A stretch of 64,000 bases of DNA from an uncultured bacterium (GCA_964619725.1 CAZUFC010000023.1:14487-78486), one strand, 5' to 3'; counted from the first letter of the stretch, positions 1 to 64,000 are shown. The notes: generated by a model from the letters alone, not told the origin. Numbers and translations are program-made.

Positions 1-2
1 CG

Positions 3-170
3 GGAACGCCGGAGATGCGCACCCCGAAACAAACGGCTTTAATGCTGAAACGGATGCTCAAGAATCCGGCGCTGACCGATAAAATGAACCAAAATGTAAT
101 AAAAGCAAGGGCTGCCGGTATTTATGACGGCGCTGAAAAAGCTGTGGAGACTACTCTCTCTGAAAAATAA
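3..170 (+). CDS. 3' end of a CDS entering the window (hypothetical, possibly glycosyltransferase-like)
   Basis: Open frame from nt 3 to TAA at 168-170: GTPEMRTPKQTALMLKRMLKNPALTDKMNQNVIKARAAGIYDGAEKAVETTLSEK*. It converges on the next gene. Not in the ORF track. Confidence 0.55.
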   Translation, partial: GTPEMRTPKQTALMLKRMLKNPALTDKMNQNVIKARAAGIYDGAEKAVETTLSEK

Positions 171-187
171 AGAGTAGTGATATTCTT

Positions 188-583
188 TTAATTCCCATAA
201 TCGAATTCCCAGGTGTCGAGGTTGCTGGTCAGCGTGTTGAAATTCCTGTCCGTCATGGCCGTATACCATTTGAGACCGTAACCGGAACCCGTTCCGCCGG
301 GCCAGTTAAAGGCGGTAACCGGTATGATTCTTTTGATGTCCAAAGGATCAGCGTCTACTGAATAATAATCCATGGCGCCGGTGAAAGAAGGTCCCATGTA
401 GTAATTGCCGTAAGCTTCCAGGATCAGGAACAGGGGATAATTCGAAGGAGCGTCGGCATGAGCGTACCAGATGTCCAGCCAACAAGTATCTCCAGGCGTA
501 TAATATGTATCCGGCATGATCATTTTCACTCTGCCGGGATTCGCCGATTCGATCCAAACCTCTACATTAAAGCCCCGCGACAT
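188..583 (-). CDS. Stand-alone or orphaned copy of the FxYG-type C-terminal domain
   Basis: Aligns motif-by-motif with the C-termini of the 5380..8130 and 23590..25668 proteins (YYTPGD, LEAYGNY, FNWP, GLKW, FDYGN-stop). No signal peptide and no obvious RBS. Confidence 0.7.
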   Translation of the reverse strand: MSRGFNVEVWIESANPGRVKMIMPDTYYTPGDTCWLDIWYAHADAPSNYPLFLILEAYGNYYMGPSFTGAMDYYSVDADPLDIKRIIPVTAFNWPGGTGSGYGLKWYTAMTDRNFNTLTSNLDTWEFDYGN

Positions 584-601
584 GCTGCTTTTAGTTCCAG
601 C

Positions 602-802
602 TTATCCCGGAATATCGTCGATCCACAACAAATGAGCTTCAAGACTTGATTCTTGTATACCGTCGAGAAATTTCCGATCGGCAGTAACCATCCTGGCATT
701 TAAACTTCTTGCGAAGGCCAGATACAGACAATCATAAATGCTTTTTTGAAGTTGAATCGATAAACGGTATGCCTGTTCCACGAACAAATTTAAATCAGAT
801 TT
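602..802 (-). pseudogene. Truncated PIN-domain (VapC-like) toxin remnant
   Basis: AYRLSIQLQKSIYDCLYLAFARSLNARMVTADRKF matches the C-terminal half of a PIN domain (YD..YLALA...LVTAD). An in-frame TAA lies just upstream, so the N-terminal half is missing, and no antitoxin gene is present. Confidence 0.7.
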
Positions 803-1145
803 TTAAGACATACTTTCTCTTTTTGCCTTTTTTCAACTTTTCCGCAATTGTATCGTCAAGATAGCGAACGAGATTTTGAGTCAAAAATATCACTCACAGT
901 GACAAAAGCTAGCAATATGAGAGAAAAATTTATGCATCCTGGTCAAGCGGAATAACCTCGGACAATATAATTCCGGCGATTATTCCCAAAAACCAAATCC
1001 CATTCGGCCTTGTGCCGCATTAACTTAAGTTTGACTTTTATCAATAGTATCCGTTGAAGATTTTCTCCGTTATTTTGATGAATGAAGTAAGAGTGGAAGT
1101 TCGAGATGCTGTGACGTTTTTTTTCTCACGATCACTTCAAAATTT

Positions 1146-1367
1146 TTATGTATGATCTTCCTTCTTGCTGGATTCTGTTTTTCGCGGCCGGCTTTCTCCT
1201 GTTCCACCCTTTGGTGGACTTATGGAAACAGAGATTTGTTTTGGTTGGAAACCTCTTCTTTCAGAAGGCTGATATCCGTCTTTAACAGGTTGATAACCTT
1301 TAATACCCTCTATTGATGTTATTTGTATTTTTTTTGTTCGATGATTGTTAGTTTTCTTTGGACTCAT
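1146..1367 (-). CDS. Small basic peptide with three G[YF]QP repeats and a PPKGG motif
   Basis: GGAGG RBS upstream. Overlaps the upstream gene's 3' end by 20 nt. Contains GYQP-GYQP-GFQP repeats. Confidence 0.65.
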   Translation of the reverse strand: MSPKKTNNHRTKKIQITSIEGIKGYQPVKDGYQPSERRGFQPKQISVSISPPKGGTGESRPRKTESSKKEDHT

Positions 1368-1971
1368 CTAATTCCTCCATTTTAAGAATTTCGAAAAATT
1401 CCAGGTAGTCAAAAAAATCCTTATCTATCCACATTCCTTTAGTGTTTTCAATTTTTTCGAGAAATTCACCTTTTTCATTTACCCGCCAAACCTCTTCGAG
1501 ATAAATTTCTTCCTTAAAGGGTAATGAAGAGGCAAAAGAATTAGTACCGTAAAGACCTCCAATCAGTCTATTGTTCTTCAAATGAACAATCACATAACAA
1601 GGAAGGCCAGTCCCAAAGAAGTAATCCCAGGATTTCGGCGTAGGGTGAATCACTAATCCACGCAACAGGTGACTTCTAAGAAGGAGGAGGATAATTATTG
1701 GCCAAACTACAGGAAGGACAAATAAGAACAGGAAAACGAAAAATTTGAAAAGAGTTGGATGCGCTGTTTGAAATTCTGGTTTTACGGCGGTTAACATAAT
1801 TAAAATTGTGAAGTTAATACAGCTGTAACTTACGGCTTCCAAAAGATAATTAGAAAGTTTCCGGGTTTCTGACGGTACGAGTAGAGACCAGATTTTCATT
1901 GAAATAAAACCCGGAATTACAAACAAAAAGAACAAATTTATTTTTTCTGTAGCCAAAATTTCCATGAACAT
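1348..1971 (-). CDS. DUF6338-like membrane protein
   Basis: N-terminal F.IPGF.S helix and three TM segments, then HPTPKSWDYFF, IGG.YG..SFAS and IYLEEVW motifs. Confidence 0.75.
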   Translation of the reverse strand: MFMEILATEKINLFFLFVIPGFISMKIWSLLVPSETRKLSNYLLEAVSYSCINFTILIMLTAVKPEFQTAHPTLFKFFVFLFLFVLPVVWPIIILLLLRSHLLRGLVIHPTPKSWDYFFGTGLPCYVIVHLKNNRLIGGLYGTNSFASSLPFKEEIYLEEVWRVNEKGEFLEKIENTKGMWIDKDFFDYLEFFEILKMEELDESKEN

Positions 1972-2414
1972 TCCTTCTAACTCACATTGGTTTTAACATT
2001 TGTCCTAAAGTGCAATGAATATCATTATTCCTTGTCATATCGCCAATCTGCAAATCATCCGAATTTCCTTGAATATTCAACCAATCGAGTCTGCAATGCC
2101 TTCCTTATCCTATTAATCATTGATAACCGCAAAAGATGCGATCATCACCTTTAATAATTTTATTCATTTTACAACGATAAGACAAATATTTGTGGTAGAA
2201 ATGAAATTCGATGCCGCTCTGCTTTCGAGCGGAATTCGCCTAGGATTAAATTATGGTGAGAGATTCGTATGGTTATGTTATCCCTAATGAGACTTTTATA
2301 CGAATCCGAATAGTTTTAAGCAAGGTCAACATTATAATTGAATTGTTCTTGAGCGCCTGCCGATAAATTAAAATCCATATTCAAATTTGAGCGCTGGACT
2401 GAAAATCGTCAGAT

Positions 2415-3983
2415 TCACGCCTGCAAATCCGGCATTCTGAAGCGGTTCCTGTCAATTTCGTATTTTCTCATTTTGGAACGGAGGGTATTGGGGTTAATTC
2501 GAAGCAGTCTTGCGGCGCCGTAGGGTCCTTCTATCAGTCCTCTGGTGGCTTTCAGGGCGCATTCTATGTGGTTGATTATTGCCTGGTCCAGCGTGGGGAA
2601 AGGGGTTGCCGGCAGTTTTTCTGTTTTTTGAGGTTCTTCTTTTGTTTTTTGTTCGGGGGTTGCAGCATGAAACCCGCCCAGGGCTTTTTCTATTTCCAGC
2701 CTTTCGCCGTTTCCCAAGATGGCGGCGCGGTCGATCACTGCCGCCAGTTCTCTTATGTTTCCCGGCCAGGAATAATTCATCAGCAGGTCGATATCGTCCA
2801 GGGTCGGGACCAGCGGCGGAAGGCCGAAACGCCGGGAGGCCCGTTCCGCGAAATGGGTGACCAGCGCCGGCATGTCCTGCGGCCGGTTTCTCAAAGGCGG
2901 CAGATGGATCGGAAAAACCGCTATCCTGTACCATAAGTCGGCCCGGAATTTTCCCTCGGAAACCATCCTGCCCAGGTCCCTGTGAGTCGCCGCCGTAATG
3001 CGGACGTCGACCGTCAACTGTCGCTGACCGCCCACACGCTCGAACGTACCGTCCTGAAGTATCCTCAATAACCTCACCTGCGCAGCCTGCGGCAGCTCAC
3101 CGATCTCATCCAGAAATAAAGTTCCTTGATCCGCCCGCTCAAACCAGCCCTGATGCATGCTGACCGCTCCCGTAAAACTGCCCCGCTCATGACCGAAAAG
3201 CTCCGAATCGACCAGCTCCGGCGGGATCGCCCCGCAGTTCACCCTTAAAAACGGACCCTCTGAACGAGTCGACCGCGTGTGAATTGCCCGGGCTATTACC
3301 TCCTTGCCCGAACCCGTCTCGCCGAATATCAGCACCGGCACCGACGACCGGCTCACCATCTTTACGCGCTCCATCACCGGCTCCAATCCCCCCTCTGCAC
3401 CCACTATCGCCTCGCTGATCTTTTTCCTTCCCAGCTTCGTCAACAACGAACGACGATCCGCTTCCGCCGAATCACGCCGAATTTTCAATTCCCTGAATTT
3501 CGCATCATTCTCCGCTGCTGCCGATAACGGCTCGATCAACCGTCCCACCGCTTCCGCATGCGATTCGTCAAAATTCATCCCCTCTTCAGACTCAAAAATC
3601 AACAGAACAGGATATATCCTCTCTGTCGACGCTGATGCGATAAATAATTCCCCCCGCGTTTTTCCCGAACTCCACAGGGTGTTTTCCGCTTCCGACGACT
3701 CCCCGTCGACGAGCTTGAGTCCCTCCCGGCGATGCCATTCCATCAGTTTCTCCAGTTCGCACGTCTTCAATTGTTCTACAGACCTTTCCAGTGTTCCTCC
3801 GGCAGAGGTCCGCACCGTTTCCGCATATGAACGCTCCAGGTCTATGCGCCGCAACAGGACCGACTTTACCGGCAGCAGTTGCCGGATCAGGGGCATAACG
3901 GCCGGAAGCGTTTCGCTGATGGCGGTAAAGCGCGATGTTTTTTCCCATATACGTATCAGGATGGACTCGACATTGTTTTTCAT
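2415..3983 (-). CDS. Sigma-54-dependent enhancer-binding protein (FhlA/HyfR-like; GAF-like N-terminus, AAA+, Fis HTH)
   Basis: Walker A GETGSGKE, ELFGHERGSFTGA loop, Walker B LFLDEIGE, WPGNIREL, and C-terminal GAARLLRINPNTLRSKM HTH. Confidence 0.95.
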   Translation of the reverse strand: MKNNVESILIRIWEKTSRFTAISETLPAVMPLIRQLLPVKSVLLRRIDLERSYAETVRTSAGGTLERSVEQLKTCELEKLMEWHRREGLKLVDGESSEAENTLWSSGKTRGELFIASASTERIYPVLLIFESEEGMNFDESHAEAVGRLIEPLSAAAENDAKFRELKIRRDSAEADRRSLLTKLGRKKISEAIVGAEGGLEPVMERVKMVSRSSVPVLIFGETGSGKEVIARAIHTRSTRSEGPFLRVNCGAIPPELVDSELFGHERGSFTGAVSMHQGWFERADQGTLFLDEIGELPQAAQVRLLRILQDGTFERVGGQRQLTVDVRITAATHRDLGRMVSEGKFRADLWYRIAVFPIHLPPLRNRPQDMPALVTHFAERASRRFGLPPLVPTLDDIDLLMNYSWPGNIRELAAVIDRAAILGNGERLEIEKALGGFHAATPEQKTKEEPQKTEKLPATPFPTLDQAIINHIECALKATRGLIEGPYGAARLLRINPNTLRSKMRKYEIDRNRFRMPDLQA

Positions 3984-4008
3984 CCGTTTTCTCCTTATGA
4001 AAGGTTTT

Positions 4009-4024
4009 CCGTTAAATATAACGG
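4009..4024. promoter_or_regulatory. Palindrome CCGTTA-N4-TAACGG, candidate activator binding site (UAS)
   Basis: Perfect 6-bp inverted repeat ~100 bp upstream of the sigma-54 promoter, between the divergent genes. Confidence 0.4.
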
Positions 4025-4118
4025 TCAGCCTTAAAATAAAAAATACATGGAAAATTCCAAAAGTGCAACTCGATAATTAAGTTATTAAATATAAACATTT
4101 TTTGAGTATGCATTACTG

Positions 4119-4134
4119 CCGGCACGAAAAATGC
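4119..4134 (+). promoter_or_regulatory. Sigma-54 -24/-12 promoter for the TauE gene
   Basis: CCGGCACGAAAAATGC gives GG(4121-22)-N10-GC(4133-34), and it lies divergent from a sigma-54 activator gene. Confidence 0.7.
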
Positions 4135-4177
4135 CCTTTAACCCATGATGATTTTTTTTGTCAAAGGAGGAATCATA

Positions 4178-5101
4178 ATGTCGGATCAGAAAGGAAATGT
4201 AATGTGTACGAGGACGAACCGCGAGAAGCTTCAAATGCGTCGATTAAAGATTTGGGGCATATCGTTGCTGTCGATAGTAGTGATATTGGGATGGCAGATC
4301 GTATTTCCCGAGCATGGTATAATTCCAGAGCTGGTGGGATCGATGAATTCGGGGAAGATATTGGGTATATTTATGCTGGCTTTGTTGTGCGAGTATATTG
4401 ATTCAAGTTTGGGAATGGGATACGGGACGACGTTGACGCCATTGTTGCTTCTGGCCGGATTCGAGCCGCTGCAGATAGTTCCGGCGATATTGCTGAGCGA
4501 GTGCATAACGGGAATAACGGCGGGTTTGATGCATCACCATGACGGGAATGTAGATTTTTTACGTGACCGGAAAGCGCAGCAGACGGCGTTGCTTCTGGGC
4601 GCGTTGAGCGCTGTGGGTTCGATAACGGCAGTAACGCTGGCGATAAGGATATCGGGATTCTGGTTGAAGGCGATCATCGGGACGATCATATTATCGGTGG
4701 GAATACTAATACTGGCGACTTTACGGAAACGATTGTCGTATAAGCGAGGTCATATCATCGGATTAGGGGCGCTGGCGGCTTTCAACAAGGGAATAAGCGG
4801 CGGCGGGTACGGGCCTTTGGTAACGGGCGGCCAGATCGTTTCAGGGTTATCGCCGAAGAACGCCATAGCGATCACCTCAATAGCGGAAGGGGTAACCTGT
4901 TTCATCGGGTTAATTGCGTATTTAATAACGACGGGCGCTCCCGACTGGGCGTTAGCTGTGCCTTTGACGACCGGCGCGCTTATGTCCGTGCCGATGGCTA
5001 CGTTGACGGTCAGGAAGTTTCCCGAAAAAGCCATACGATGCAGCATAGGGGCGCTGACCTGCCTTTTGGGGATATTGACATTCGTTAAGTTGTTTGTTTG
5101 A
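4178..5101 (+). CDS. Sulfite exporter TauE/SafE family membrane protein
   Basis: IDSSLGMGYGTTLTP and its internal repeat KGISGGGYGPLVTG, with multiple TM helices. Start moved to ATG 4178, which follows AGGAGG. Confidence 0.9.
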   Translation: MSDQKGNVMCTRTNREKLQMRRLKIWGISLLSIVVILGWQIVFPEHGIIPELVGSMNSGKILGIFMLALLCEYIDSSLGMGYGTTLTPLLLLAGFEPLQIVPAILLSECITGITAGLMHHHDGNVDFLRDRKAQQTALLLGALSAVGSITAVTLAIRISGFWLKAIIGTIILSVGILILATLRKRLSYKRGHIIGLGALAAFNKGISGGGYGPLVTGGQIVSGLSPKNAIAITSIAEGVTCFIGLIAYLITTGAPDWALAVPLTTGALMSVPMATLTVRKFPEKAIRCSIGALTCLLGILTFVKLFV

Positions 5102-5129
5102 GGGAAAAAATTTGAAGGGTTAAAGAAAT

Positions 5130-5209
5130 AAAAGGACAAAAGGACGAAAAGGACTAAAAGGACCAAAAGGACTAAAGGGACCAAAAGGAATCAAGGGAGA
5201 TGAGGGACT
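5130..5209 (+). repeat. Tandem array of ~9 degenerate 9-bp units (AAAAGGACN)
   Basis: aaaaggac aaaaggacg aaaaggact aaaaggacc aaaaggact aaagggacc aaaaggaat caagggaga tgagggact. Confidence 0.85.
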
Positions 5210-5252
5210 TTCGGGGTACAATTCTGGTTGATGTATCGCCGGGGAAAGAGCC

Positions 5253-5340
5253 GGCCCGGCGGCGACAAGGGAAGTCCGCCGGGCCTGCTTTATCTGATGA
5301 GTTGATTGAGTAAGGATTGCGCCTGTTATGGAACAGGCGC
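5253..5340. terminator. Two hairpins between convergent genes
   Basis: GGCCCGGCGG/CCGCCGGGCC stem and GCGCCTGTT-ATGG-AACAGGCGC stem. Confidence 0.5.
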
Positions 5341-5379
5341 TTCCTCACAGTTTGATCGCGTTATTGCGTTTTTTTTGAA

Positions 5380-8130
5380 TCAATACCCATAAGCGAACTC
5401 GCGGCTGCAGAGGTCGCAGATGAAATCGAAGGTACCGGGATAGAAGACGGCAGCGTGGAAGTACAGGCCGTCGGCTTCGCCGGAATTTTGCGGCCATACG
5501 AACTGCAGAATGGGAGTGAGGTGTTCTCCTTCGTGGAATGTCCAGTCGGGCATAAAGTCCAGGTCTTGCGTCCAGGAGGGAAAGAAGAAATAAAGGCCGT
5601 ATACGTCCAGCAGGATATAGAGGTCAGCGGGGATAGCTGATGTGCTGTTGAATGAGATGAGGTAGAGGGAGAAGAATTCTCCTGGTCTGTAGTATGTTTG
5701 GGAAGTGTGGACAGTAATGTACCTGTCAGGTTCGGGAGTGGCAGTGGGTTGGACGGTGGGAGTGGGAGTGGCGACGGGGAACCTGTGGAAACCCATATCG
5801 ACGATGCCTGCGTCTATCTGGTGATCCGTTCTGGTGGTCATGTTGTCCATGCCGAAGTTGACGGATTGTCCGCTGCCGGTGTTCCAGCAGGGACTGTTAT
5901 CATCCTGGCCTGCGGCGATCTGGCTGAGATAGTAGTTTCCGCTGGGGCCGCGAATGAACATCGGGTCATCGGAAAAGGAGCCTTCGCCCATTTGAGCGGT
6001 CCCGCCGACATCGCCGTCGGGATTGTTCCAGAAAGCGTTATATTCGATTTCAAGAGCTTCCGTGCCGTAGGCGAAAACGCCTTCTCCGGCAACGCAGTTC
6101 GTAATGATATTGTTGATTATTTCCGATTCGGGAGAGTCGAGACAGTATATGGCAGCGCCCGACTCGACAGCTTCATTTTCGTCGAATGTATTGTTGCAGA
6201 TATAAGGCCTGCTGTAGGTGGCTGAAATGCCTCCGCCGTTGTGGCCTGTGTTGGATATGATGAGATTGTTGGTTATCTCCGGTTCTGCACCGTTGCGACA
6301 GTATATTCCGCCGCCGTCCGTATCGGACGAATTGTTCATGATGGTGCAGTTGGTGATGACGGGAGAGGAATCGTCGCAAAGGATTCCCGCGCCGAAATTG
6401 CCTTCATTGTTGATTATTCTGCAATGACTAATTCTGGCTTGAGCGTCGTTTTTACAGGTGATTCCTCCGCCGAACCATATCGGATCGCCTTCTCCGTGCC
6501 CGTTTCTGATGGTGAAACCTTCAATCATAGTGGCGCTGGTTTCATAGAATCGCAGAGAAACGGTCGTATTGGAGCCGTTGCCGTCTATAATAGTGTTCAT
6601 TGGTCCTTCAATGCTCCTCAGGATAATGGCCTTGCCGAGAAAATTGATGTTTTCCACGTATGTTCCGGGAGAGACCAGGATGGTGTCCCGGCTTTTTGAG
6701 GCATTAATGGCTTCCTGAATGGTTTCGAAATCCTGAGGGACTCGCCAGATATGGGGCGTCGGAGTCATTGTGACGGTGAAAGTGCCCGTAGGCGTGGGAG
6801 TCAGAGTTGCGGTAGGGGTGGAGGACGGCGTTCGAGTCGGCGTCCGTGTCGGCGTAAATGTGGGGACATTTCCCGGAATGTAATGCATGCCCATATCCAC
6901 CGTTCCCGTATCTTGAATCTGGTCCAGCCGGCAAGTCCAATCGCTCAAGCAAAGCGATTCGCCCGTGAACAGAAAACAAACAGCGGTCGCGAAATCATGA
7001 CCGGCATTGATGCAGGGGCTGGTTTCGGATTGTCCCGCTTCCTGATGCGACAGATAAAGCCGTCCGCCGCTGAAAACATACAGCGGATTCAGGGATATGT
7101 CGTTGGCTCCCGGAGTCGCTGACCCGCCGTAATTACCGTCATGGTTCTGCCAGAGGTTATTGTAATCCGCATCAGGACTGCAGTTTGCCGTTACATATAT
7201 TCCTTCGCCGTCGGTCGAATTGGTTATAATGTTGCTCTTTATCGTCGGCGATGAGTTGTCCATGCAGTAAAAAGCCCCGCCGAAAAGCGAAGCCCAGTTC
7301 ATGTTGAACGTGTTATTGATAAATTCCGGCGAGGATTGCTGCATGAATACTGCTCCACCGTATCTTGCGTCATTGTCGGTAAAAAGGTTGGAAATGAAAA
7401 CAGGCGATGAATTGAGCATGCAATAAACAGCGCCGCCGTCGAATTCAGCGGAATTGTTGTTGAAAAGATTCTGAATGAAAGTGGGAGAAGAGTCTTCACA
7501 GAAAACTGCGCCGCCTTTTACTCCGTTGTTATACAAAAACTTGCAGTTTTCGATCACTGGTGAAGAACCGTCTTTGCATGTTATTGCTCCCCCCGCATAC
7601 TCCGGACCTCCGCTGCCGGCTCCCGCCTTCAGGGTGAATCCGCACAAAAATGCGTCAGAAGTTTCTCCAGAAACGAAGGATGCGACGCAACCATTATTCG
7701 TACCGTGTATCAAAGTCGAATCGCTCCCCGATTCGCTCTCCACCGTAATGCCCTTTCCCAGGTAATCGATGTGCTCGTAATACGTGCCCGGAGCGACTAA
7801 GACGATGTTGCCCGCTACCGCTATGTTGATGGCATCCTGGATGCTGGGCTGGTCCGCAGGCACCCGGATTATGTTGGAATGCCACGTCGGCGTCGGAGTC
7901 GGCGATGCCGTCGGAGTCCTCGTTGCCGTGGGAGTACGCGTGGGAGTTAATGTCGGAGTTTCCGTAGGCGCATATGTTGGAGACTGAAGCAGCGAGGCTT
8001 GATCGATGCGGCTTGTCGATGTAATTACATCGGGATGAACATATGCCGCATAGGCAGGAAAATTGAGCAGAGTCAAAAAAAACGACGATAGAAACAACAG
8101 CAATCCTTGATTTATCAGGAACTTCTTCAT
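5380..8130 (-). CDS. Secreted protein with two right-handed parallel beta-helix (pectin-lyase-like, GGA[IV]xC repeat) domains, Thr/Pro linkers and an FxYG-type C-terminal domain
   Basis: Signal peptide ending AYA. Duplicated RVP.D..[ST]IQ[DE]AI...LV.PGTY.E.I..LGK and YLS...AGQ...SPC...VDMG.H modules. TPTPT linkers. GAGGAGG RBS. Confidence 0.9.
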   Translation of the reverse strand: MKKFLINQGLLLFLSSFFLTLLNFPAYAAYVHPDVITSTSRIDQASLLQSPTYAPTETPTLTPTRTPTATRTPTASPTPTPTWHSNIIRVPADQPSIQDAINIAVAGNIVLVAPGTYYEHIDYLGKGITVESESGSDSTLIHGTNNGCVASFVSGETSDAFLCGFTLKAGAGSGGPEYAGGAITCKDGSSPVIENCKFLYNNGVKGGAVFCEDSSPTFIQNLFNNNSAEFDGGAVYCMLNSSPVFISNLFTDNDARYGGAVFMQQSSPEFINNTFNMNWASLFGGAFYCMDNSSPTIKSNIITNSTDGEGIYVTANCSPDADYNNLWQNHDGNYGGSATPGANDISLNPLYVFSGGRLYLSHQEAGQSETSPCINAGHDFATAVCFLFTGESLCLSDWTCRLDQIQDTGTVDMGMHYIPGNVPTFTPTRTPTRTPSSTPTATLTPTPTGTFTVTMTPTPHIWRVPQDFETIQEAINASKSRDTILVSPGTYVENINFLGKAIILRSIEGPMNTIIDGNGSNTTVSLRFYETSATMIEGFTIRNGHGEGDPIWFGGGITCKNDAQARISHCRIINNEGNFGAGILCDDSSPVITNCTIMNNSSDTDGGGIYCRNGAEPEITNNLIISNTGHNGGGISATYSRPYICNNTFDENEAVESGAAIYCLDSPESEIINNIITNCVAGEGVFAYGTEALEIEYNAFWNNPDGDVGGTAQMGEGSFSDDPMFIRGPSGNYYLSQIAAGQDDNSPCWNTGSGQSVNFGMDNMTTRTDHQIDAGIVDMGFHRFPVATPTPTVQPTATPEPDRYITVHTSQTYYRPGEFFSLYLISFNSTSAIPADLYILLDVYGLYFFFPSWTQDLDFMPDWTFHEGEHLTPILQFVWPQNSGEADGLYFHAAVFYPGTFDFICDLCSREFAYGY

Positions 8131-8183
8131 CTCAACCTCCTCGTTAGAGTTGAAGTTCTATTTTTAAATCCGCAAGAGGAGAG

Positions 8184-8199
8184 GCAAGAAGTATGCCTG
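8184..8199 (-). promoter_or_regulatory. Sigma-54 -24/-12 promoter upstream of the beta-helix gene
   Basis: Minus strand reads CAGGCATACTTCTTGC, i.e. GG-N10-GC with TTGC at -12, ~55 nt before the ATG. Confidence 0.65.
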
Positions 8200-8346
8200 A
8201 ATTAAAAATTAAAGCTTCAAAAGATGAAAACGCTGAAAAGACAAGCCCGGAAAGTGAAAAACCGCTGGTTGATGCGTATGAATCCGCGGCAGGTCAGGCG
8301 CAGCCGCGCGCGTCTTTTGGGGTACAGGCGGGCATTATGCTGCCTG

Positions 8347-10659
8347 TCAGGGAATTTCCGGCGGTTGGTCCTGTCCGGATAATGAGTCTGATGAAAGACC
8401 CTCTTCAGTCTCTTCCGATTCTTTCATCAGACGCTCGCATTCTTCGATATAATCCGATGCTTCCTCATCAGGGCCATGCCTTTCCAGGTAAAGCTCGAAA
8501 TATTTTTTGGCTTCTTCATATTTGAAATTGCGAAAATAAGCTTCAGCGAGCGATTTAACGAGCTGATTATTGTCCGGGTCCTGCTGCATTCTCAGGTGAA
8601 GGGAAGCGAGGTGCATTCCCGATTGAGCCACCTGTCTTGTTGAAGGATCGAGTTCTTCTGCTTTTTGGAATTCTTTGATCGCCTGTCTGTATCTTTCGGT
8701 TTCCAGATAATTGACTCCCAGGTTCAGATGTCCCCATCCGAAATTGGGGGCATCAAGCAGAGCCTGTTTTAACTGTTTAATGGCTTTATTGTATTCGCCC
8801 TGTTTCCAGAGCAGCACGGCCAGGCTGTTTCTGGCGTGGTAGAAGTGAGGGTCCAGCCGAATGGTTTTTTTAAACAGTTCTTTTGCTTTTTCCGGTTGCC
8901 CCCTGGCTTCGTAAAGCGTTCCCAGGTGATTAATGGCGTGAGGAAAAGAGGGATTCAATTCGAGCGCTTTCCTGCATTTTTCTTCGGACGCATCCAGGTC
9001 GCCTGCATTTTTAAGAGCCACACTAAGATTATAATAAATGACCGGATCGTTCGGCGACAGCGCCCGCGCTTTTTCATGCTCCTTGATGGCTTCCTGATAC
9101 TGGCCCATGGTATTGTAGAGGTTGCCGAGGTTGGAGCTGGCTTTTTCGAATTGAGGTTTTATTTCGAGCGCTTTTTTGTAATGCTCATAGGAGCTCTGAA
9201 TATCGCCGAGTTTTTCATAAACGACTCCCAGATTGTAGTAAGCGTCAGCATAATCTTCCCGAAGCGTCACAGCTTTTTTGAGTACCTTGAGAGCGGAAGC
9301 GGGATCGCCGCTTTCGTTCAGGATGGAGCCGAGGTTCAGATGCGCTCTGGGAGCTTTGGGCGAATCTTTGACGGTGATGGACCACAGGGAGTAGGCATCC
9401 ATCCAGTCTTCGTTTCTGGAAACCGTTCTCATGCAGAAAGCGCCGATAAAAATGATAAAAACAGCGGCAGCGGGAATTCTTATTTTTTTCCAGGATAGTT
9501 CCTTTTCGCTGCCGGTTATCAGGATATGTCGGAATCCTTCTGCGACTGCGACGAACAATCCGATGACGGGGAGATAGAGGTAACGTTCGGCAATAGGATT
9601 AGCGATAGGCATGATATTGCTGACGGGCGAAAGCCCTGCAAAGAACCACAGGATTCCCGGTCCGTAGTAATTCCTGTTTTTAAATCCCCGATAGATCAGA
9701 TAAAACAGAATTCCCAGAATCACGAGACCGGCAAGGACCTCAACGGTCAACGGGGAAGAGGGCTTGGGAATGTCGTAGTCGGCCCTGAGCGTCAACGGAA
9801 GGATCAGAAGCAGGATGTATTTGCCCATAATGGCGACAGTGGAAAGTACGGCAATGTAGAAAGAATCGCCGATATAATCGTAAACCGGTCCGTCCGGGTT
9901 GCTCATGATAACGAATCTTACGGGGAGATAAAGAATCAGGGCCGCTAAGGCGGGAATCAGGGCTGCAGGAATACGATAACCGGGTGAATCGGGCGAATGT
10001 TTTTTGCGGGTCTGATATTGCATGACGGAGGCCAGAAAAAACAAAACCGGAAAAAGCATGCCGCTTTCCTTGGACAGCATGGCCAGGAATCCGAAAAGGC
10101 CCGTCAAACCATATAATAATACCTTTTTATTCATCGACTGATCCTTGTGAACTGCCGTTCCCGTCATAATGCCGAGGATGCAGAAAAGGGAGACGAGCAT
10201 ATCTTCACGGAAAGCGATGGCATTGACCGCTTCGCCCAGCGCCGGATGAACCGTAAGCAGCATGGCAGCGGGAAAGGCTATCAATTCCGAGCGAGTGATG
10301 CTTCTGAAGCACAGAAAAACAGCAATGCTGCACAACAGATGGAGAAATAGATTGGTGAAATGATATCCCATGGGGTCCAGTTCCCAGATCAGGTAATCGA
10401 TAAGAAAGGTAAGGGTAACGACAGGCCGGTATGTATATTCACCTGTTACGAGAAAATAACGATGATCGAACAGCACGGAAACGTCACGGTCGTTTTGAAT
10501 CCAGGCGTTCTGCGATACAACGTCCTTATCGTCATACACGAATTTGTTGTTCAGGCTGTTGATGTAGCAGACGAAACCGAAAGCAATTATCAGTATAATC
10601 AATAATGAAGTGTAGCGTTTCGGTTCAGGCTGTTTACCGTCCTTATTTTTTTTCTTCAT
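8347..10659 (-). CDS. TMTC-like GT-C protein glycosyltransferase with C-terminal TPR array
   Basis: FVYDD, YRPV, YHFTNLFLH, HP..GEAV..IAFRED, LSKE and AERYLYLP motifs; many TM helices; about 8 TPRs. Confidence 0.9.
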   Translation of the reverse strand: MKKKNKDGKQPEPKRYTSLLIILIIAFGFVCYINSLNNKFVYDDKDVVSQNAWIQNDRDVSVLFDHRYFLVTGEYTYRPVVTLTFLIDYLIWELDPMGYHFTNLFLHLLCSIAVFLCFRSITRSELIAFPAAMLLTVHPALGEAVNAIAFREDMLVSLFCILGIMTGTAVHKDQSMNKKVLLYGLTGLFGFLAMLSKESGMLFPVLFFLASVMQYQTRKKHSPDSPGYRIPAALIPALAALILYLPVRFVIMSNPDGPVYDYIGDSFYIAVLSTVAIMGKYILLLILPLTLRADYDIPKPSSPLTVEVLAGLVILGILFYLIYRGFKNRNYYGPGILWFFAGLSPVSNIMPIANPIAERYLYLPVIGLFVAVAEGFRHILITGSEKELSWKKIRIPAAAVFIIFIGAFCMRTVSRNEDWMDAYSLWSITVKDSPKAPRAHLNLGSILNESGDPASALKVLKKAVTLREDYADAYYNLGVVYEKLGDIQSSYEHYKKALEIKPQFEKASSNLGNLYNTMGQYQEAIKEHEKARALSPNDPVIYYNLSVALKNAGDLDASEEKCRKALELNPSFPHAINHLGTLYEARGQPEKAKELFKKTIRLDPHFYHARNSLAVLLWKQGEYNKAIKQLKQALLDAPNFGWGHLNLGVNYLETERYRQAIKEFQKAEELDPSTRQVAQSGMHLASLHLRMQQDPDNNQLVKSLAEAYFRNFKYEEAKKYFELYLERHGPDEEASDYIEECERLMKESEETEEGLSSDSLSGQDQPPEIP

Positions 10660-10819
10660 GGTGAAATATTTCCCGGCTGCGTATCATTTAAAATGTGATG
10701 CGTCATAGATTCTGTTTGAACGCTGAAAGACTATTCGTTTAAAGGAATATCAGTTCACTAGCGGTAAAGCTTTTTATCCGAAAGACGAGAGGAACCTCCT
10801 GCGTCTTTCGGTCTTTTCA

Positions 10820-10848
10820 TTTATACAGAAATTACCCGGAATTGGCAA
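10820..10848 (-). promoter_or_regulatory. Sigma-70-like promoter for the TMTC-like gene
   Basis: TTGCCA-N17-TATAAA on the minus strand, followed by a CCGAAAGACG/CGTCTTTCGG leader hairpin (10778-10811). Confidence 0.55.
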
Positions 10849-10899
10849 CTGCTCTACGGGTGATGAATGAAGGGGGCTGCGACGGACGTGAGGCGCTAC

Positions 10900-10936
10900 A
10901 AAAAAACCTGCGAAAGCGAGTGACGCTTCCGCAGGC
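10900..10936 (-). terminator. Rho-independent terminator of the 1595-aa gene
   Basis: CCTGCG(G)AAGCG..CGCTT(T)CGCAGG stem followed by a T-tract on the minus strand. Confidence 0.7.
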
Positions 10937-10995
10937 TTTATTGAAGGCCGTGATCCGCTATGATTAAGAATTAATAAAGGATCACGGGAATAAGC

Positions 10996-13900
10996 TTATA
11001 ATTTTCGCCGGCGCCTGTAGAGCAGGGCCGAGATGGTCGTCAGGGCGAAAAAGAGACCGAATGTGCCTGCAGCGGGCACTTGTTCGGGACAAGGGTGCAC
11101 GAAAAGCGCGTCGTCCACGTAGACGTCGCCAGCCGTAAAATCGCCTTGATCGTAACATCTGAATTGGGCCTGAGCGAATACGGCGCCGTCCGGAGCTTCA
11201 ACCCGTCCGGTGGTTAAAAACTGCCAGTCATCGATTTCTTCACTGTAGTCGGAATAACTGTTTTGAATGTAGTTGTGGTCTCCGTCTTCCCATCTGATGG
11301 TAAGGCGGACATCGCCGTCTTCGTCATTGTCGTAGGCGTAGGCCGAGAATTCATATTCGATTCCGGGGGTGACGTTGATGATGCCGTATTGCTCCATACG
11401 CACCGTACTGGTTGTTTCCCAGTGCAGATGAGCGCTGTAGGAGCCCCCATGTACGATGGTATCTTCCTGAGCGGCCGTAATGCTGCCGTAGAGTTCCCAG
11501 TCGTCCGGAGGTCCCGTCGGTGAAGACCAGGATTCCATGTCGCCGTTGAGGATGAGTTGGGTATCGCAACCGAGCGGGAAGGAGAAGGAGTAGGGTGAGC
11601 TTTGGGCATCGGCTTCGGTCTGTGTTATGGTGTTGTCTGCATAAATGTAAGTCGTTGTGTTGCCGGTATTTTCAACTTTGATGTAGTATTCGACGGTGTC
11701 GCCCAGGTCTGCTCCGATACCATCGGCATCGATTTTCGTACCCCAGTAGTCGTTGTTCATGTAATTGCATTCCCATCCTTCGGAATTGGTCGTCCAGGTC
11801 GCATCTTCAGGCATTCTGTAATACAGCGTAACGGCTTCAGCTCCTCCGATGGGATTTGCTCCGACATGCACCCATACGTCGACGGCCGGGTCTTCCGGAG
11901 CGAACGGAAAACGCATGGTGGTAGTGTCGTCGCAGGCTTCAGCGCTGTCCGGGATGTGCCAGGCGTTGATCAGGGGGTCTATGCACAGTTCCTCCAGGTG
12001 CAGGTCATCCACGTAGATATCACCGGCGCCGTCCCAGGGATCGCCGTATTCGTAACAGCCGATTTCAATTTCAAGCCAGACCGCGTTACTGGGCGGAACT
12101 ATTTGTCCGGTGTCGAGGAGCTGCCAGGCAGCCTGATCGGAAGAATAATCGGTTCTGTCGTAATAGATGAAATTGCCTGTAGCGTCGTACCAGACCATTT
12201 TCATGGTTATATCGGTATCCGTATCGTCGTCATAGGCATATCCCGTCAACTGATAGACAACGTACTGGGTTACGGGAATGTAAACCATCTGCTGAATGCT
12301 CTTGTATCCGCCTTCGGTTTCCCAATGCAGATGACAACTTGAACCCAGGCCGCCGTGGACGATGCCGTTTTCCTGCATCGCCTGAACGTCTCCGTAGACT
12401 TCCCAATCATCCGGCGGTCCTGTGGCGCCGTGCTCGGTCCAGCTTTCAAAGGAAGGATTAAAGAGCAGTTCCTGTTCGCATTCGATGGGATACCGGAATG
12501 TGTAAGGGTCTGCCTTGGCGACCAGGTGATCGAGGGTCAGTTCATTGTCGTTGTAGATGTAGGTAGCCTCGTAATCGCCGCCGGTCTTGGTCATTTTGAT
12601 GATGTATTCGACGGTATCGCCGGCGCTTGCCGTCAATCCGGTTGCCTTGTAGTAATCATTGCCGCTGTAAGTGCATTGGTAGGCGCCCGCTGCGGAGGAC
12701 CAGATAGGCGCTTCGTTCACGCGGTAGATAAGGGTCATGGTTTCATCGCCTGCAGGAGGATACACTCCTGCGAATATATCGACGCCCGCAGTCGGGTTTT
12801 CAGGCAGGAAGGGGTTCCGCATGGTCGTGGAATCGTCGCACGCTTCCATGGAATAGGGGATATGCCAGCAGTTGATTTCTCCCTGCGGACATTTCTGCGT
12901 GAACGTCATATCGTCAAGATAAAGCAATCCCTTTTCCGCTTTATCGGACACGTAGCAGCGAACTCTGATCACGGCCCATACGGCGTCGGCGGGAGCTTCC
13001 GCATCGATGATGGATAATTCCTGCCAGGCCGCCTCATCCGTGGTGTATTCAGAGAAATCGTTGGAGATGTAACTGTTGTCGCCTTCTTCCCATCGAATAT
13101 TCAACCGCAGCGAACCCGTGGGATCATTGTCGTAAACGAATCCCGACAGCGTATATTCTTCGCCCGGAGTGACGGGGCAGGCTATCATCTGTTCGAGGTA
13201 ATGACCCGATTCGGTCCAGTTCAGTGCACAACTGTAAGTTCCGCCGTGCACTTCAGTGTCTTCCATGACCGCGGTCAGATCATCATCGCTGACCGTCCAT
13301 CCGTCGGGCGGACCCGCCGGTACGGTCCAGGTTTCGAAATCGCCGTTTTCCAGCAGTTCGGATTCGCATTCCGGAGCATAACAGAAGCTGTAAGGATCGG
13401 CCTGGGCCGTCGGTTCGTCCAGAGTCCATCCGCTGTCTTCGTAAATGAACATTATGGTTCCGTCTTTCGCCACTTCCAGATAATATTCGATGACGTCTCC
13501 GGCCGCCGCGCCTATTGCTGCAGGATTCATGGATGCGTACCAGTAATCGTTGTCGTTGTAATTGCATCCCCATTCTCCGGTCGCAGTCTGCCAGGCGTCA
13601 TCGACCTTCCTGTAATGAAGTATGTAACTGTCGATGGCCGTAGTCTGCGGATAGGCTCCCACATGAATATAAACGTCAACAGCGGGATTGGTCGGCCCTA
13701 CGGGGTCTCGCATGTAAGTGTAATCATTGCATGCTTCCTTGTTTTTCGGATAATGCCAGGCGTTGATGGGAGCCGTCTCGGTCGGCGTAGGCGCCATTGT
13801 GGGAACCGGCGTCGGTGAAAATATGGATTCCGCCTCCTGGAAGGATATGGCGTCTGCATAAACGTCAGCCGGCGGAAATGTCGTTCCCGTTTCATCATAC

Positions 13901-15783
13901 ACACGTATCTGTATTCTGGCGTAAGCGGCCCCGGCAGGCGCCTGAACGTCGCCGGTCGTCAGCATCTGCCAGGAATCCTGATCGACAGTATAAGAAGAAC
14001 CGGCGCCCTCAATGTAATCGTAATATTCATCTTCCCATCTGAGCCAGAACCTGGTCTTTCCCCGGTCATCGTTGTCGTAGAAATATCCTGTTAGATTATA
14101 CCACTGTCCTTCCAGAACAGGGCAGGCCGCAACCTGCTCCAACTCGCTCGTCGAAGTCGACGTCCAGTTGATGTGACAACTGTAGGAACCCTCATATACG
14201 ATGGTTCCCTCCTGCGTCGCGGTTATATCCTCATCGCTGAGATTCCAATAGTCCGGAGGTCCGCCGGCGCCATACTCCGTCCAGCTTTCGAATCCGCCGT
14301 TCTTCAGCAATTCCGTGCCCATCGCCGGAGGATAACAGAACCAGTATGGATCATCCTGGGCATCAGCCTCATCAGAAGACGTCTGATTGCCGTTGTAGAT
14401 GAATGTGTCTTCTACGCCGGTTTTCGTTACTTTAACGTAATATTCGATCGTATCGCCTTCACCGGCTCCGGCGCCGTCCGGATCGATTATCGTATACCAG
14501 TAATCATTGACATCCCTTTGCGAAGGATCATAGTTGCATTCCCATTGTCCCGCATTCTGCGTCCAGGTCATAGTTCCCTGAACGCGATAATACAACGTCA
14601 CGGTGTCCGCACCCATCGTCGGGTAAACGCCGACATGAACATATACGTCGTCCGTTTCGTCTACAGGCGCCAGAGGTACTCTCATAGGCGTATCAGCATT
14701 GCAAGCTTCCTTGGAAAGAGGAACATGCCAGCAATTGACAAGATTGCTGGGCGTCTGAATCGGCGTCGCCGTGTAGGTGGGCTCGGGCGTCGGCGTCTCC
14801 GGCGCACATACTTCATAGAATGAAACGGCATCCACGTATACGTCGGCGGGCGGAAAGCCGCTGCCGGAAACATCGTAGCAGCGGATTTGTATCAGCGCAT
14901 AAGCCGCATCGTTCGGCGCGACTACATCGCCGCTGGTCAGCATCTGCCAGTTGTCCTGGTCTTCGCTGTATTCGGATTCATTATTCTGAACGAATGAATA
15001 TGTTTCATCCTCCCATCGCACATATAACCTGACGCGCCCTCTCGGATCGTTGTCGTAAATATACGCTTTGCAATTGTAAGTATGGCCCGGAAATACCGCA
15101 CATTCCGTATACTGTTCCAACTGCCGCGTGCTCGTCGTCGTCCAGTTCAAATGACAACTGTGACTCCCTTCGTATATCACGTAATCCTCGCGTACAGCGG
15201 TTATGCCGCTTCCCGACAAACTCCATTCGTCCGGAGGTCCGCCGGGGTCCGTCCAGGTTTCAAAATCGCCGTTTCCTATCAGCTCCGTTTCGCAAACCGG
15301 AGAATAACAGAAATGATACGGGTCAGCCTGAGCGTCCGCCTCAACGTCGGATTTCGTGTTGCCGTTATAGATGAATGTGTCGGGCATGCCGTCTTTCGTT
15401 ACCTTAACGTAATATTGTACCGTATCGCCGGGGCCCGCTCCCGCTATACCGTCAGGATCGATCACTGTTCCCCAGTAATCATTGTTGCTGTAATTGCATT
15501 CGTGCGCGCCCGTGTCGGTGTTCCACGTCGATGCTTCCGATTCCTTGTAATACAAAGTAACCGCATCCGCTCCCGTGATCGGGTATACTCCGACGTGTAT
15601 CCAGACGTTCTGAGTATAATCGTTCGGCGCCAGAGGCACCCTCATATACGTGTAATCATTGCACGCCTCCGCCGAATCAGGTATGTGCCAGCATTCGATC
15701 AGTTGCGCTTCAGCCGGAACTGTGCTTAATAACAGCAAAAGCACAATCGCCGCCGACAGCTTCGACATTTTCCAATGATTCAT
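10996..15783 (-). CDS. 1595-aa secreted repeat protein: 5x (WHxP..EAC..MRxP module + CBM4/9-like NGxFE module) with an IPTL-CTERM-like tail
   Basis: Signal peptide ending AEA. Five alternating pairs of modules. Tail VPAAGTFG + hydrophobic helix + RRRRK. GAGGAGG RBS. Confidence 0.9.
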   Translation of the reverse strand: MNHWKMSKLSAAIVLLLLLSTVPAEAQLIECWHIPDSAEACNDYTYMRVPLAPNDYTQNVWIHVGVYPITGADAVTLYYKESEASTWNTDTGAHECNYSNNDYWGTVIDPDGIAGAGPGDTVQYYVKVTKDGMPDTFIYNGNTKSDVEADAQADPYHFCYSPVCETELIGNGDFETWTDPGGPPDEWSLSGSGITAVREDYVIYEGSHSCHLNWTTTSTRQLEQYTECAVFPGHTYNCKAYIYDNDPRGRVRLYVRWEDETYSFVQNNESEYSEDQDNWQMLTSGDVVAPNDAAYALIQIRCYDVSGSGFPPADVYVDAVSFYEVCAPETPTPEPTYTATPIQTPSNLVNCWHVPLSKEACNADTPMRVPLAPVDETDDVYVHVGVYPTMGADTVTLYYRVQGTMTWTQNAGQWECNYDPSQRDVNDYWYTIIDPDGAGAGEGDTIEYYVKVTKTGVEDTFIYNGNQTSSDEADAQDDPYWFCYPPAMGTELLKNGGFESWTEYGAGGPPDYWNLSDEDITATQEGTIVYEGSYSCHINWTSTSTSELEQVAACPVLEGQWYNLTGYFYDNDDRGKTRFWLRWEDEYYDYIEGAGSSYTVDQDSWQMLTTGDVQAPAGAAYARIQIRVYDETGTTFPPADVYADAISFQEAESIFSPTPVPTMAPTPTETAPINAWHYPKNKEACNDYTYMRDPVGPTNPAVDVYIHVGAYPQTTAIDSYILHYRKVDDAWQTATGEWGCNYNDNDYWYASMNPAAIGAAAGDVIEYYLEVAKDGTIMFIYEDSGWTLDEPTAQADPYSFCYAPECESELLENGDFETWTVPAGPPDGWTVSDDDLTAVMEDTEVHGGTYSCALNWTESGHYLEQMIACPVTPGEEYTLSGFVYDNDPTGSLRLNIRWEEGDNSYISNDFSEYTTDEAAWQELSIIDAEAPADAVWAVIRVRCYVSDKAEKGLLYLDDMTFTQKCPQGEINCWHIPYSMEACDDSTTMRNPFLPENPTAGVDIFAGVYPPAGDETMTLIYRVNEAPIWSSAAGAYQCTYSGNDYYKATGLTASAGDTVEYIIKMTKTGGDYEATYIYNDNELTLDHLVAKADPYTFRYPIECEQELLFNPSFESWTEHGATGPPDDWEVYGDVQAMQENGIVHGGLGSSCHLHWETEGGYKSIQQMVYIPVTQYVVYQLTGYAYDDDTDTDITMKMVWYDATGNFIYYDRTDYSSDQAAWQLLDTGQIVPPSNAVWLEIEIGCYEYGDPWDGAGDIYVDDLHLEELCIDPLINAWHIPDSAEACDDTTTMRFPFAPEDPAVDVWVHVGANPIGGAEAVTLYYRMPEDATWTTNSEGWECNYMNNDYWGTKIDADGIGADLGDTVEYYIKVENTGNTTTYIYADNTITQTEADAQSSPYSFSFPLGCDTQLILNGDMESWSSPTGPPDDWELYGSITAAQEDTIVHGGSYSAHLHWETTSTVRMEQYGIINVTPGIEYEFSAYAYDNDEDGDVRLTIRWEDGDHNYIQNSYSDYSEEIDDWQFLTTGRVEAPDGAVFAQAQFRCYDQGDFTAGDVYVDDALFVHPCPEQVPAAGTFGLFFALTTISALLYRRRRKL

Positions 15784-15976
15784 AAGAACCTCCTCTTCAG
15801 TTAAAAATTTTAAAGTTTTTCTTTGACCATACGCGGACCTTTAAATTCCTGAAATTCTCCTCCTTCCGGTCCTTTCAATCCCTAAACATTGCTGTCTTTA
15901 ATTGCCTTTGGACCATCGTCTCCATCTCTCAACAATCTGTATGACTCTTCATACGTTAAGGCTTCGTTCACCCACT

Positions 15977-16005
15977 TTTATAGTCATGATATTCAGGAAA
16001 GTCAA
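15977..16005 (-). promoter_or_regulatory. Strong sigma-70-like promoter for the 1595-aa gene
   Basis: TTGACT-N17-TATAAA on the minus strand, ~190 nt upstream of the ATG. Confidence 0.65.
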
Positions 16006-16024
16006 GTTGAGGAAATAAAAAAAA

Positions 16025-16180
16025 GCATTGATCAAAAAAGCCTTTTTTGAGGTTACAATTCGACGGAATCCCCCCATCATTTTATTTTGATTTCGATCCT
16101 GATTGCGACCCCGAACCCGAAACAAACGGCCCTTGATGACAAAACAGCGATGAATTCGTCAAACAGATATTTATGGATCA
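16025..16180 (+). repeat. Dispersed MITE-like repeat, family A copy 1
   Basis: GCATTGATCAAAAAAGCCTTTTTTGAGGTTACAA...ATCATTTT...GATTGCGACCCCGA matches the reverse complement of 41320-41420. Ends are TGATCAAA and TTTATGGATCA. Confidence 0.8.
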
Positions 16181-16533
16181 GGGTTAATTTCTTAATGAGG
16201 GTTCAATCAGTCGACATTTACTCAAGGCGCCCAGTTCTCTGATCCTTGACTTTACAAAAATTCACAACGTTACGGATCGGAGACTCTCAGCGCCTGTCCG
16301 CCCCGGCATGCCCGATTAAAAATGTCAGTGTGATCATGCGCTAATGACTTATTCGCTTTTCGATCATTTTAATCAGCCTCTTGACGAAAGCTGGCCGTTA
16401 CCGATATAAAGTATTCAGAAAACAGGCTGAATCCGATTTTGGCCGGTATGCTGATCGCATTTCAAAGGAGCGGCAATTGAAGGAAGTTTCTCCCCTTAAA
16501 GCGGAACCGGTTTCCCCGGTTGGAAAATCAATC

Positions 16534-17586
16534 ATGAGACATAGTAAATCAGTGTGCGGAAGCGCTTTGCTGTTTTTATATTATTTTTTGATGATTGCTG
16601 CGTTTATTCCGGATGCTGCGCTTTCGAGAACGGAGAAGGTTCAAAAGAGCGCTCTGTATGCTATGGGCGGAGTACCCGTGAACGTTTCTGCTTTTCAGGC
16701 GACCGAAGACCAGTTTGCAAAAGCAATCGGAGAGGCTGAAAAAGAGATCGAGAGGCTGGAGTCCTTAATGAGCGTTTACCGGGAAACGAGTCCGTTGAGC
16801 CGCTTTAACCGGGCGGATCAAAGTTCCATGATGTTGGACGCCGATACCGGCAAAGTAGTTGAACATTCGTTGAGAATTCATCAAATGACTTCGGGAGCTT
16901 TCGATATAACTTCTGGAACCCTGGTGAAATTATGGAAGAAGGCGGGTCAGGAAAAGGTCGCGCCTTCAGAAGAAAAAGTGACCGAAGCGTTGAAGCACAC
17001 GGGATCGTCTCTTTTGCAGCTTGACGGGGAGAAAAACGTTCTGAGCAAATCCGATCCCCAGGTCCGTGTCGATCTTGGCGGAATTGCGAAGGGATTCTTT
17101 GCCGACAGGATCGCCGAACTATTGAAAAAAAAAGGTATTCGACGGGGCATAGTGGATATGGGCGGCGATATAAAATGTTTTAACGATCTGAATGACGAAT
17201 ATTTTAAAATAGGCGTCCGCAATCCTTTCAACAAAAAGGAACTGATCGGGATACTGAGAATCCGAAATGGCGCCGTGGTTACTTCAGGAGATTATGAAAG
17301 ATATTTCACCATAGACGGCGTGCGATATTGTCATGTAATTGATCCACGGACAGGATATCCGGTTAAGGGAATGTCATCGGTTACAGTTGCTGCAGAAAAT
17401 GCAATGGATGCTGATGCTCTGGCGACAGGACTTTTCGTTTTGGGCAAAAAAGAGGGAATTGACTGGATCAAGGCTCATGATAAGTATGAGGCGATTTTCG
17501 TCTATCCGGATAGCGGTAATTCTGAAGGTTATGAGATTTTTGTTTCCGAAGGTTTGAGAGACAGGTTTGAGATTATGAAGCCGTGA
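16534..17586 (+). CDS. apbE: FAD:protein FMN transferase
   Basis: AMG, T.GAFDIT, DLGGIAKGF..D, DMGGD, TSGDYERY, HVIDPRTGYP and ADALAT motifs. Start uncertain (ORF is open from 16381). Confidence 0.93.
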   Translation: MRHSKSVCGSALLFLYYFLMIAAFIPDAALSRTEKVQKSALYAMGGVPVNVSAFQATEDQFAKAIGEAEKEIERLESLMSVYRETSPLSRFNRADQSSMMLDADTGKVVEHSLRIHQMTSGAFDITSGTLVKLWKKAGQEKVAPSEEKVTEALKHTGSSLLQLDGEKNVLSKSDPQVRVDLGGIAKGFFADRIAELLKKKGIRRGIVDMGGDIKCFNDLNDEYFKIGVRNPFNKKELIGILRIRNGAVVTSGDYERYFTIDGVRYCHVIDPRTGYPVKGMSSVTVAAENAMDADALATGLFVLGKKEGIDWIKAHDKYEAIFVYPDSGNSEGYEIFVSEGLRDRFEIMKP

Positions 17587-17751
17587 AATTTTCGGTTGAT
17601 TGACTTTGAATATTACTTTTGATAAAACGACTTCAGTTGGGTAATTCGGCACGATCAATCAATGTTCAGAGACCGAATGAAGGGGACTGTGGAGATTTAT
17701 TTGCAGGAAAAATTTTTATAAAGAGTTTTGATTTAACGGGAGCGGAGAGAT

Positions 17752-20700
17752 ATGAGAGAACGCATGCTTTTATCGTTTTTTGTTTTCATATTGGCGGGCA
17801 TCAACATCATTTTTTGCGTTTCGGGTGTGAGTGCGGACGTGCTGGACGCACTACCTCCTTACACGGAAGGTCATGATCCAGCGCCGGACGAGACGGACGT
17901 CCCGGTCGATGCTGCCGTAACGTTTTACATTTATGATGATGCAGACGGAGTAGATGCGGCATCGATCTATTTGACCGTTGAGGGAACGGCAGCGACGCCC
18001 CAGACGATAACTTCCGTTCCGGACGGATATTATTGCGAGTATCAGCCGGAATCGAGTTTTCCATACTCGACGGTGATTGACATAACCATTTACGGGTACG
18101 ATCTGGCCGATCCTCCGAACATAATGGACCCGTTCAGTTATGCTTTTACGACGGAGGCGGAGCCGCCGACGTCGACGCCGTTTCCGACATCGACGCCGAC
18201 ATTGACGCCTACTTCTACGCTCAGTCCGACGGGTACGATCCCCACGTTTACTCCCACATTAACGCCGACTGATACGGCGCTTCCGACGGAAACTCCCTAC
18301 TACAGCCCTGAACCAACACCTCCGCCGACCGCGACTGAAATTCCGACGGAAACGCCGATTCCTGATAACGAACCGCCCTATGTCGTATCCCGGATTCCGG
18401 AAGCGGGAGCAGTTGGAGTTGATATCAATACGACCATTTCAGCGACTCTTGCGGACGACGTATCCGGCATCGAGCCGAGCAGCGTTGAAATGACGGTGCA
18501 GGGGCAACCGGTAACCTTCACATTATCGGGAAACATTTACAATATGACTTTGACTCATACGCCGCCTGAACCTTTTGATTACCTTGAGGTCGTGGAGGTA
18601 ACGATAGGGGCGTATGATCTGGCTGATCCGCCGAACGAGATGCCGTTGGATACATATTCTTTCACATGTGAAGAGGAGCCGACGCCGACCGAAGGTCCTC
18701 CGACCGAAACGCCGACGGAAACTCCGACCTCCACGTCGACTTTGACGCCCACGATGAGTCCCACATCGAGTCCGAGCGCCACTTTGTCTCCGACTTTATC
18801 TCCGACGCTTTCGCCGACCCGGACGGGAACACCGACGCTCACTCCGACAGCGACGTTAAGTCCCACAGGCACTTTACCGACTCTGACGCCGACAAACAGT
18901 CCGACTTTGACGCCCATACCCAGCGATACGCCCACAAATTCGCCGACTGTTCCTCCTACTTCAACCCCTACTTTTACTGCCACAATGACGCCGGAACCCA
19001 CCGATACGATTATTCCGACCGAACCCCCGACTTTAACGCCTACCCTGGGCCCGACGGAAACTCCCGGACCTGATCTGGACCCTCCTTACACCAGCGATCA
19101 CGATCCTGCTCCGGGCGAGATTGACGTATGGCCGGACGATCCCATCATCGTTGCGGTTAACGATGACGGTGAAGGCGTCGATCTCAGCAGCGTCTTTATA
19201 ACGGTTAACGATGAGGAGGTTACGCCTGAAGTTTCAGGAGACGTCAGCAAATATACCTTTACTTACGATCCGACGACATATTTTCCTTACGGGACCGAAG
19301 TCGTCGTAACAGTGGATGCGTTTGATTTGGCTGAACCGCCGAACGTTATGGATACTGATATCTACAGTTTTACGATCATAAATTTGACTCCGACGGCCGT
19401 TCCTTCACCTGAACCGACTTTAACCCCTACCGTTTCGCCCACGGGAACAGTTCCTACGGAAATACCCACTGAAATTCCCAGTCCTACGCCAACTCCTGAT
19501 GTCGAACCGCCCTATACCACGGACCATGACCCTCTTCCCGGAGCGGAAAATGTCCCTGCGGATACCAACGTATCCGTAACGATCAACGATGACGGAGAGG
19601 GCGTCGATCTCAGCAGCGTCATTTTTCTGGTGGATGGAGTTCTGGTGACGTCGGAACCGTCAGGCGGGCCGCAGGCTTACACTTACACGTATGATCCTGA
19701 AATAGACTTTGCGCCTGGACAATCGGTCCTGATCACCGTAGATGCGTCTGACCTGGCCGATCCGCCCAACGATATGGAAACCGACGTATACAGCTTCACC
19801 ATCGCACAGGCTACTCCCACTTCATCGCCTACACTCTCGCCGACCGCTACCCTGTCGCCGACTGCTCCTCCGACTCTCTCCCCAACGCTCACGCCCACTC
19901 AGACCTTCACGCCCACTGCGCCGCCCACTCTTTCGCCCACTGCTACGCCTACATCGACTCTTTCCCCGACTTTCACTCCCACAAATACTCGCACTCCCAC
20001 CCTTTCTCCAACCTCTTCACCTACTCTTACCGCGACCTCAACGCCTACTCTTACGCATTCGCCCACCTTCACTCCGACGCTGACTCCGACTTTGACGCCC
20101 ACTGACGAACCCACCTTAACTCCCACTGTCGAACCGACAGTGACCGCTACTTTTATTATTCCCGATCCGCCCGTCATGATCGAAGAACCTGATTTTACTC
20201 AGGGCTTTTCCAATACGGTTTTCTGGACCGACAGCGAACTGGGCATCGCTTACCTGGCTGAATGCAGTCTGGACTCGGAATTTGCGGAAATAGTCGCCGA
20301 TTCAGGTTGGATCACGGCCAATCAATACGAGTTTACTGAGCTGCTGCACGGCGTTGAATACTTCTATCGAGTCAAAACGCAATCGCCGGAAGGAACGGAA
20401 AGCGGTTGGTCAAACGTCGTCTCCTCTGAACAGGATGCCGTTCCCCCGAAAATAATAGCCGCAGGATGGTGGAATTCGAAATACTCCTCCACGCAAGGCG
20501 GTACGATCGCTCTGATGGCTGTCTGCCTCGATGACGACCTGGAATACATAGAAATGTACTACGCCGGCTCTCCCCTCGGAGTCTATCTCAAAGATGACGG
20601 AACACAGGGTGATTTTGTGGCGGGAGATTATCTCTTCAGCTTCATCATAACCGGCGCTGATCCGGCAGGATTCCCAGGGCCGATTCAAATCGATTTATAC

Positions 20701-20760
20701 GCATTCGATCATGCCGGCAATTTCGGAAGCTGGCCGGCAGTCAGAATTACTGAAGATTAG
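17752..20760 (+). CDS. 1002-aa secreted protein with four Ig-like (SbsA/Big_5-like) repeats, long Thr/Pro/Ser linkers, an FN3-like domain and an LxDDG..GD..AGD C-terminal domain
   Basis: Signal peptide. Four PPY...P...DV...DD..G[VI]...DLA[DE]PPN.M...Y[SA]FT repeats. TL[ST]P tetrapeptide tracts. YFYRVK...G.ESGWS FN3 signature. Confidence 0.88.
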   Translation: MRERMLLSFFVFILAGINIIFCVSGVSADVLDALPPYTEGHDPAPDETDVPVDAAVTFYIYDDADGVDAASIYLTVEGTAATPQTITSVPDGYYCEYQPESSFPYSTVIDITIYGYDLADPPNIMDPFSYAFTTEAEPPTSTPFPTSTPTLTPTSTLSPTGTIPTFTPTLTPTDTALPTETPYYSPEPTPPPTATEIPTETPIPDNEPPYVVSRIPEAGAVGVDINTTISATLADDVSGIEPSSVEMTVQGQPVTFTLSGNIYNMTLTHTPPEPFDYLEVVEVTIGAYDLADPPNEMPLDTYSFTCEEEPTPTEGPPTETPTETPTSTSTLTPTMSPTSSPSATLSPTLSPTLSPTRTGTPTLTPTATLSPTGTLPTLTPTNSPTLTPIPSDTPTNSPTVPPTSTPTFTATMTPEPTDTIIPTEPPTLTPTLGPTETPGPDLDPPYTSDHDPAPGEIDVWPDDPIIVAVNDDGEGVDLSSVFITVNDEEVTPEVSGDVSKYTFTYDPTTYFPYGTEVVVTVDAFDLAEPPNVMDTDIYSFTIINLTPTAVPSPEPTLTPTVSPTGTVPTEIPTEIPSPTPTPDVEPPYTTDHDPLPGAENVPADTNVSVTINDDGEGVDLSSVIFLVDGVLVTSEPSGGPQAYTYTYDPEIDFAPGQSVLITVDASDLADPPNDMETDVYSFTIAQATPTSSPTLSPTATLSPTAPPTLSPTLTPTQTFTPTAPPTLSPTATPTSTLSPTFTPTNTRTPTLSPTSSPTLTATSTPTLTHSPTFTPTLTPTLTPTDEPTLTPTVEPTVTATFIIPDPPVMIEEPDFTQGFSNTVFWTDSELGIAYLAECSLDSEFAEIVADSGWITANQYEFTELLHGVEYFYRVKTQSPEGTESGWSNVVSSEQDAVPPKIIAAGWWNSKYSSTQGGTIALMAVCLDDDLEYIEMYYAGSPLGVYLKDDGTQGDFVAGDYLFSFIITGADPAGFPGPIQIDLYAFDHAGNFGSWPAVRITED

Positions 20761-20927
20761 TAAAGAATGAAAGACGGGCGACCAGGAATTACTGTGAGGC
20801 ACGGCTGTAAGATGTGAATGAAATACAAAGGCTCGCGCAGTCCCGATAATTCCTTAAATACCCGTACGCCGATTTCCTGATAACCCGCCCGGGAACATCA
20901 TTTTTTCAGCGGTTTGCGAAGGGCTCC

Positions 20928-20960
20928 GACCCCTCTGCTGACCCCTCTGCTGGACCCCTT
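20928..20960 (+). repeat. Short direct repeat GACCCCTCTGCT x2 plus a partial third copy
   Basis: gacccctctgct gacccctctgct ggacccctt. Confidence 0.6.
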
Positions 20961-21076
20961 TTTTTCTTCTGTTTACTCTTGCGGAAGATTCTGGACAAAA
21001 GGCGAAAAAAGTTTTTTAATAGGGAAAGAAAAGGATTCGTATCGATCAATGCATTTTGTGCGAAAGGTTTCAAATT

Positions 21077-22174
21077 ATGGGCTTCAATTGTGGAATCGTA
21101 GGATTGCCGAATGCCGGCAAATCGACAATATTCAATGCCTTGACGGCTGCAGGCGCTGCGGCTGAGAGTTTTCCGTTTTGTACGATCAAACCCAATGTCG
21201 GCATAGTGAAAGTTCCGGATCAACGCCTGGCGAAACTTTCCGAACTGTTGAATCCTCCGAAAACGACGCCGACTACTCTCGAATTCGTGGACATCGCAGG
21301 ACTCGTGAAAGGCGCTTCCAAAGGAGAAGGTCTGGGAAATCAGTTCCTCGGTGAAATTCGGAACGTGGATGCTATAGCTCATGTCGTGCGCTGTTTTCAG
21401 GACTCTAATGTATCCCATCCGGAAGCTGACGTCGATCCTGTCCGGGATATGGAAATCGTGGATTATGAGTTAATTCTGGCTGATCACGATATCATAGACA
21501 GAAGAATTGAAAAGAGAGCCCGTTTGGCGAAGGTGGGCGACAAGGAAGCGGGCCGTGAAGTGGAGAACCTGGGAAAGATCAAAGCCGTTCTGGAGCAAGG
21601 CAGACCGGTTCGTGAGGCTCCAGAATTGCATGAGTTGGAGGGAGAATTTCTGAACGAACTGCAATTATTGACTGCGAAGCCCTGTATCTATGTTGCGAAT
21701 ATACACGAGAGCGATCTTCACAAGGAAACGGATTTTCTGAAGTCTGTTCGACGAAAGGCGCAAGAAACCAATTCCCGTATGGCCGCGATAAGCGGTAAAA
21801 TTGAAGCGGAACTGTCTGAGCTTGATCCGGAAGATCAACTTATGTTCAAGGAAGAATACGACCTGGAGTCGTCCGGACTGGAGCAGTTAATCTCAGCGGG
21901 GTATGAAGCGTTGCAGCTTATTACCTTTTATACGACAGTCGGAACGGAACTCAGGGCCTGGACGGTTCCGGTGAATACTCCGGCGCCTGCGGCCGCCGGA
22001 AGGATTCATACCGACATGCAAAGGGGGTTCATCAGGGCTGAAGTCGTCAATTTTCGTGATTTTATACAGGCGGGTTCGGAGAGCGCTGCCAGAGACAGGG
22101 GCATTATCCGCTCAGAAGGCAAGGATTATCTTGTGAAAGACGGCGATATTATTCGTTTCCGGTTTAACGTTTAA
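21077..22174 (+). CDS. ychF: Redox-regulated ATPase YchF
   Basis: GIVGLPNAGKST, FPFCTIKPN, DIAGLVKGASKGEGLGNQFL and a TGS C-terminus ending FRFNV. Confidence 0.97.
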   Translation: MGFNCGIVGLPNAGKSTIFNALTAAGAAAESFPFCTIKPNVGIVKVPDQRLAKLSELLNPPKTTPTTLEFVDIAGLVKGASKGEGLGNQFLGEIRNVDAIAHVVRCFQDSNVSHPEADVDPVRDMEIVDYELILADHDIIDRRIEKRARLAKVGDKEAGREVENLGKIKAVLEQGRPVREAPELHELEGEFLNELQLLTAKPCIYVANIHESDLHKETDFLKSVRRKAQETNSRMAAISGKIEAELSELDPEDQLMFKEEYDLESSGLEQLISAGYEALQLITFYTTVGTELRAWTVPVNTPAPAAAGRIHTDMQRGFIRAEVVNFRDFIQAGSESAARDRGIIRSEGKDYLVKDGDIIRFRFNV

Positions 22175-22195
22175 ATGGTTTGAAAGGAGTATAAA

Positions 22196-23044
22196 TTGTT
22201 CATCAACGTCAATGGAGCTGATATTTATTATGAAATAATGGGACAGGGCCCGAATGTTCTGACGTTACACGGCGGGCCGGGTATAGGCGATCACGGCGAC
22301 AACAAGAAAATGTTCCAGAGAATGCAAGACCGTTTCCGATTCGTTTATTTTGATTTCCGAGGCAACGGGAAATCCGAGGAAACCCCTCCGGAAACATACA
22401 CGCATGAACAATATGTTGAGGATACCGAGGCGATGCGACAGTCTCTTGAGCTGGGCAAATGCGCTTTATCCGGAGGGTCATACGGAGGCATCATTGCGCT
22501 TGAGTATGCCTTGAAATACCAGGATCGCATCAGTTGCATGATACTGCGGGGAACCGCTGCCAGCTTTGAATTGCAGAATTACGCATTTGAAAATGCCATG
22601 AACAGCGGCTTGCCGGGCGTCAATGAAGATATGCTGCATAATCTTTTTTACGGAAAAATGAAGAGCGATCAGGAATTCAAAGAGCATTTCGCCAAGATAT
22701 ATCCTTTGTATTCAAAGACTTATACGCCGGAGAAGGCGAAAGAGCTATTCGACAGAAAAAGGTTCATCGCTGCGACCCATAACGCTTTTTTCCGGCACGC
22801 TTTTCCGAAATACGACATTCGGGAACGCCTGCATGAAATAGAGATTCCCGTTTTAATACTGGCCGGCAGGCATGATTGGATCACACCGATGAAACTCGCC
22901 CGTGAACTGGAGGATAACATTCCAAACGCTGAATTGATTATCTTTGAAAATGCCGGGCATTCCATTCATTCCGACGAACCGGACAAATTTTACGGAGAAA
23001 CGGAGAGATTTTTAAACGAACATACGGAAAGGGCCGGCGGATAA
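22196..23044 (+). CDS. Alpha/beta hydrolase (proline iminopeptidase-like)
   Basis: HGGPG, GGSYGG nucleophile elbow, GRHD and NAGH. TTG start after AAGGAG. Confidence 0.9.
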   Translation: MFINVNGADIYYEIMGQGPNVLTLHGGPGIGDHGDNKKMFQRMQDRFRFVYFDFRGNGKSEETPPETYTHEQYVEDTEAMRQSLELGKCALSGGSYGGIIALEYALKYQDRISCMILRGTAASFELQNYAFENAMNSGLPGVNEDMLHNLFYGKMKSDQEFKEHFAKIYPLYSKTYTPEKAKELFDRKRFIAATHNAFFRHAFPKYDIRERLHEIEIPVLILAGRHDWITPMKLARELEDNIPNAELIIFENAGHSIHSDEPDKFYGETERFLNEHTERAGG

Positions 23045-23143
23045 AGACTTGTTCAGGCTTTGACGACTAATAGGAGGAGATAATCAACGCTCGAATCCTT
23101 GAATGCAGGATTAAAACCGGGAGTTGAAAGAAACGAGGTTGGT

Positions 23144-23506
23144 ATGGTCGACTGGAAATTTGAAAGTATAAGGAACTGGCCTGACATAATGGATTTTGTC
23201 CGCAAAATCTTTGTTTTGTGCCGGGGATTGCCCCTTGATGAGTCAAACGGACTGACGCGACAGATGAAAAATGCGGCAATGAACGTCCCCGTCAACATAG
23301 CAGCCGGAAGGGCCTACAAGGATAAAAAGGAGTTCAGCAAATTTCTGATTGAAGCTCGTATGCATCTTTATAAGACTGTTGTTTGTCTGAAACTTGCTTC
23401 TGACCTGGAATACATTCCAGGCAAGGAATCTGCGACGCTGCAGGAGGATGCCGAACAAATCCTTAAATTACTCAACGGCATGATTCGTTATCTGGAAAAA
23501 AGCTGA
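23144..23506 (+). CDS. Four-helix bundle protein (23S rRNA IVP-like family), divergent
   Basis: LP.DE..GLT.QMKNAAMNVPVNIAAG...KEF.KFL..AR...DLEYI pattern. GAGG RBS before ATG 23144. Confidence 0.85.
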   Translation: MVDWKFESIRNWPDIMDFVRKIFVLCRGLPLDESNGLTRQMKNAAMNVPVNIAAGRAYKDKKEFSKFLIEARMHLYKTVVCLKLASDLEYIPGKESATLQEDAEQILKLLNGMIRYLEKS

Positions 23507-23589
23507 GGAATTTTCTCAAAGGTCGTTATCCTGAACAAAGGAATCTCCGGCAGTAGGAATAAAAGCGGCGTCCGGTAAGGAGACAGAGA

Positions 23590-25668
23590 GTGGTTGAACG
23601 GCATTTATTGATCAACAAGCTATACGGTATGGTCCTACTTTTAGGTTGTCTGACGTCATGCCCTGCGGTTATGGCTGATGCGACCTTCGAGAGCAGTCTG
23701 ATCAAGATAAAGCCTGGCCAGACATATTCAGGGCAGTCTGAATTAAATCTGAAAGGTGCGCGCAATGAGTATTTATCCTTCCAAATCGTTTTGAACGGGC
23801 CCATGCAGGGGATTACGGTCAGTTGCGGTCCTTTGGCGGGAGATTCAGGTTCCATCGGCAATGAAAATATACTGTGCTGCGGCGTGTCGTACATGAATAT
23901 TACAACGCCGTCGAATTTTGAAGGGGGTATCGGAACCTGGCCGGATGGACTGATACCTTCGGTCGATCCTTACTTTTCCGAACAGCGGAACAGTTTCCCG
24001 ATTAATGTACCTGAAGAGGAGAACCGGCTGGTATGGATCGATCTTTTCATACCTCCTGACGCAAGCGCCGGAGATTATGCCGGAGAGATAGTCGTCGAAA
24101 GCGGCGGCCAGGAGATTCAGTCTTTGAGCTACACTGTTCATGTCTGGAATTTCACTCTCCCCTCAACGTCATCCCTTCCGACCGCTTTCGGTTTCGACGG
24201 CTGGGAGGTTTTACGGGGGCACTTTGGAGAGGAACAGATGCATGAACATTATGATGAAATTGTGCCCTTGACCAGGAGATATCTCGACAGCGCTTTAAGG
24301 CACCGGATCACGCTTTCATCTTTTCTGAAGGAAGACTGGGACATGTATGACGAGCCGGTGGATTGGACGGCTTTCGACGAGCGTTGGCGAGATTATCTGG
24401 ACGGATACGACACGGTTTTCGGACTCCAGAATGCCGCATTGACAAGCGTGGAATTGACGGATTGCGATGGAACGGACCAGGAGCGGATCAATTACTGGCA
24501 AGCCTTTGCACAGCATTTCAGACAGCAGGGCCGTCTCGGCGTTTTATTCGATTATACTTTTGACGAACCTTACGATGCAGAGGATTATGCGGCGATAGCA
24601 GACCGAACCGCGCTCATCCGGCAGGCTGATCCGGAACTGCGGACGCTCGTCACCACGGACATTCAGGAGGCTTCTCAATACGATGCACAGGACGATATCG
24701 ACGTGTGGGTTCCGCTGATAAATTTCATTTACGGTAAGCCGTATGATGTTTGCTGGGACGAGGAATACGAGGGATATCAGCGGGATGAATATGACACGTT
24801 GCTTCAGAACGGCGATGAGTTATGGTGGTACCAGTCATGTATGAGTCACGGATGTGCGGGAAGCGATCCGGATGATCAGTGCGAAGCGGGTTATCCCTCG
24901 TATATGATCGACCATTCGGCTGTGCGCAACAGGATCATGAGCTGGATGACTTATTTCTACGATATTCACGGCGAATTGTATTTTGCCGTGAATTATGCGG
25001 ACGAAGCCGGCGATGCCTGGGTCGATCAGTTCTATTTCGGAGGCAACGGCGACGGAACGTTGTTCTATCCGGGACGCCCATCACAGATAGGCGGAACTTC
25101 CCATATCCCTGTCGAATCCATCCGGCTTAAACATATCCGGGACGGATTGGAGGATTATGAGTATTTCCTCCTGCTGGAACAGGTCCAGGGCAGGGCTGCG
25201 GTCGTGGAACGACTGCAGCCGATAATTACGAACGCTTATACATATTCGGAAAACCCCGAACTCATGGCATCGATCATAGACGAGATCGGCGAGGCGCTGG
25301 ATACCTCAATGCCTTATGTCGGAGTCCGTTTGTCTATGCCGGATGACTATTTTTCACCCGGAGAGGAGTGCGGATTAAACGCTGTTATCTTTAACGATTC
25401 TGAACCCTTGCTGAACACGCCGCTCTTCTGCCTGCTAGACATTTACGGCCAATACTGGTTCTGGGACGACTGGACTCATGAATTGGATTATCACCTTCTG
25501 AACGTTCCTACAGGAGATACTTCCCTGACAATCATCGACCTTTTTACCTGGCCGGATACGGGACAGGATTCGCTCCAGGGTCTGGCATTTCTGGCCGCCC
25601 TGGTCGACACAAGCTTGACGAGCATCATCGGTGATTACGACATCCTTCTTTTCGGATACGGTCCGTAA
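23590..25668 (+). CDS. Secreted DUF4091/GH123-like glycoside hydrolase with an FxYG-type C-terminal domain
   Basis: ARNEYLSFQ, WPDGLIP, DYTFDEP, WWYQSCMSHGC, GNGDGTLFYPG and SIRLKHIRDGLEDYEY motifs. The last ~115 aa are the shared C-terminal domain. Confidence 0.85.
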   Translation: MVERHLLINKLYGMVLLLGCLTSCPAVMADATFESSLIKIKPGQTYSGQSELNLKGARNEYLSFQIVLNGPMQGITVSCGPLAGDSGSIGNENILCCGVSYMNITTPSNFEGGIGTWPDGLIPSVDPYFSEQRNSFPINVPEEENRLVWIDLFIPPDASAGDYAGEIVVESGGQEIQSLSYTVHVWNFTLPSTSSLPTAFGFDGWEVLRGHFGEEQMHEHYDEIVPLTRRYLDSALRHRITLSSFLKEDWDMYDEPVDWTAFDERWRDYLDGYDTVFGLQNAALTSVELTDCDGTDQERINYWQAFAQHFRQQGRLGVLFDYTFDEPYDAEDYAAIADRTALIRQADPELRTLVTTDIQEASQYDAQDDIDVWVPLINFIYGKPYDVCWDEEYEGYQRDEYDTLLQNGDELWWYQSCMSHGCAGSDPDDQCEAGYPSYMIDHSAVRNRIMSWMTYFYDIHGELYFAVNYADEAGDAWVDQFYFGGNGDGTLFYPGRPSQIGGTSHIPVESIRLKHIRDGLEDYEYFLLLEQVQGRAAVVERLQPIITNAYTYSENPELMASIIDEIGEALDTSMPYVGVRLSMPDDYFSPGEECGLNAVIFNDSEPLLNTPLFCLLDIYGQYWFWDDWTHELDYHLLNVPTGDTSLTIIDLFTWPDTGQDSLQGLAFLAALVDTSLTSIIGDYDILLFGYGP

Positions 25669-25785
25669 GCCCGACTTTGGCCGGTTCAATTGCGTGCACA
25701 GTCATGAGGCTTAAAAGGATTTCATCGAATAACTCTTTTTAAATTTGACAACGCCAATTGCCTTACCCTATTGTACGCATGAATT

Positions 25786-25912
25786 ATCCGCGGCCTTAAC
25801 GGAGTCCGGATGAAATCGCCGCTGGATTCTTGGCGGATCAGCGCATTGGCGCCCTTCGCTGACGGCATTATCAGGCCTGCCGGAAGTCGTGAGTAAAGAA
25901 GAGGTTGCGGAT
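25786..25912 (+). ncRNA. Candidate structured leader or ncRNA (four-way junction), family unrecognised
   Basis: 12-bp closing stem enclosing three hairpins, directly downstream of TTGACA-N18-TATTGT (25745-25774). Confidence 0.3.
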
Positions 25913-25953
25913 GGCATAAGTCAATCAATGGAATTTATCATTTCGGGAGGAAG

Positions 25954-26565
25954 ATGATGATAGTAACGCTTGATCCCGATTACCCCAATCCGAAGTGGAT
26001 ACAAAAGGCTGCCGATATTTTGAAAGAAGGCGGAGTCATCGCTTATCCCACGGATACTCATTATGGTATCGGGTGTGATCTGACCAATAAAAAGGCCATC
26101 GAACGGATATACAGAATAAAGAAAATGAACCGCAAGAAACCATTGAGTTTCATTTGCAACGATTTCAAGGATTTAAGTCAATACGCCGTAGTTTCCAATT
26201 ACGCGTTTAAAATGATGAAAAAATTGCTCCCCGGTCCCTACACTTTTGTGTTGAAAGCGACTCGATATGTTCCCAAGACCATGGTGACGAAACAGAAGAC
26301 GGTCGGTATTCGCATTCCCGATAATGAAATTTGTCTGAAGATGGTGGAATTCCTGGGAGGTCCGGTAGTCAATACCAGCGTGAGGGTAAAAGAGGGGCAA
26401 ATTTTCACCGATCCCATGCAGATTGAGGAGAATCTGGGGAGCGAACTGGATATGATACTTCACGGAGGAGTATTGGTTTCAGAGCCGTCGACAGTCATCA
26501 GTCTTGTGGGTGAAGAACCGGAAATACTGCGGGAGGGAAAGGGCGACATCACTCCGTTCCTTTGA
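25954..26565 (+). CDS. Sua5/YrdC/YciO family protein (YciO-like)
   Basis: GGVIAYPTDTHYGIGC, LLPGPYTF, TVGIRIP and PSTVI motifs. Lacks the TsaC KxR and SxN motifs. Confidence 0.9.
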   Translation: MMIVTLDPDYPNPKWIQKAADILKEGGVIAYPTDTHYGIGCDLTNKKAIERIYRIKKMNRKKPLSFICNDFKDLSQYAVVSNYAFKMMKKLLPGPYTFVLKATRYVPKTMVTKQKTVGIRIPDNEICLKMVEFLGGPVVNTSVRVKEGQIFTDPMQIEENLGSELDMILHGGVLVSEPSTVISLVGEEPEILREGKGDITPFL

Positions 26566-26569
26566 CCTT

Positions 26570-27304
26570 ATGAAAGATAATTCATTCGAACTTTACTATT
26601 TCTACGCTCATTCAAACTGGTGGTTCGTCGGAAAAAGAATGATCGTAGAATTTCTTATTGAGAAAGCATTCCCCAAAAGAAAAAATCTGCGCATTCTCGA
26701 TATCGGGTGCGGGACAGGCGAAATCGTAAGAGCGCTTTCGAAATACGGTCAGGCCTACGGCGTCGACCTTTCTTCTGAAGCTCTGCAATACGGTTGGTTC
26801 AGGGGCAGCGACCATCTAGTCCAGGCCGACACCGATGATATGCCGTTTAAAGAAGAATCCTTCGATCTGCTGGTCATTCTTGATTTATTTGAACACATTC
26901 CGAACGACGTCGCATCCGCAAGAGACTTCACGCGTTACCTGAAAAAAGGCGGTTGCATGATCGTCAGTTCTCCCGCCATGCCTGTTTTATGGAGTAAAAG
27001 GGATGTGGAATTGCATCATTACAGGCGGTATAAAAAGAAGCAGATGACGAAGATAGTCAGAAAAGCCGGACTTAAAACGGAAAGGATGTTTTACAGAAAT
27101 TTTTTCTTTTTCCCCCTGGTTTTAAGCAAATACATATGCGAACGGTTCTCCACGAAGGAGCCGGAGATACAATATGATTTGGTGGTAGTACCGAAGATAA
27201 TGAACAGCATCCTGATTAAGATTCTGCAACTTGAAACGATTATACTGAAATACCTTGACCTGCCGCTGGGGTCTTCACTGGTCTGCCTGGCAAGAAAAGA
27301 ATAG
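26570..27304 (+). CDS. Class I SAM-dependent methyltransferase (glycan-locus type)
   Basis: HSNWWF, ILDIGCGTG, LDLFEHI and PA.P.LWS..D....H.RRY motifs. Confidence 0.9.
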   Translation: MKDNSFELYYFYAHSNWWFVGKRMIVEFLIEKAFPKRKNLRILDIGCGTGEIVRALSKYGQAYGVDLSSEALQYGWFRGSDHLVQADTDDMPFKEESFDLLVILDLFEHIPNDVASARDFTRYLKKGGCMIVSSPAMPVLWSKRDVELHHYRRYKKKQMTKIVRKAGLKTERMFYRNFFFFPLVLSKYICERFSTKEPEIQYDLVVVPKIMNSILIKILQLETIILKYLDLPLGSSLVCLARKE

Positions 27305-27307
27305 GTT

Positions 27308-28912
27308 TTGATAATGGAGAAACCCGGAGGAACGGACATCAAGTTGGAAGAGTCTCCTGCGGACGGCAGCGGGAAGATTCCGGACCCAAGAAGCAGACAA
27401 TTGGGTTTGAACAGTATTTTAATCCTCATTCTGGTCGGAGCCTCCCTTATCGTCCATTCCTTTTCTTTCCCCATTTATTTTGATGATGAGACCATCCGTT
27501 TTTTTATACTGCCGCGTGAGAACCGTTTCAATATTCCTGAATGTTTTTGGGGCAATTACGTTGATTTGCCTGTAGCGTCCAAGACGTTCAGACCTGTCGT
27601 CACGTTATCCGCATACTTTAATTATGAGATTTCCGGTTCCGATCCGATCGGCTGGCATGCCGTCAACATTTTGTTTCACCTGGCCGCGGTTATAGCATTA
27701 TATTATTTTTTGAAGAGCATTATTTCCCGGTCAGGGGCTTTTTTAACGGCCTTGTTTTTTTCCATTCACCCGTTGACGACGCAACCGATGTGGATATTGC
27801 TGGATCGCTCCGAGGTTTTCGTAGCGTTGTTCATATTGATAGGGTTGATTTTTCATCGAAAATACAGAATCCGCGGAAGCAAGATGATGCTTTTGCCGGC
27901 GTTTTTTTCTTTTTCACTGGCTTTGATGAGCAAAGAGACAGCCGTTACTTTTCCTTTATTGGCGATATTGACCGACCTGTTTTTTGAAAAGAAACGCTCG
28001 TTTTTTCGAAGGATTCTGAATTTAAGGTTTGTGTTTCCGTTTGTTTTATACTTTGCTCTGCTGGGGACATATCTTGTCTACCGTTCTGCCGTTTTTCAGG
28101 GAGTAGGCGGTTACGGGTCGCTGGAACTGTTCAATTTTTCGCATGCTTTGCCTGTGTTGCAGCAGTACCTGGAATGGATGTATCTTGTGCCGCTGAGTTC
28201 GCTGGGGTTGGGGATTATTTACATTATCGCGACCCTGATTCTTCTGGCGCCTGTCTTTCCCAAACCTATGCGATACGGCAATATCTGGATGCTCGTTGCC
28301 TTATTGCCTGTCCATAATCTTTGCCAGAAATGGTATTTGTATTTGCCGCTGATGGGATTCTGCCTTATTCCGGCTTATATTGTGGAAGGATTACGGGATA
28401 AGGGCCGCAGGCGTCTCAGAGGCAGGGAGTTTTCTTTAGGGATGGCAGCGGGCGTCGTTTTAATGGGAGTAATTATAATAAGTTATACCTGGTTAAGCGT
28501 TTCAGAATTAAAAAAACGCGATAAGGAAACCGGCGCAGCGCTCACTTTGCTCAAGAATTTTTCCACCCTTTATTCTGATGTCCCTGACGCAGCAGATATT
28601 ACGTTCCGGTTACCGAAAGGGATTAAAATGAATGAGCTGGAGGGGGAATGGTTCAATCCTAAAACATTCCGGGTGGAGAAGAATCCTTCGCCGTTGCGGG
28701 GCATAGTGAATGATCTGAACAAGACGAGATACCTGAACGGGGCGCCGGTCTTCAGCCGGCTTGTGCAGCCCCTTTTTCGATTATACTATGACGACAATGA
28801 TATTTCCGTGCGCCTGAAAGAATTCCGGGAACGAAATCCCGTTCCTTTGCGCCCTCAGAATAAACTGGAAGTTTTGATCGTCTCTAGAGAGTTGACGTTG
28901 AGGAAATATTGA
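27308..28912 (+). CDS. GT-C membrane glycosyltransferase (TMTC-like catalytic domain, no TPR)
   Basis: YFDD, FRPV, WHAVNILFH, HPL, RSE, LMSKE and YLYLP motifs are collinear with those of 8347..10659. Confidence 0.75.
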   Translation: MIMEKPGGTDIKLEESPADGSGKIPDPRSRQLGLNSILILILVGASLIVHSFSFPIYFDDETIRFFILPRENRFNIPECFWGNYVDLPVASKTFRPVVTLSAYFNYEISGSDPIGWHAVNILFHLAAVIALYYFLKSIISRSGAFLTALFFSIHPLTTQPMWILLDRSEVFVALFILIGLIFHRKYRIRGSKMMLLPAFFSFSLALMSKETAVTFPLLAILTDLFFEKKRSFFRRILNLRFVFPFVLYFALLGTYLVYRSAVFQGVGGYGSLELFNFSHALPVLQQYLEWMYLVPLSSLGLGIIYIIATLILLAPVFPKPMRYGNIWMLVALLPVHNLCQKWYLYLPLMGFCLIPAYIVEGLRDKGRRRLRGREFSLGMAAGVVLMGVIIISYTWLSVSELKKRDKETGAALTLLKNFSTLYSDVPDAADITFRLPKGIKMNELEGEWFNPKTFRVEKNPSPLRGIVNDLNKTRYLNGAPVFSRLVQPLFRLYYDDNDISVRLKEFRERNPVPLRPQNKLEVLIVSRELTLRKY

Positions 28913-30354
28913 AAGTAAGTTTTATTCATCCAAGAGTCACTAACGCTTCGGTTCCGCCGATGGGCCTGCTGATGCTGGGCAGCGTTTTAAGGCAAAAAGG
29001 TTATTCCGTTTCCATCTTCGACCCTAGGCACGGCTCGAATGACTGGCTGAAAGATTTCGAAAAAAGCGATCCTAAATTAATAGGCATAACGATATTGACG
29101 CCTCAGATTCAAAGAGCAGCTGATGTATTGAAGCAGATACGCCGTCGAATGCCGGGGATTCCTGTCATTATCGGAGGAGTGCATTGCACGGCTTTGCCGG
29201 AAATTAGTCTGCGAGCGCTTGAAGCAGACTTCGTGGCTGTAGGAGAAGGGGAAGGGATAATGACTGCCCTTTGTCGCTGCGTGTCCGGCGAAATCCCTCT
29301 TTCAGAAGTCCCCGGCATAGGGTACCTGGAAAAAGGCGAATTCAAGTTGAACGCTCCCCCTGAGCCTGTAAAATATCTGGACGAGTTGCCGTTTCCCGAC
29401 TGGGACCTGGTAAACCCCTACGATTACATCAGGGCGCCCGGTTTTATTCGCGGAGCCGTCCACAAGCGTCCTTATCCCATACTCACTTCACGCGGCTGCC
29501 CCTATTCCTGTATTTTCTGTTCAACCCATATCGTATTCGGAAACAAGCTGAGAAAGCGCTCCGTAGAACATGTTATGAATGAGATAGAATCGGCTGTTGA
29601 AAAATTCGATATCGATGCGTTGTGGTTTATGGACGATCATTTCATGAAGCCCAGGGATTGGCTGTTCGATTTCTGCGACCGGTTGAAACGGAATTTCCCT
29701 CATTTGAAATGGGGTTGCCAGGGACATGTGAATTCGGCCGACAGCGATATCCTCCAGGCAATGAAAAACGCTGGATGCGAACAGATTGAATTCGGGGTGG
29801 AATCAGGGTCACGCCGGGTACTCAAGATCATGAAAAAGGGCATCGTTCCGGACAGGGCCCTGGAAGTATTCGAGAATGCCCGTCAAATAGGCGTCAGAAC
29901 TCTGGCCAACTTCATCATTGGATTGCCCGGAGAAAGAGAAGAAGACCTTCAAGCCACCATGCGACTGGCAAAACGGATCAGGGCTTCTTTTACCGTCGCC
30001 ACATTCGCTACGCCGCTTCCAGGATCAGAACTCTACACCATAGCCCTTCGACAGGGCCTGATAAACGAGCGTCAAGCCTTCGACGAAAAATGGATCATCA
30101 AGGAAGCCAATGAGCCGTCCGTCGTCATGACACTGAACAAACAAAAACTGATCAGGTACCGCGCCCGCTTCGACAACATGTTTTTCCTGAAGAATCACAT
30201 TAACTACATCAGGAATCCCCAGATTCTGAAAAAAGTATTCCAGAGCATACTGCGGCGTCCTAAACCTGTGCTGAAGGGCGCCTTAAGGGCCGTTAAAACC
30301 GGCAGACTCGCCCACATTCCCGAAAGCATCTGGGAGAATCTGAACCTGGATTGA
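28909..30354 (+). CDS. B12-binding domain radical SAM protein
   Basis: PPMGL, IIGGVH, VGEGE, SRGCPYSCIFC and FGVESGS motifs. 4-nt overlap with the upstream gene. Confidence 0.93.
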   Translation: MKVSFIHPRVTNASVPPMGLLMLGSVLRQKGYSVSIFDPRHGSNDWLKDFEKSDPKLIGITILTPQIQRAADVLKQIRRRMPGIPVIIGGVHCTALPEISLRALEADFVAVGEGEGIMTALCRCVSGEIPLSEVPGIGYLEKGEFKLNAPPEPVKYLDELPFPDWDLVNPYDYIRAPGFIRGAVHKRPYPILTSRGCPYSCIFCSTHIVFGNKLRKRSVEHVMNEIESAVEKFDIDALWFMDDHFMKPRDWLFDFCDRLKRNFPHLKWGCQGHVNSADSDILQAMKNAGCEQIEFGVESGSRRVLKIMKKGIVPDRALEVFENARQIGVRTLANFIIGLPGEREEDLQATMRLAKRIRASFTVATFATPLPGSELYTIALRQGLINERQAFDEKWIIKEANEPSVVMTLNKQKLIRYRARFDNMFFLKNHINYIRNPQILKKVFQSILRRPKPVLKGALRAVKTGRLAHIPESIWENLNLD

Positions 30355-30501
30355 AACACGGGCTACGCTAAAGTGGAAACCATGTTTTTTTCCATAAGGA
30401 TCACGACGAAGAACAATTAATGCCCCGGTGCAGGAATAACGGGGAAGACCCGCATATCCGAAAGTCCGGCGTTAAAAGTTTACTTGCCCGCACCGTGCGG
30501 A

Positions 30502-31350
30502 TTACTCTTTGTTGTTTTCCTCATAAAGTTTAGCGGCTTTTTCGGCTGAGGTGACGATGCCCTTGATCAGGGCCGAGCTGAATCCCATGTGTTCCATAAA
30601 ATTCAATCCGGCGATAGTGCAACCCCGGGGCGTCGTAACCCTGTCGATTTCCGATTCCGGATGCCTGGCGGACTGCAACAGCAGAGCCGCTGCGCCCTTG
30701 GCGGTCTGGGCGGCCATGAATAGAGCCTCATCAGCATGAAAGCCGATTTCAATGCCTCCCTGCGAAGCTGCTCTTATGGACCTCAGGAAGAAGGCTATTC
30801 CGCAGGCGCACAGTGCTGTGGCCGCTATCATGAGCTCCTCCGGAATAATGTAGGTCCCGCCGACAAGATCGAAAAGTTCCTGCGTAATATCCAGGGCTTC
30901 CTGGGATGCGTGATTGGATGCTATGCAGGTCATAGATTCATGAATGGAAACCGCCAGATTGGGCATCACTCTTACGATTTGAATTTTTTTGCCCAGATGC
31001 TTCATTATTTCATCCGTGCAAACCCCGGATACCACGGAAATAAGTACATGACGTTTTTCATCAAGAACGGAGCCTATTTCGTTCAGCAGACCAGTCATTT
31101 CCTGCGGCGGGACTGCTGCGATGATAATATCCGATCGCCTTACAGCATCACGGTTATCCGATTGAACGACATACCCTTCCTGAGCATAAGACTCGATGAT
31201 ATGCGTGCGTCTCCTCGTCAGAATTATCCGGTCCGGGGAAAAGCGGTGAAGCTTGGTGAAACCTTTTGCCAGCGCCAGTCCGATGTTGCCGGCTCCGATA
31301 ATGGCCAGTCGTTCTGAATTTCGTTTGTTATTCTTGTTTTGTTTTTTCAT
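30502..31350 (-). CDS. proC: Pyrroline-5-carboxylate reductase
   Basis: IIGAGNIG Rossmann motif, RVMPN, and VTTPRGCTIAGL. Confidence 0.93.
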   Translation of the reverse strand: MKKQNKNNKRNSERLAIIGAGNIGLALAKGFTKLHRFSPDRIILTRRRTHIIESYAQEGYVVQSDNRDAVRRSDIIIAAVPPQEMTGLLNEIGSVLDEKRHVLISVVSGVCTDEIMKHLGKKIQIVRVMPNLAVSIHESMTCIASNHASQEALDITQELFDLVGGTYIIPEELMIAATALCACGIAFFLRSIRAASQGGIEIGFHADEALFMAAQTAKGAAALLLQSARHPESEIDRVTTPRGCTIAGLNFMEHMGFSSALIKGIVTSAEKAAKLYEENNKE

Positions 31351-31636
31351 TTGTCGTTTCCCGCTGTCGTCTCATCAGCAATAAATATCCTGGAAAAGGA
31401 CCTATAAAAAGGTCGCTGTTTGCATTTTCCGCGTTAATCATTTTACTGATTTCCGTCAATAAAGAAAATGTGCGATATGCAAAATTGCCGGGTTTTCTGA
31501 AAAAATTGCCCTCTGTACCGTGTGATGGTAATTTATTAATTCTCGCGGTGCGGGAATTAATGAGTTCGCTTCGCGCAAATGACAGGGATGAAGTTATGAA
31601 AATTCAGTTTAAAATACCGAATGACCGACAAGAATT

Positions 31637-32563
31637 ATGGCTGACTTAAGTCCGCAACAGCCTTATTTTTCTTTTAGCTCGTACCTTAAAAAAAGATTCG
31701 GCGAAAAGGTATGGCGAATACCCGTGGATGCCGGCGCTGATTGTCCTAACAGGGACGGTAAAATTTCGCATCAGGGATGTGTTTTTTGCGATAATCGTTC
31801 ATTCAATCCTTATCTGGATAGTAATATGAGTCTTACCGAACAGATAAAACAGGGAATGGAGCGTATAAGAAGCCGTCGGAAAATCAATAAGTTTCTGGTA
31901 TATTTCCAGACATATACAAATACTTACGGACCTGCGGACGAATGGGTCCGAAAATACGAAACAGCTCTGAGTTTCAAAGAAACGGTCGGTTTAATGATAG
32001 GGACCAGACCCGATTGCATACGGAAGGAAATACTGGAATATCTGCAGAAAAAAGTGAAAGAGAATAAAGAGATTTGGATTGAGTATGGATTGCAGTCTTC
32101 TCATGATCAAACTTTGGAAATAATCAACAGGGGGCATGATTACAAGACCTTCGTCGATGCTGTTTGCATGACATCCGCTTACAAAGTCAAGATCGGAGTT
32201 CACGTCATATTGGGATTGCCGGGAGAAGGCAATGAGCAGACATCGGAGACGGCACGGAGATTGGCGGGCCTGCCTGTGCATGGGATAAAGCTGCATCATC
32301 TTCATGCGGTGAAAGGCACAGAACTGGAGCGGAGATATAAGTCGGGCCGGTGGAGGCCAATATCGACGAGCGATTATCTGGAATCCGCGATAAGTTTTTT
32401 GACATTGACTCCTTCTGACCGGGTGATTTTCAGGTTGATAGGAGAGTGTCCGGAACACCTGCTGGCAGCTCCCGTGAATTTTTGGAGCAAAAACGAATTC
32501 TTACAGGCGCTGCGGAATGAGATGTTCCAAAGAGGATTAACGCAAGGCTGCCGAGTTGAATAA
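31637..32563 (+). CDS. TIGR01212 (YhcC-like) radical SAM protein
   Basis: CPNRDG...GCVFC, YFQTYTNTY, IGTRPDC, EYGLQS, INRGH and HVILGLPGE motifs. Confidence 0.93.
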   Translation: MADLSPQQPYFSFSSYLKKRFGEKVWRIPVDAGADCPNRDGKISHQGCVFCDNRSFNPYLDSNMSLTEQIKQGMERIRSRRKINKFLVYFQTYTNTYGPADEWVRKYETALSFKETVGLMIGTRPDCIRKEILEYLQKKVKENKEIWIEYGLQSSHDQTLEIINRGHDYKTFVDAVCMTSAYKVKIGVHVILGLPGEGNEQTSETARRLAGLPVHGIKLHHLHAVKGTELERRYKSGRWRPISTSDYLESAISFLTLTPSDRVIFRLIGECPEHLLAAPVNFWSKNEFLQALRNEMFQRGLTQGCRVE

Positions 32564-32663
32564 GGCCATGTAACTCATCAACCGGAGGACAGAATCTTAG
32601 GACGGCGAGACGTGAGGGTAAGGAACTGATTTCGCTTTGCCGGAAAAATAAAGAGCGACGGTA

Positions 32664-34859
32664 ATGATTTCGAAGACATTTTCAATAGATCGGACCCGAT
32701 TTTTTCCCGTAATGACCGGGCGTGACAAAAAAGTCTTATTTTTGATCCTGGCGTTTGCGGCTGCGGTAAGGATTGCGTATCTGTATGAGATCGAAGACAA
32801 TCCCTACTTTTATCATCCCATTGTGGACTGCAAAACGTATGACGAACAGGCGAGAGAGATTATTAATGAGGGAATGATAAGGGACAAGGTTTTCTGGCAG
32901 GCTCCTTTGTATCCCTATTTCTTGTCCGCTATTTACTCCATATTCGGCCGTCGGCTTCTGATGGTTCGTGTGGTGCAATTTTTGACGGGCGTGGCAGCCT
33001 GCGCACTTATGTTTGCGGCAACAGGCTTATTTTCCAGGAAACTTTCCCCGTATGCCGCATCTGTTTTCGCTTTTTACGGTCCCGTCATTTTCTTCGAAGG
33101 AGAACTCCTGGCCCCGGTGATCATCATACCTTTGTATCTTCTCCTGATCATATCGGCTCATCGTACGTTGACATTACAACAACAAAGGTCGGCTTTTTTC
33201 ACCGGATTCCTCCTGGGGACGGCCGTTATAGCTCACGGCCCTGCAGCAATGATTTTTCCTCTGCTTCTGCTTTATTTCCTGAAAAGGCATGCAACCATAT
33301 CGAAAAAGCTGATGAAAAGAACGGGCGCTTTTTTTTCTCTGGGATTCTCCTGCCTTCCCTTACTGGTTATGGCGCACAATGCTGCAGTCGGCGGAGAGCT
33401 GGTTTTCATTTCTTCAAACGCCGGCATTAATTTCTATATCGGAAATCATCCCGACTACGATTCGACTATAGGAATTCGTCCCGGCATGAAATGGCAGGCG
33501 CTCGGCCAGGAACCTCAGAAAAAAAACATAAAAAAACCGGGCGCTCAATCACGGTATTTTTTTAACAAAGCATTGAGGAATATAAAAACCGACCTGTCTG
33601 GATGGATTACCTTGATTTTAAGAAAATCCTATTTGTTTTTCAACGGTGACGAGATTCTCAGAAATCAGGATATCTATCCTTTCAGGCAATACTCAAGGGT
33701 ATTGAAAATCCTGCTTTGGAAACGATGGGGACTGGCTTTTCCGTTCGGACTGCTGGCCGGTCCGGCCCTGGCAGGTATCGCTATCACCCTCAAAAACAGA
33801 AAATTTGACCTGACCTTGCTGATCTTCACCGGACATTTCATTGGAACCATTCTCTTTTTTATTTGCTCTCGATATCGTCTGCCCGTAATTCCCGTTATGA
33901 TCATTTACGCTTGCGTCTGGGGCCGGCGCCTGATAACCGCTCTGCGTTCCGGAAAGCTCATGAAATCTGCTGCTCTCTTCATTCCAGTAACGCTTCTGAT
34001 TCTGATCTTCAATCGCGGGGTCGGACCTATGTCCAGTGAATACACGGCCGATTCTTATTTCAACCTGGCTAATGTCCGCCTGGATCAAAACAGAATAGAG
34101 GAAGCTGCCGAGCTGTTCCGGAAAGCTCTGGAACTGGACCCTGAATATGTCGAAGCATACAACAATCTGGGAATTATCTACGATCAGGAATACAGCGATT
34201 ATGACAAAGCCGTCGAATATTATAATGAGGTTTTAAAACGTTATCCGGAGGACCTGCATGCCCATATGAATTTGGGGACTGCCTATTATCGCCTTAATCG
34301 TGAGAACGAGGCCGTCAAAGAATATAAAAAAGCGCTGGAGATCAGTCCCAACAATCCGGATGCGCTTCATAACCTCGCCTATGTTTTGAAAAACTCAAAA
34401 GATAGAACCGGTAAAGCCGGAGAAACCCCTCCCGGATCAATTGGGACGCCTTTTGCTGAAGACAACCTATTAAAAGAATCTCTTTTGCAGGAGGCTGAAA
34501 CGTTGAGAACATCAGGGCGAATCCGGGAAGCGGTCAAAGTTTATCGCAGGATTCTGGAGATCGATCCTGAAGCGCATGTCGCACGTCACAACCTGGGAGT
34601 GCTGCTTTACCGGTTGAAGAATTACGATGAAGCGCAAGAACAGTTAAGACGGGTCATCGAAAAGGACCCTGGATTCATCGATGCTTATAACAGCCTGGGC
34701 GTCGTCTTCGCCGCACGCGAAAATTATAATGAAGCCCGGAAACTCTGGGATAAGGCGCTGGAATTGAATCCAGGATATGAGAAAGCCGCCGATAATCTGA
34801 AACAAATGGACGAAATGATGAGAGAGGAATTGAACGATAAAAAACGGCCAGGCGAATAA
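32664..34859 (+). CDS. GT-C (ArnT/PMT-like) glycosyltransferase with TPR repeats
   Basis: D..TYD..A, APLYPYFL, NAGINFYIGN and RYRLP motifs; multiple TMs; two C-terminal TPR blocks. Confidence 0.85.
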   Translation: MISKTFSIDRTRFFPVMTGRDKKVLFLILAFAAAVRIAYLYEIEDNPYFYHPIVDCKTYDEQAREIINEGMIRDKVFWQAPLYPYFLSAIYSIFGRRLLMVRVVQFLTGVAACALMFAATGLFSRKLSPYAASVFAFYGPVIFFEGELLAPVIIIPLYLLLIISAHRTLTLQQQRSAFFTGFLLGTAVIAHGPAAMIFPLLLLYFLKRHATISKKLMKRTGAFFSLGFSCLPLLVMAHNAAVGGELVFISSNAGINFYIGNHPDYDSTIGIRPGMKWQALGQEPQKKNIKKPGAQSRYFFNKALRNIKTDLSGWITLILRKSYLFFNGDEILRNQDIYPFRQYSRVLKILLWKRWGLAFPFGLLAGPALAGIAITLKNRKFDLTLLIFTGHFIGTILFFICSRYRLPVIPVMIIYACVWGRRLITALRSGKLMKSAALFIPVTLLILIFNRGVGPMSSEYTADSYFNLANVRLDQNRIEEAAELFRKALELDPEYVEAYNNLGIIYDQEYSDYDKAVEYYNEVLKRYPEDLHAHMNLGTAYYRLNRENEAVKEYKKALEISPNNPDALHNLAYVLKNSKDRTGKAGETPPGSIGTPFAEDNLLKESLLQEAETLRTSGRIREAVKVYRRILEIDPEAHVARHNLGVLLYRLKNYDEAQEQLRRVIEKDPGFIDAYNSLGVVFAARENYNEARKLWDKALELNPGYEKAADNLKQMDEMMREELNDKKRPGE

Positions 34860-34904
34860 ATACGAAAAACGATCCGCTTTGATCGTAAGGAAAGGAGAAT
34901 TAAA

Positions 34905-35351
34905 ATGAAAGCTGAGTTGAAACACATCGAAGGAGTCACCTGGATGGCTAAATCTGAATCGAATCACTGGCTCATTATGGACGGGCCGGTTGAATTCGGA
35001 GGACATGAAGCCGGCGTCAGACCGATGGAGGCTTTGCTCATGGGAGCTGCGGGTTGTATCGGAAGCGATGTCGCGTCAATCCTGAAAAAGAAAAGGGCCC
35101 CTCTCGACAAGATGGAAATGGAAGTCCATGCGCCCAGGGCAGAGGAGCATCCCAAGGTGTTCAAGGAAATTACATTCCACTTTATCTTTTACGGCGACGG
35201 GTTGAAAGAGAAGGACCTTGAGCGTTCAATCAGTTTGTCCCGTGAAAGGTATTGCGCTGCGACGGCCATGTTGAGCGCTGCGGTTCCCGTTCAACTGAGT
35301 TACAAGGTCATCTCTGCGGAAGGAGAACAGGAAACGAAAAAGATTTCCTGA
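34905..35351 (+). CDS. OsmC family protein (YhfA-like)
   Basis: G.RPMEALL...AGC...D, RAEEHPKVF, and LS..RYC motifs. Confidence 0.92.
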   Translation: MKAELKHIEGVTWMAKSESNHWLIMDGPVEFGGHEAGVRPMEALLMGAAGCIGSDVASILKKKRAPLDKMEMEVHAPRAEEHPKVFKEITFHFIFYGDGLKEKDLERSISLSRERYCAATAMLSAAVPVQLSYKVISAEGEQETKKIS

Positions 35352-35368
35352 ATGACTGCCGGAGCAGT

Positions 35369-36232
35369 TTACCGAAGTTCCTTTTTCAATTCTTGTAACG
35401 CTTCATCCGAATCGTCATAGAATTTCATCACGCGGTCCAGCGAAACAGAAGTGAGGATATCGCGAACCGGGGGTTGAATGGCTGCAGGAGCCAATCGTCC
35501 CTGTTTTTCACGGATGATACGGAAAATTTTCATCAGCGCGCCGATGAATGCGCTTGAAACATAAGTCACTTCCTGCATGTCGATGACCAATCCCTTATGT
35601 TTTTCAGCCGTTTCTACCAGAATATCGCGAACGGGGTCCAGAGTTTCATGGGTGATCCGCTGTTCATATAATTTAACCACAGCAACCGGCGGATCGCTTT
35701 TCACCTGAGCAGGCCCCGGGGAAGCTTTTTCAACGGTCGGCGCCGTTTTTGCCGCATCAGCCGCTGTATCTTCCGGCGCTTCTTTAGCCCGGGCTTCTTT
35801 TTGGAGGACAAGCATTACGGCGTTTCCCTCCGGATTGTAAATCAGTCTGTCCATGTAATTGTCCATGAGACGGATTCCCCGACCCTTTTCGGCCAGAAGA
35901 GCATCGGTATCGTCATACCTTGGAATATCATCATAGGAAAAACCTGCACCTTCATCTTCAATGATGGCTCCCCATTCCCGGTCGTCATGAAATACGACTA
36001 TGTGAATTTGTTTGGCAGCATTGAATTTGTTTCCGTGGATCATGGCGTTGGTCAAGGCTTCATCGAATGCCAGCTCGATCCGGGAGTCCTCCGGTTCCGC
36101 TATGCAGCCGCTCTCGTAAAGTTCGTTCATTACTCGAAAAACGATAGGGGTTTTATACGAAATATCCGTCGGGATTCTTAAGTCTAAAATCCTCTTGCCG
36201 AAAGGCTCCAGTTTCTTATCGGAAAATTTCAT
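35369..36232 (-). CDS. Fusion of an anti-sigma kinase (RsbW-like HATPase) and a STAS (RsbV-like) domain
   Basis: EALTNAMIHGN, DEGAGF and GRGI boxes; Ala/Pro linker; LVIDMQEVTYVSSAF STAS motif. ATGA overlap with the pilT stop. Confidence 0.88.
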   Translation of the reverse strand: MKFSDKKLEPFGKRILDLRIPTDISYKTPIVFRVMNELYESGCIAEPEDSRIELAFDEALTNAMIHGNKFNAAKQIHIVVFHDDREWGAIIEDEGAGFSYDDIPRYDDTDALLAEKGRGIRLMDNYMDRLIYNPEGNAVMLVLQKEARAKEAPEDTAADAAKTAPTVEKASPGPAQVKSDPPVAVVKLYEQRITHETLDPVRDILVETAEKHKGLVIDMQEVTYVSSAFIGALMKIFRIIREKQGRLAPAAIQPPVRDILTSVSLDRVMKFYDDSDEALQELKKELR

Positions 36233-37371
36233 CGCATCATCCCCCTTCTGCTTTGATGTTCGCTGCCGCTTTGCTGATAACCTGATTGCCCTTCACCCGT
36301 TCCGGATATCAGACCGGCGACCCTTAATTTTTTCAGAAGGTCATCCCGGTCTTCGGCTTTGGACAACGCTTCTTCAGGGTCGATCTCTTTCCTGAGCGCC
36401 AGACGAAGCAAAGAATCGTTCAAACATATCATGCCATGTTTGGCCCCGATCTGCATCGTGCTTGTTATCTGATAGAGTTTATGCTCCCGTATATTATTCC
36501 TTACAGCCTGCGTTGCAATCAATAATTCGAAAGCAGCGATTCTGCCGCCGCTCCTCTTTTGAAGAAGCGTCTGCGATATCACTCCTCTTAACGATGACGC
36601 GACCATGACCCTTATCTGTTCCTGTTCGTTTACGGGAAATTGGCTGATCAGGCGATCCACCGTCGAAGACGCTGTCCTGGTGTGAAGAGTCGCAAATACC
36701 AGATGTCCGGTTTCAGCCGTTTCTATCGCGGTCCTCGCCGTTTCCAAATCGCGCATCTCACCCAGCAAAACTACGTCAGGGTCCTCTCGAAAAGCTGCTC
36801 TGAGAGCTTCTGCAAACGCAGACGTGTGCGATCCCACTTCCCTTTGATTAACCAGACACTTTCGACTTTTATGAACAAATTCTATCGGGTCCTCTATCGT
36901 TATAATGTGTTCCTGCCTCGTTCGATTGATCACGTCGATCAATGCCGCTAATGTCGTTGATTTTCCCGATCCCGTCGGCCCGGTCACCAATACCAGGCCG
37001 TTCCGATGCCTGCAGAAATCAAGCGCCCTTTCCGGTATCCCCAGTTCCGCTACAGTTTGAATTACATTCGGAATCAACCGGAATACTCCGTTTACGCCGT
37101 GCATGTCCCTGAAAATGTTTACTCGAAATCGGGCTGCTTCCGGCAGATCATAGGCAAAATCCGTGTCGCCCTTTCTTTCAAATTCCTTGCGATTCGACGA
37201 AGGCATGATCTCAAATAACAGCTTTTCCGTTTCCGATGCCGGTAAGGTCTCCTCCTGCATATTCGTTATTATTCCGTTAACGCGCATCTTCGCAGGCAAA
37301 CCCGCTGACAAATGAAGATCAGAACCCGACTCACTCTTCAACAATTTTAAATATCCGTCTAATTCAGCCAC
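36229..37371 (-). CDS. pilT: Type IV pilus retraction ATPase
   Basis: SDLHL, RFRVN, GPTGSGKST, TIEDPIE, REDPD, GEMRD, TLHT and AVRNNIRE motifs. GTG start at 37371 follows AGGAG. Confidence 0.93.
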   Translation of the reverse strand: MAELDGYLKLLKSESGSDLHLSAGLPAKMRVNGIITNMQEETLPASETEKLLFEIMPSSNRKEFERKGDTDFAYDLPEAARFRVNIFRDMHGVNGVFRLIPNVIQTVAELGIPERALDFCRHRNGLVLVTGPTGSGKSTTLAALIDVINRTRQEHIITIEDPIEFVHKSRKCLVNQREVGSHTSAFAEALRAAFREDPDVVLLGEMRDLETARTAIETAETGHLVFATLHTRTASSTVDRLISQFPVNEQEQIRVMVASSLRGVISQTLLQKRSGGRIAAFELLIATQAVRNNIREHKLYQITSTMQIGAKHGMICLNDSLLRLALRKEIDPEEALSKAEDRDDLLKKLRVAGLISGTGEGQSGYQQSGSEHQSRRGMMR

Positions 37372-37886
37372 TGCTTTTACTCCTGAAAAATTTGTCGTTA
37401 CAGTTAATGTAATTTCATTCTTCATTGTTGTCAACTCATTACCTGCTGTCCGGCATTGACGCCACTCCACATAAACTCGAATCCAATTACATAATTTCGA
37501 TGCCGAACACGCGCAGGCAGGAACCTCACCAAACTCGCAACCTGGCCCTGAGCGACAGGATATCTTTTTATGAAAAATCTGAAACGCAATGTTGATTTCA
37601 GTCATTCTATCGATCATAATTTACGCAAGCAGGCTGATTGCTGCTAAAAAACGAGCTGATCACAACATACCGGCATTACACGATGGTGTTGTTCAGCATC
37701 AAAAACCGCATGAAGCGTATCAAAGAGACTTTGACTTAAAGGCTCAAACAGGTATTTCAAATTTGATAACGAGTCTTAAAGCGGTTTTCTACTCCCGATG
37801 TGGCGAGTCGCATCTTTTATCTCCGTTTGAAAACCAGCAGGCCTTTTGAAGAGTCTCTTTCGAAAATTGAAGGAAAGAAGGCAAAA

Positions 37887-39008
37887 ATGGAACAAAAATT
37901 CCCTTTGGATTTAAAAACATTGCAAAAGGTTCTGGATTATCTGAATGAGGGCGTGTACATCACTGATCTGAAACGCCGGATAATGCTTTGGAACAAAAAA
38001 GCGGAACAAATAACAGGCTATTCGCAGGAAGAGGTGGTCGGGCGTCCCTGCAGCGCCTCTATTTTGAGTCATGTCGACAGTGCAGGAAGAAATATGTGCG
38101 TTACGCAATACTGCCCTCTTTACCGGACGATGGTCACTCAGAAGGCGGGCCGCACGCCGGGCGTTTTATATGCCATGACTGCAGACAGGGGGCGCATACC
38201 GTTGAGCATATCGGTAGCTCCGCTGCATGATGAAAAAGGCAACGTGATCGGAGGAATAGAGATTTTTCGCGACGAATCGGAATTTATCAGGGATTTGGAA
38301 TTCGCTCGCAAGATACAGCAAAGCCTCTTGCCGTCTGAAACTCCGAACGCGGAAGCATGCCTGATCTCCGTGTTTTATTTGAGTCATGATATGGTCGGCG
38401 GGGATTTCTATGAATTTTTCGATATAGGGCCGGACGAAAAGGGCATATTAATCGCTGACGTCAGAGGACATGGTATCAGCGCTTCACTTTATACGACCGT
38501 ATTAAAGACTATATGCCGCAATTTCCTGGAGTCTGCCTCCAGACCGGCAGACTTTTTGACGAAGGCGAACCATTTTCTGTCAGACATCATTATGGATGAG
38601 GTCTTCGCCACTGCCGTATTCCTGGTTCTCGACGGAAAGCTCAGTCAAATCAGGTATGCTGTGGCCGGCAATCCTCCGCCCTTGAAAATATCTCCTCAAG
38701 GCATTGCCGAGCCTTTGCAGAAAGGCGGAATGCCGTTGGGTTTCCTTAAAAACGAAAAATACAAGGAATTTCAAAGCGCTGTCGAAAAAGACGAAGTCAT
38801 CTTGCTTTATACGGACGGCGCTTCGGAAGTCCCCGGTGAAGACGGCGGATTTTTAGGAGATGATGGTTTGGCGAAAATGGCTGCAGCCGTGGATTGGAAT
38901 AAAGGAGAGCAGGCACTGAAAGACCTGTATGATTCCCTCCTGGAATATTGTACGGACATTCACCTTCCAGATGATATTCTGCTCATTGCATGCCGAAAAC
39001 AAAAATAA
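37887..39008 (+). CDS. PAS domain + SpoIIE/RsbU-type PP2C phosphatase
   Basis: N..AEQITGYS.EEV.G PAS motif; ARKIQQSLLP, VGGDFY, ADVRGHG, LYTDG and DDI motifs. Confidence 0.92.
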   Translation: MEQKFPLDLKTLQKVLDYLNEGVYITDLKRRIMLWNKKAEQITGYSQEEVVGRPCSASILSHVDSAGRNMCVTQYCPLYRTMVTQKAGRTPGVLYAMTADRGRIPLSISVAPLHDEKGNVIGGIEIFRDESEFIRDLEFARKIQQSLLPSETPNAEACLISVFYLSHDMVGGDFYEFFDIGPDEKGILIADVRGHGISASLYTTVLKTICRNFLESASRPADFLTKANHFLSDIIMDEVFATAVFLVLDGKLSQIRYAVAGNPPPLKISPQGIAEPLQKGGMPLGFLKNEKYKEFQSAVEKDEVILLYTDGASEVPGEDGGFLGDDGLAKMAAAVDWNKGEQALKDLYDSLLEYCTDIHLPDDILLIACRKQK

Positions 39009-39032
39009 GTTTACTGCGCAGACGGATTCGCC

Positions 39033-39740
39033 TCAGCATCGGTAACTTTCAAGAAACTTTATCCGTTCTCCTTTGGACAGAAAAAGTTTTTCAAACGAAG
39101 ATTTGTGCCTCGTCGCCCTGTCTTCGCTGCCGTGCAAGTCCAGAAAAATCTTTGATATTCTGTAAATGTGAGGCAAGCGGAGGAAATTTTGCAGAGTCCA
39201 GCAGAAATATTCGTAATGATCGGTCTTGAATATAACCCGTCCGTGTTGTTTCAGCATGCCTGCCAGAATCCGAAGAAAAGGCAAATCGAAGATGCGGTTC
39301 TTGCGATGGCTTCTTTTCCGCCAGGGATCGGGAAACACAGCGTAGAATCCCGATAACTCCCTTTCAGCAAAAAGCATGGGCAGCCATTGCAGGCTTCCCG
39401 ATACCAGCCTGACGTTACGCAATCCTTTTCTGCTTATCCTTTTGGCTGCGCGGTAAATATCCCCGTGACTCCAGTCGAGGCCGATAAAATTCTTTTCGCT
39501 TTCAGTCTTCGCCAGCTTGGCCAGAAATACGCCTGTTCCGCAGCCTGCATCGATAATCAGAGGAGTGTCATCAGGGCTGTTGAAAACTTCCCGGTTCCAT
39601 TTTTTTTTCAGATTAAAACAATCAGTACCGAATAATGCCGTATCGGAGTATTCTTTTAATCGTCGAGCATAAGGATTCCGGTCTCGTGAGAGAATGATAC
39701 GTTCAAGCTGATCTTCGGGAATATGGCAGCGGGTTTTCAT
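39033..39740 (-). CDS. trmB: tRNA (guanine-N7)-methyltransferase
   Basis: DAGCGTG, NFIGLD, FPDPW.K.SH.K.R, KTD and FE motifs. Confidence 0.88.
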   Translation of the reverse strand: MKTRCHIPEDQLERIILSRDRNPYARRLKEYSDTALFGTDCFNLKKKWNREVFNSPDDTPLIIDAGCGTGVFLAKLAKTESEKNFIGLDWSHGDIYRAAKRISRKGLRNVRLVSGSLQWLPMLFAERELSGFYAVFPDPWRKRSHRKNRIFDLPFLRILAGMLKQHGRVIFKTDHYEYFCWTLQNFLRLPHIYRISKIFLDLHGSEDRATRHKSSFEKLFLSKGERIKFLESYRC

Positions 39741-39746
39741 TACCGC

Positions 39747-39789
39747 AAAAAAAATCCGGACTTCACTGCCGTGAAGTCCGGATTTTTTT
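39747..39789. terminator. Strong hairpin terminator (A-tract/T-tract, potentially bidirectional)
   Basis: AAAAAAATCCGGACTTCAC-TGCC-GTGAAGTCCGGATTTTTTT. Confidence 0.85.
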
Positions 39790-39794
39790 GAATG

Positions 39795-41120
39795 TCATAT
39801 CTTGTTGAAGGTCTCGTCGAATTCCAGACCCAGATTCACTAATTCTTCCAGGATGACGTCGTAAATCTCAGGATAAACCGGAATCTTTACGCCTTTGATA
39901 TCGATTTTGCCTTCAAGTATCATTCTGACGGCCACGGCTGCGGGCATGCTGACGGTAAGGGCCATGGCCGAATGACCATTAGGATCGCCGTAAGAAATGA
40001 GCGTCGAGGTTATTTTTTCATTGGGCTGATCATTGTATTCCGCAAGAAACTCATGATGAAGAACTATCATGTCTCTTTCGTTTTCGCCGTATTCCAGTTT
40101 CTCGGCCAGTAAAAGCGTCAGCACATCGGCCGCGGTTCCTTTTTCCAGCCCCATTGGTTTGTCGTCGAAGAATCCTAGCCAGTCCAGCCGATAAATGCAG
40201 TCGTCTTTCTCATCGATATGGAGCTTGGCGGCCAACTGGCTTTTTATGCCTGTTTCAGGCAAGTCCGGATGCAGTTTTCTCAGAAAATCCAAAGGAGACA
40301 ATCCTGATAAATCATGCATATCGTCATCGTTGACGTAACCCAGCTTCGACAATTGCTTCCAGGTGTGACACCAGCCGGGATAACGGAAGGTTCCTCTGAA
40401 AATGGAGCGCGTTTCCCCGATATCATAAAGATCGATGTAGGGTAAAGAATTCCTGTTGGGATAATATTCAAGATATCCGATATCGTTAAATTCGATTTTT
40501 CCGGGATTATCGAACAGGTTCGCCGGAGGCGCGTCGATGATTTCGCCCTCTTTCATGAATTTTCCCGGATTGCGGACTGCTCTGACCACCGCTTTCGGGC
40601 TCCATGAAAATTTATAACCCCAGGGTGTCGTTTTAGCGTCAGGCGCCGGCAATCCGCCGCAGTAAGACCAGAAACCGGCCAATTTGCCCCCTTTGGCATG
40701 AACATCGTTAATAATTTTTTTGGCCGACATGTGATCGATCCCCGGGTCCAATCCGCATTCATTAAGGAAAAGAACGCCGGCTTCTTCAGCTTTGTCGTTC
40801 AGGGCATTCATTTCGTCGCTTACGTATGATGTCGTAACCAGATGTTTTTTAAATTGAAGACAAATCTCGGCAACCTTAAGATGTTCAGTCGCCGGCAGCA
40901 AACTTACGACTAAATCATTTCCCGATATCTCCTTTTTTAATCCGTCAACGTCGTCCGACAAAAGGCGTCTGGCGGTCCCCCTGGGATTTCCTCCGATCAG
41001 CTTTTCCGCCTTGCTTACGGTTCTCGTCGCCACCGTTACATGGAAATCGGGTTGCTTCATCAGATAGTCGACTATGGGACCGGCGACCATTCCCGCTCCC
41101 AATATCAAAACTTTTTTCAT
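39795..41120 (-). CDS. Saccharopine dehydrogenase (SDH/Lys9-like)
   Basis: LILGAGMV, VVSLLP, LNECGLDPGIDHMSA, SYCGGLPAP, YKFSWSP, PNRNSL and RGTFRYPG motifs. Confidence 0.95.
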   Translation of the reverse strand: MKKVLILGAGMVAGPIVDYLMKQPDFHVTVATRTVSKAEKLIGGNPRGTARRLLSDDVDGLKKEISGNDLVVSLLPATEHLKVAEICLQFKKHLVTTSYVSDEMNALNDKAEEAGVLFLNECGLDPGIDHMSAKKIINDVHAKGGKLAGFWSYCGGLPAPDAKTTPWGYKFSWSPKAVVRAVRNPGKFMKEGEIIDAPPANLFDNPGKIEFNDIGYLEYYPNRNSLPYIDLYDIGETRSIFRGTFRYPGWCHTWKQLSKLGYVNDDDMHDLSGLSPLDFLRKLHPDLPETGIKSQLAAKLHIDEKDDCIYRLDWLGFFDDKPMGLEKGTAADVLTLLLAEKLEYGENERDMIVLHHEFLAEYNDQPNEKITSTLISYGDPNGHSAMALTVSMPAAVAVRMILEGKIDIKGVKIPVYPEIYDVILEELVNLGLEFDETFNKI

Positions 41121-41278
41121 GGTTTGCACTCTCCTGAGAAAAATTATTAACAACGGAAAGCCGGCGGCTTACCTTTAAGAATTGCGCAACCTAACAGACC
41201 ACATTCTAAAAGTCAATTTTTTTTCTGTTCAAAACAGTGAATTTTATTTTGATCCTTTTCCAACGCTTTTTTCGGGAC

Positions 41279-41420
41279 TGATCAAACCGGGGTTACACTT
41301 CTTCCAAAACTTTTGACAGTTGTTTCAGTAATCGGAGTCGGGATCGCAATCGCAATTGAAACAAAATGATGAGCAATTCTTCCGATTTGTAACCTCAAAA
41401 GAGGCTTTTTTGATCAATGC
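41279..41420 (-). repeat. Dispersed MITE-like repeat, family A copy 2
   Basis: Terminal TGATCAAA/TTTGATCA and subterminal GGTTACA/TGTAACC inverted repeats. About 100 bp is homologous to 16025-16127. Confidence 0.8.
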
Positions 41421-41485
41421 CCTTTTTTCAATTGCCGTTAATAGCGATAACTCTCGTCAGTCAATCAGTTATCAATCCTCACCGA

Positions 41486-42805
41486 TTATTGCTGCAAAAA
41501 GTTGTGCAGATATTTATACTCAGAAGTCAGCTCGCCGCGATAGACGATTACGGCTCTTTTGATCTCCGGAGGCAATTCAAGCTCTTCAAACGTCCCCTTA
41601 TACTCAGATTCAGCAATAGCGGGAATGAAAGGCTTCAACGCACTACTGAAGTCTTCCGAAGCCTCCCGGGAAAGCTCGCAAGGCAGGTTGTCCACGGCAA
41701 GAATAGCCGGCCAGGCGCCCTTTGTCCCATACGTCAGTTTCTCCTCAATTGGATCGTAAACATATACCGGTTTGCCGGGGTCGGTCGTTTTCTTCGTCGG
41801 TTCTATCGCTCCCTCCACATCGCAGCTTATGTCCCCGATGACTTTCAACTTCAGACTGCCGCTCTCATGATAAAGCCGGCGCAACATTTCATCGCTGATT
41901 AACCTGGGATACTTTTCTTCCCAGTATATGCAGTTGAGCAGCATAGTGAGATGAGGAACGTATTTTCCAAAAATAGCCCTGTACCTTTCCGGATGATCGT
42001 AGTATTCCTGGAGGTCGAAACTTTTTTCTACAGAAAGCGGTTCGACAATGTCCTTTTCCTTGAAAACCGTTTTATAAATTTTTCTGTTCGATAAACTTTT
42101 TCCGGCAAGTCCACGGATCAGTTCCTGAGGCTCGACGGTTTCGTGAGGGAGCAAATCGAAAATTTCCTGAGCTCCTGCAGACACGTTGCCGTAACCTGCG
42201 AAACCGACCGTCAGGGGGTGGAGCATATCCGGCAAGCCTTCATCGGCGATTTTCTCGCCCACTTCTTTTATCGTATCTTCAGCCGCTGTCAGGTCAGCAA
42301 ATTGATATGCCTGGCTTACGCTTTCAAAAGGAGTTGCGACGTTTTCACCTTTCAGTTTTTCTCCGAAGGCCCATAGGGAATCGATCATACCCGCCAAACC
42401 CGCAAAGCGTCCGAAAGATATGATTCGATTGCCTGATTCGGTTACTATCCTTTCATAATCTATCAGGGTGCAATTCAGCTCGATCAATTTTCTCAGCATG
42501 CCCATGTTGTATGACTGTCCTTTTATGACATGCGAAAAATACATGTAATTCATGCCGGAACTTAAAAAATCGACCGGCATCTCTTTTACGCCCAGAATAA
42601 TCCGGCAATCATTTAAATCTTCGGTTATTACGGCGCCCGATTCTCGAAACTCGTCATCGGAAAATATCCGATTCTCAGAGGGCTGAACCGCCACGTCTAT
42701 GCATTCTGTCCCGGTAATTTTCTTGATATGCTCAGGAACAAGAGGCGTTCTTTTTTCCCATATGTTTTTATCTTCTCTCCTGATACCGATTTTTATTCTC
42801 CTCAT
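41486..42805 (-). CDS. Lysine-ketoglutarate reductase-like protein (AlaDH/PNT fold; LKR half of AASS)
   Basis: IGIRREDKNIWEKRTPL.P, GVKE.P, FSHVIKGQ.YNM, LIDYE, FG.FAG.AG, GNVSAGA, DISCD..G.IE and VDNLP.EL..EAS..FS motifs. Confidence 0.9.
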   Translation of the reverse strand: MRRIKIGIRREDKNIWEKRTPLVPEHIKKITGTECIDVAVQPSENRIFSDDEFRESGAVITEDLNDCRIILGVKEMPVDFLSSGMNYMYFSHVIKGQSYNMGMLRKLIELNCTLIDYERIVTESGNRIISFGRFAGLAGMIDSLWAFGEKLKGENVATPFESVSQAYQFADLTAAEDTIKEVGEKIADEGLPDMLHPLTVGFAGYGNVSAGAQEIFDLLPHETVEPQELIRGLAGKSLSNRKIYKTVFKEKDIVEPLSVEKSFDLQEYYDHPERYRAIFGKYVPHLTMLLNCIYWEEKYPRLISDEMLRRLYHESGSLKLKVIGDISCDVEGAIEPTKKTTDPGKPVYVYDPIEEKLTYGTKGAWPAILAVDNLPCELSREASEDFSSALKPFIPAIAESEYKGTFEELELPPEIKRAVIVYRGELTSEYKYLHNFLQQ

Positions 42806-43161
42806 GCCATTTCTCCTTGATTGATCATTACCTTCCGGCTTTTTCCATTTCACGGATTCCTGACGCAGCAAAGGACTGATTCAGAGCATGTCGGACGGAA
42901 TCCGCCGGCGCTTTCAGTGCAACGCATGAGCGATATTAGGGTTTGTGAGCGTGCATTTCAAGTATAAATTGCGGCGGATTCGACGAGGCGTTATTTCTGA
43001 ATGGGGATTCCGTGGGGAAAACGCAGGCCGGTTCAAGGTTCCATACTGTCTAATATCGAATCTGAAGGCGGATTCAGCGAAAATCACTTTGCTTTACAAT
43101 TTTTTTAAGCTATAGTAAACTGATTCTGGTACGTCTTCAGTATGGAAGGAGGATAAAAGTA

Positions 43162-43911
43162 ATGTCTGGACACTCCAAATGGCACTCGATCAAACATAAA
43201 AAAGCCTCGGCGGATGCCAAACGGGGTAAAATATTTACCCGGTTGATCAAGGAAATAAGCGTTGCTGCGAGGATCGGCGGAGGTAATTTATCGGATAATC
43301 CGCGTTTACGCGTAGCGGTGGATAAGGCCAAGGCCGCCAACATGCCCAAGGACAACATCGAGAGAGCCATTAAAAAAGGTACGGGAGAACTGCCCGGCGT
43401 CACTTATGAGGAAGTGACTTACGAGGGATATGGCCCCGGCGGAGTAGCTGTTCTGGTTGAGAGCATGACGGACAACAAGAATCGCACCGTATCCGATATG
43501 AGATATGTGTTTTCCAAGCGCGGCGGGGAACTCGGTAAAGCCGGCTGCGTGGCGTGGATGTTCGAGAAAAAAGGGGTCATAGTGGTTGAAGGGGAAGGCG
43601 TCGAGGAAGACGAGTTGATGGATGTGATATTGGAAGCGGGCGCAGAAGACATGCAAAGCGACGATTCGACTTTTGAGATAACTACGAGCCTGGAAGATTT
43701 TGAAAGCGTGAAGGAGGCAGTGGAAAAGGCCGGTTACAAAATCTCCCTGGCAGAAATCAACTATGTTCCTCAGAACGACGTCAAACTGGAAGGAAAGAAA
43801 GCGGAACAAATGCTCAAACTTATGGAAGAACTCGAAGAGCATGACGACGTTCAGAACGTTTCGGCCAATTTTGATATCCCCGAGGAAATAATAGAAAAAG
43901 TCGGAAGCTGA
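43162..43911 (+). CDS. yebC: YebC/PmpR family protein
   Basis: [29 protein letters not shown] and DDVQNV motifs. Confidence 0.97.
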
Positions 43912-43997
43912 TCAGATAATGGGGCATTCGGAGAATACCGAATTTTACCTGTTAGTTTTGCTTCGATCACAGGGACCGGTCTGATTGCCGGACCGGT

Positions 43998-44531
43998 ATG
44001 CGATATATGCCGCAGCCGAAAGCACGGAAACTAAGAATAGCAGGCGTGGACCCCGGATTGAGCGTCACTGGATATGGAGTGATCGACTGGATTGACGAAA
44101 ATCGTCCGGAACTCGTCAGATACGGCGTTATTCGCTCGCCCGCCAAAACACCTCTTTCCAGAAGACTGTACAAACTTTACGAATCTTTTTGCGAGGTTCT
44201 GAGCGAGTTAACGCCCGATCTGGTCGCCGTGGAAGATACTTTTCATCATTGCAACATAAAATCCGCCATGAAGCTGGGGCAGGCACGCGGCGTCATTCTC
44301 CTGGCGGCTGCAGGAGCGGGAATAAAAGTGATTCATTACTCGCCGCTTCAGATTAAGCAATCACTGGTCGGGTACGGCAGAGCAGAAAAGGATCAGGTGC
44401 AATTCATGGTGAAAAGGCTTCTGGCTATTAACGATAAAAATGTTTCAAGCGACGCTTCGGATGCATTGGCTGCAGCGCTTTGTCACGCTCATTCCCTTAA
44501 ATTCAGAAACATGGTGGAGAAGCAGATGTGA
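43998..44531 (+). CDS. ruvC: Holliday junction resolvase
   Basis: GVDPG...TGYG, VE..F, LGQARG, GYGRAEK.QV and DASDALA motifs. Confidence 0.96.
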   Translation: MRYMPQPKARKLRIAGVDPGLSVTGYGVIDWIDENRPELVRYGVIRSPAKTPLSRRLYKLYESFCEVLSELTPDLVAVEDTFHHCNIKSAMKLGQARGVILLAAAGAGIKVIHYSPLQIKQSLVGYGRAEKDQVQFMVKRLLAINDKNVSSDASDALAAALCHAHSLKFRNMVEKQM

Positions 44532-45154
44532 TTTCATTTCTCAAAGGAACGATTCATGACAAAACGCCTCGCTTCGTCACCATTCTGTGCAACGGCGTAG
44601 GATGGCACGCCGAAATACCGCTTTCCACCTATTCGGGGTTGCCCGGCATAGGAGAGCAGGCGGAGTTGAGAATAGTCACCATAATGAAAGATGACGGCAT
44701 ACGTTTGTTCGGTTTTTCCGATCAGAGGGAAGAGGAACTCTTCAGGATTTTGATAGGCGTTTCCAAAATAGGACCCCGGCTGGCTTTGAACATACTGTCA
44801 GGTATTCCATCAGATCAACTGATCGATGCCGTTTTGCAGAAAGACGTCCATCGTCTCGTTTCCATTCCGGGAATCGGGAAAAAAAGCGCCGAGAGACTGA
44901 TCCTGGAATGCCGGGAAAAAATAGAAGCGCTTGGAGCGCTCTCTGGAGCGTGCGATGATTCCTTCAATCCGTACGCAGGCAAATTGAATTCTGAAGAGGA
45001 AATAGCCGTTTCAGCTCTGGAGAGTCTCGGTTTTAAGAAAGCCGAAGCCTCTCGTTATGTGAAGGCAGCGTTAATGGAGAGCCGGGAAGGGCAGGTCAGC
45101 GAACAGGAGCTGATACGTTCGGCTCTGAGAAAAGCCACGAAAACCAAGGCATAG
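44528..45154 (+). CDS. ruvA: Holliday junction branch migration protein
   Basis: MISFLKG, LFGF, HhH motifs IGPRLA and IPGIGKKSAERL, ALESLGF; operon context. Confidence 0.95.
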   Translation: MISFLKGTIHDKTPRFVTILCNGVGWHAEIPLSTYSGLPGIGEQAELRIVTIMKDDGIRLFGFSDQREEELFRILIGVSKIGPRLALNILSGIPSDQLIDAVLQKDVHRLVSIPGIGKKSAERLILECREKIEALGALSGACDDSFNPYAGKLNSEEEIAVSALESLGFKKAEASRYVKAALMESREGQVSEQELIRSALRKATKTKA

Positions 45155-45192
45155 GACTATATTTTTAAAGATGATAATCTCCGGAGAAGGCT

Positions 45193-46209
45193 GTGAACAG
45201 GATTACGAATTCCGAGAAAATTGAAGAGGACAAGAAATTTGAATCGCTGCGTCCGGAAAGTCTGGACGAATACATCGGTCAGGATAGCATCAAGAGAAAA
45301 CTGCGAATTTTCATAAAAGCGGCGCGACAGAGGGACGAAGCGTTGGATCATGTGTTATTTCACGGTCCTCCCGGATTAGGAAAAACCACTCTGGCGGTCA
45401 TCATCGCCGCTGAAATGGGCGTGACGCTCAATACGACTTCCGGCCCGGCCTTGGAGCGTCCGGGCGATATCGCCGCCATCCTCACCAACATTCAGCGTTC
45501 AGGGACACTGTTTATCGATGAGATACATAGATTGCCCCGCATAGTTGAGGAGAAGCTGTATCCCGCCATGGAGGATTTTCAGTTGGATATCGTGATCGGA
45601 CAGGGGCCGGCAGCCAAGATAATACCTCTGAAGCTGGACAAATTTACGCTCATAGGAGCAACCACGAGATTCGGCGCAGTCAGTTCGCCTATGAGGGATC
45701 GATTCGGGGTCGTATGCCGGTTGGATTTTTATCCTGCAGAGGATATTTATCTGATAATAAAACGGTCAGCGAAAATTCTGAATCTGAAGATCGATGATAA
45801 CGGCTGTATGGAAATCGCCAGGAGAAGCCGGGGTACCCCCAGGATCGCCAACAGACTGTTGCGAAGGGTCAGGGACTTTGCCGAGGTGGAAGGCGACGGA
45901 AGAATTACAGCTAAAGTCGCTGATGCCGCTCTGAAAATGCTTGAAATAGACGGCAAAGGGCTGGATTCCATGGACCGGAAATTGCTCCAGATAATTCATC
46001 ACAATTTCGCCGGCGGTCCGGTAGGGCTCGATACTCTGGCCGCAGCCATGAGCGAAAGCAGAGACACTATCGAGGATGTATACGAGCCTTTCCTGATCCA
46101 GATCGGCTTTCTGGAAAAAACTCCAAGGGGAAGAAAAGCCACTCCCGCAGCCGCCGTGCATCTGGGCGAAACCGTAAAAACGAAAAAAGAGGGGTCGCTC
46201 GGCTTATGA
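45193..46209 (+). CDS. ruvB: Holliday junction DNA helicase
   Basis: [47 protein letters not shown] and EPFL motifs. Confidence 0.98.
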
Positions 46210-46287
46210 AGGATGCGGGAAGCCTGATGGTCAGGCGTTTGCGCAGGGCTCTGACTCCATTCTCGACTCCAGTTTCCGAGTTTTAAA

Positions 46288-46421
46288 TCCATAAACGAGT
46301 CAAATTTTTTTTAATGTCAGGAAGCCCAGGATTCGTGATGAAGGCGCATTGCTTTAACGTTGAATGAGCCAAGCCGCAGCATGATGCTGCATTCGGGGAC
46401 ATTTGCGGTTTATGGACAAAA
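46288..46421. repeat. MITE-like element, family B (TCCATAAAC ... GTTTATGGACAAAA)
   Basis: Inverted ends enclose ~134 bp. The right end is the exact reverse complement of 63975-63988. Confidence 0.55.
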
Positions 46422-46470
46422 GCTGAGCTGTATGTTATAAAGCCCATTGCTTTGTTGAGGAAGCCGAGTC

Positions 46471-47511
46471 ATGAAAGTCAGCGAATTTGATTATGAACTT
46501 CCGAAAGAGTTGATAGCGCAGAGACCGGTCCAGAAGCGGGATGAATCTCGTTTGCTGGTTTACCGCCGGCGTACTGGTCAGGCGGAGCACCTTTTTTTTC
46601 ATGATATTGCGGAATTTTTGCATCCCGGAGAGGCGCTTGTGTTGAACAACACAAAAGTGATGCCTGTGAACGTAAGGTGTTTCAAAAAGCAGACGGGCGG
46701 CAAAATTGATCTTCTTTTTTTGAAGCAGGACGATATCCTTACGTGGACAGCGATGGCGCGACCGGCATCGCGAGTCAAGCCGGGGACTATCCTGACGTTC
46801 GGGAAGGGTGAGGTGGAGGCAGAAGCGGTTGGAAGATCGGGAACTGACGTTAAAATAAGATTTTCCGGTGAAATAGAGGCTGATTCCTTTTTCAGCAAAT
46901 ACGGTAATGTTCCTCTGCCCCCTTACATAAAAAGAAAAGACAATATTTCCAATGATGAAGATTTCACCAGGTATCAGACTATCTATGCGAAGCATCCGGG
47001 CGCGGCCGCCGCTCCCACTGCAGGACTTCATTTTACGCGAGAGCTGCTGGAAGAAATACGCTCCAGGGGCGTTCACATTTTTGAAGTGACCCTTCATGTG
47101 GGGCGCGGCACTTTCAAGCCTGTATCCGTCGAATATATCGACGATTGGCGCATGGAAGAAGAAGAATATGAGATTGATGATGAAACGGCGGCCGGATTAA
47201 ACGCCGCTTTGAAAGAAAACAGGCGCATAACGGCTGTTGGAACCACTGCCGTGAGAACGTTGGAATCCGCTTACTCCGAAAACCGCAGCATGATAAGGCC
47301 GGGAAGGAGGAAAACGGGCCTGTTTATTCGTCCGCCTTTCAAATTCAATGTCACCGGCGCTCTTGTCACCAATTTTCATCTTCCCTGTTCCACCCTTTTA
47401 ATGATGGTTTCCGCTTTGGCCGGCAGGGAAAATATGCTAGCCGCTTACCGGGAGGCCGTGAGGAAAAGATATCGGTTTTACAGTTACGGCGATGCCATGC
47501 TCATCGTTTGA
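46471..47511 (+). CDS. queA: S-adenosylmethionine:tRNA ribosyltransferase-isomerase
   Basis: FDYELP.ELIAQ, PLPPYIKR, YQT.YA..PGAAAAPTAGLHF, TNFHLP and YRFYSYGDAM motifs. Confidence 0.98.
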   Translation: MKVSEFDYELPKELIAQRPVQKRDESRLLVYRRRTGQAEHLFFHDIAEFLHPGEALVLNNTKVMPVNVRCFKKQTGGKIDLLFLKQDDILTWTAMARPASRVKPGTILTFGKGEVEAEAVGRSGTDVKIRFSGEIEADSFFSKYGNVPLPPYIKRKDNISNDEDFTRYQTIYAKHPGAAAAPTAGLHFTRELLEEIRSRGVHIFEVTLHVGRGTFKPVSVEYIDDWRMEEEEYEIDDETAAGLNAALKENRRITAVGTTAVRTLESAYSENRSMIRPGRRKTGLFIRPPFKFNVTGALVTNFHLPCSTLLMMVSALAGRENMLAAYREAVRKRYRFYSYGDAMLIV

Positions 47512-47523
47512 CTCTGAGGATAA

Positions 47524-48648
<1,125 letters not shown>

Positions 48649-48664
48649 AAGGATTTTGATATAT

Positions 48665-49030
48665 ATGAATCAGTTAATCGTGGCCATGATGGGACAACCA
48701 GGAGCCGAACAACCGGGAGGAGGCGGTTCCGCCTTCCTGCTTTTTATTTTTCTCATGTTCGTTATCGTTTATTTCCTGCTTTTGCGCCCTCAGCAAAAAG
48801 AACATCAAAGAAAATTACAAATGATGAGGAATTTGAAAAAGGGCGACGACGTCATTACATCCGGCGGACTGCTTGGCAGAATTTCTTCCATTTCAGGCGA
48901 CGTCGTAACCGTGGACCTCGGCAATAAGGTTAAAGTGAACCTGATGAGGAGCGACATACGCGGGTTGCGGCCGAAGGAGGAGCAGAACAAGGAAGAAAAA
49001 CCCCAAATTGAATCAGGATCGAAAAAATAA
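48665..49030 (+). CDS. yajC: Preprotein translocase subunit YajC
   Basis: TM helix followed by YFLLLRPQ.K and LKKGD.VITSGG; located between tgt and secD. Confidence 0.95.
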   Translation: MNQLIVAMMGQPGAEQPGGGGSAFLLFIFLMFVIVYFLLLRPQQKEHQRKLQMMRNLKKGDDVITSGGLLGRISSISGDVVTVDLGNKVKVNLMRSDIRGLRPKEEQNKEEKPQIESGSKK

Positions 49031-49098
49031 TTGCGGTCTGAACAGGAGGACCGTTATTCGCATCAAAAAGGAATGGGATATATCGAAGGAGCGGTTAG

Positions 49099-50658
49099 AT
49101 GAATCAAAATTTGGCGATAAAAATACTCGTTATTCTCGGAATTATAGGATTCTCGCTTTACAGCAGCCTGCCCCTGGAAGAAAAGATAAACCTGGGGTTG
49201 GACCTGCAGGGCGGCATGCATCTTATTTTACAAGTCGAATCGGACAAGGTGGTTGAAAACGAACTGGAGAAACTGAGAAAAGAAATACAGAGGACGCTTG
49301 TCAAGGCTAAGATAAGGTTTGAAAACGCTGAGATAAATGAGGCCGGGGACGGCGTCACGATTGAGTTCAAGGATCAGGAATTATATCGCAACGCGATGGA
49401 TATTTTCCGGGAAGAGTTTGATTTTTATGACAGGACGGAGGGCGGAACCATGACCGCTCCGCAGGTCACTCTGAAGATTCCACAGTCGCATATTGAGCAG
49501 TTGAAGGAGGAGGCTTTCAATCAGGCGCTGGATACGATCCGGAACCGGGTGGATGAATTCGGCGTGAAGGAGCCTATAATTCAGCGTCAGGGGATCGCTA
49601 TGAACCGTATCCTGGTTCAATTGCCCGGAGCCAAGGATGCGGAACGCGCCAAGAAAAATATAGGCAAAACGGCTTTTCTTGAATTTCAGCTTGTAAGAGA
49701 GGGGCCTGCTCCGAGAGAAGACATCCTGGAAAACTACGACGGATACATTCCTGCGGATGCTGAACTTTTGCCTTCAACGAGGATAGTGGATACGGAAAGG
49801 ATGTATTATTTGCTGGAAAAGGATGCGCCTGTGACGGGAGCCGACCTGGAGACGGCCCGGTTGGGACGCGATCAGTATGGGCGGTATGCGGTTGATTTTC
49901 AGTTGAATCGAATGGGCGGCAGAAAATTCGGAAAAATGACCAGCGAAAATATTGGTGCATTCATAGCCATTGTCCTGGACGATAAGGTTCAATCCGCTCC
50001 GCGAGTTCAAAGCCGCATTACAGATTCCGGGCAGATTACGGGCGATTTCACTTTGGATGAGGCCAAGGACCTGGCGATAGTTCTGCGTGCCGGTGCATTG
50101 CCGGCGCCGGTCAAATACCTCGAAGAAAGAACCGTCGGACCTTCCCTGGGAAAGGATTCTATTACGGCAGGCCTTAGAGCTATTCTTATCGGCGGCATCG
50201 CTGTTCTCATCTTCATGGTCATCTACTATAAATTCGCCGGCCTGATAGCTGATTTCGCAATGATTCTTAATCTCGTAATACTCACCGGAGCGCTCGCGGT
50301 CCTCAAAGCTTCCCTCACACTTCCGGGTATTGCCGGCATTATTCTTACCATCGGCATGGCCGTTGATGCTAATGTCCTGGTTTTTGAAAGAATTCGCGAA
50401 GAACTGGACCTGGCGAAAACCGTTCGAACTTCAGTGGCATTCGGTTTTAAAAAAGCGTTCCTGACTATCCTGGACGCCAATGTTACTACCATGATCGCCG
50501 CTTTGGTCCTGATGAACTTCGGCACTGGGCCCGTAAAAGGATTCGCCGTTACGCTTTCCATTGGTATCGTGGCTAGTATGTTTACGGCGTTGTTCGTATC
50601 AAGAGTCATCTTCGACCTTCTGCTTCTCAACAGAAAAGTCGTTAAACTCAGTATCTGA
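49099..50658 (+). CDS. secD: Protein translocase subunit SecD
   Basis: LGLDLQGG, IRNRVDEFGV.EP, LRAGALPAP, TVGPSLG and GMAVDANVL.FERIREE motifs. Confidence 0.98.
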   Translation: MNQNLAIKILVILGIIGFSLYSSLPLEEKINLGLDLQGGMHLILQVESDKVVENELEKLRKEIQRTLVKAKIRFENAEINEAGDGVTIEFKDQELYRNAMDIFREEFDFYDRTEGGTMTAPQVTLKIPQSHIEQLKEEAFNQALDTIRNRVDEFGVKEPIIQRQGIAMNRILVQLPGAKDAERAKKNIGKTAFLEFQLVREGPAPREDILENYDGYIPADAELLPSTRIVDTERMYYLLEKDAPVTGADLETARLGRDQYGRYAVDFQLNRMGGRKFGKMTSENIGAFIAIVLDDKVQSAPRVQSRITDSGQITGDFTLDEAKDLAIVLRAGALPAPVKYLEERTVGPSLGKDSITAGLRAILIGGIAVLIFMVIYYKFAGLIADFAMILNLVILTGALAVLKASLTLPGIAGIILTIGMAVDANVLVFERIREELDLAKTVRTSVAFGFKKAFLTILDANVTTMIAALVLMNFGTGPVKGFAVTLSIGIVASMFTALFVSRVIFDLLLLNRKVVKLSI

Positions 50659-50820
50659 TCTTTCCAATGAAATTCCTTTTTATCTTTGGAAAAACAAAAA
50701 TGTTTAATGAGAGCTCAAACGAGATTAATTCGATTCACGATCTGAATTCTACGGTTGACGACCGATTCGAATCGAAATCCAGTTCTTTTGCCGTCCGTTA
50801 CGGTAAGGAGGAGTGTTCTA

Positions 50821-51732
50821 ATGCGATTTTTTAAAGATGTGAATATCAATTTCCTGGGAAAACGCCGCATCGCCGCCGTTCTTTCAGCTGTTTTCATTAT
50901 TGTTGGCGTTGCCAGTCTTATCATTCATAAAGGTCCTAATTACGGCATTGATTTCGCCGGCGGCGTTCTCGTGCAGGTTCAGTTCGATCAGAACATTAAT
51001 ATCAAAAAAATTCGTGAATCGCTCAAACAAATCGAACTGGGCGATTCCATCATTCAACGCTACGGCTCCGACAGAGAATTCATCATTCGCGTTGTGCTGG
51101 CTTCGGAAGCAGAACTCGAAAAAACCGCCAAAATCATTGAAGAAAACCTTAAGGACAACTTCGCCGAATTCAACATTGATATTAGACGCGTTGAAATGGT
51201 CGGTCCCACTGTCGGAAAGGAACTCAGGTCCTCAGCTCTCCTCGCCATCGCCGCTGCGTTAGCTGGAATCCTGATTTATATCTCTGCCAGATTCGAATTC
51301 AAATTCGCCGTCGCTGCCATCATCGCACTGGTCCATGACGTCCTTATCACCGTCGGACTTTTTTCCCTCACCAACAAAGAAATGAACCTGCCCATCATAG
51401 CCGCGCTCCTTACCATCGTCGGGTATTCTCTCAATGATACCATCGTCGTGTTCGACAGAATCAGAGAAAATTTGAAAATTATACGGAAAAAATCCTATGA
51501 GGAAATCGTCAACTCAAGCATTAATCAGACCATCAGCAGAACCTTGCTTACTTCCGTAACTACCTTCATCGTCGTCTTATGCCTTTTCATCTTCGGCGGA
51601 AACGTCATTCATGATTTCTCTTTCGCTTTGATGGTCGGAGTCATCGTCGGTACCTATTCCTCAATCTTTGTCGCCAGTCCAGTGATTGTGGTCTGGCATA
51701 CGCTGTCTTCTCCAAAACGCAAGTTTAAATGA
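50821..51732 (+). CDS. secF: Protein translocase subunit SecF
   Basis: GIDFAGG, VGPTVG.EL, HDV, GYSLNDTIVVFDRIRE and GTYSSIF motifs. AGGAGG before ATG 50821. Confidence 0.98.
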   Translation: MRFFKDVNINFLGKRRIAAVLSAVFIIVGVASLIIHKGPNYGIDFAGGVLVQVQFDQNINIKKIRESLKQIELGDSIIQRYGSDREFIIRVVLASEAELEKTAKIIEENLKDNFAEFNIDIRRVEMVGPTVGKELRSSALLAIAAALAGILIYISARFEFKFAVAAIIALVHDVLITVGLFSLTNKEMNLPIIAALLTIVGYSLNDTIVVFDRIRENLKIIRKKSYEEIVNSSINQTISRTLLTSVTTFIVVLCLFIFGGNVIHDFSFALMVGVIVGTYSSIFVASPVIVVWHTLSSPKRKFK

Positions 51733-51840
51733 CAGGATTTTTAATACATTAAAAAAGCAGAAAAGAAATCAGAAAAGAAATCAGAACCGTTCGGCAGCCT
51801 TTGGCATACTCTTTGAAAGGATTCTGTATTACTCTCTGAA

Positions 51841-53247
51841 ATGATAAAATTTCAGAATATAATTGATGCCGTTCATCGGTTTAATCCACGTACGGACTGC
51901 AGTACCCTTCAGGATATCTTCGATTACCTTATGGACGGCAAAAAGTCAGTCGATCTGGACCTGCCTCCCCAATTTGCCGTCGCTCTACAAACCGCCTTGC
52001 TCCTGGCAGAGCAAAATATGGAGCTCGCAGCTATTGGCGCCGGCTTGCTTTTTCCCTTTCTGGAAAAAGAACCGGAAAAAGCGCCCTTCATTCGAGAACG
52101 CTTCGGTAATCCCCTTTCATATTTCCTGGATAAACTCATCAAATTATCGGAATTCCCTTACGTGCATCATGCCGTCGGGCAACCGGATAATTATCGAAAA
52201 ATGATCATCCTGGAAGCAGGCGATCCCCGCATCGTCCTCATTAAAATCGCCGGGGTTACCGCCGGACTGGAAAACAAGCTCGCCTCCAATAATTCCGCTT
52301 CTCATCATGACGCAATAGAAGCGCTTCATATCTACGCACCCCTCGCTCATATCTTCGGCGTTGTTTCACTCAAAAGAAGATTAGAAGATTCCGCTTTCAG
52401 AATCCTTTACCCGCAGGATTATGATTCGCTTAAAAAAGCCATCCAAAGAATGTGGGCTGACAAAGAACTCTTTATTCAGAAATTCTCCTCTGACTTAAAG
52501 CAAAAATTTATGGACAGGGGAATTTCGCCGCAAATCATCAGCAGGATTAAAAACGCCTATTCCGTCTGGTACAAAATGAAATATAAAAATAGACGATTAG
52601 GCGAAGTCTACGACTTACTGGCTTTTCGCATCATCGTCGGCAGCGTCGCCGAGTGCTATGAAGCCTTGAGCGTGATACACAATTACTGGAAACCCATAAA
52701 AGGCCGGTTTAAGGATTTCATCGCCAATCCCAAAAGCAACGGGTACCGCTCTCTGCACAGCACTATACTCGTTTCCAGGGGCAGAGTCGTGGAAATACAG
52801 ATTCGATCCTTCAAGATGCACCAGATTGCAGAGAGAGGATTGGCTCTCCATTCACATTACAAAATAGCGTCGCAGGAGAAATACTCCGTCAAAGACTACA
52901 GCTCAGACCTGCTGCAGTCATTGTTCGACATCCATTGGGTATACGTAAGAACGCCTGACGAAAAAATCATACGCCTGCCTCAAGGCGCCACACCGCTTGA
53001 TTTCGCCTACAGCATTCACACCGACCTCGGCCGTCGTTACTCAGCATCCCTCATAAACGGCGCCCCTGCCGCTCCTTACAGCATATTAAAAAACGGCGAC
53101 CAGATATTCGTCATCACTGACCCCAATTCAGAGCCAGACCCTGAACAATTGAAATGGGTCAAAAGCAGACCCGCAAGAAAAAAATTAAAAAGATTCCTCA
53201 GACAATCCTGTCGCTCTCATGAGAACAGAATTACACGGGCTTTTTAA
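51841..53247 (+). CDS. RelA/SpoT homologue with degenerate HD domain, synthetase and TGS; no ZFD/ACT
   Basis: IYAPLAH..G, R.K..YS, DLLAFRI, RFKDFIANPKSNGYRSLH, VEIQIR and DFAYSIHT motifs. The hydrolase HD site reads LLFPFLE. Confidence 0.88.
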   Translation: MIKFQNIIDAVHRFNPRTDCSTLQDIFDYLMDGKKSVDLDLPPQFAVALQTALLLAEQNMELAAIGAGLLFPFLEKEPEKAPFIRERFGNPLSYFLDKLIKLSEFPYVHHAVGQPDNYRKMIILEAGDPRIVLIKIAGVTAGLENKLASNNSASHHDAIEALHIYAPLAHIFGVVSLKRRLEDSAFRILYPQDYDSLKKAIQRMWADKELFIQKFSSDLKQKFMDRGISPQIISRIKNAYSVWYKMKYKNRRLGEVYDLLAFRIIVGSVAECYEALSVIHNYWKPIKGRFKDFIANPKSNGYRSLHSTILVSRGRVVEIQIRSFKMHQIAERGLALHSHYKIASQEKYSVKDYSSDLLQSLFDIHWVYVRTPDEKIIRLPQGATPLDFAYSIHTDLGRRYSASLINGAPAAPYSILKNGDQIFVITDPNSEPDPEQLKWVKSRPARKKLKRFLRQSCRSHENRITRAF

Positions 53248-53422
53248 CCTTTCCCGCGCTCAAACATCTCGTGCAAACGTTCTTTCGCACACTGCGGCCG
53301 TTTTCTAATACCCTTACCTTCTGGATGTTCGGCAACCACCGCTTTTTGCTCAAATTATGAGAATGACTCACTTTGTGGCCAACTATCGAACCTTTTCCGC
53401 ATATATCACATCTCTTTGACAC
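53231..53422 (-). CDS. rpmB: 50S ribosomal protein L28 (zinc-ribbon type)
   Basis: SKRCDICGK...G.KVSHS....KKRW.PNIQ...VCTRCL pattern. GTG start after GGAGG. Confidence 0.97.
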   Translation of the reverse strand: MSKRCDICGKGSIVGHKVSHSHNLSKKRWLPNIQKVRVLENGRSVRKNVCTRCLSAGKVKKPV

Positions 53423-54067
53423 TTCTTTCCTCCTGTCGTTTCAAGAAGCTGTATTCGTTTAACACACTCTCAAAAAAAATTCAAGACGCTTTTGCAATTT
53501 AATCCATAAAATTGTCCTTAAACTCAATTTCGCCTGAATGAGCTTTATGTTTCTCGTCGAATAGGTTCACTAAAACGACGACGATCACGACAGCGAATAC
53601 ATTTTTTACGTTTGTGAACCGGCTGATTTGTTTTTCTTCGCTTAATTGCCGAAGTCCTTCAACTGGAGCAGACATTCAGCGGATCGACAACCCGAAAGGT
53701 CCCTTTTGAAGCTTATTTTGACCCGGAGCGGATTTTTCGATTGGATTCGGCATGAAAGATTCAACTGCCAAAAAATACGGTCCATTTTCGGCGCCTATTT
53801 TGCAAAAATTAGTCATGATTCTCGTGACTGATGATGGCAGCTTTGCAAGTTTCGAGGTTTTTTTGTTCATTTGATAAGGACTTAAGGGGAATTATCCGAG
53901 GGGGTGAAGGAGCGGATGATTTTTTGTTTTGGGAAAAAGAGGAAAAATTTGCACTTTCTTAATAATTTGGAATTCTTTTTCATTTTTTTCTTGACAATCG
54001 TCGTGATGTTTTGATATTCAACAAATGATGTCTCTAAATGGTTTGCTGCACTCTCATTGTAAAGTAG

Positions 54068-55135
54068 GTGGTTAAAGTGTTGTTTAGTAGTAAACAGTTA
54101 GTCGGGCTCGATATCGGTTCCAGTTGCGTAAAGGTCATCGTGATGAAGGAAGGCGGAAAGGGAAGCTGGATGATGACCCATATAGGAATTGAACAGTTGC
54201 CCAGTGAAGTTATCGTGGACGGCGCCGTCATGGATGCTTCTGCGGTTGTGGACACGATCAGACGCTTGTTTGTTTCGCAGAAGATCAAACACAAGAAAGT
54301 GGTGCTGTCCGTTTCCGGCCACTCAGTTATAGTCAAAAAGATATCGTTGCCTCAGATGTCCAGGGAGGAGTTGGAGGAATCGATCCAATGGGAAGCTGAG
54401 CAGTATATTCCTTTTGATATTGAGGACGTGAATATTGATTTTCATCTGCTTGAGCCGGAGCCTGAGGTAATGGGCGGCATACAGCAGGAAATGGAAGTTA
54501 TTCTGGTTGCAGTAAAGAAAGATAAGATCAACGATTACACCGGGCTGGTCCGACAGGTAGGATTGACGCCGGTCATTGTTGATGTGGACGGCTTCGCAGC
54601 TTGCAATTCTTACGAAATCAACTACGACATTGCCGAGGGGACGCTGGCGCTGATCGATATGGGTACCGGAGTTATGAACATCAATATTCTTCAGAACGGG
54701 CGTCACATGTTGTACAGGGACATTTCTATCGGAGGAAATCAGTATACGGATGCGATTCAGAAGGAGTTGAACGTGAGCAGCGAACAGGCGGAGCGATTAA
54801 AGATGGGTGAAGAGGTGAAGGGAATTCACCCGGACGACGTCAGGAACATAATGGATTCGGTCAACGAAGACATCAGTCTTGAGATACAGAGGTCATTCGA
54901 TTATTTCAAGGCGACTTCTCAGGAGGCGAGGATCGACAAGGTGGTGCTTACCGGCGGATGTTCCAAAATTGAGGGAATTGATGAGTTTCTGAAGCAGAAG
55001 CTGGCGACGGATGTGGTTCGCGGAAATCCTTTCAACAACGTTCAATACAACACCAAGAAATACGATCCGCTATACATTCAGGATATTGCGCCGCTATGCG
55101 CCGTTGTCGTCGGACTAGGATTGAGGAGGGACTAA
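54068..55135 (+). CDS. pilM: Type IV pilus assembly protein PilM
   Basis: VGLDIGSS.VK, EAEQYIPF, LIDMG and LTGG motifs (actin-like fold). Confidence 0.96.
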   Translation: MVKVLFSSKQLVGLDIGSSCVKVIVMKEGGKGSWMMTHIGIEQLPSEVIVDGAVMDASAVVDTIRRLFVSQKIKHKKVVLSVSGHSVIVKKISLPQMSREELEESIQWEAEQYIPFDIEDVNIDFHLLEPEPEVMGGIQQEMEVILVAVKKDKINDYTGLVRQVGLTPVIVDVDGFAACNSYEINYDIAEGTLALIDMGTGVMNINILQNGRHMLYRDISIGGNQYTDAIQKELNVSSEQAERLKMGEEVKGIHPDDVRNIMDSVNEDISLEIQRSFDYFKATSQEARIDKVVLTGGCSKIEGIDEFLKQKLATDVVRGNPFNNVQYNTKKYDPLYIQDIAPLCAVVVGLGLRRD

Positions 55136-55138
55136 CAT

Positions 55139-55681
55139 ATGATCAAGATTAATCTTTTACCTCACGAGCCTCCCCGAGACCACAAGTTGACCCTGCAGAT
55201 TATCGGTTCAATCGTCGTCATCATTGCATGCATTCTGGTCATCACCGGTTTTTCTCTTTACTTCGACAATCAGATCAAGGATAAAAACGAAGAGATACGG
55301 ACGAAGGAAGATACGGTTAGGCAGTTGAATGTGATCATCGAATCGGTTCTGGCGTATGAGCGAGACAGGGATTTATTGCAGGAAAAATTATCGACGATTG
55401 CGCAGTTGCAGAAAAATCAGACCGGGCCCGTCAAATTGCTGGAAGAGATCGTAAAAAGTTTGCCTGATCAGGTATGGTTGACGAGTTTGCAAAACACGAA
55501 CGTTAACGTCATGTTACGGGGTTTCAGTTTATCCTGGACGGCTGTCGGAGACTTCATGACGGCTCTTACCAATTCGCCTACTTTTAATAGCGTTGAAATC
55601 AGAAATGTGCGCGAAATAAAGGTTTCCGGTGAGGAAGTTCATCAGTTTGAACTGAGTTTCGTATGTAATCTTTTCGGCTGA
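55139..55681 (+). CDS. pilN: Type IV pilus assembly protein PilN
   Basis: MIKINLLP, TM helix, coiled coil, LP..VWL. Confidence 0.93.
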   Translation: MIKINLLPHEPPRDHKLTLQIIGSIVVIIACILVITGFSLYFDNQIKDKNEEIRTKEDTVRQLNVIIESVLAYERDRDLLQEKLSTIAQLQKNQTGPVKLLEEIVKSLPDQVWLTSLQNTNVNVMLRGFSLSWTAVGDFMTALTNSPTFNSVEIRNVREIKVSGEEVHQFELSFVCNLFG

Positions 55682-55726
55682 GCATTATCTAAATATTCAA
55701 AATTAAAGGAAAGTGAGGACTGAGAA

Positions 55727-56305
55727 ATGGGGATAATGGAAACGTTAGAGAATATCCCTGATTGGCAGAAATATTCAGTTGTCGGATTAATAGTGCTCGC
55801 CTTAGGTTTGTATTTCTATTATGGTTTGTATAAGCCAAACATGCAGGAAATGAAGCGTTTGGACAACAAAATCGCCTCTCTTGACGTAAAGATTAATAAA
55901 GGTCTCACAATGAAAGGCAGACTGGACGAATTTCGAAAGGAAGTTTATATACTTCAGGAGAAAATGCGGCAAGCAGAGGAAATTTTAGGAAACAAACCGG
56001 CGGTCAATGAATTGTTGCCGACGATGGAGAGTCTCGCTACGCAAGCGGGATTAAGGCCTTTGAGATTTGATCCTGCAGGAGAGCGTCACCGGCAATTTTA
56101 CGGTGAAATACCGATCAACATTGAAGTTTCCGGACGCTATCACGACCTGGGACGTTTTTTCGAAAAAATAGCGAATGAATCTCGTATCCTCAACGTAACG
56201 AATCTGTCGATCAACGGTACAGGTACGAAGGCGAAGCAAACCGGCGAAACGGTAACCGCATCCTGCATTCTAACGGCATTCTGGTTCCTCGGAGGAGGTG
56301 GTTAA
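55727..56305 (+). CDS. pilO: Type IV pilus assembly protein PilO
   Basis: TM helix, coiled coil, FYGEIPI...V.G.YH.LG.FF and RI.NV motifs. Confidence 0.93.
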   Translation: MGIMETLENIPDWQKYSVVGLIVLALGLYFYYGLYKPNMQEMKRLDNKIASLDVKINKGLTMKGRLDEFRKEVYILQEKMRQAEEILGNKPAVNELLPTMESLATQAGLRPLRFDPAGERHRQFYGEIPINIEVSGRYHDLGRFFEKIANESRILNVTNLSINGTGTKAKQTGETVTASCILTAFWFLGGGG

Positions 56306-56807
56306 AATCAAAATTCGCTTAATTCGCAGAAGTTTCTCAATCGGCTGTTGCGTGGCAGCTTTAGTATATATTGCGGCAAATATTTTTTCTCCTTTGGATT
56401 GTTGTCTTGCTCAAACGACCGACGAGTCCGAGCCCGGTTTATCGACTGAAATAGAGTTGCCGTCCCCGAAGAAAGAGAAAAGAGCGACCTACAATGTTCC
56501 TCCGGACAAAAGAGACCCTTTCTACTCATTGCGCGATATACAATTCATCAAGCACCGGGCAGCAGGGATCAAGGGAATGGCGATATCGGAAATCGCCTTA
56601 AAAGGAGTGATGAAGGTACCGGATGGTTTTCTGGCGATATTCGAGGGTAGAGACGGGAAATCGTATCTTCTTCAGGAAGGGGATGCCGTTCTGGATGGAA
56701 AGGTCAAGAGAATAGGAAGAAATCAAGTAACATTTGAGCAAGTGATATTGGACCCTTTTGGACGTCCAAAAGAGAAAAAGGAGATAGTAGTTAATCTTCA
56801 TATGTGA
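56298..56807 (+). CDS. pilP: Type IV pilus assembly protein PilP-like
   Basis: KRDPF, L.G.M, G..Y....GD...DG.V..I motifs; located between pilO and pilQ. Confidence 0.85.
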   Translation: MVKIKIRLIRRSFSIGCCVAALVYIAANIFSPLDCCLAQTTDESEPGLSTEIELPSPKKEKRATYNVPPDKRDPFYSLRDIQFIKHRAAGIKGMAISEIALKGVMKVPDGFLAIFEGRDGKSYLLQEGDAVLDGKVKRIGRNQVTFEQVILDPFGRPKEKKEIVVNLHM

Positions 56808-56820
56808 TGGGAGGATCTTA

Positions 56821-58671
56821 ATGGCAAAAGAACTTGTGAAATGCTCCATTATCCTACTGGTCGTATTGACTTTAGTAGGAGAGCCGACAGGGGTCATGGG
56901 TTACAACAAGTCTTCAGTCGCCCGGAATAATCTGGAGGATATTCGACTTGATCGACAAGCTGATATCGAAACTATCATTATTGAGGGTTCCGATGCTTTA
57001 TCCTTCTCCATTTCCGAGGCGGAAGAAAACGAAATCGTATTGGAAATTGAGGATGTGAGAGCCGGCATTTTCAAAGGGGATGTTTTTACGGACAGCCTTT
57101 TGATAGACAGGGTGACCACGAAGGAACTGGACGACGATTTGATCGTGACATTGAGCTTATTGAAACCCATGAGTTATTTGGTGTCTGAGTATCAGGGAAA
57201 AGTTCACGTATCGGTCAGGGATTTTGGGACGGAGGCTGAGCTAGCGGAATTCGACGATCTTGTCGTGGAAACTGCGACGGAACCGATCAAAACGGCTCAG
57301 GCCACTGTAGATGAAATCGATGCTGCTCAGGGCGCCACGAGCACGACTCGAATAAGGGTTTTGGAAGCCGAAGAAATTTACCAGATGGAAAGGCCGGAAA
57401 AGTATGTGGGAAAACCTATCTCTCTGGATTTCAAAGAGATAGATATCCTGGACGTGCTCAGGATTATTGCTGAAGTCAGCGGTTTCAACGTGGTGGTCGA
57501 TCCGGACGTATCAGGCCAGATGACCATTAAACTGAATAATGTCCCCTGGGATCAGGCGCTTGACGTTATTCTCAAGAACCAGGGACTCGGAAAAGAAATC
57601 ACAGGGAATGTCATGAGAATAGCGAACGTAGCCAAACTGCGCGACGAAGCCATTTTAGAACGTCAGATGCAGGAAGCCAAGCAATCCGCTATTCCGAGAG
57701 AAAGCCGGGTGGTTTATCTCTCTTATGCAAATGCCGATACAATGGGCGAACTTCTTCGTGAAGGCGTACTTTCCGAGAGAGGAAGAATAATCATCGATCA
57801 AAGAACGAACACTATGGTTTTGATCGACGTCCCGGAATACCTTGATAAAGCGCTTAAACTCGTTAAAATACTCGACATCCAGACGAAACAGGTTCACATA
57901 AACGGTCAGATAATCACCACGGCCAAGGATTTCAATCGTGAATTCGGCATCCAGTGGGGAGGAAAATTTACGGCTGACGCTTATCACGGCAATACGACGG
58001 GTTATCGGTTCCCCAATAATTACGCCGTTGATCTGGAAGGCGGTCAGGAAGGCGGTTATGCCGTTAACTTGCCTGTAGGCACACAGCCGTTGCTGGGTTT
58101 AACATTCGGTAACGTGATGGATACGCTAAAATTGCGTATGGCGATCAGCGCGACTGAAAGCGAAGGTTTGACGAAGATCATCTCAAATCCGAGGATCACG
58201 ACTTCCGATAACCAGATGGCTGAAATCGAAAGCGGCGTCCAGTTGCCGTTTTCAACCAGATCAAGCGAGGGATGGGTGCAGACGCAATTTGTGGCTGCGA
58301 CTTTAAGGCTCTCGGTGACTCCGCATATTACCAATGACGATTTCGTCAGCATGTATCTGGAAGCGAACAAGGATTCGCCTGATTACGCACGTTCCGGAAC
58401 CTTCGGAGGCGCATCAGGGACGCCGATCATCACGAATCGAGCGACGACCAACGTACTGGTGAAGGATGGCGATACAATTGTGATAGGCGGTCTGAATGAA
58501 TCGACCGTTGGAGATTCTGAGACTCGAGTTCCTTTCCTCGGAAAAATTCCAATTCTGGGATGGTTGTTCAAGAGTAGGGGCATTGAAAACCAATACAGCG
58601 ATCTTTTGATTTTCATCACGCCTACAATTGTAAGACATGGAAACCAAGAAGTCTTGGCTGAAGAATTTTAA
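56821..58671 (+). CDS. pilQ: Type IV pilus secretin PilQ
   Basis: Y.G.PISLDF, VPWDQALD.IL, D.RTN, FGIQWG, S.P.I.T.DN, L.VTP.IT, VPFLGKIPILGWLF and LLIFITP motifs. Confidence 0.97.
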   Translation: MAKELVKCSIILLVVLTLVGEPTGVMGYNKSSVARNNLEDIRLDRQADIETIIIEGSDALSFSISEAEENEIVLEIEDVRAGIFKGDVFTDSLLIDRVTTKELDDDLIVTLSLLKPMSYLVSEYQGKVHVSVRDFGTEAELAEFDDLVVETATEPIKTAQATVDEIDAAQGATSTTRIRVLEAEEIYQMERPEKYVGKPISLDFKEIDILDVLRIIAEVSGFNVVVDPDVSGQMTIKLNNVPWDQALDVILKNQGLGKEITGNVMRIANVAKLRDEAILERQMQEAKQSAIPRESRVVYLSYANADTMGELLREGVLSERGRIIIDQRTNTMVLIDVPEYLDKALKLVKILDIQTKQVHINGQIITTAKDFNREFGIQWGGKFTADAYHGNTTGYRFPNNYAVDLEGGQEGGYAVNLPVGTQPLLGLTFGNVMDTLKLRMAISATESEGLTKIISNPRITTSDNQMAEIESGVQLPFSTRSSEGWVQTQFVAATLRLSVTPHITNDDFVSMYLEANKDSPDYARSGTFGGASGTPIITNRATTNVLVKDGDTIVIGGLNESTVGDSETRVPFLGKIPILGWLFKSRGIENQYSDLLIFITPTIVRHGNQEVLAEEF

Positions 58672-58697
58672 CGCCGTTTCACGAGGGAGATTTGAAT

Positions 58698-59336
58698 ATG
58701 AAAAAAATTAAGTACGTTATGTTGATCGGGATTGTGCTCGGTTATGTCGGCGCTCTCGTTCTATTAAGCAGTTGCGGGGATGCCGGCGGGCGAGCGAAAG
58801 ACAACAATCCTGTCATGCTCATCATTACAGGGATCAGTCCCAGTCTAGTCACATCAGACGTTGTGGATGAAGATGTTGATGCTGGGGTTTACTCTATAGT
58901 CGCCGATACGGTGAATGTCGGTCTTGAAATAAGGCAACTGGACCCTGACGGCGGCGATTTCGCCGGCGAAGGCACTTACATAAGCGTCATGATTGAGGAG
59001 TATCACGTTGAATTTGAGAGGACCGACACGGGAAGCGCGGTTCCGGCCCCGTTTTCGAATGATTTGAGCGTTTTCATAGAACCCGGCGGAGGCCAGGAAG
59101 GCGGCGAGGAAGGCGCTCTTATCACGTGCGAAGTTGTAAGAGCGGACCAGAAGCTTATGCCGCCGTTGATCTACTTGAATCCTTATCGTTCTTACGGTTA
59201 TGAACCCGATACCGGGCTTGAGATAATTCATGGAACCATTCATATTACTGTGATAGGTAAAACGATAGCCGGGCGCCGGATTTCCGTCTCAGGTTCCGTT
59301 CCGGTTGAATTTGCTAATTGGGCGGAAAGCTTATAA
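58698..59336 (+). CDS. Hypothetical lipoprotein, beta-rich
   Basis: Lipobox LSSC after a hydrophobic stretch; GAGGGAG RBS; co-oriented after pilQ. Confidence 0.8.
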   Translation: MKKIKYVMLIGIVLGYVGALVLLSSCGDAGGRAKDNNPVMLIITGISPSLVTSDVVDEDVDAGVYSIVADTVNVGLEIRQLDPDGGDFAGEGTYISVMIEEYHVEFERTDTGSAVPAPFSNDLSVFIEPGGGQEGGEEGALITCEVVRADQKLMPPLIYLNPYRSYGYEPDTGLEIIHGTIHITVIGKTIAGRRISVSGSVPVEFANWAESL

Positions 59337-59350
59337 GGAAAGGAGCGAAC

Positions 59351-59887
59351 ATGAAGTTAGTTAAGACATGTTTGGTTCTGAGTTTGATGATCATTTTCGG
59401 ATTGTCCGGATGCTGGTATCAAATGGACGACGACGAAAACGGCGTAGGTCCTGACGGCACGGGAGTGCAAGGCGTATGGCTTACGACGCGTGTCGTGCCT
59501 TCCACGCTTTCTGCTGATGGAGTCGCAAAGGCAACGCTTGAGCTTAGATTCAGAAACCTGGAAGATGGAACGGGAGTTCCCAACGCCAAATTCTATATTT
59601 CATTATGGCAAATGGCGGGAGGGGCTTACGCAGTACTGCCGCACGACGTCGCTTATTTCACGGATACCAATTCCAGCCGTTCCATTATCGGACCTACGGA
59701 TGATTCCGGATTGGCTTACGCAAGCATTCAAACTTCGGATGCCTGGGCCAATCCAGATACCTGGGAAGACGTAGACCAGGTTGATTGTATCGTCTTCGTC
59801 GAACCCATCGAACCTTGGGACCGCAGTGACATCTTCTACGAAATGAAGGACACCACAGTCTTTATCGTGGTCAATCCTTATCTGTAA
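59351..59887 (+). CDS. Hypothetical lipoprotein with a Big_1/invasin-like Ig motif
   Basis: Lipobox LSGC; P..L.ADG...A, G..VPN and TD..G.A motifs; AGGAG RBS. Confidence 0.8.
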   Translation: MKLVKTCLVLSLMIIFGLSGCWYQMDDDENGVGPDGTGVQGVWLTTRVVPSTLSADGVAKATLELRFRNLEDGTGVPNAKFYISLWQMAGGAYAVLPHDVAYFTDTNSSRSIIGPTDDSGLAYASIQTSDAWANPDTWEDVDQVDCIVFVEPIEPWDRSDIFYEMKDTTVFIVVNPYL

Positions 59888-59939
59888 TCTCTCATGAAGT
59901 CTTAAAACTGTCCAATTCAGGACTTCTAGAAGAAAAATC

Positions 59940-59972
59940 AACAAGGGGAAAACGGAACGTTTTCCCCTTGTT
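59940..59972. terminator. Hairpin closing the pilM operon
   Basis: AACAAGGGGAAAACG-GAA-CGTTTTCCCCTTGTT, a perfect 15-bp stem. Confidence 0.65.
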
Positions 59973-59981
59973 CGCATCATA

Positions 59982-60569
59982 ATGAAAAAAAATCTTAGAA
60001 ACATACAAAAAAAAATTCGGTATTATCGCAAGAAAAAAGAAAAAAATGAGGACGCCGACTCATATATGAAACTGGCGGTCCTGCATCGGAAAATAGGCGA
60101 AAACGAAGAGGCAATTGATACGCTGAAAGAAGCCGTCCGCAATAATCCAGAAAAGCACTCCTTGAAAATTCGTCTGGCTGAATGGCTGGGGCAGGAAGAA
60201 AGATGGGAGGAAGCGCTGGAATATATGCCGGACCCCGATGATCAACCCGTGCTCAGAAAAAATTGGCCCTATCTGATGGCATTGAGCGCTGTACACCTGG
60301 AACTGGAGAATTACGATAAAGCGGAAGAATTGTTGAATCAAGCCTCTGTGATGGAGCCTGATAATGCGAAAATAAAAAGTTTGATGACTTCTCTGAAAGA
60401 AGAAAAGCAGGAAGCAAACGGCATCAACACTGGTTACCTGGCTCAAATTTATTATGAACAGGGTGCGAGCTCTAAAGCCCTGAGGATGTGTCGCCGCGTT
60501 TTGAGAGAAAACGCGAAAGACGATAGGGCCAGGGAATTGATGAAAAAACTGAACGTTTCCAGGACATGA
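59982..60569 (+). CDS. TPR protein
   Basis: TPR-like helices LA...G..EEA...L..A....P and C-terminal LAQIYYEQG. Confidence 0.8.
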   Translation: MKKNLRNIQKKIRYYRKKKEKNEDADSYMKLAVLHRKIGENEEAIDTLKEAVRNNPEKHSLKIRLAEWLGQEERWEEALEYMPDPDDQPVLRKNWPYLMALSAVHLELENYDKAEELLNQASVMEPDNAKIKSLMTSLKEEKQEANGINTGYLAQIYYEQGASSKALRMCRRVLRENAKDDRARELMKKLNVSRT

Positions 60570-60621
60570 GTTTTGTTCATTCGTTTCGTCAAAACGGCTG
60601 AAGAACAGAGGGAAAGGCTGC

Positions 60622-61104
60622 ATGAAAGATCAAACGGAAGATTCAAAGGCATGTCGAATTCTGGTTTTACACGGTCCTAATTTAAATCTGCTCGGAGAGA
60701 GAAACCAAAGCATCTACGGCAAGACCACCTTGAATGAACTTAATGACAATCTGAAAAAAATCGGCTTACGAAAGGGATGCATGGTTGATACGGAGCAATC
60801 CAATTCTGAATCAAGAATTATCGATTTGATTCAGGAGCGAAGGAAGATCATTGACGGGCTGATAATCAATCCTGCAGCTTTAACGCATACCAGCGTGGCT
60901 TTGAGAGATGCCCTCGAAATTCTGGATGTCCCGATCATTGAGGTCCATATCAGCAATCCTTACAGCCGGGAGCCGTTCAGGCGCAGGTCATTAATCGCGG
61001 ACATAGCATCCGGTCGCATCATGGGTCTGGGCGTGATGGGTTATTATTATGCGCTGGAGGCTTTGCTGGGCAGGCTGGACAAAAGTTCCCCCAGCAAGGA
61101 GTAA
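60622..61104 (+). CDS. aroQ: Type II 3-dehydroquinate dehydratase
   Basis: LHGPNLNLLG.R...IYG, QSN.E, NPAA.THTSVALRDA and EVHISN...RE.FR motifs. Confidence 0.96.
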   Translation: MKDQTEDSKACRILVLHGPNLNLLGERNQSIYGKTTLNELNDNLKKIGLRKGCMVDTEQSNSESRIIDLIQERRKIIDGLIINPAALTHTSVALRDALEILDVPIIEVHISNPYSREPFRRRSLIADIASGRIMGLGVMGYYYALEALLGRLDKSSPSKE

Positions 61105-61390
61105 GTCATGTTTCAGAGCGTCACAGATTGTCAGGATTACACGGAAATAATACTTTAGGGAGATATGCCAGACCCCTGAAATATTGGCGCTCATTTTCTC
61201 CCTCCTCGGCTTTTGTACCCTTCTGACAGAAGGCGCCTCTGGTCAGACGGCGGATTATGCAGGAAATTCTCTTGACCTGAAAAGCGGTTTTGACATATAT
61301 TTATCTGGTTTTGCATATTTTTCCGGGGGTTGAAACGGAATAAAACGGCAAAAGATGCAAATTTGAAAGATTCAGTAAGGAGAACAACAA

Positions 61391-61954
61391 ATGTACAGCA
61401 CTTCTGATTTCAGAAACGGATTAAAGATCGAAATAAACGGCGATCCATATATAATCGTCGACTTTCAGCACGTCAAGCCGGGCAAAGGGGGCGCTTTTGT
61501 TCGAACACGATTAAAGAATCTGGAAACGGGCCAGGTATTGGACAGGACGTTCAAATCGGGCGAGAAGTTTAACGTGCCGGAGTTGGAGGAGCGAAAACTC
61601 CAATATTTATACAAGGACGACCAATTCTATCATTTTATGGATACGACCACATACGAGCAGGTGCCGGTAAGTCCAGTTCATGTTGGGGAAAATTCCGGAT
61701 TTTTGCCGGAGAACATAGAGGTTACGGCGCTTTTTTACAAGGATAAACCGATAACTTTTGAACTGCCGATATTCATAAATTTAGAAATTGTGGAAACGGA
61801 GCCGGGAGTAAAGGGAGACACGGCGACCGGAGCAGTGAAGCCGGCGAAGCTTAAGACGGGCTTGACGATACAGGTGCCTTTATTCATCAACGAAGGTGAT
61901 GTGGTTAAGATTGACACGAGGACCGGCGATTATATTGAAAGGGTCAGTTCATAA
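61391..61954 (+). CDS. efp: Elongation factor P
   Basis: HVKPGKGGAFVR, PGVKGDT, VPLFI..G and DTR.G.Y..R motifs. Confidence 0.98.
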   Translation: MYSTSDFRNGLKIEINGDPYIIVDFQHVKPGKGGAFVRTRLKNLETGQVLDRTFKSGEKFNVPELEERKLQYLYKDDQFYHFMDTTTYEQVPVSPVHVGENSGFLPENIEVTALFYKDKPITFELPIFINLEIVETEPGVKGDTATGAVKPAKLKTGLTIQVPLFINEGDVVKIDTRTGDYIERVSS

Positions 61955-61985
61955 ACAATAATTTTCAAAGAAGAAGTAAAGAGAT

Positions 61986-62486
61986 ATGGATTTAGAACTA
62001 ATAAAAAATTTGATGGAATTGTTTGAAGAGAAGGGCTTGACTGAACTGGAGATAAAAGAGAAGGATTTTCGGATTAGGATGAGCAGGGGTGAGTTGGAGA
62101 GCAGGCTGCCTGCAGGGTCAACGGAATACATGAAGTCGACTCCGCCTGCAAGCAAGAGGGAGACTGAGGGGAAGGTAACCGAAGGAAAGGAAGACGTTGT
62201 AAAGAGAGAAGAATCGAGCGATATTGAAGAGGACACGGGGGACCTGGTAACGGTATATTCGCCGATTGTGGGAACTTTTTACCGGTCTCCGGCCCCGGGT
62301 GAGCGTCCTTTCGTAGAAGAAAGCGATTATGTGCGAAAAGGCCAGGTATTATGCATCATTGAAGCGATGAAACTGATGAACGAAATTGAATCTGAATATG
62401 AGGGAACGATACATTCCATATTAGTGGAGAATTCTCAGCCGGTTGAATACGGGGAACCGCTTTTTTTAATAAAGGCAGCTTCGTAA
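61986..62486 (+). CDS. accB: Acetyl-CoA carboxylase biotin carboxyl carrier protein
   Basis: [11 protein letters not shown] and [11 protein letters not shown] biotinylation motif. Confidence 0.97.
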
Positions 62487-63829
62487 TGTTCGATAAAATA
62501 CTGATCGCCAATCGAGGTGAGATAGCTTTACGGATCATACGCGCGTGCAAGGAGCTGGGAGTTAAGACAGTTGCGGTTTTTTCCGAACCGGATGTGGAGT
62601 CTCTGCATGTGCGTTTTGCTGATGAAGCTGTTTGCATAGGACCAGCGGAGAACAGGCAGAGTTATTTGAATGAAACGGCTATATTGAGCGCTGCAAGAAT
62701 AACCGGTGCTCAGGCTGTTCATCCCGGTTACGGTTTTCTCGCCGAAAGCGCTCATTTTGCGGAAGTATGTGAAGAATGCGGTATAAATTTCATTGGTCCT
62801 AAAGCGGGAACTATACGAGAGATGGGGGATAAGATAGCGGCTCGCAGCTTGATGAAGCAAGCGGGAGTGCCGGTGATACCGGGAAGCGGCGGTCCGGTGG
62901 AGTCGGTGGAAGAATGCCGGAAAATTGCGGCGAACATCGGGTATCCCTTACTGTTGAAAGCCGCTGCAGGCGGTGGCGGACGGGGCATACGCATAGTCAA
63001 AAAAAGCGATCAGCTTATTCAAGCGTTTCCCGCGGCCAAGAGAGAGGCAAAAATATTTTTCAACGACGACAGGATATATCTGGAAAAATTTTTAGCGTTC
63101 CCCAGGCATGTGGAAATTCAAATTATGGGTGACCGGCAAGGAAACATTATTCATTTCGGAGAACGAGACTGTTCTATCCAGCGACGTCATCAGAAAATTC
63201 TTGAAGAAGCCCCCTCTCCGGCTCTGGACGATAAAATCAGGAAAGATATGGGGCGTTTTGCTGTCTTGGCCGGCAAGACCATCAATTATGAAAACGCAGG
63301 TACGGTTGAGTTTCTGCTGCAACCTGACGGTGATTTTTACTTCATCGAAATGAATACGCGCATCCAGGTCGAGCATCCCGTCACGGAAATGACGACGGGC
63401 ATCAATCTCATCAAGCGCCAGATACTTGTTGCTGCTGGCGATTCTCTTCCCTGGAGGCAGCAAGACATCAAAATAAACGGACACAGCATCGAGTGCAGGA
63501 TTTGTGCTGAAGACCCTCGAACTTTTGCCCCCTCAACAGGAAGAATAACAGCCTTTAACCTCCCCGGGGGACTGGGCGTCAGGGTTGATACGTGCGCTTT
63601 CAGCGGTTACAGGGTGTTGCCGCATTATGATTCCATGCTGGCCAAGCTGATCGTTCATGGTGAAAATCGCGCGGAAGCCGTGCTGCGAATGAAGCGATGC
63701 CTGGAAGAGTTCATCATTGAAGGAATAGAAACCAACATTTCTTTTCATAAGAAAATAGTCAAAGAGACGCTTTTTAATTCAGGAGATTATTCCACAGATT
63801 ATTTGTCGGATTTGCAGAGATTTTTGTAA
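62486..63829 (+). CDS. accC: Acetyl-CoA carboxylase biotin carboxylase
   Basis: KILIANRGEIA, HPGYGFL, GGGGRG, ERDCSIQRRHQK, EMNTRIQVEHPVTE and YDSM motifs. Confidence 0.98.
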   Translation: MFDKILIANRGEIALRIIRACKELGVKTVAVFSEPDVESLHVRFADEAVCIGPAENRQSYLNETAILSAARITGAQAVHPGYGFLAESAHFAEVCEECGINFIGPKAGTIREMGDKIAARSLMKQAGVPVIPGSGGPVESVEECRKIAANIGYPLLLKAAAGGGGRGIRIVKKSDQLIQAFPAAKREAKIFFNDDRIYLEKFLAFPRHVEIQIMGDRQGNIIHFGERDCSIQRRHQKILEEAPSPALDDKIRKDMGRFAVLAGKTINYENAGTVEFLLQPDGDFYFIEMNTRIQVEHPVTEMTTGINLIKRQILVAAGDSLPWRQQDIKINGHSIECRICAEDPRTFAPSTGRITAFNLPGGLGVRVDTCAFSGYRVLPHYDSMLAKLIVHGENRAEAVLRMKRCLEEFIIEGIETNISFHKKIVKETLFNSGDYSTDYLSDLQRFL

Positions 63830-63830
63830 T

Positions 63831-63988
63831 TTTTGTCCATTTATCGTTCCGACTGTTCTTTCGCAGCGCCCAATTTTGATGAACAGCTGACAACGGCAAA
63901 TTCAATAATTCCAAGCCCTGTCCTGCATTAAATTTTGAATCGGGCTTCGAGTTTGTGGACAGACACTAACTAGTTTTTGTCCATAAAC
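63831..63988. repeat. MITE-like element, family B: one copy (63831-63963) plus the left end of another (63975-)
   Basis: TTTTGTCCAT...GTTTGTGGACAGA ends ~133 bp apart, followed by TTTTGTCCATAAAC. Confidence 0.55.
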
Positions 63989-64000
63989 GGCGAATTTTTC

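Follow-up and report, generated by a model that had tools for sequence, protein, structure and literature searches.

C-terminal sorting domains define whole pathways of secretion and surface display, as in the T9SS, the sortase and exosortase systems and the cellulosomes. The usual T9SS C-terminal domain (CTD) has about 70-90 aa and seven strands, dockerins are Ca-binding helical, duplicated EF-hand-like modules, and exosortase-type tags are processed by an intramembrane sortase. PPC domains (PF04151) are small C-terminal beta-sandwiches of secreted peptidases that are thought to aid secretion and to be removed afterwards; they occur mostly on peptidases and chitinases, often in tandem. CARDB domains mostly lie inside proteins or come as repeats, and we know of no sorting role for them.

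Here we describe a domain of ~115 aa at the C-terminus of three ORFs in the window, the whole stretch of 64,000 nucleotides that was analyzed, whose source organism is most likely a member of candidate division CSSED10-310. The three tails match each other by pairwise BLASTP with E 1e-8 to 1e-15: a 131-aa ORF matches a beta-helix protein (E 1e-08, 26% over 114 aa) and a GH123 protein (E 1e-15, 31% over 114 aa), and the latter two also match each other (E 7e-09, 34% over 116 aa). Outside the shared tail, no further significant similarity between the three was found by BLASTP. Together with the ORF translations, these alignments bear out the homology of the tails and the motifs quoted for them in a preliminary description of this DNA, with a domain length nearer 115 aa than the ~110 aa given there.

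The beta-helix carrier (916 aa) is encoded on the minus strand at 5380..8130. Its copy of the domain (aa about 801-916; 5380..5730; BLASTP and HMM) follows a region at 5731..8130 that comprises a signal-peptide-like N-terminus, PT-rich linkers and two right-handed beta-helix/NosD-like modules (Pfam: Beta_helix E 2.6e-27, NosD 2.8e-12, Chlam_PMP 1e-07). The GH123-like carrier (692 aa) lies on the plus strand at 23590..25668, with a hydrophobic N-terminus and a GH123-like passenger at 23590..25317 (Pfam: GH123_cat E 8.5e-11, Glyco_hydro_123_N_2 1.3e-06) and the domain at 25318..25668 (aa about 577-692; BLASTP and HMM). This copy forms the first row of alignment A2 and was used for the structure model. 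A possible lipobox, LLLGC, was noticed by eye near the N-terminus of the protein. As had been claimed, the two passengers are unrelated according to Pfam (beta-helix/NosD, twice, versus GH123), and both full-length carriers have N-termini that look by eye like hydrophobic signal peptides.

The third ORF (188..583, minus strand) is almost nothing but domain (translation; HMM E 7e-60), which occupies about 191..550 and ends at the stop codon 188..190. It starts only 12 aa ahead of the domain, has neither signal peptide nor passenger, and its stop-to-stop frame of only 137 aa runs up against a PIN gene at 605..802, itself truncated, at the stop codon of the latter. We therefore propose that it is not a full carrier but probably the leftover 3' end of a gene that once encoded one. 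The FxYGx ending in front of the stop codon is present in the window tails, but it is loosely conserved: among 201 aligned copies from the genome, the F is F in 77% and W in 20%, and the final position is taken by E, P, R, Y, D or N.

Genome-wide, about 225 copies were found instead of three. The domain was detected by HMM in 225 ORFs, or ~3% of all genes, and none of them has two copies. An HMM made from three sequences recovered 217 ORFs in the same genome, and the similarity of the tails therefore goes far beyond chance. When the last 130 aa of all genes were clustered without supervision, the domain came out as the largest family of C-termini, with 203 members, of which 198 are HMM-positive. 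Gene models were stop-to-stop ORFs, and the source MAG is estimated to be 90.9% complete and 6.5% contaminated. A search of sequencing runs listed DNA runs of one study and no RNA run. The domain ends at most 5 residues from the stop codon in 199/225 ORFs and at most 15 aa from it in 213/225, and it was C-terminal in 143 of 150 representatives. The 35 aa upstream are rich in Pro, Thr and Ser, with a median P+T+S fraction of 0.51 compared to 0.215 in whole carriers. The position at the extreme C-terminus, which had been described as invariable, is thus strongly preferred but not strict: a few copies are N-terminal, directly behind a signal peptide, or internal, both here and in distant lineages, and the C-terminus of such proteins is often taken by an FGE-sulfatase domain.

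The passengers are very diverse. Pfam families were assigned in 41 of 72 representatives scanned from the 150 best carriers, and they comprise ~17 classes of the kind usually seen in extracellular or surface proteins, including beta-helix/PMP, S8, C11, C25, M12/astacin and GH123 as well as VWA, Kelch, FG-GAP, LTD, PETase-like, sortilin/BNR and phosphatase domains. Many of the carriers are gingipain-like C25 peptidases, and one representative (P0063) has a Cohesin domain. A crude signal-peptide heuristic, which also flags 37% of other genes, was positive for 158/199 carriers as compared to 1343/3646 other genes of at least 250 aa, and judging from these N-termini the carriers appear to be exported.

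The domain was also found in relatives of the source organism. Of 13 further genomes from its phylum, ten had 56 to >111 matches each, whereas only weak, distant relatives were detected in 4 of 387 genomes of other phyla. Aside from these, it is restricted to one lineage, in agreement with the lineage specificity proposed earlier. A library of 1.84 billion proteins contained 2,506 clusters of the domain. A profile-based word-index search returned 52 carriers with public names that describe only the passenger; the single-sequence version, a method too insensitive for this purpose, returned three matches. A publication on CSSED10-310 (PMC8248873) does not mention such a domain, and the accessible parts of the literature on this phylum or on C-terminal sorting domains of candidate phyla yielded no description of it.

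In the AlphaFold model, which is a confident one (pLDDT 92.5, pTM 0.82), the domain is an eight-strand Ig-like sandwich, all-beta and free of helices, as the preliminary description had anticipated with a beta-sandwich. The most conserved residues are N44 and L58 and, among aromatic and proline residues in loops, W70, F94, W96, P97 and P68. A conserved aromatic loop reads YG-x-YWFWP-x-W. No characterized family was recognized: Pfam and NCBIfam gave no meaningful match at E<=1 in 41 members, CARDB (PF07705; 0/41) and the CBM families included, and a PDB sequence search with the domain profile returned nothing better than E 0.1. ESM Atlas contributed only unnamed clusters, with scores of at most 0.90 and recognition below the mark of the tool. 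Structural matches are of a generic E-set/CARDB type, with a best Z of 9.8, where unmatched models typically reach 7-8 per tool. The closest folds are Ig-like domains of GH66/GH2 enzymes, CARDB, macroglobulin domains and a porphyran-binding CBM (Z 7.5-9.8; Foldseek TM 0.4-0.5). Among these, the CARDB structure 3idu (Z 8.7, rmsd 4.0 over 103 residues; Foldseek E 2.3e-4, TM 0.49) represents a generic E-set likeness and the CBM 8wae (Z 7.5) a weak fold resemblance. These matches offer no functional clue.

This generic fold would suit an ordinary accessory domain of Ig- or CBM-like type that binds a polymer or acts as spacer or stabilizer, has no sorting role and was expanded in this lineage. The conserved aromatic loop is of a type seen in glycan-binding sites, a glycan-binding function may be compatible with the missing CBM family match, and the domain also occurs at non-terminal positions. 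However, such accessory domains are often tandem and variably placed, whereas here 0/225 are doubled and ~95% are terminal. It is also hard to square binding of one substrate with carriers as different as peptidases, VWA and Kelch proteins, phosphatases and beta-helix adhesins, or a purely accessory role with a share of ~3% of all genes. Since the domain is, moreover, swapped with a membrane-anchor-type sorting tail between close paralogues, we consider this explanation distinctly unlikely.

The swapping concerns a P[IV]P[AS]-TM-basic tail, which a regular expression identified on 143 genes of this genome, none of which carries the domain. For 34 of 189 passengers, a paralogue ends in this tail instead of the domain, with an identity of up to 61% and at least 60% of both proteins covered. 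An exosortase/archaeosortase-family gene adjoins one of the tagged genes. Because close paralogues carry either tail, the two look like interchangeable address modules, and paralogous passengers with one or the other provide a natural experiment on the choice between modes of surface attachment.

Taken as a pattern, these observations suggest a function in sorting or export, and we think it likely that the domain is an address tag of some kind, for either anchoring or export. With less than even confidence, we favor a modular, lineage-specific domain for targeting and anchoring at the cell surface. Carriers would be exported by Sec via their N-terminal signal peptide, and a flexible Pro/Thr-rich linker would separate the passenger from the autonomously folding eight-strand Ig-like sandwich. 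The sandwich would then dock the passenger to a common envelope component, for which an outer-membrane protein, LPS/exopolysaccharide or a scaffold protein are candidates. As a result, hundreds of different enzymes and adhesins could be displayed or retained at the cell surface. The domain would thus fill the functional slot that the T9SS CTD (after attachment), dockerins or SLH domains occupy elsewhere, and in this genome it would be the alternative to the exosortase-type P[IV]P[AS]-TM-basic tail. The non-terminal copies indicate that a free C-terminus is not strictly required and therefore favor docking over a terminal secretion signal; a module that anchors or binds autonomously explains them better than a strictly C-terminal signal does. 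A true secretion signal would account just as well for the very marked preference for the C-terminus and for the presence of one copy in each protein.

Such a signal would be recognized in the periplasm by a dedicated outer-membrane translocon, by analogy with the CTDs of T9SS cargo, and a peptidase may then cleave the domain, with the passenger either released or covalently attached. Strictly terminal positions in 88-95% of copies, one per protein, agree with this, and the cargo mirrors that of the T9SS down to the many gingipain-like C25 peptidases. In distant lineages, the domain directly follows C25 peptidase domains, in the position of the T9SS CTD in Bacteroidota. Further, the organism is a diderm with 6 Omp85 matches, and large passengers therefore need an outer-membrane route. 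Two C25 proteins resemble PorU, with 230 bits against NF033707, which falls short of its cut-off of 420. As N-terminal and internal copies would be useless as a C-terminal signal, type A tails and PorV were not found in this genome and the PorU-like proteins do not follow the domain across genomes, we regard this reading as rather unlikely.

The domain itself is not a T9SS CTD. TIGR04183 had no match in the whole genome and none at E<=1 in the three window proteins and 41 members, and when A2 was compared by hhalign with two genuine T9SS tails of relatives (a template alignment of two rows), the probability was 0.15%. Neither this genome nor 12 of the 14 genomes of the phylum have T9SS type A tails, and PorV (NF033710) had no match, with only sub-threshold matches in the control (B. 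thetaiotaomicron) and a genome that is 90.9% complete. SprA (TIGR04189; 0/14 genomes), SprA_N (PF14349), GldM and GldL also gave no matches, and control genomes were equally silent for all four. PorU-like proteins with at least 200 bits occur in two of three domain-negative genomes (G001, G002) and were not found at this level in 5 of 11 domain-positive genomes (G005, G006, G009, G010, G012). Since their distribution over the 14 genomes does not track the domain, the PorU-like C25 peptidase was set aside as cognate processing enzyme. Classical sortases were not found by a search in which the controls were positive. Dockerin (PF00404) and autotransporter (T5SS) barrel had no Pfam match among the members, and the model is an all-beta, eight-strand sandwich of 115 aa. 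Features of exosortase/archaeosortase-type CTERM tags are likewise missing, as the aligned domain lacks a hydrophobic helix. The statement that the domain is neither T9SS CTD, dockerin, PEP-CTERM-type tag nor autotransporter barrel agrees with these results.

A search for a partner among the neighbors of carrier genes, in this genome and at 29 loci of other genomes, yielded no enriched candidate. The most enriched neighbor family is a 39-member paralogue set of collagen-like, tail-fibre-type proteins, and no cohesin-like repeated receptor was identified. One recurrent neighbor resembles a TonB-dependent receptor by eye. Linkage to secretins was rejected, as none of the 7 secretin genes is nearer to carriers than expected by chance (nearest carrier genes at 3 to 47 kb, with a mean carrier spacing of ~41 kb). 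The secretin of the window itself is part of a pilMNOPQ operon. Alternatively, homo- or heterotypic binding between the domains could link the carriers in a protein coat on the surface. Carriers that are numerous and presumably co-expressed, and a beta-sandwich with available edge strands, would allow this, but no positive evidence points to it and we judge it highly improbable. The earlier proposal of a tag for outer-membrane export or surface attachment is thus supported in part. It withstood every refuting condition set out with it and agrees with copy number, position, carrier diversity and the lack of a characterized family, while we infer the function from this pattern and found no cognate machinery.

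A large family (2,506 clusters, up to >200 genes per genome) has been missed by current Pfam, NCBIfam and public annotation. With it, the probable surface proteome is marked in a rare uncultured phylum for which searches brought up no PorV and, in most genomes, no T9SS tails. With a family model, the annotation of such genomes would improve at once, and phylogenetic profiling, interaction screens and proteomics could start from it in looking for the partner, perhaps a new envelope receptor, perhaps a new route of secretion. It is doubtful, yet conceivable, that the domain labels cargo for a previously undescribed pathway of export and attachment at the outer membrane, with its own translocon and processing enzyme. 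If so, this pathway would serve CSSED10-310 and, in diverged form, at least two further uncultured lineages as the T9SS serves Bacteroidota, moving and displaying ~3% of the proteome.

Compared with known systems, the domain resembles T9SS CTDs (TIGR04183/PF18962; TIGR04131) in being one Ig-like beta-sandwich that forms the very C-terminus of diverse, probably Sec-exported proteins, with dozens to hundreds of carriers per genome and a cargo of C25/S8 peptidases, glycosidases and beta-helix adhesins. It differs from them in sequence and profile, in its length (~115 aa) and eight strands, in its rare N-terminal or internal copies and in a genome where type A tails and PorV were not found. With PPC it shares the small C-terminal beta-sandwich, but it has no Pfam match, is never duplicated and has far more diverse passengers. 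The likeness to CARDB/E-set domains lies in the fold class and, by eye, in an Asn-Gly strand followed by a strand of the type v-D-l-Y-v-l-D; unlike CARDB, the domain is mostly terminal and single, and no HMM matched. Exosortase/archaeosortase tags (PEP-CTERM, VPXXXP-CTERM) are also C-terminal addresses on many surface proteins with PT-rich linkers, but they consist of about 25-35 aa with a motif, TM helix and basic cluster, whereas the domain is soluble and folded. Dockerins differ from it in fold, the domain being a predicted all-beta sandwich. Both come as one small module that follows a Pro/Thr-rich linker and nearly always forms the C-terminus, both are found on 70 to >200 diverse secreted carriers per genome, and both tolerate occasional other positions; dockerins act by non-covalent docking, as we propose for the domain.

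The shared tail that the preliminary description reported for three ORFs of the window was borne out by alignment and by sequence comparison. The three C-termini are collinear across ~115 residues, with pairwise BLASTP E-values of 1e-08, 1e-15 and 7e-09 at 26-34% identity, and pairwise BLASTP found no similarity among the three proteins outside the tails. The beta-helix/NosD protein (5380..8130, minus strand, 916 aa) begins with a signal-peptide-like sequence and has Pro/Thr-rich linkers as well as two beta-helix/NosD modules. The GH123-like protein (23590..25668, plus strand) comprises 692 aa; directly upstream of its gene lies a 135-aa ORF of the '23S rRNA-intervening sequence protein' family (PF05635; 23099..23506, plus strand). 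The third, a short ORF of 131 aa (188..583, minus strand), proved not to be a carrier: its stop-to-stop frame has 137 aa without a signal peptide and runs up to the stop codon of a frame of 66 aa (605..802, minus strand), in which only the last third of a PIN domain is matched (profile positions 77-115 of 120). This truncated PIN gene is immediately upstream of the orphan fragment, an arrangement that points to a deletion or rearrangement in which the passenger was lost. The remaining genome hits shorter than 250 aa were all fragments, frameshifted pieces or located at contig ends.

The assembly holding the window (9.17 Mb, 344 contigs, 47% G+C; estimated completeness 90.9%, contamination 6.5%) was searched as 53,820 stop-to-stop ORFs no shorter than 60 aa. 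An HMM built from the three tails matched 217 of these and a 41-sequence profile (A2) matched 225, none carrying two copies. A separate six-frame search of the genome scored 150 matches among 269 candidates. As had been proposed, the domain is almost always found at the extreme C-terminus: with A2, 199 of 225 ORFs had no more than 5 residues between the aligned end and the stop; the distance was 6-15 residues in 14 ORFs, 16-40 in 7 and above 40 in 5. In model-free clustering of the final 130 residues of every crude gene model, no C-terminal family was larger than that of the domain, which had 203 members (198 HMM-positive).

Known families did not account for the domain. Neither the three window proteins nor the 41 profile members gave a meaningful Pfam or NCBIfam match to the domain region at E<=1; the best hits, at chance level, came from one member each and pointed to unrelated families (Pfam E 0.081, NCBIfam E 0.0051). 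Profile sequence search did not retrieve a solved structure (best E 0.11), and the public names of 52 carriers describe the passenger alone or read 'hypothetical protein'. The AlphaFold2 model from the 41-row alignment (pLDDT 92.5, pTM 0.82) has eight strands and no helix, in agreement with the beta-sandwich anticipated earlier. Foldseek against the PDB yielded only weak matches, among them RhoGDI (E 7.7e-5, TM 0.40-0.46) and the CARDB domain 3idu (TM 0.49). An exhaustive VIA search ranked the N-terminal Ig-like domains of GH66 enzymes first (Z 9.8 and 9.3), followed by CARDB (Z 8.7) and then GH2 Ig-like and macroglobulin domains, on a scale where models without a true match typically reach Z 7-8. 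Since the library searches gave no meaningful match and the structural matches were weak and generic, we conclude that the predicted fold is a generic E-set Ig-like sandwich and that the family is, as judged by sequence, new. With such a fold, the domain could also be an ordinary accessory or binding domain, which we consider unlikely. Conservation across 201 genome copies is highest at P97 (99%), L58 (96%), N44 (93%) and F94 (92%), followed by W96 and W70 (89%), P68 and F108 (85%) and D34 (81%), with the consensus GV.L.lP...F.PGD.F.L...i.N...(9)...LDVyG.YwFwPsWt...D...G...F.WP....G..F..A......G..D..eFGyg. If the topology is simply up-and-down, one pole would bring together the linker entry, the C-terminus and the aromatic loops that follow strands 4 and 6.

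The 35 residues preceding the domain are rich in Pro, Thr and Ser (median fraction 0.51 vs 0.215 overall; at least 0.5 in 102 of 202 linkers). Using a crude heuristic that permits three alternative starts, we called signal peptides in 158 of 199 carriers vs 1343 of 3646 genes of 250 aa or more that have neither the domain nor the second tail described below; the enrichment among carriers is real, while the absolute numbers are soft. The same heuristic was positive for 82 of 145 gene-called representatives from a library of 1.84 billion cluster representatives, many of these being metagenomic fragments. A Pfam scan of the passengers of 72 of the 150 best representatives identified families in 41, in ~17 classes, and none in 31. 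Beta-helix/PMP/NosD was the class of 16 representatives, followed by subtilases (4), Kelch (3) and FG-GAP, LTD, BNR_4 and Qn_am_d_aIII (2 each). Clostripain, astacin, VWA, metallophosphatase, PETase-like hydrolase, sortilin/BNR, PQQ propeller, YNCE/lactonase propeller, InhA-MAM and FGE-sulfatase were each found once. Gingipain-like C25 peptidase domains are also present in many carriers of this genome.

Examples from the five ORFs in which the domain is followed by more than 40 residues are a protein of 910 aa whose signal peptide precedes the domain, TIG and a C-terminal FGE-sulfatase; a protein with the domain between two FGE-sulfatase domains; a protein with signal peptide, domain and, by eye, a 5'-nucleotidase-like passenger; and a protein with a further 132-aa tail behind the domain. 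Similar arrangements were observed in library representatives and distant lineages. We therefore regard the domain as an autonomous module, seemingly useful without a free C-terminus. The non-terminal copies weigh slightly towards docking or anchoring and against a secretion signal that is purely terminal; that the predominantly terminal domain is a genuine secretion signal of an unknown pathway is possible, though doubtful. An FGE-sulfatase (SUMF1-like) domain occupied the C-terminus in place of the domain in three of nine non-terminal or multi-copy cases examined; FGE-sulfatase cases are G000:C153 (locus L086, 3826..6558, minus strand) and G000:C179:522-2942 in the window's genome (G000), one in genome G371 (locus L080) and representative P0046.

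The uncultured phylum CSSED10-310 is rare and is predicted to be Gram-negative (PMC8248873). The three-row profile was positive in 10 of 13 other genomes of the phylum, with 56 to >111 scored matches each, and negative in three members (families f2, f3 and f5) and in all 27 genomes of other phyla. Across 401 genomes, the 41-row profile recovered the same 11 positive phylum genomes, including the window's own, and the same three negative ones; weak relatives (E 1e-7 to 1e-10, several per genome) appeared in 4 of 387 genomes of other phyla, G053, G221 and G371 from one family and G057 from another. In seven loci from these four genomes (L078-L084; E 1e-7 to 1e-12 against the profile), the relative is C-terminal in most ORFs, directly follows the end of a C25-type peptidase in two loci and stands right behind the signal peptide in two ORFs. 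Among the 1.84 billion cluster representatives, 2,506 matched at E<=1e-3 (2,177 at <=1e-10 and 640 at <=1e-30), and the domain ended within 5 residues of the terminus in 143 of the 150 best.

In the second-largest C-terminal cluster of the genome (158 members, none with the domain), a PT-rich linker leads into P[IV]P[AS], after which come a hydrophobic helix and a basic cluster, e.g. ...EQVPAAGTFGLFFALTTISALLYRRRRKL. Among 5,117 genes of 150 aa or more, a regular expression found this second tail in 143, all lacking the domain; 109 of the 143 were positive by the signal-peptide heuristic. One example is the 1,595-aa CBM_4_9 protein of the window (10996..15783, minus strand). No NCBIfam CTERM model scored above threshold for the one second tail tested. 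An exosortase/archaeosortase-family gene (G000:C134:13003-13455), nearest to archaeosortase B and XrtH and scoring 65.7 bits against the TIGR04178 signature (cut-off 23), adjoins a second-tail gene. Of 189 domain-bearing passengers, 34 have a paralogue with the second tail (at least 60% of both covered, E<=1e-20), with identities of up to 55-61%. Because otherwise homologous proteins thus bear two different C-terminal modules, this is the pattern expected of interchangeable address or anchor modules.

Searches for a dedicated machinery covered several known systems. T9SS type A tails (TIGR04183) were absent from G000 and from 12 of the 14 phylum genomes, with 10 in the fragmented G013 and one in G012. 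PorV had no match in G000; SprA, SprA_N, GldM and GldL gave zero matches, the control genomes being equally silent. Classical sortase was absent from G000, with positive controls. Omp85 gave six matches; therefore, the cell is diderm. Two paralogous PorU-like C25 proteins of ~1,090 aa (G000:C69:23976-27275 and G000:C70:1674-4955; loci L062 and L063) score 230 bits against NF033707, below its 420-bit cut-off, and also match NF052324 (PorU2-like). Eight of the 14 phylum genomes encode equivalents scoring 200 bits or more. Since these eight include two of the three domain-negative genomes and no such equivalent was found in five domain-positive ones, the PorU-like peptidases are unconvincing as partners of the domain. 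A third shared C-terminal region (...DDG...D..AGDG.F...) is present in both PorU-like proteins and in the window at 17752..20760 (plus strand), matching NCBIfam 'choice-of-anchor X' below cut-off (E 0.0043 and 0.00058).

None of the genome's seven secretin genes was linked to carriers; one, pilQ-like, belongs to the type IV pilus operon pilM-pilN-pilO-pilP-secretin of the window (54068..58671, plus strand). Neighbour enrichment around carrier genes yielded no partner candidate. A 39-member paralogous family of exported proteins (~780-820 aa, collagen-like G-P-x repeats; e.g. G000:C153:229-2574 and G000:C24:38633-40972) was mildly enriched beside carrier genes (13 of 39); by eye, its C-terminal region resembles the tail-fibre/endosialidase intramolecular chaperone domain. 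The domains might instead associate with one another into a surface coat, which we regard as highly improbable.

The proposal of a lineage-specific tag for export or attachment survived all refutation tests set beforehand, while its function is what we infer. Tentatively, we favour an anchoring or retention module. The Pfam and NCBIfam libraries and the papers searched contain no description of the domain family. The same holds for its pairing with an exosortase-type tail and for its phylum-wide expansion in a lineage in which T9SS tails and PorV went undetected. As a kind of feature, C-terminal sorting and anchoring domains are already known.
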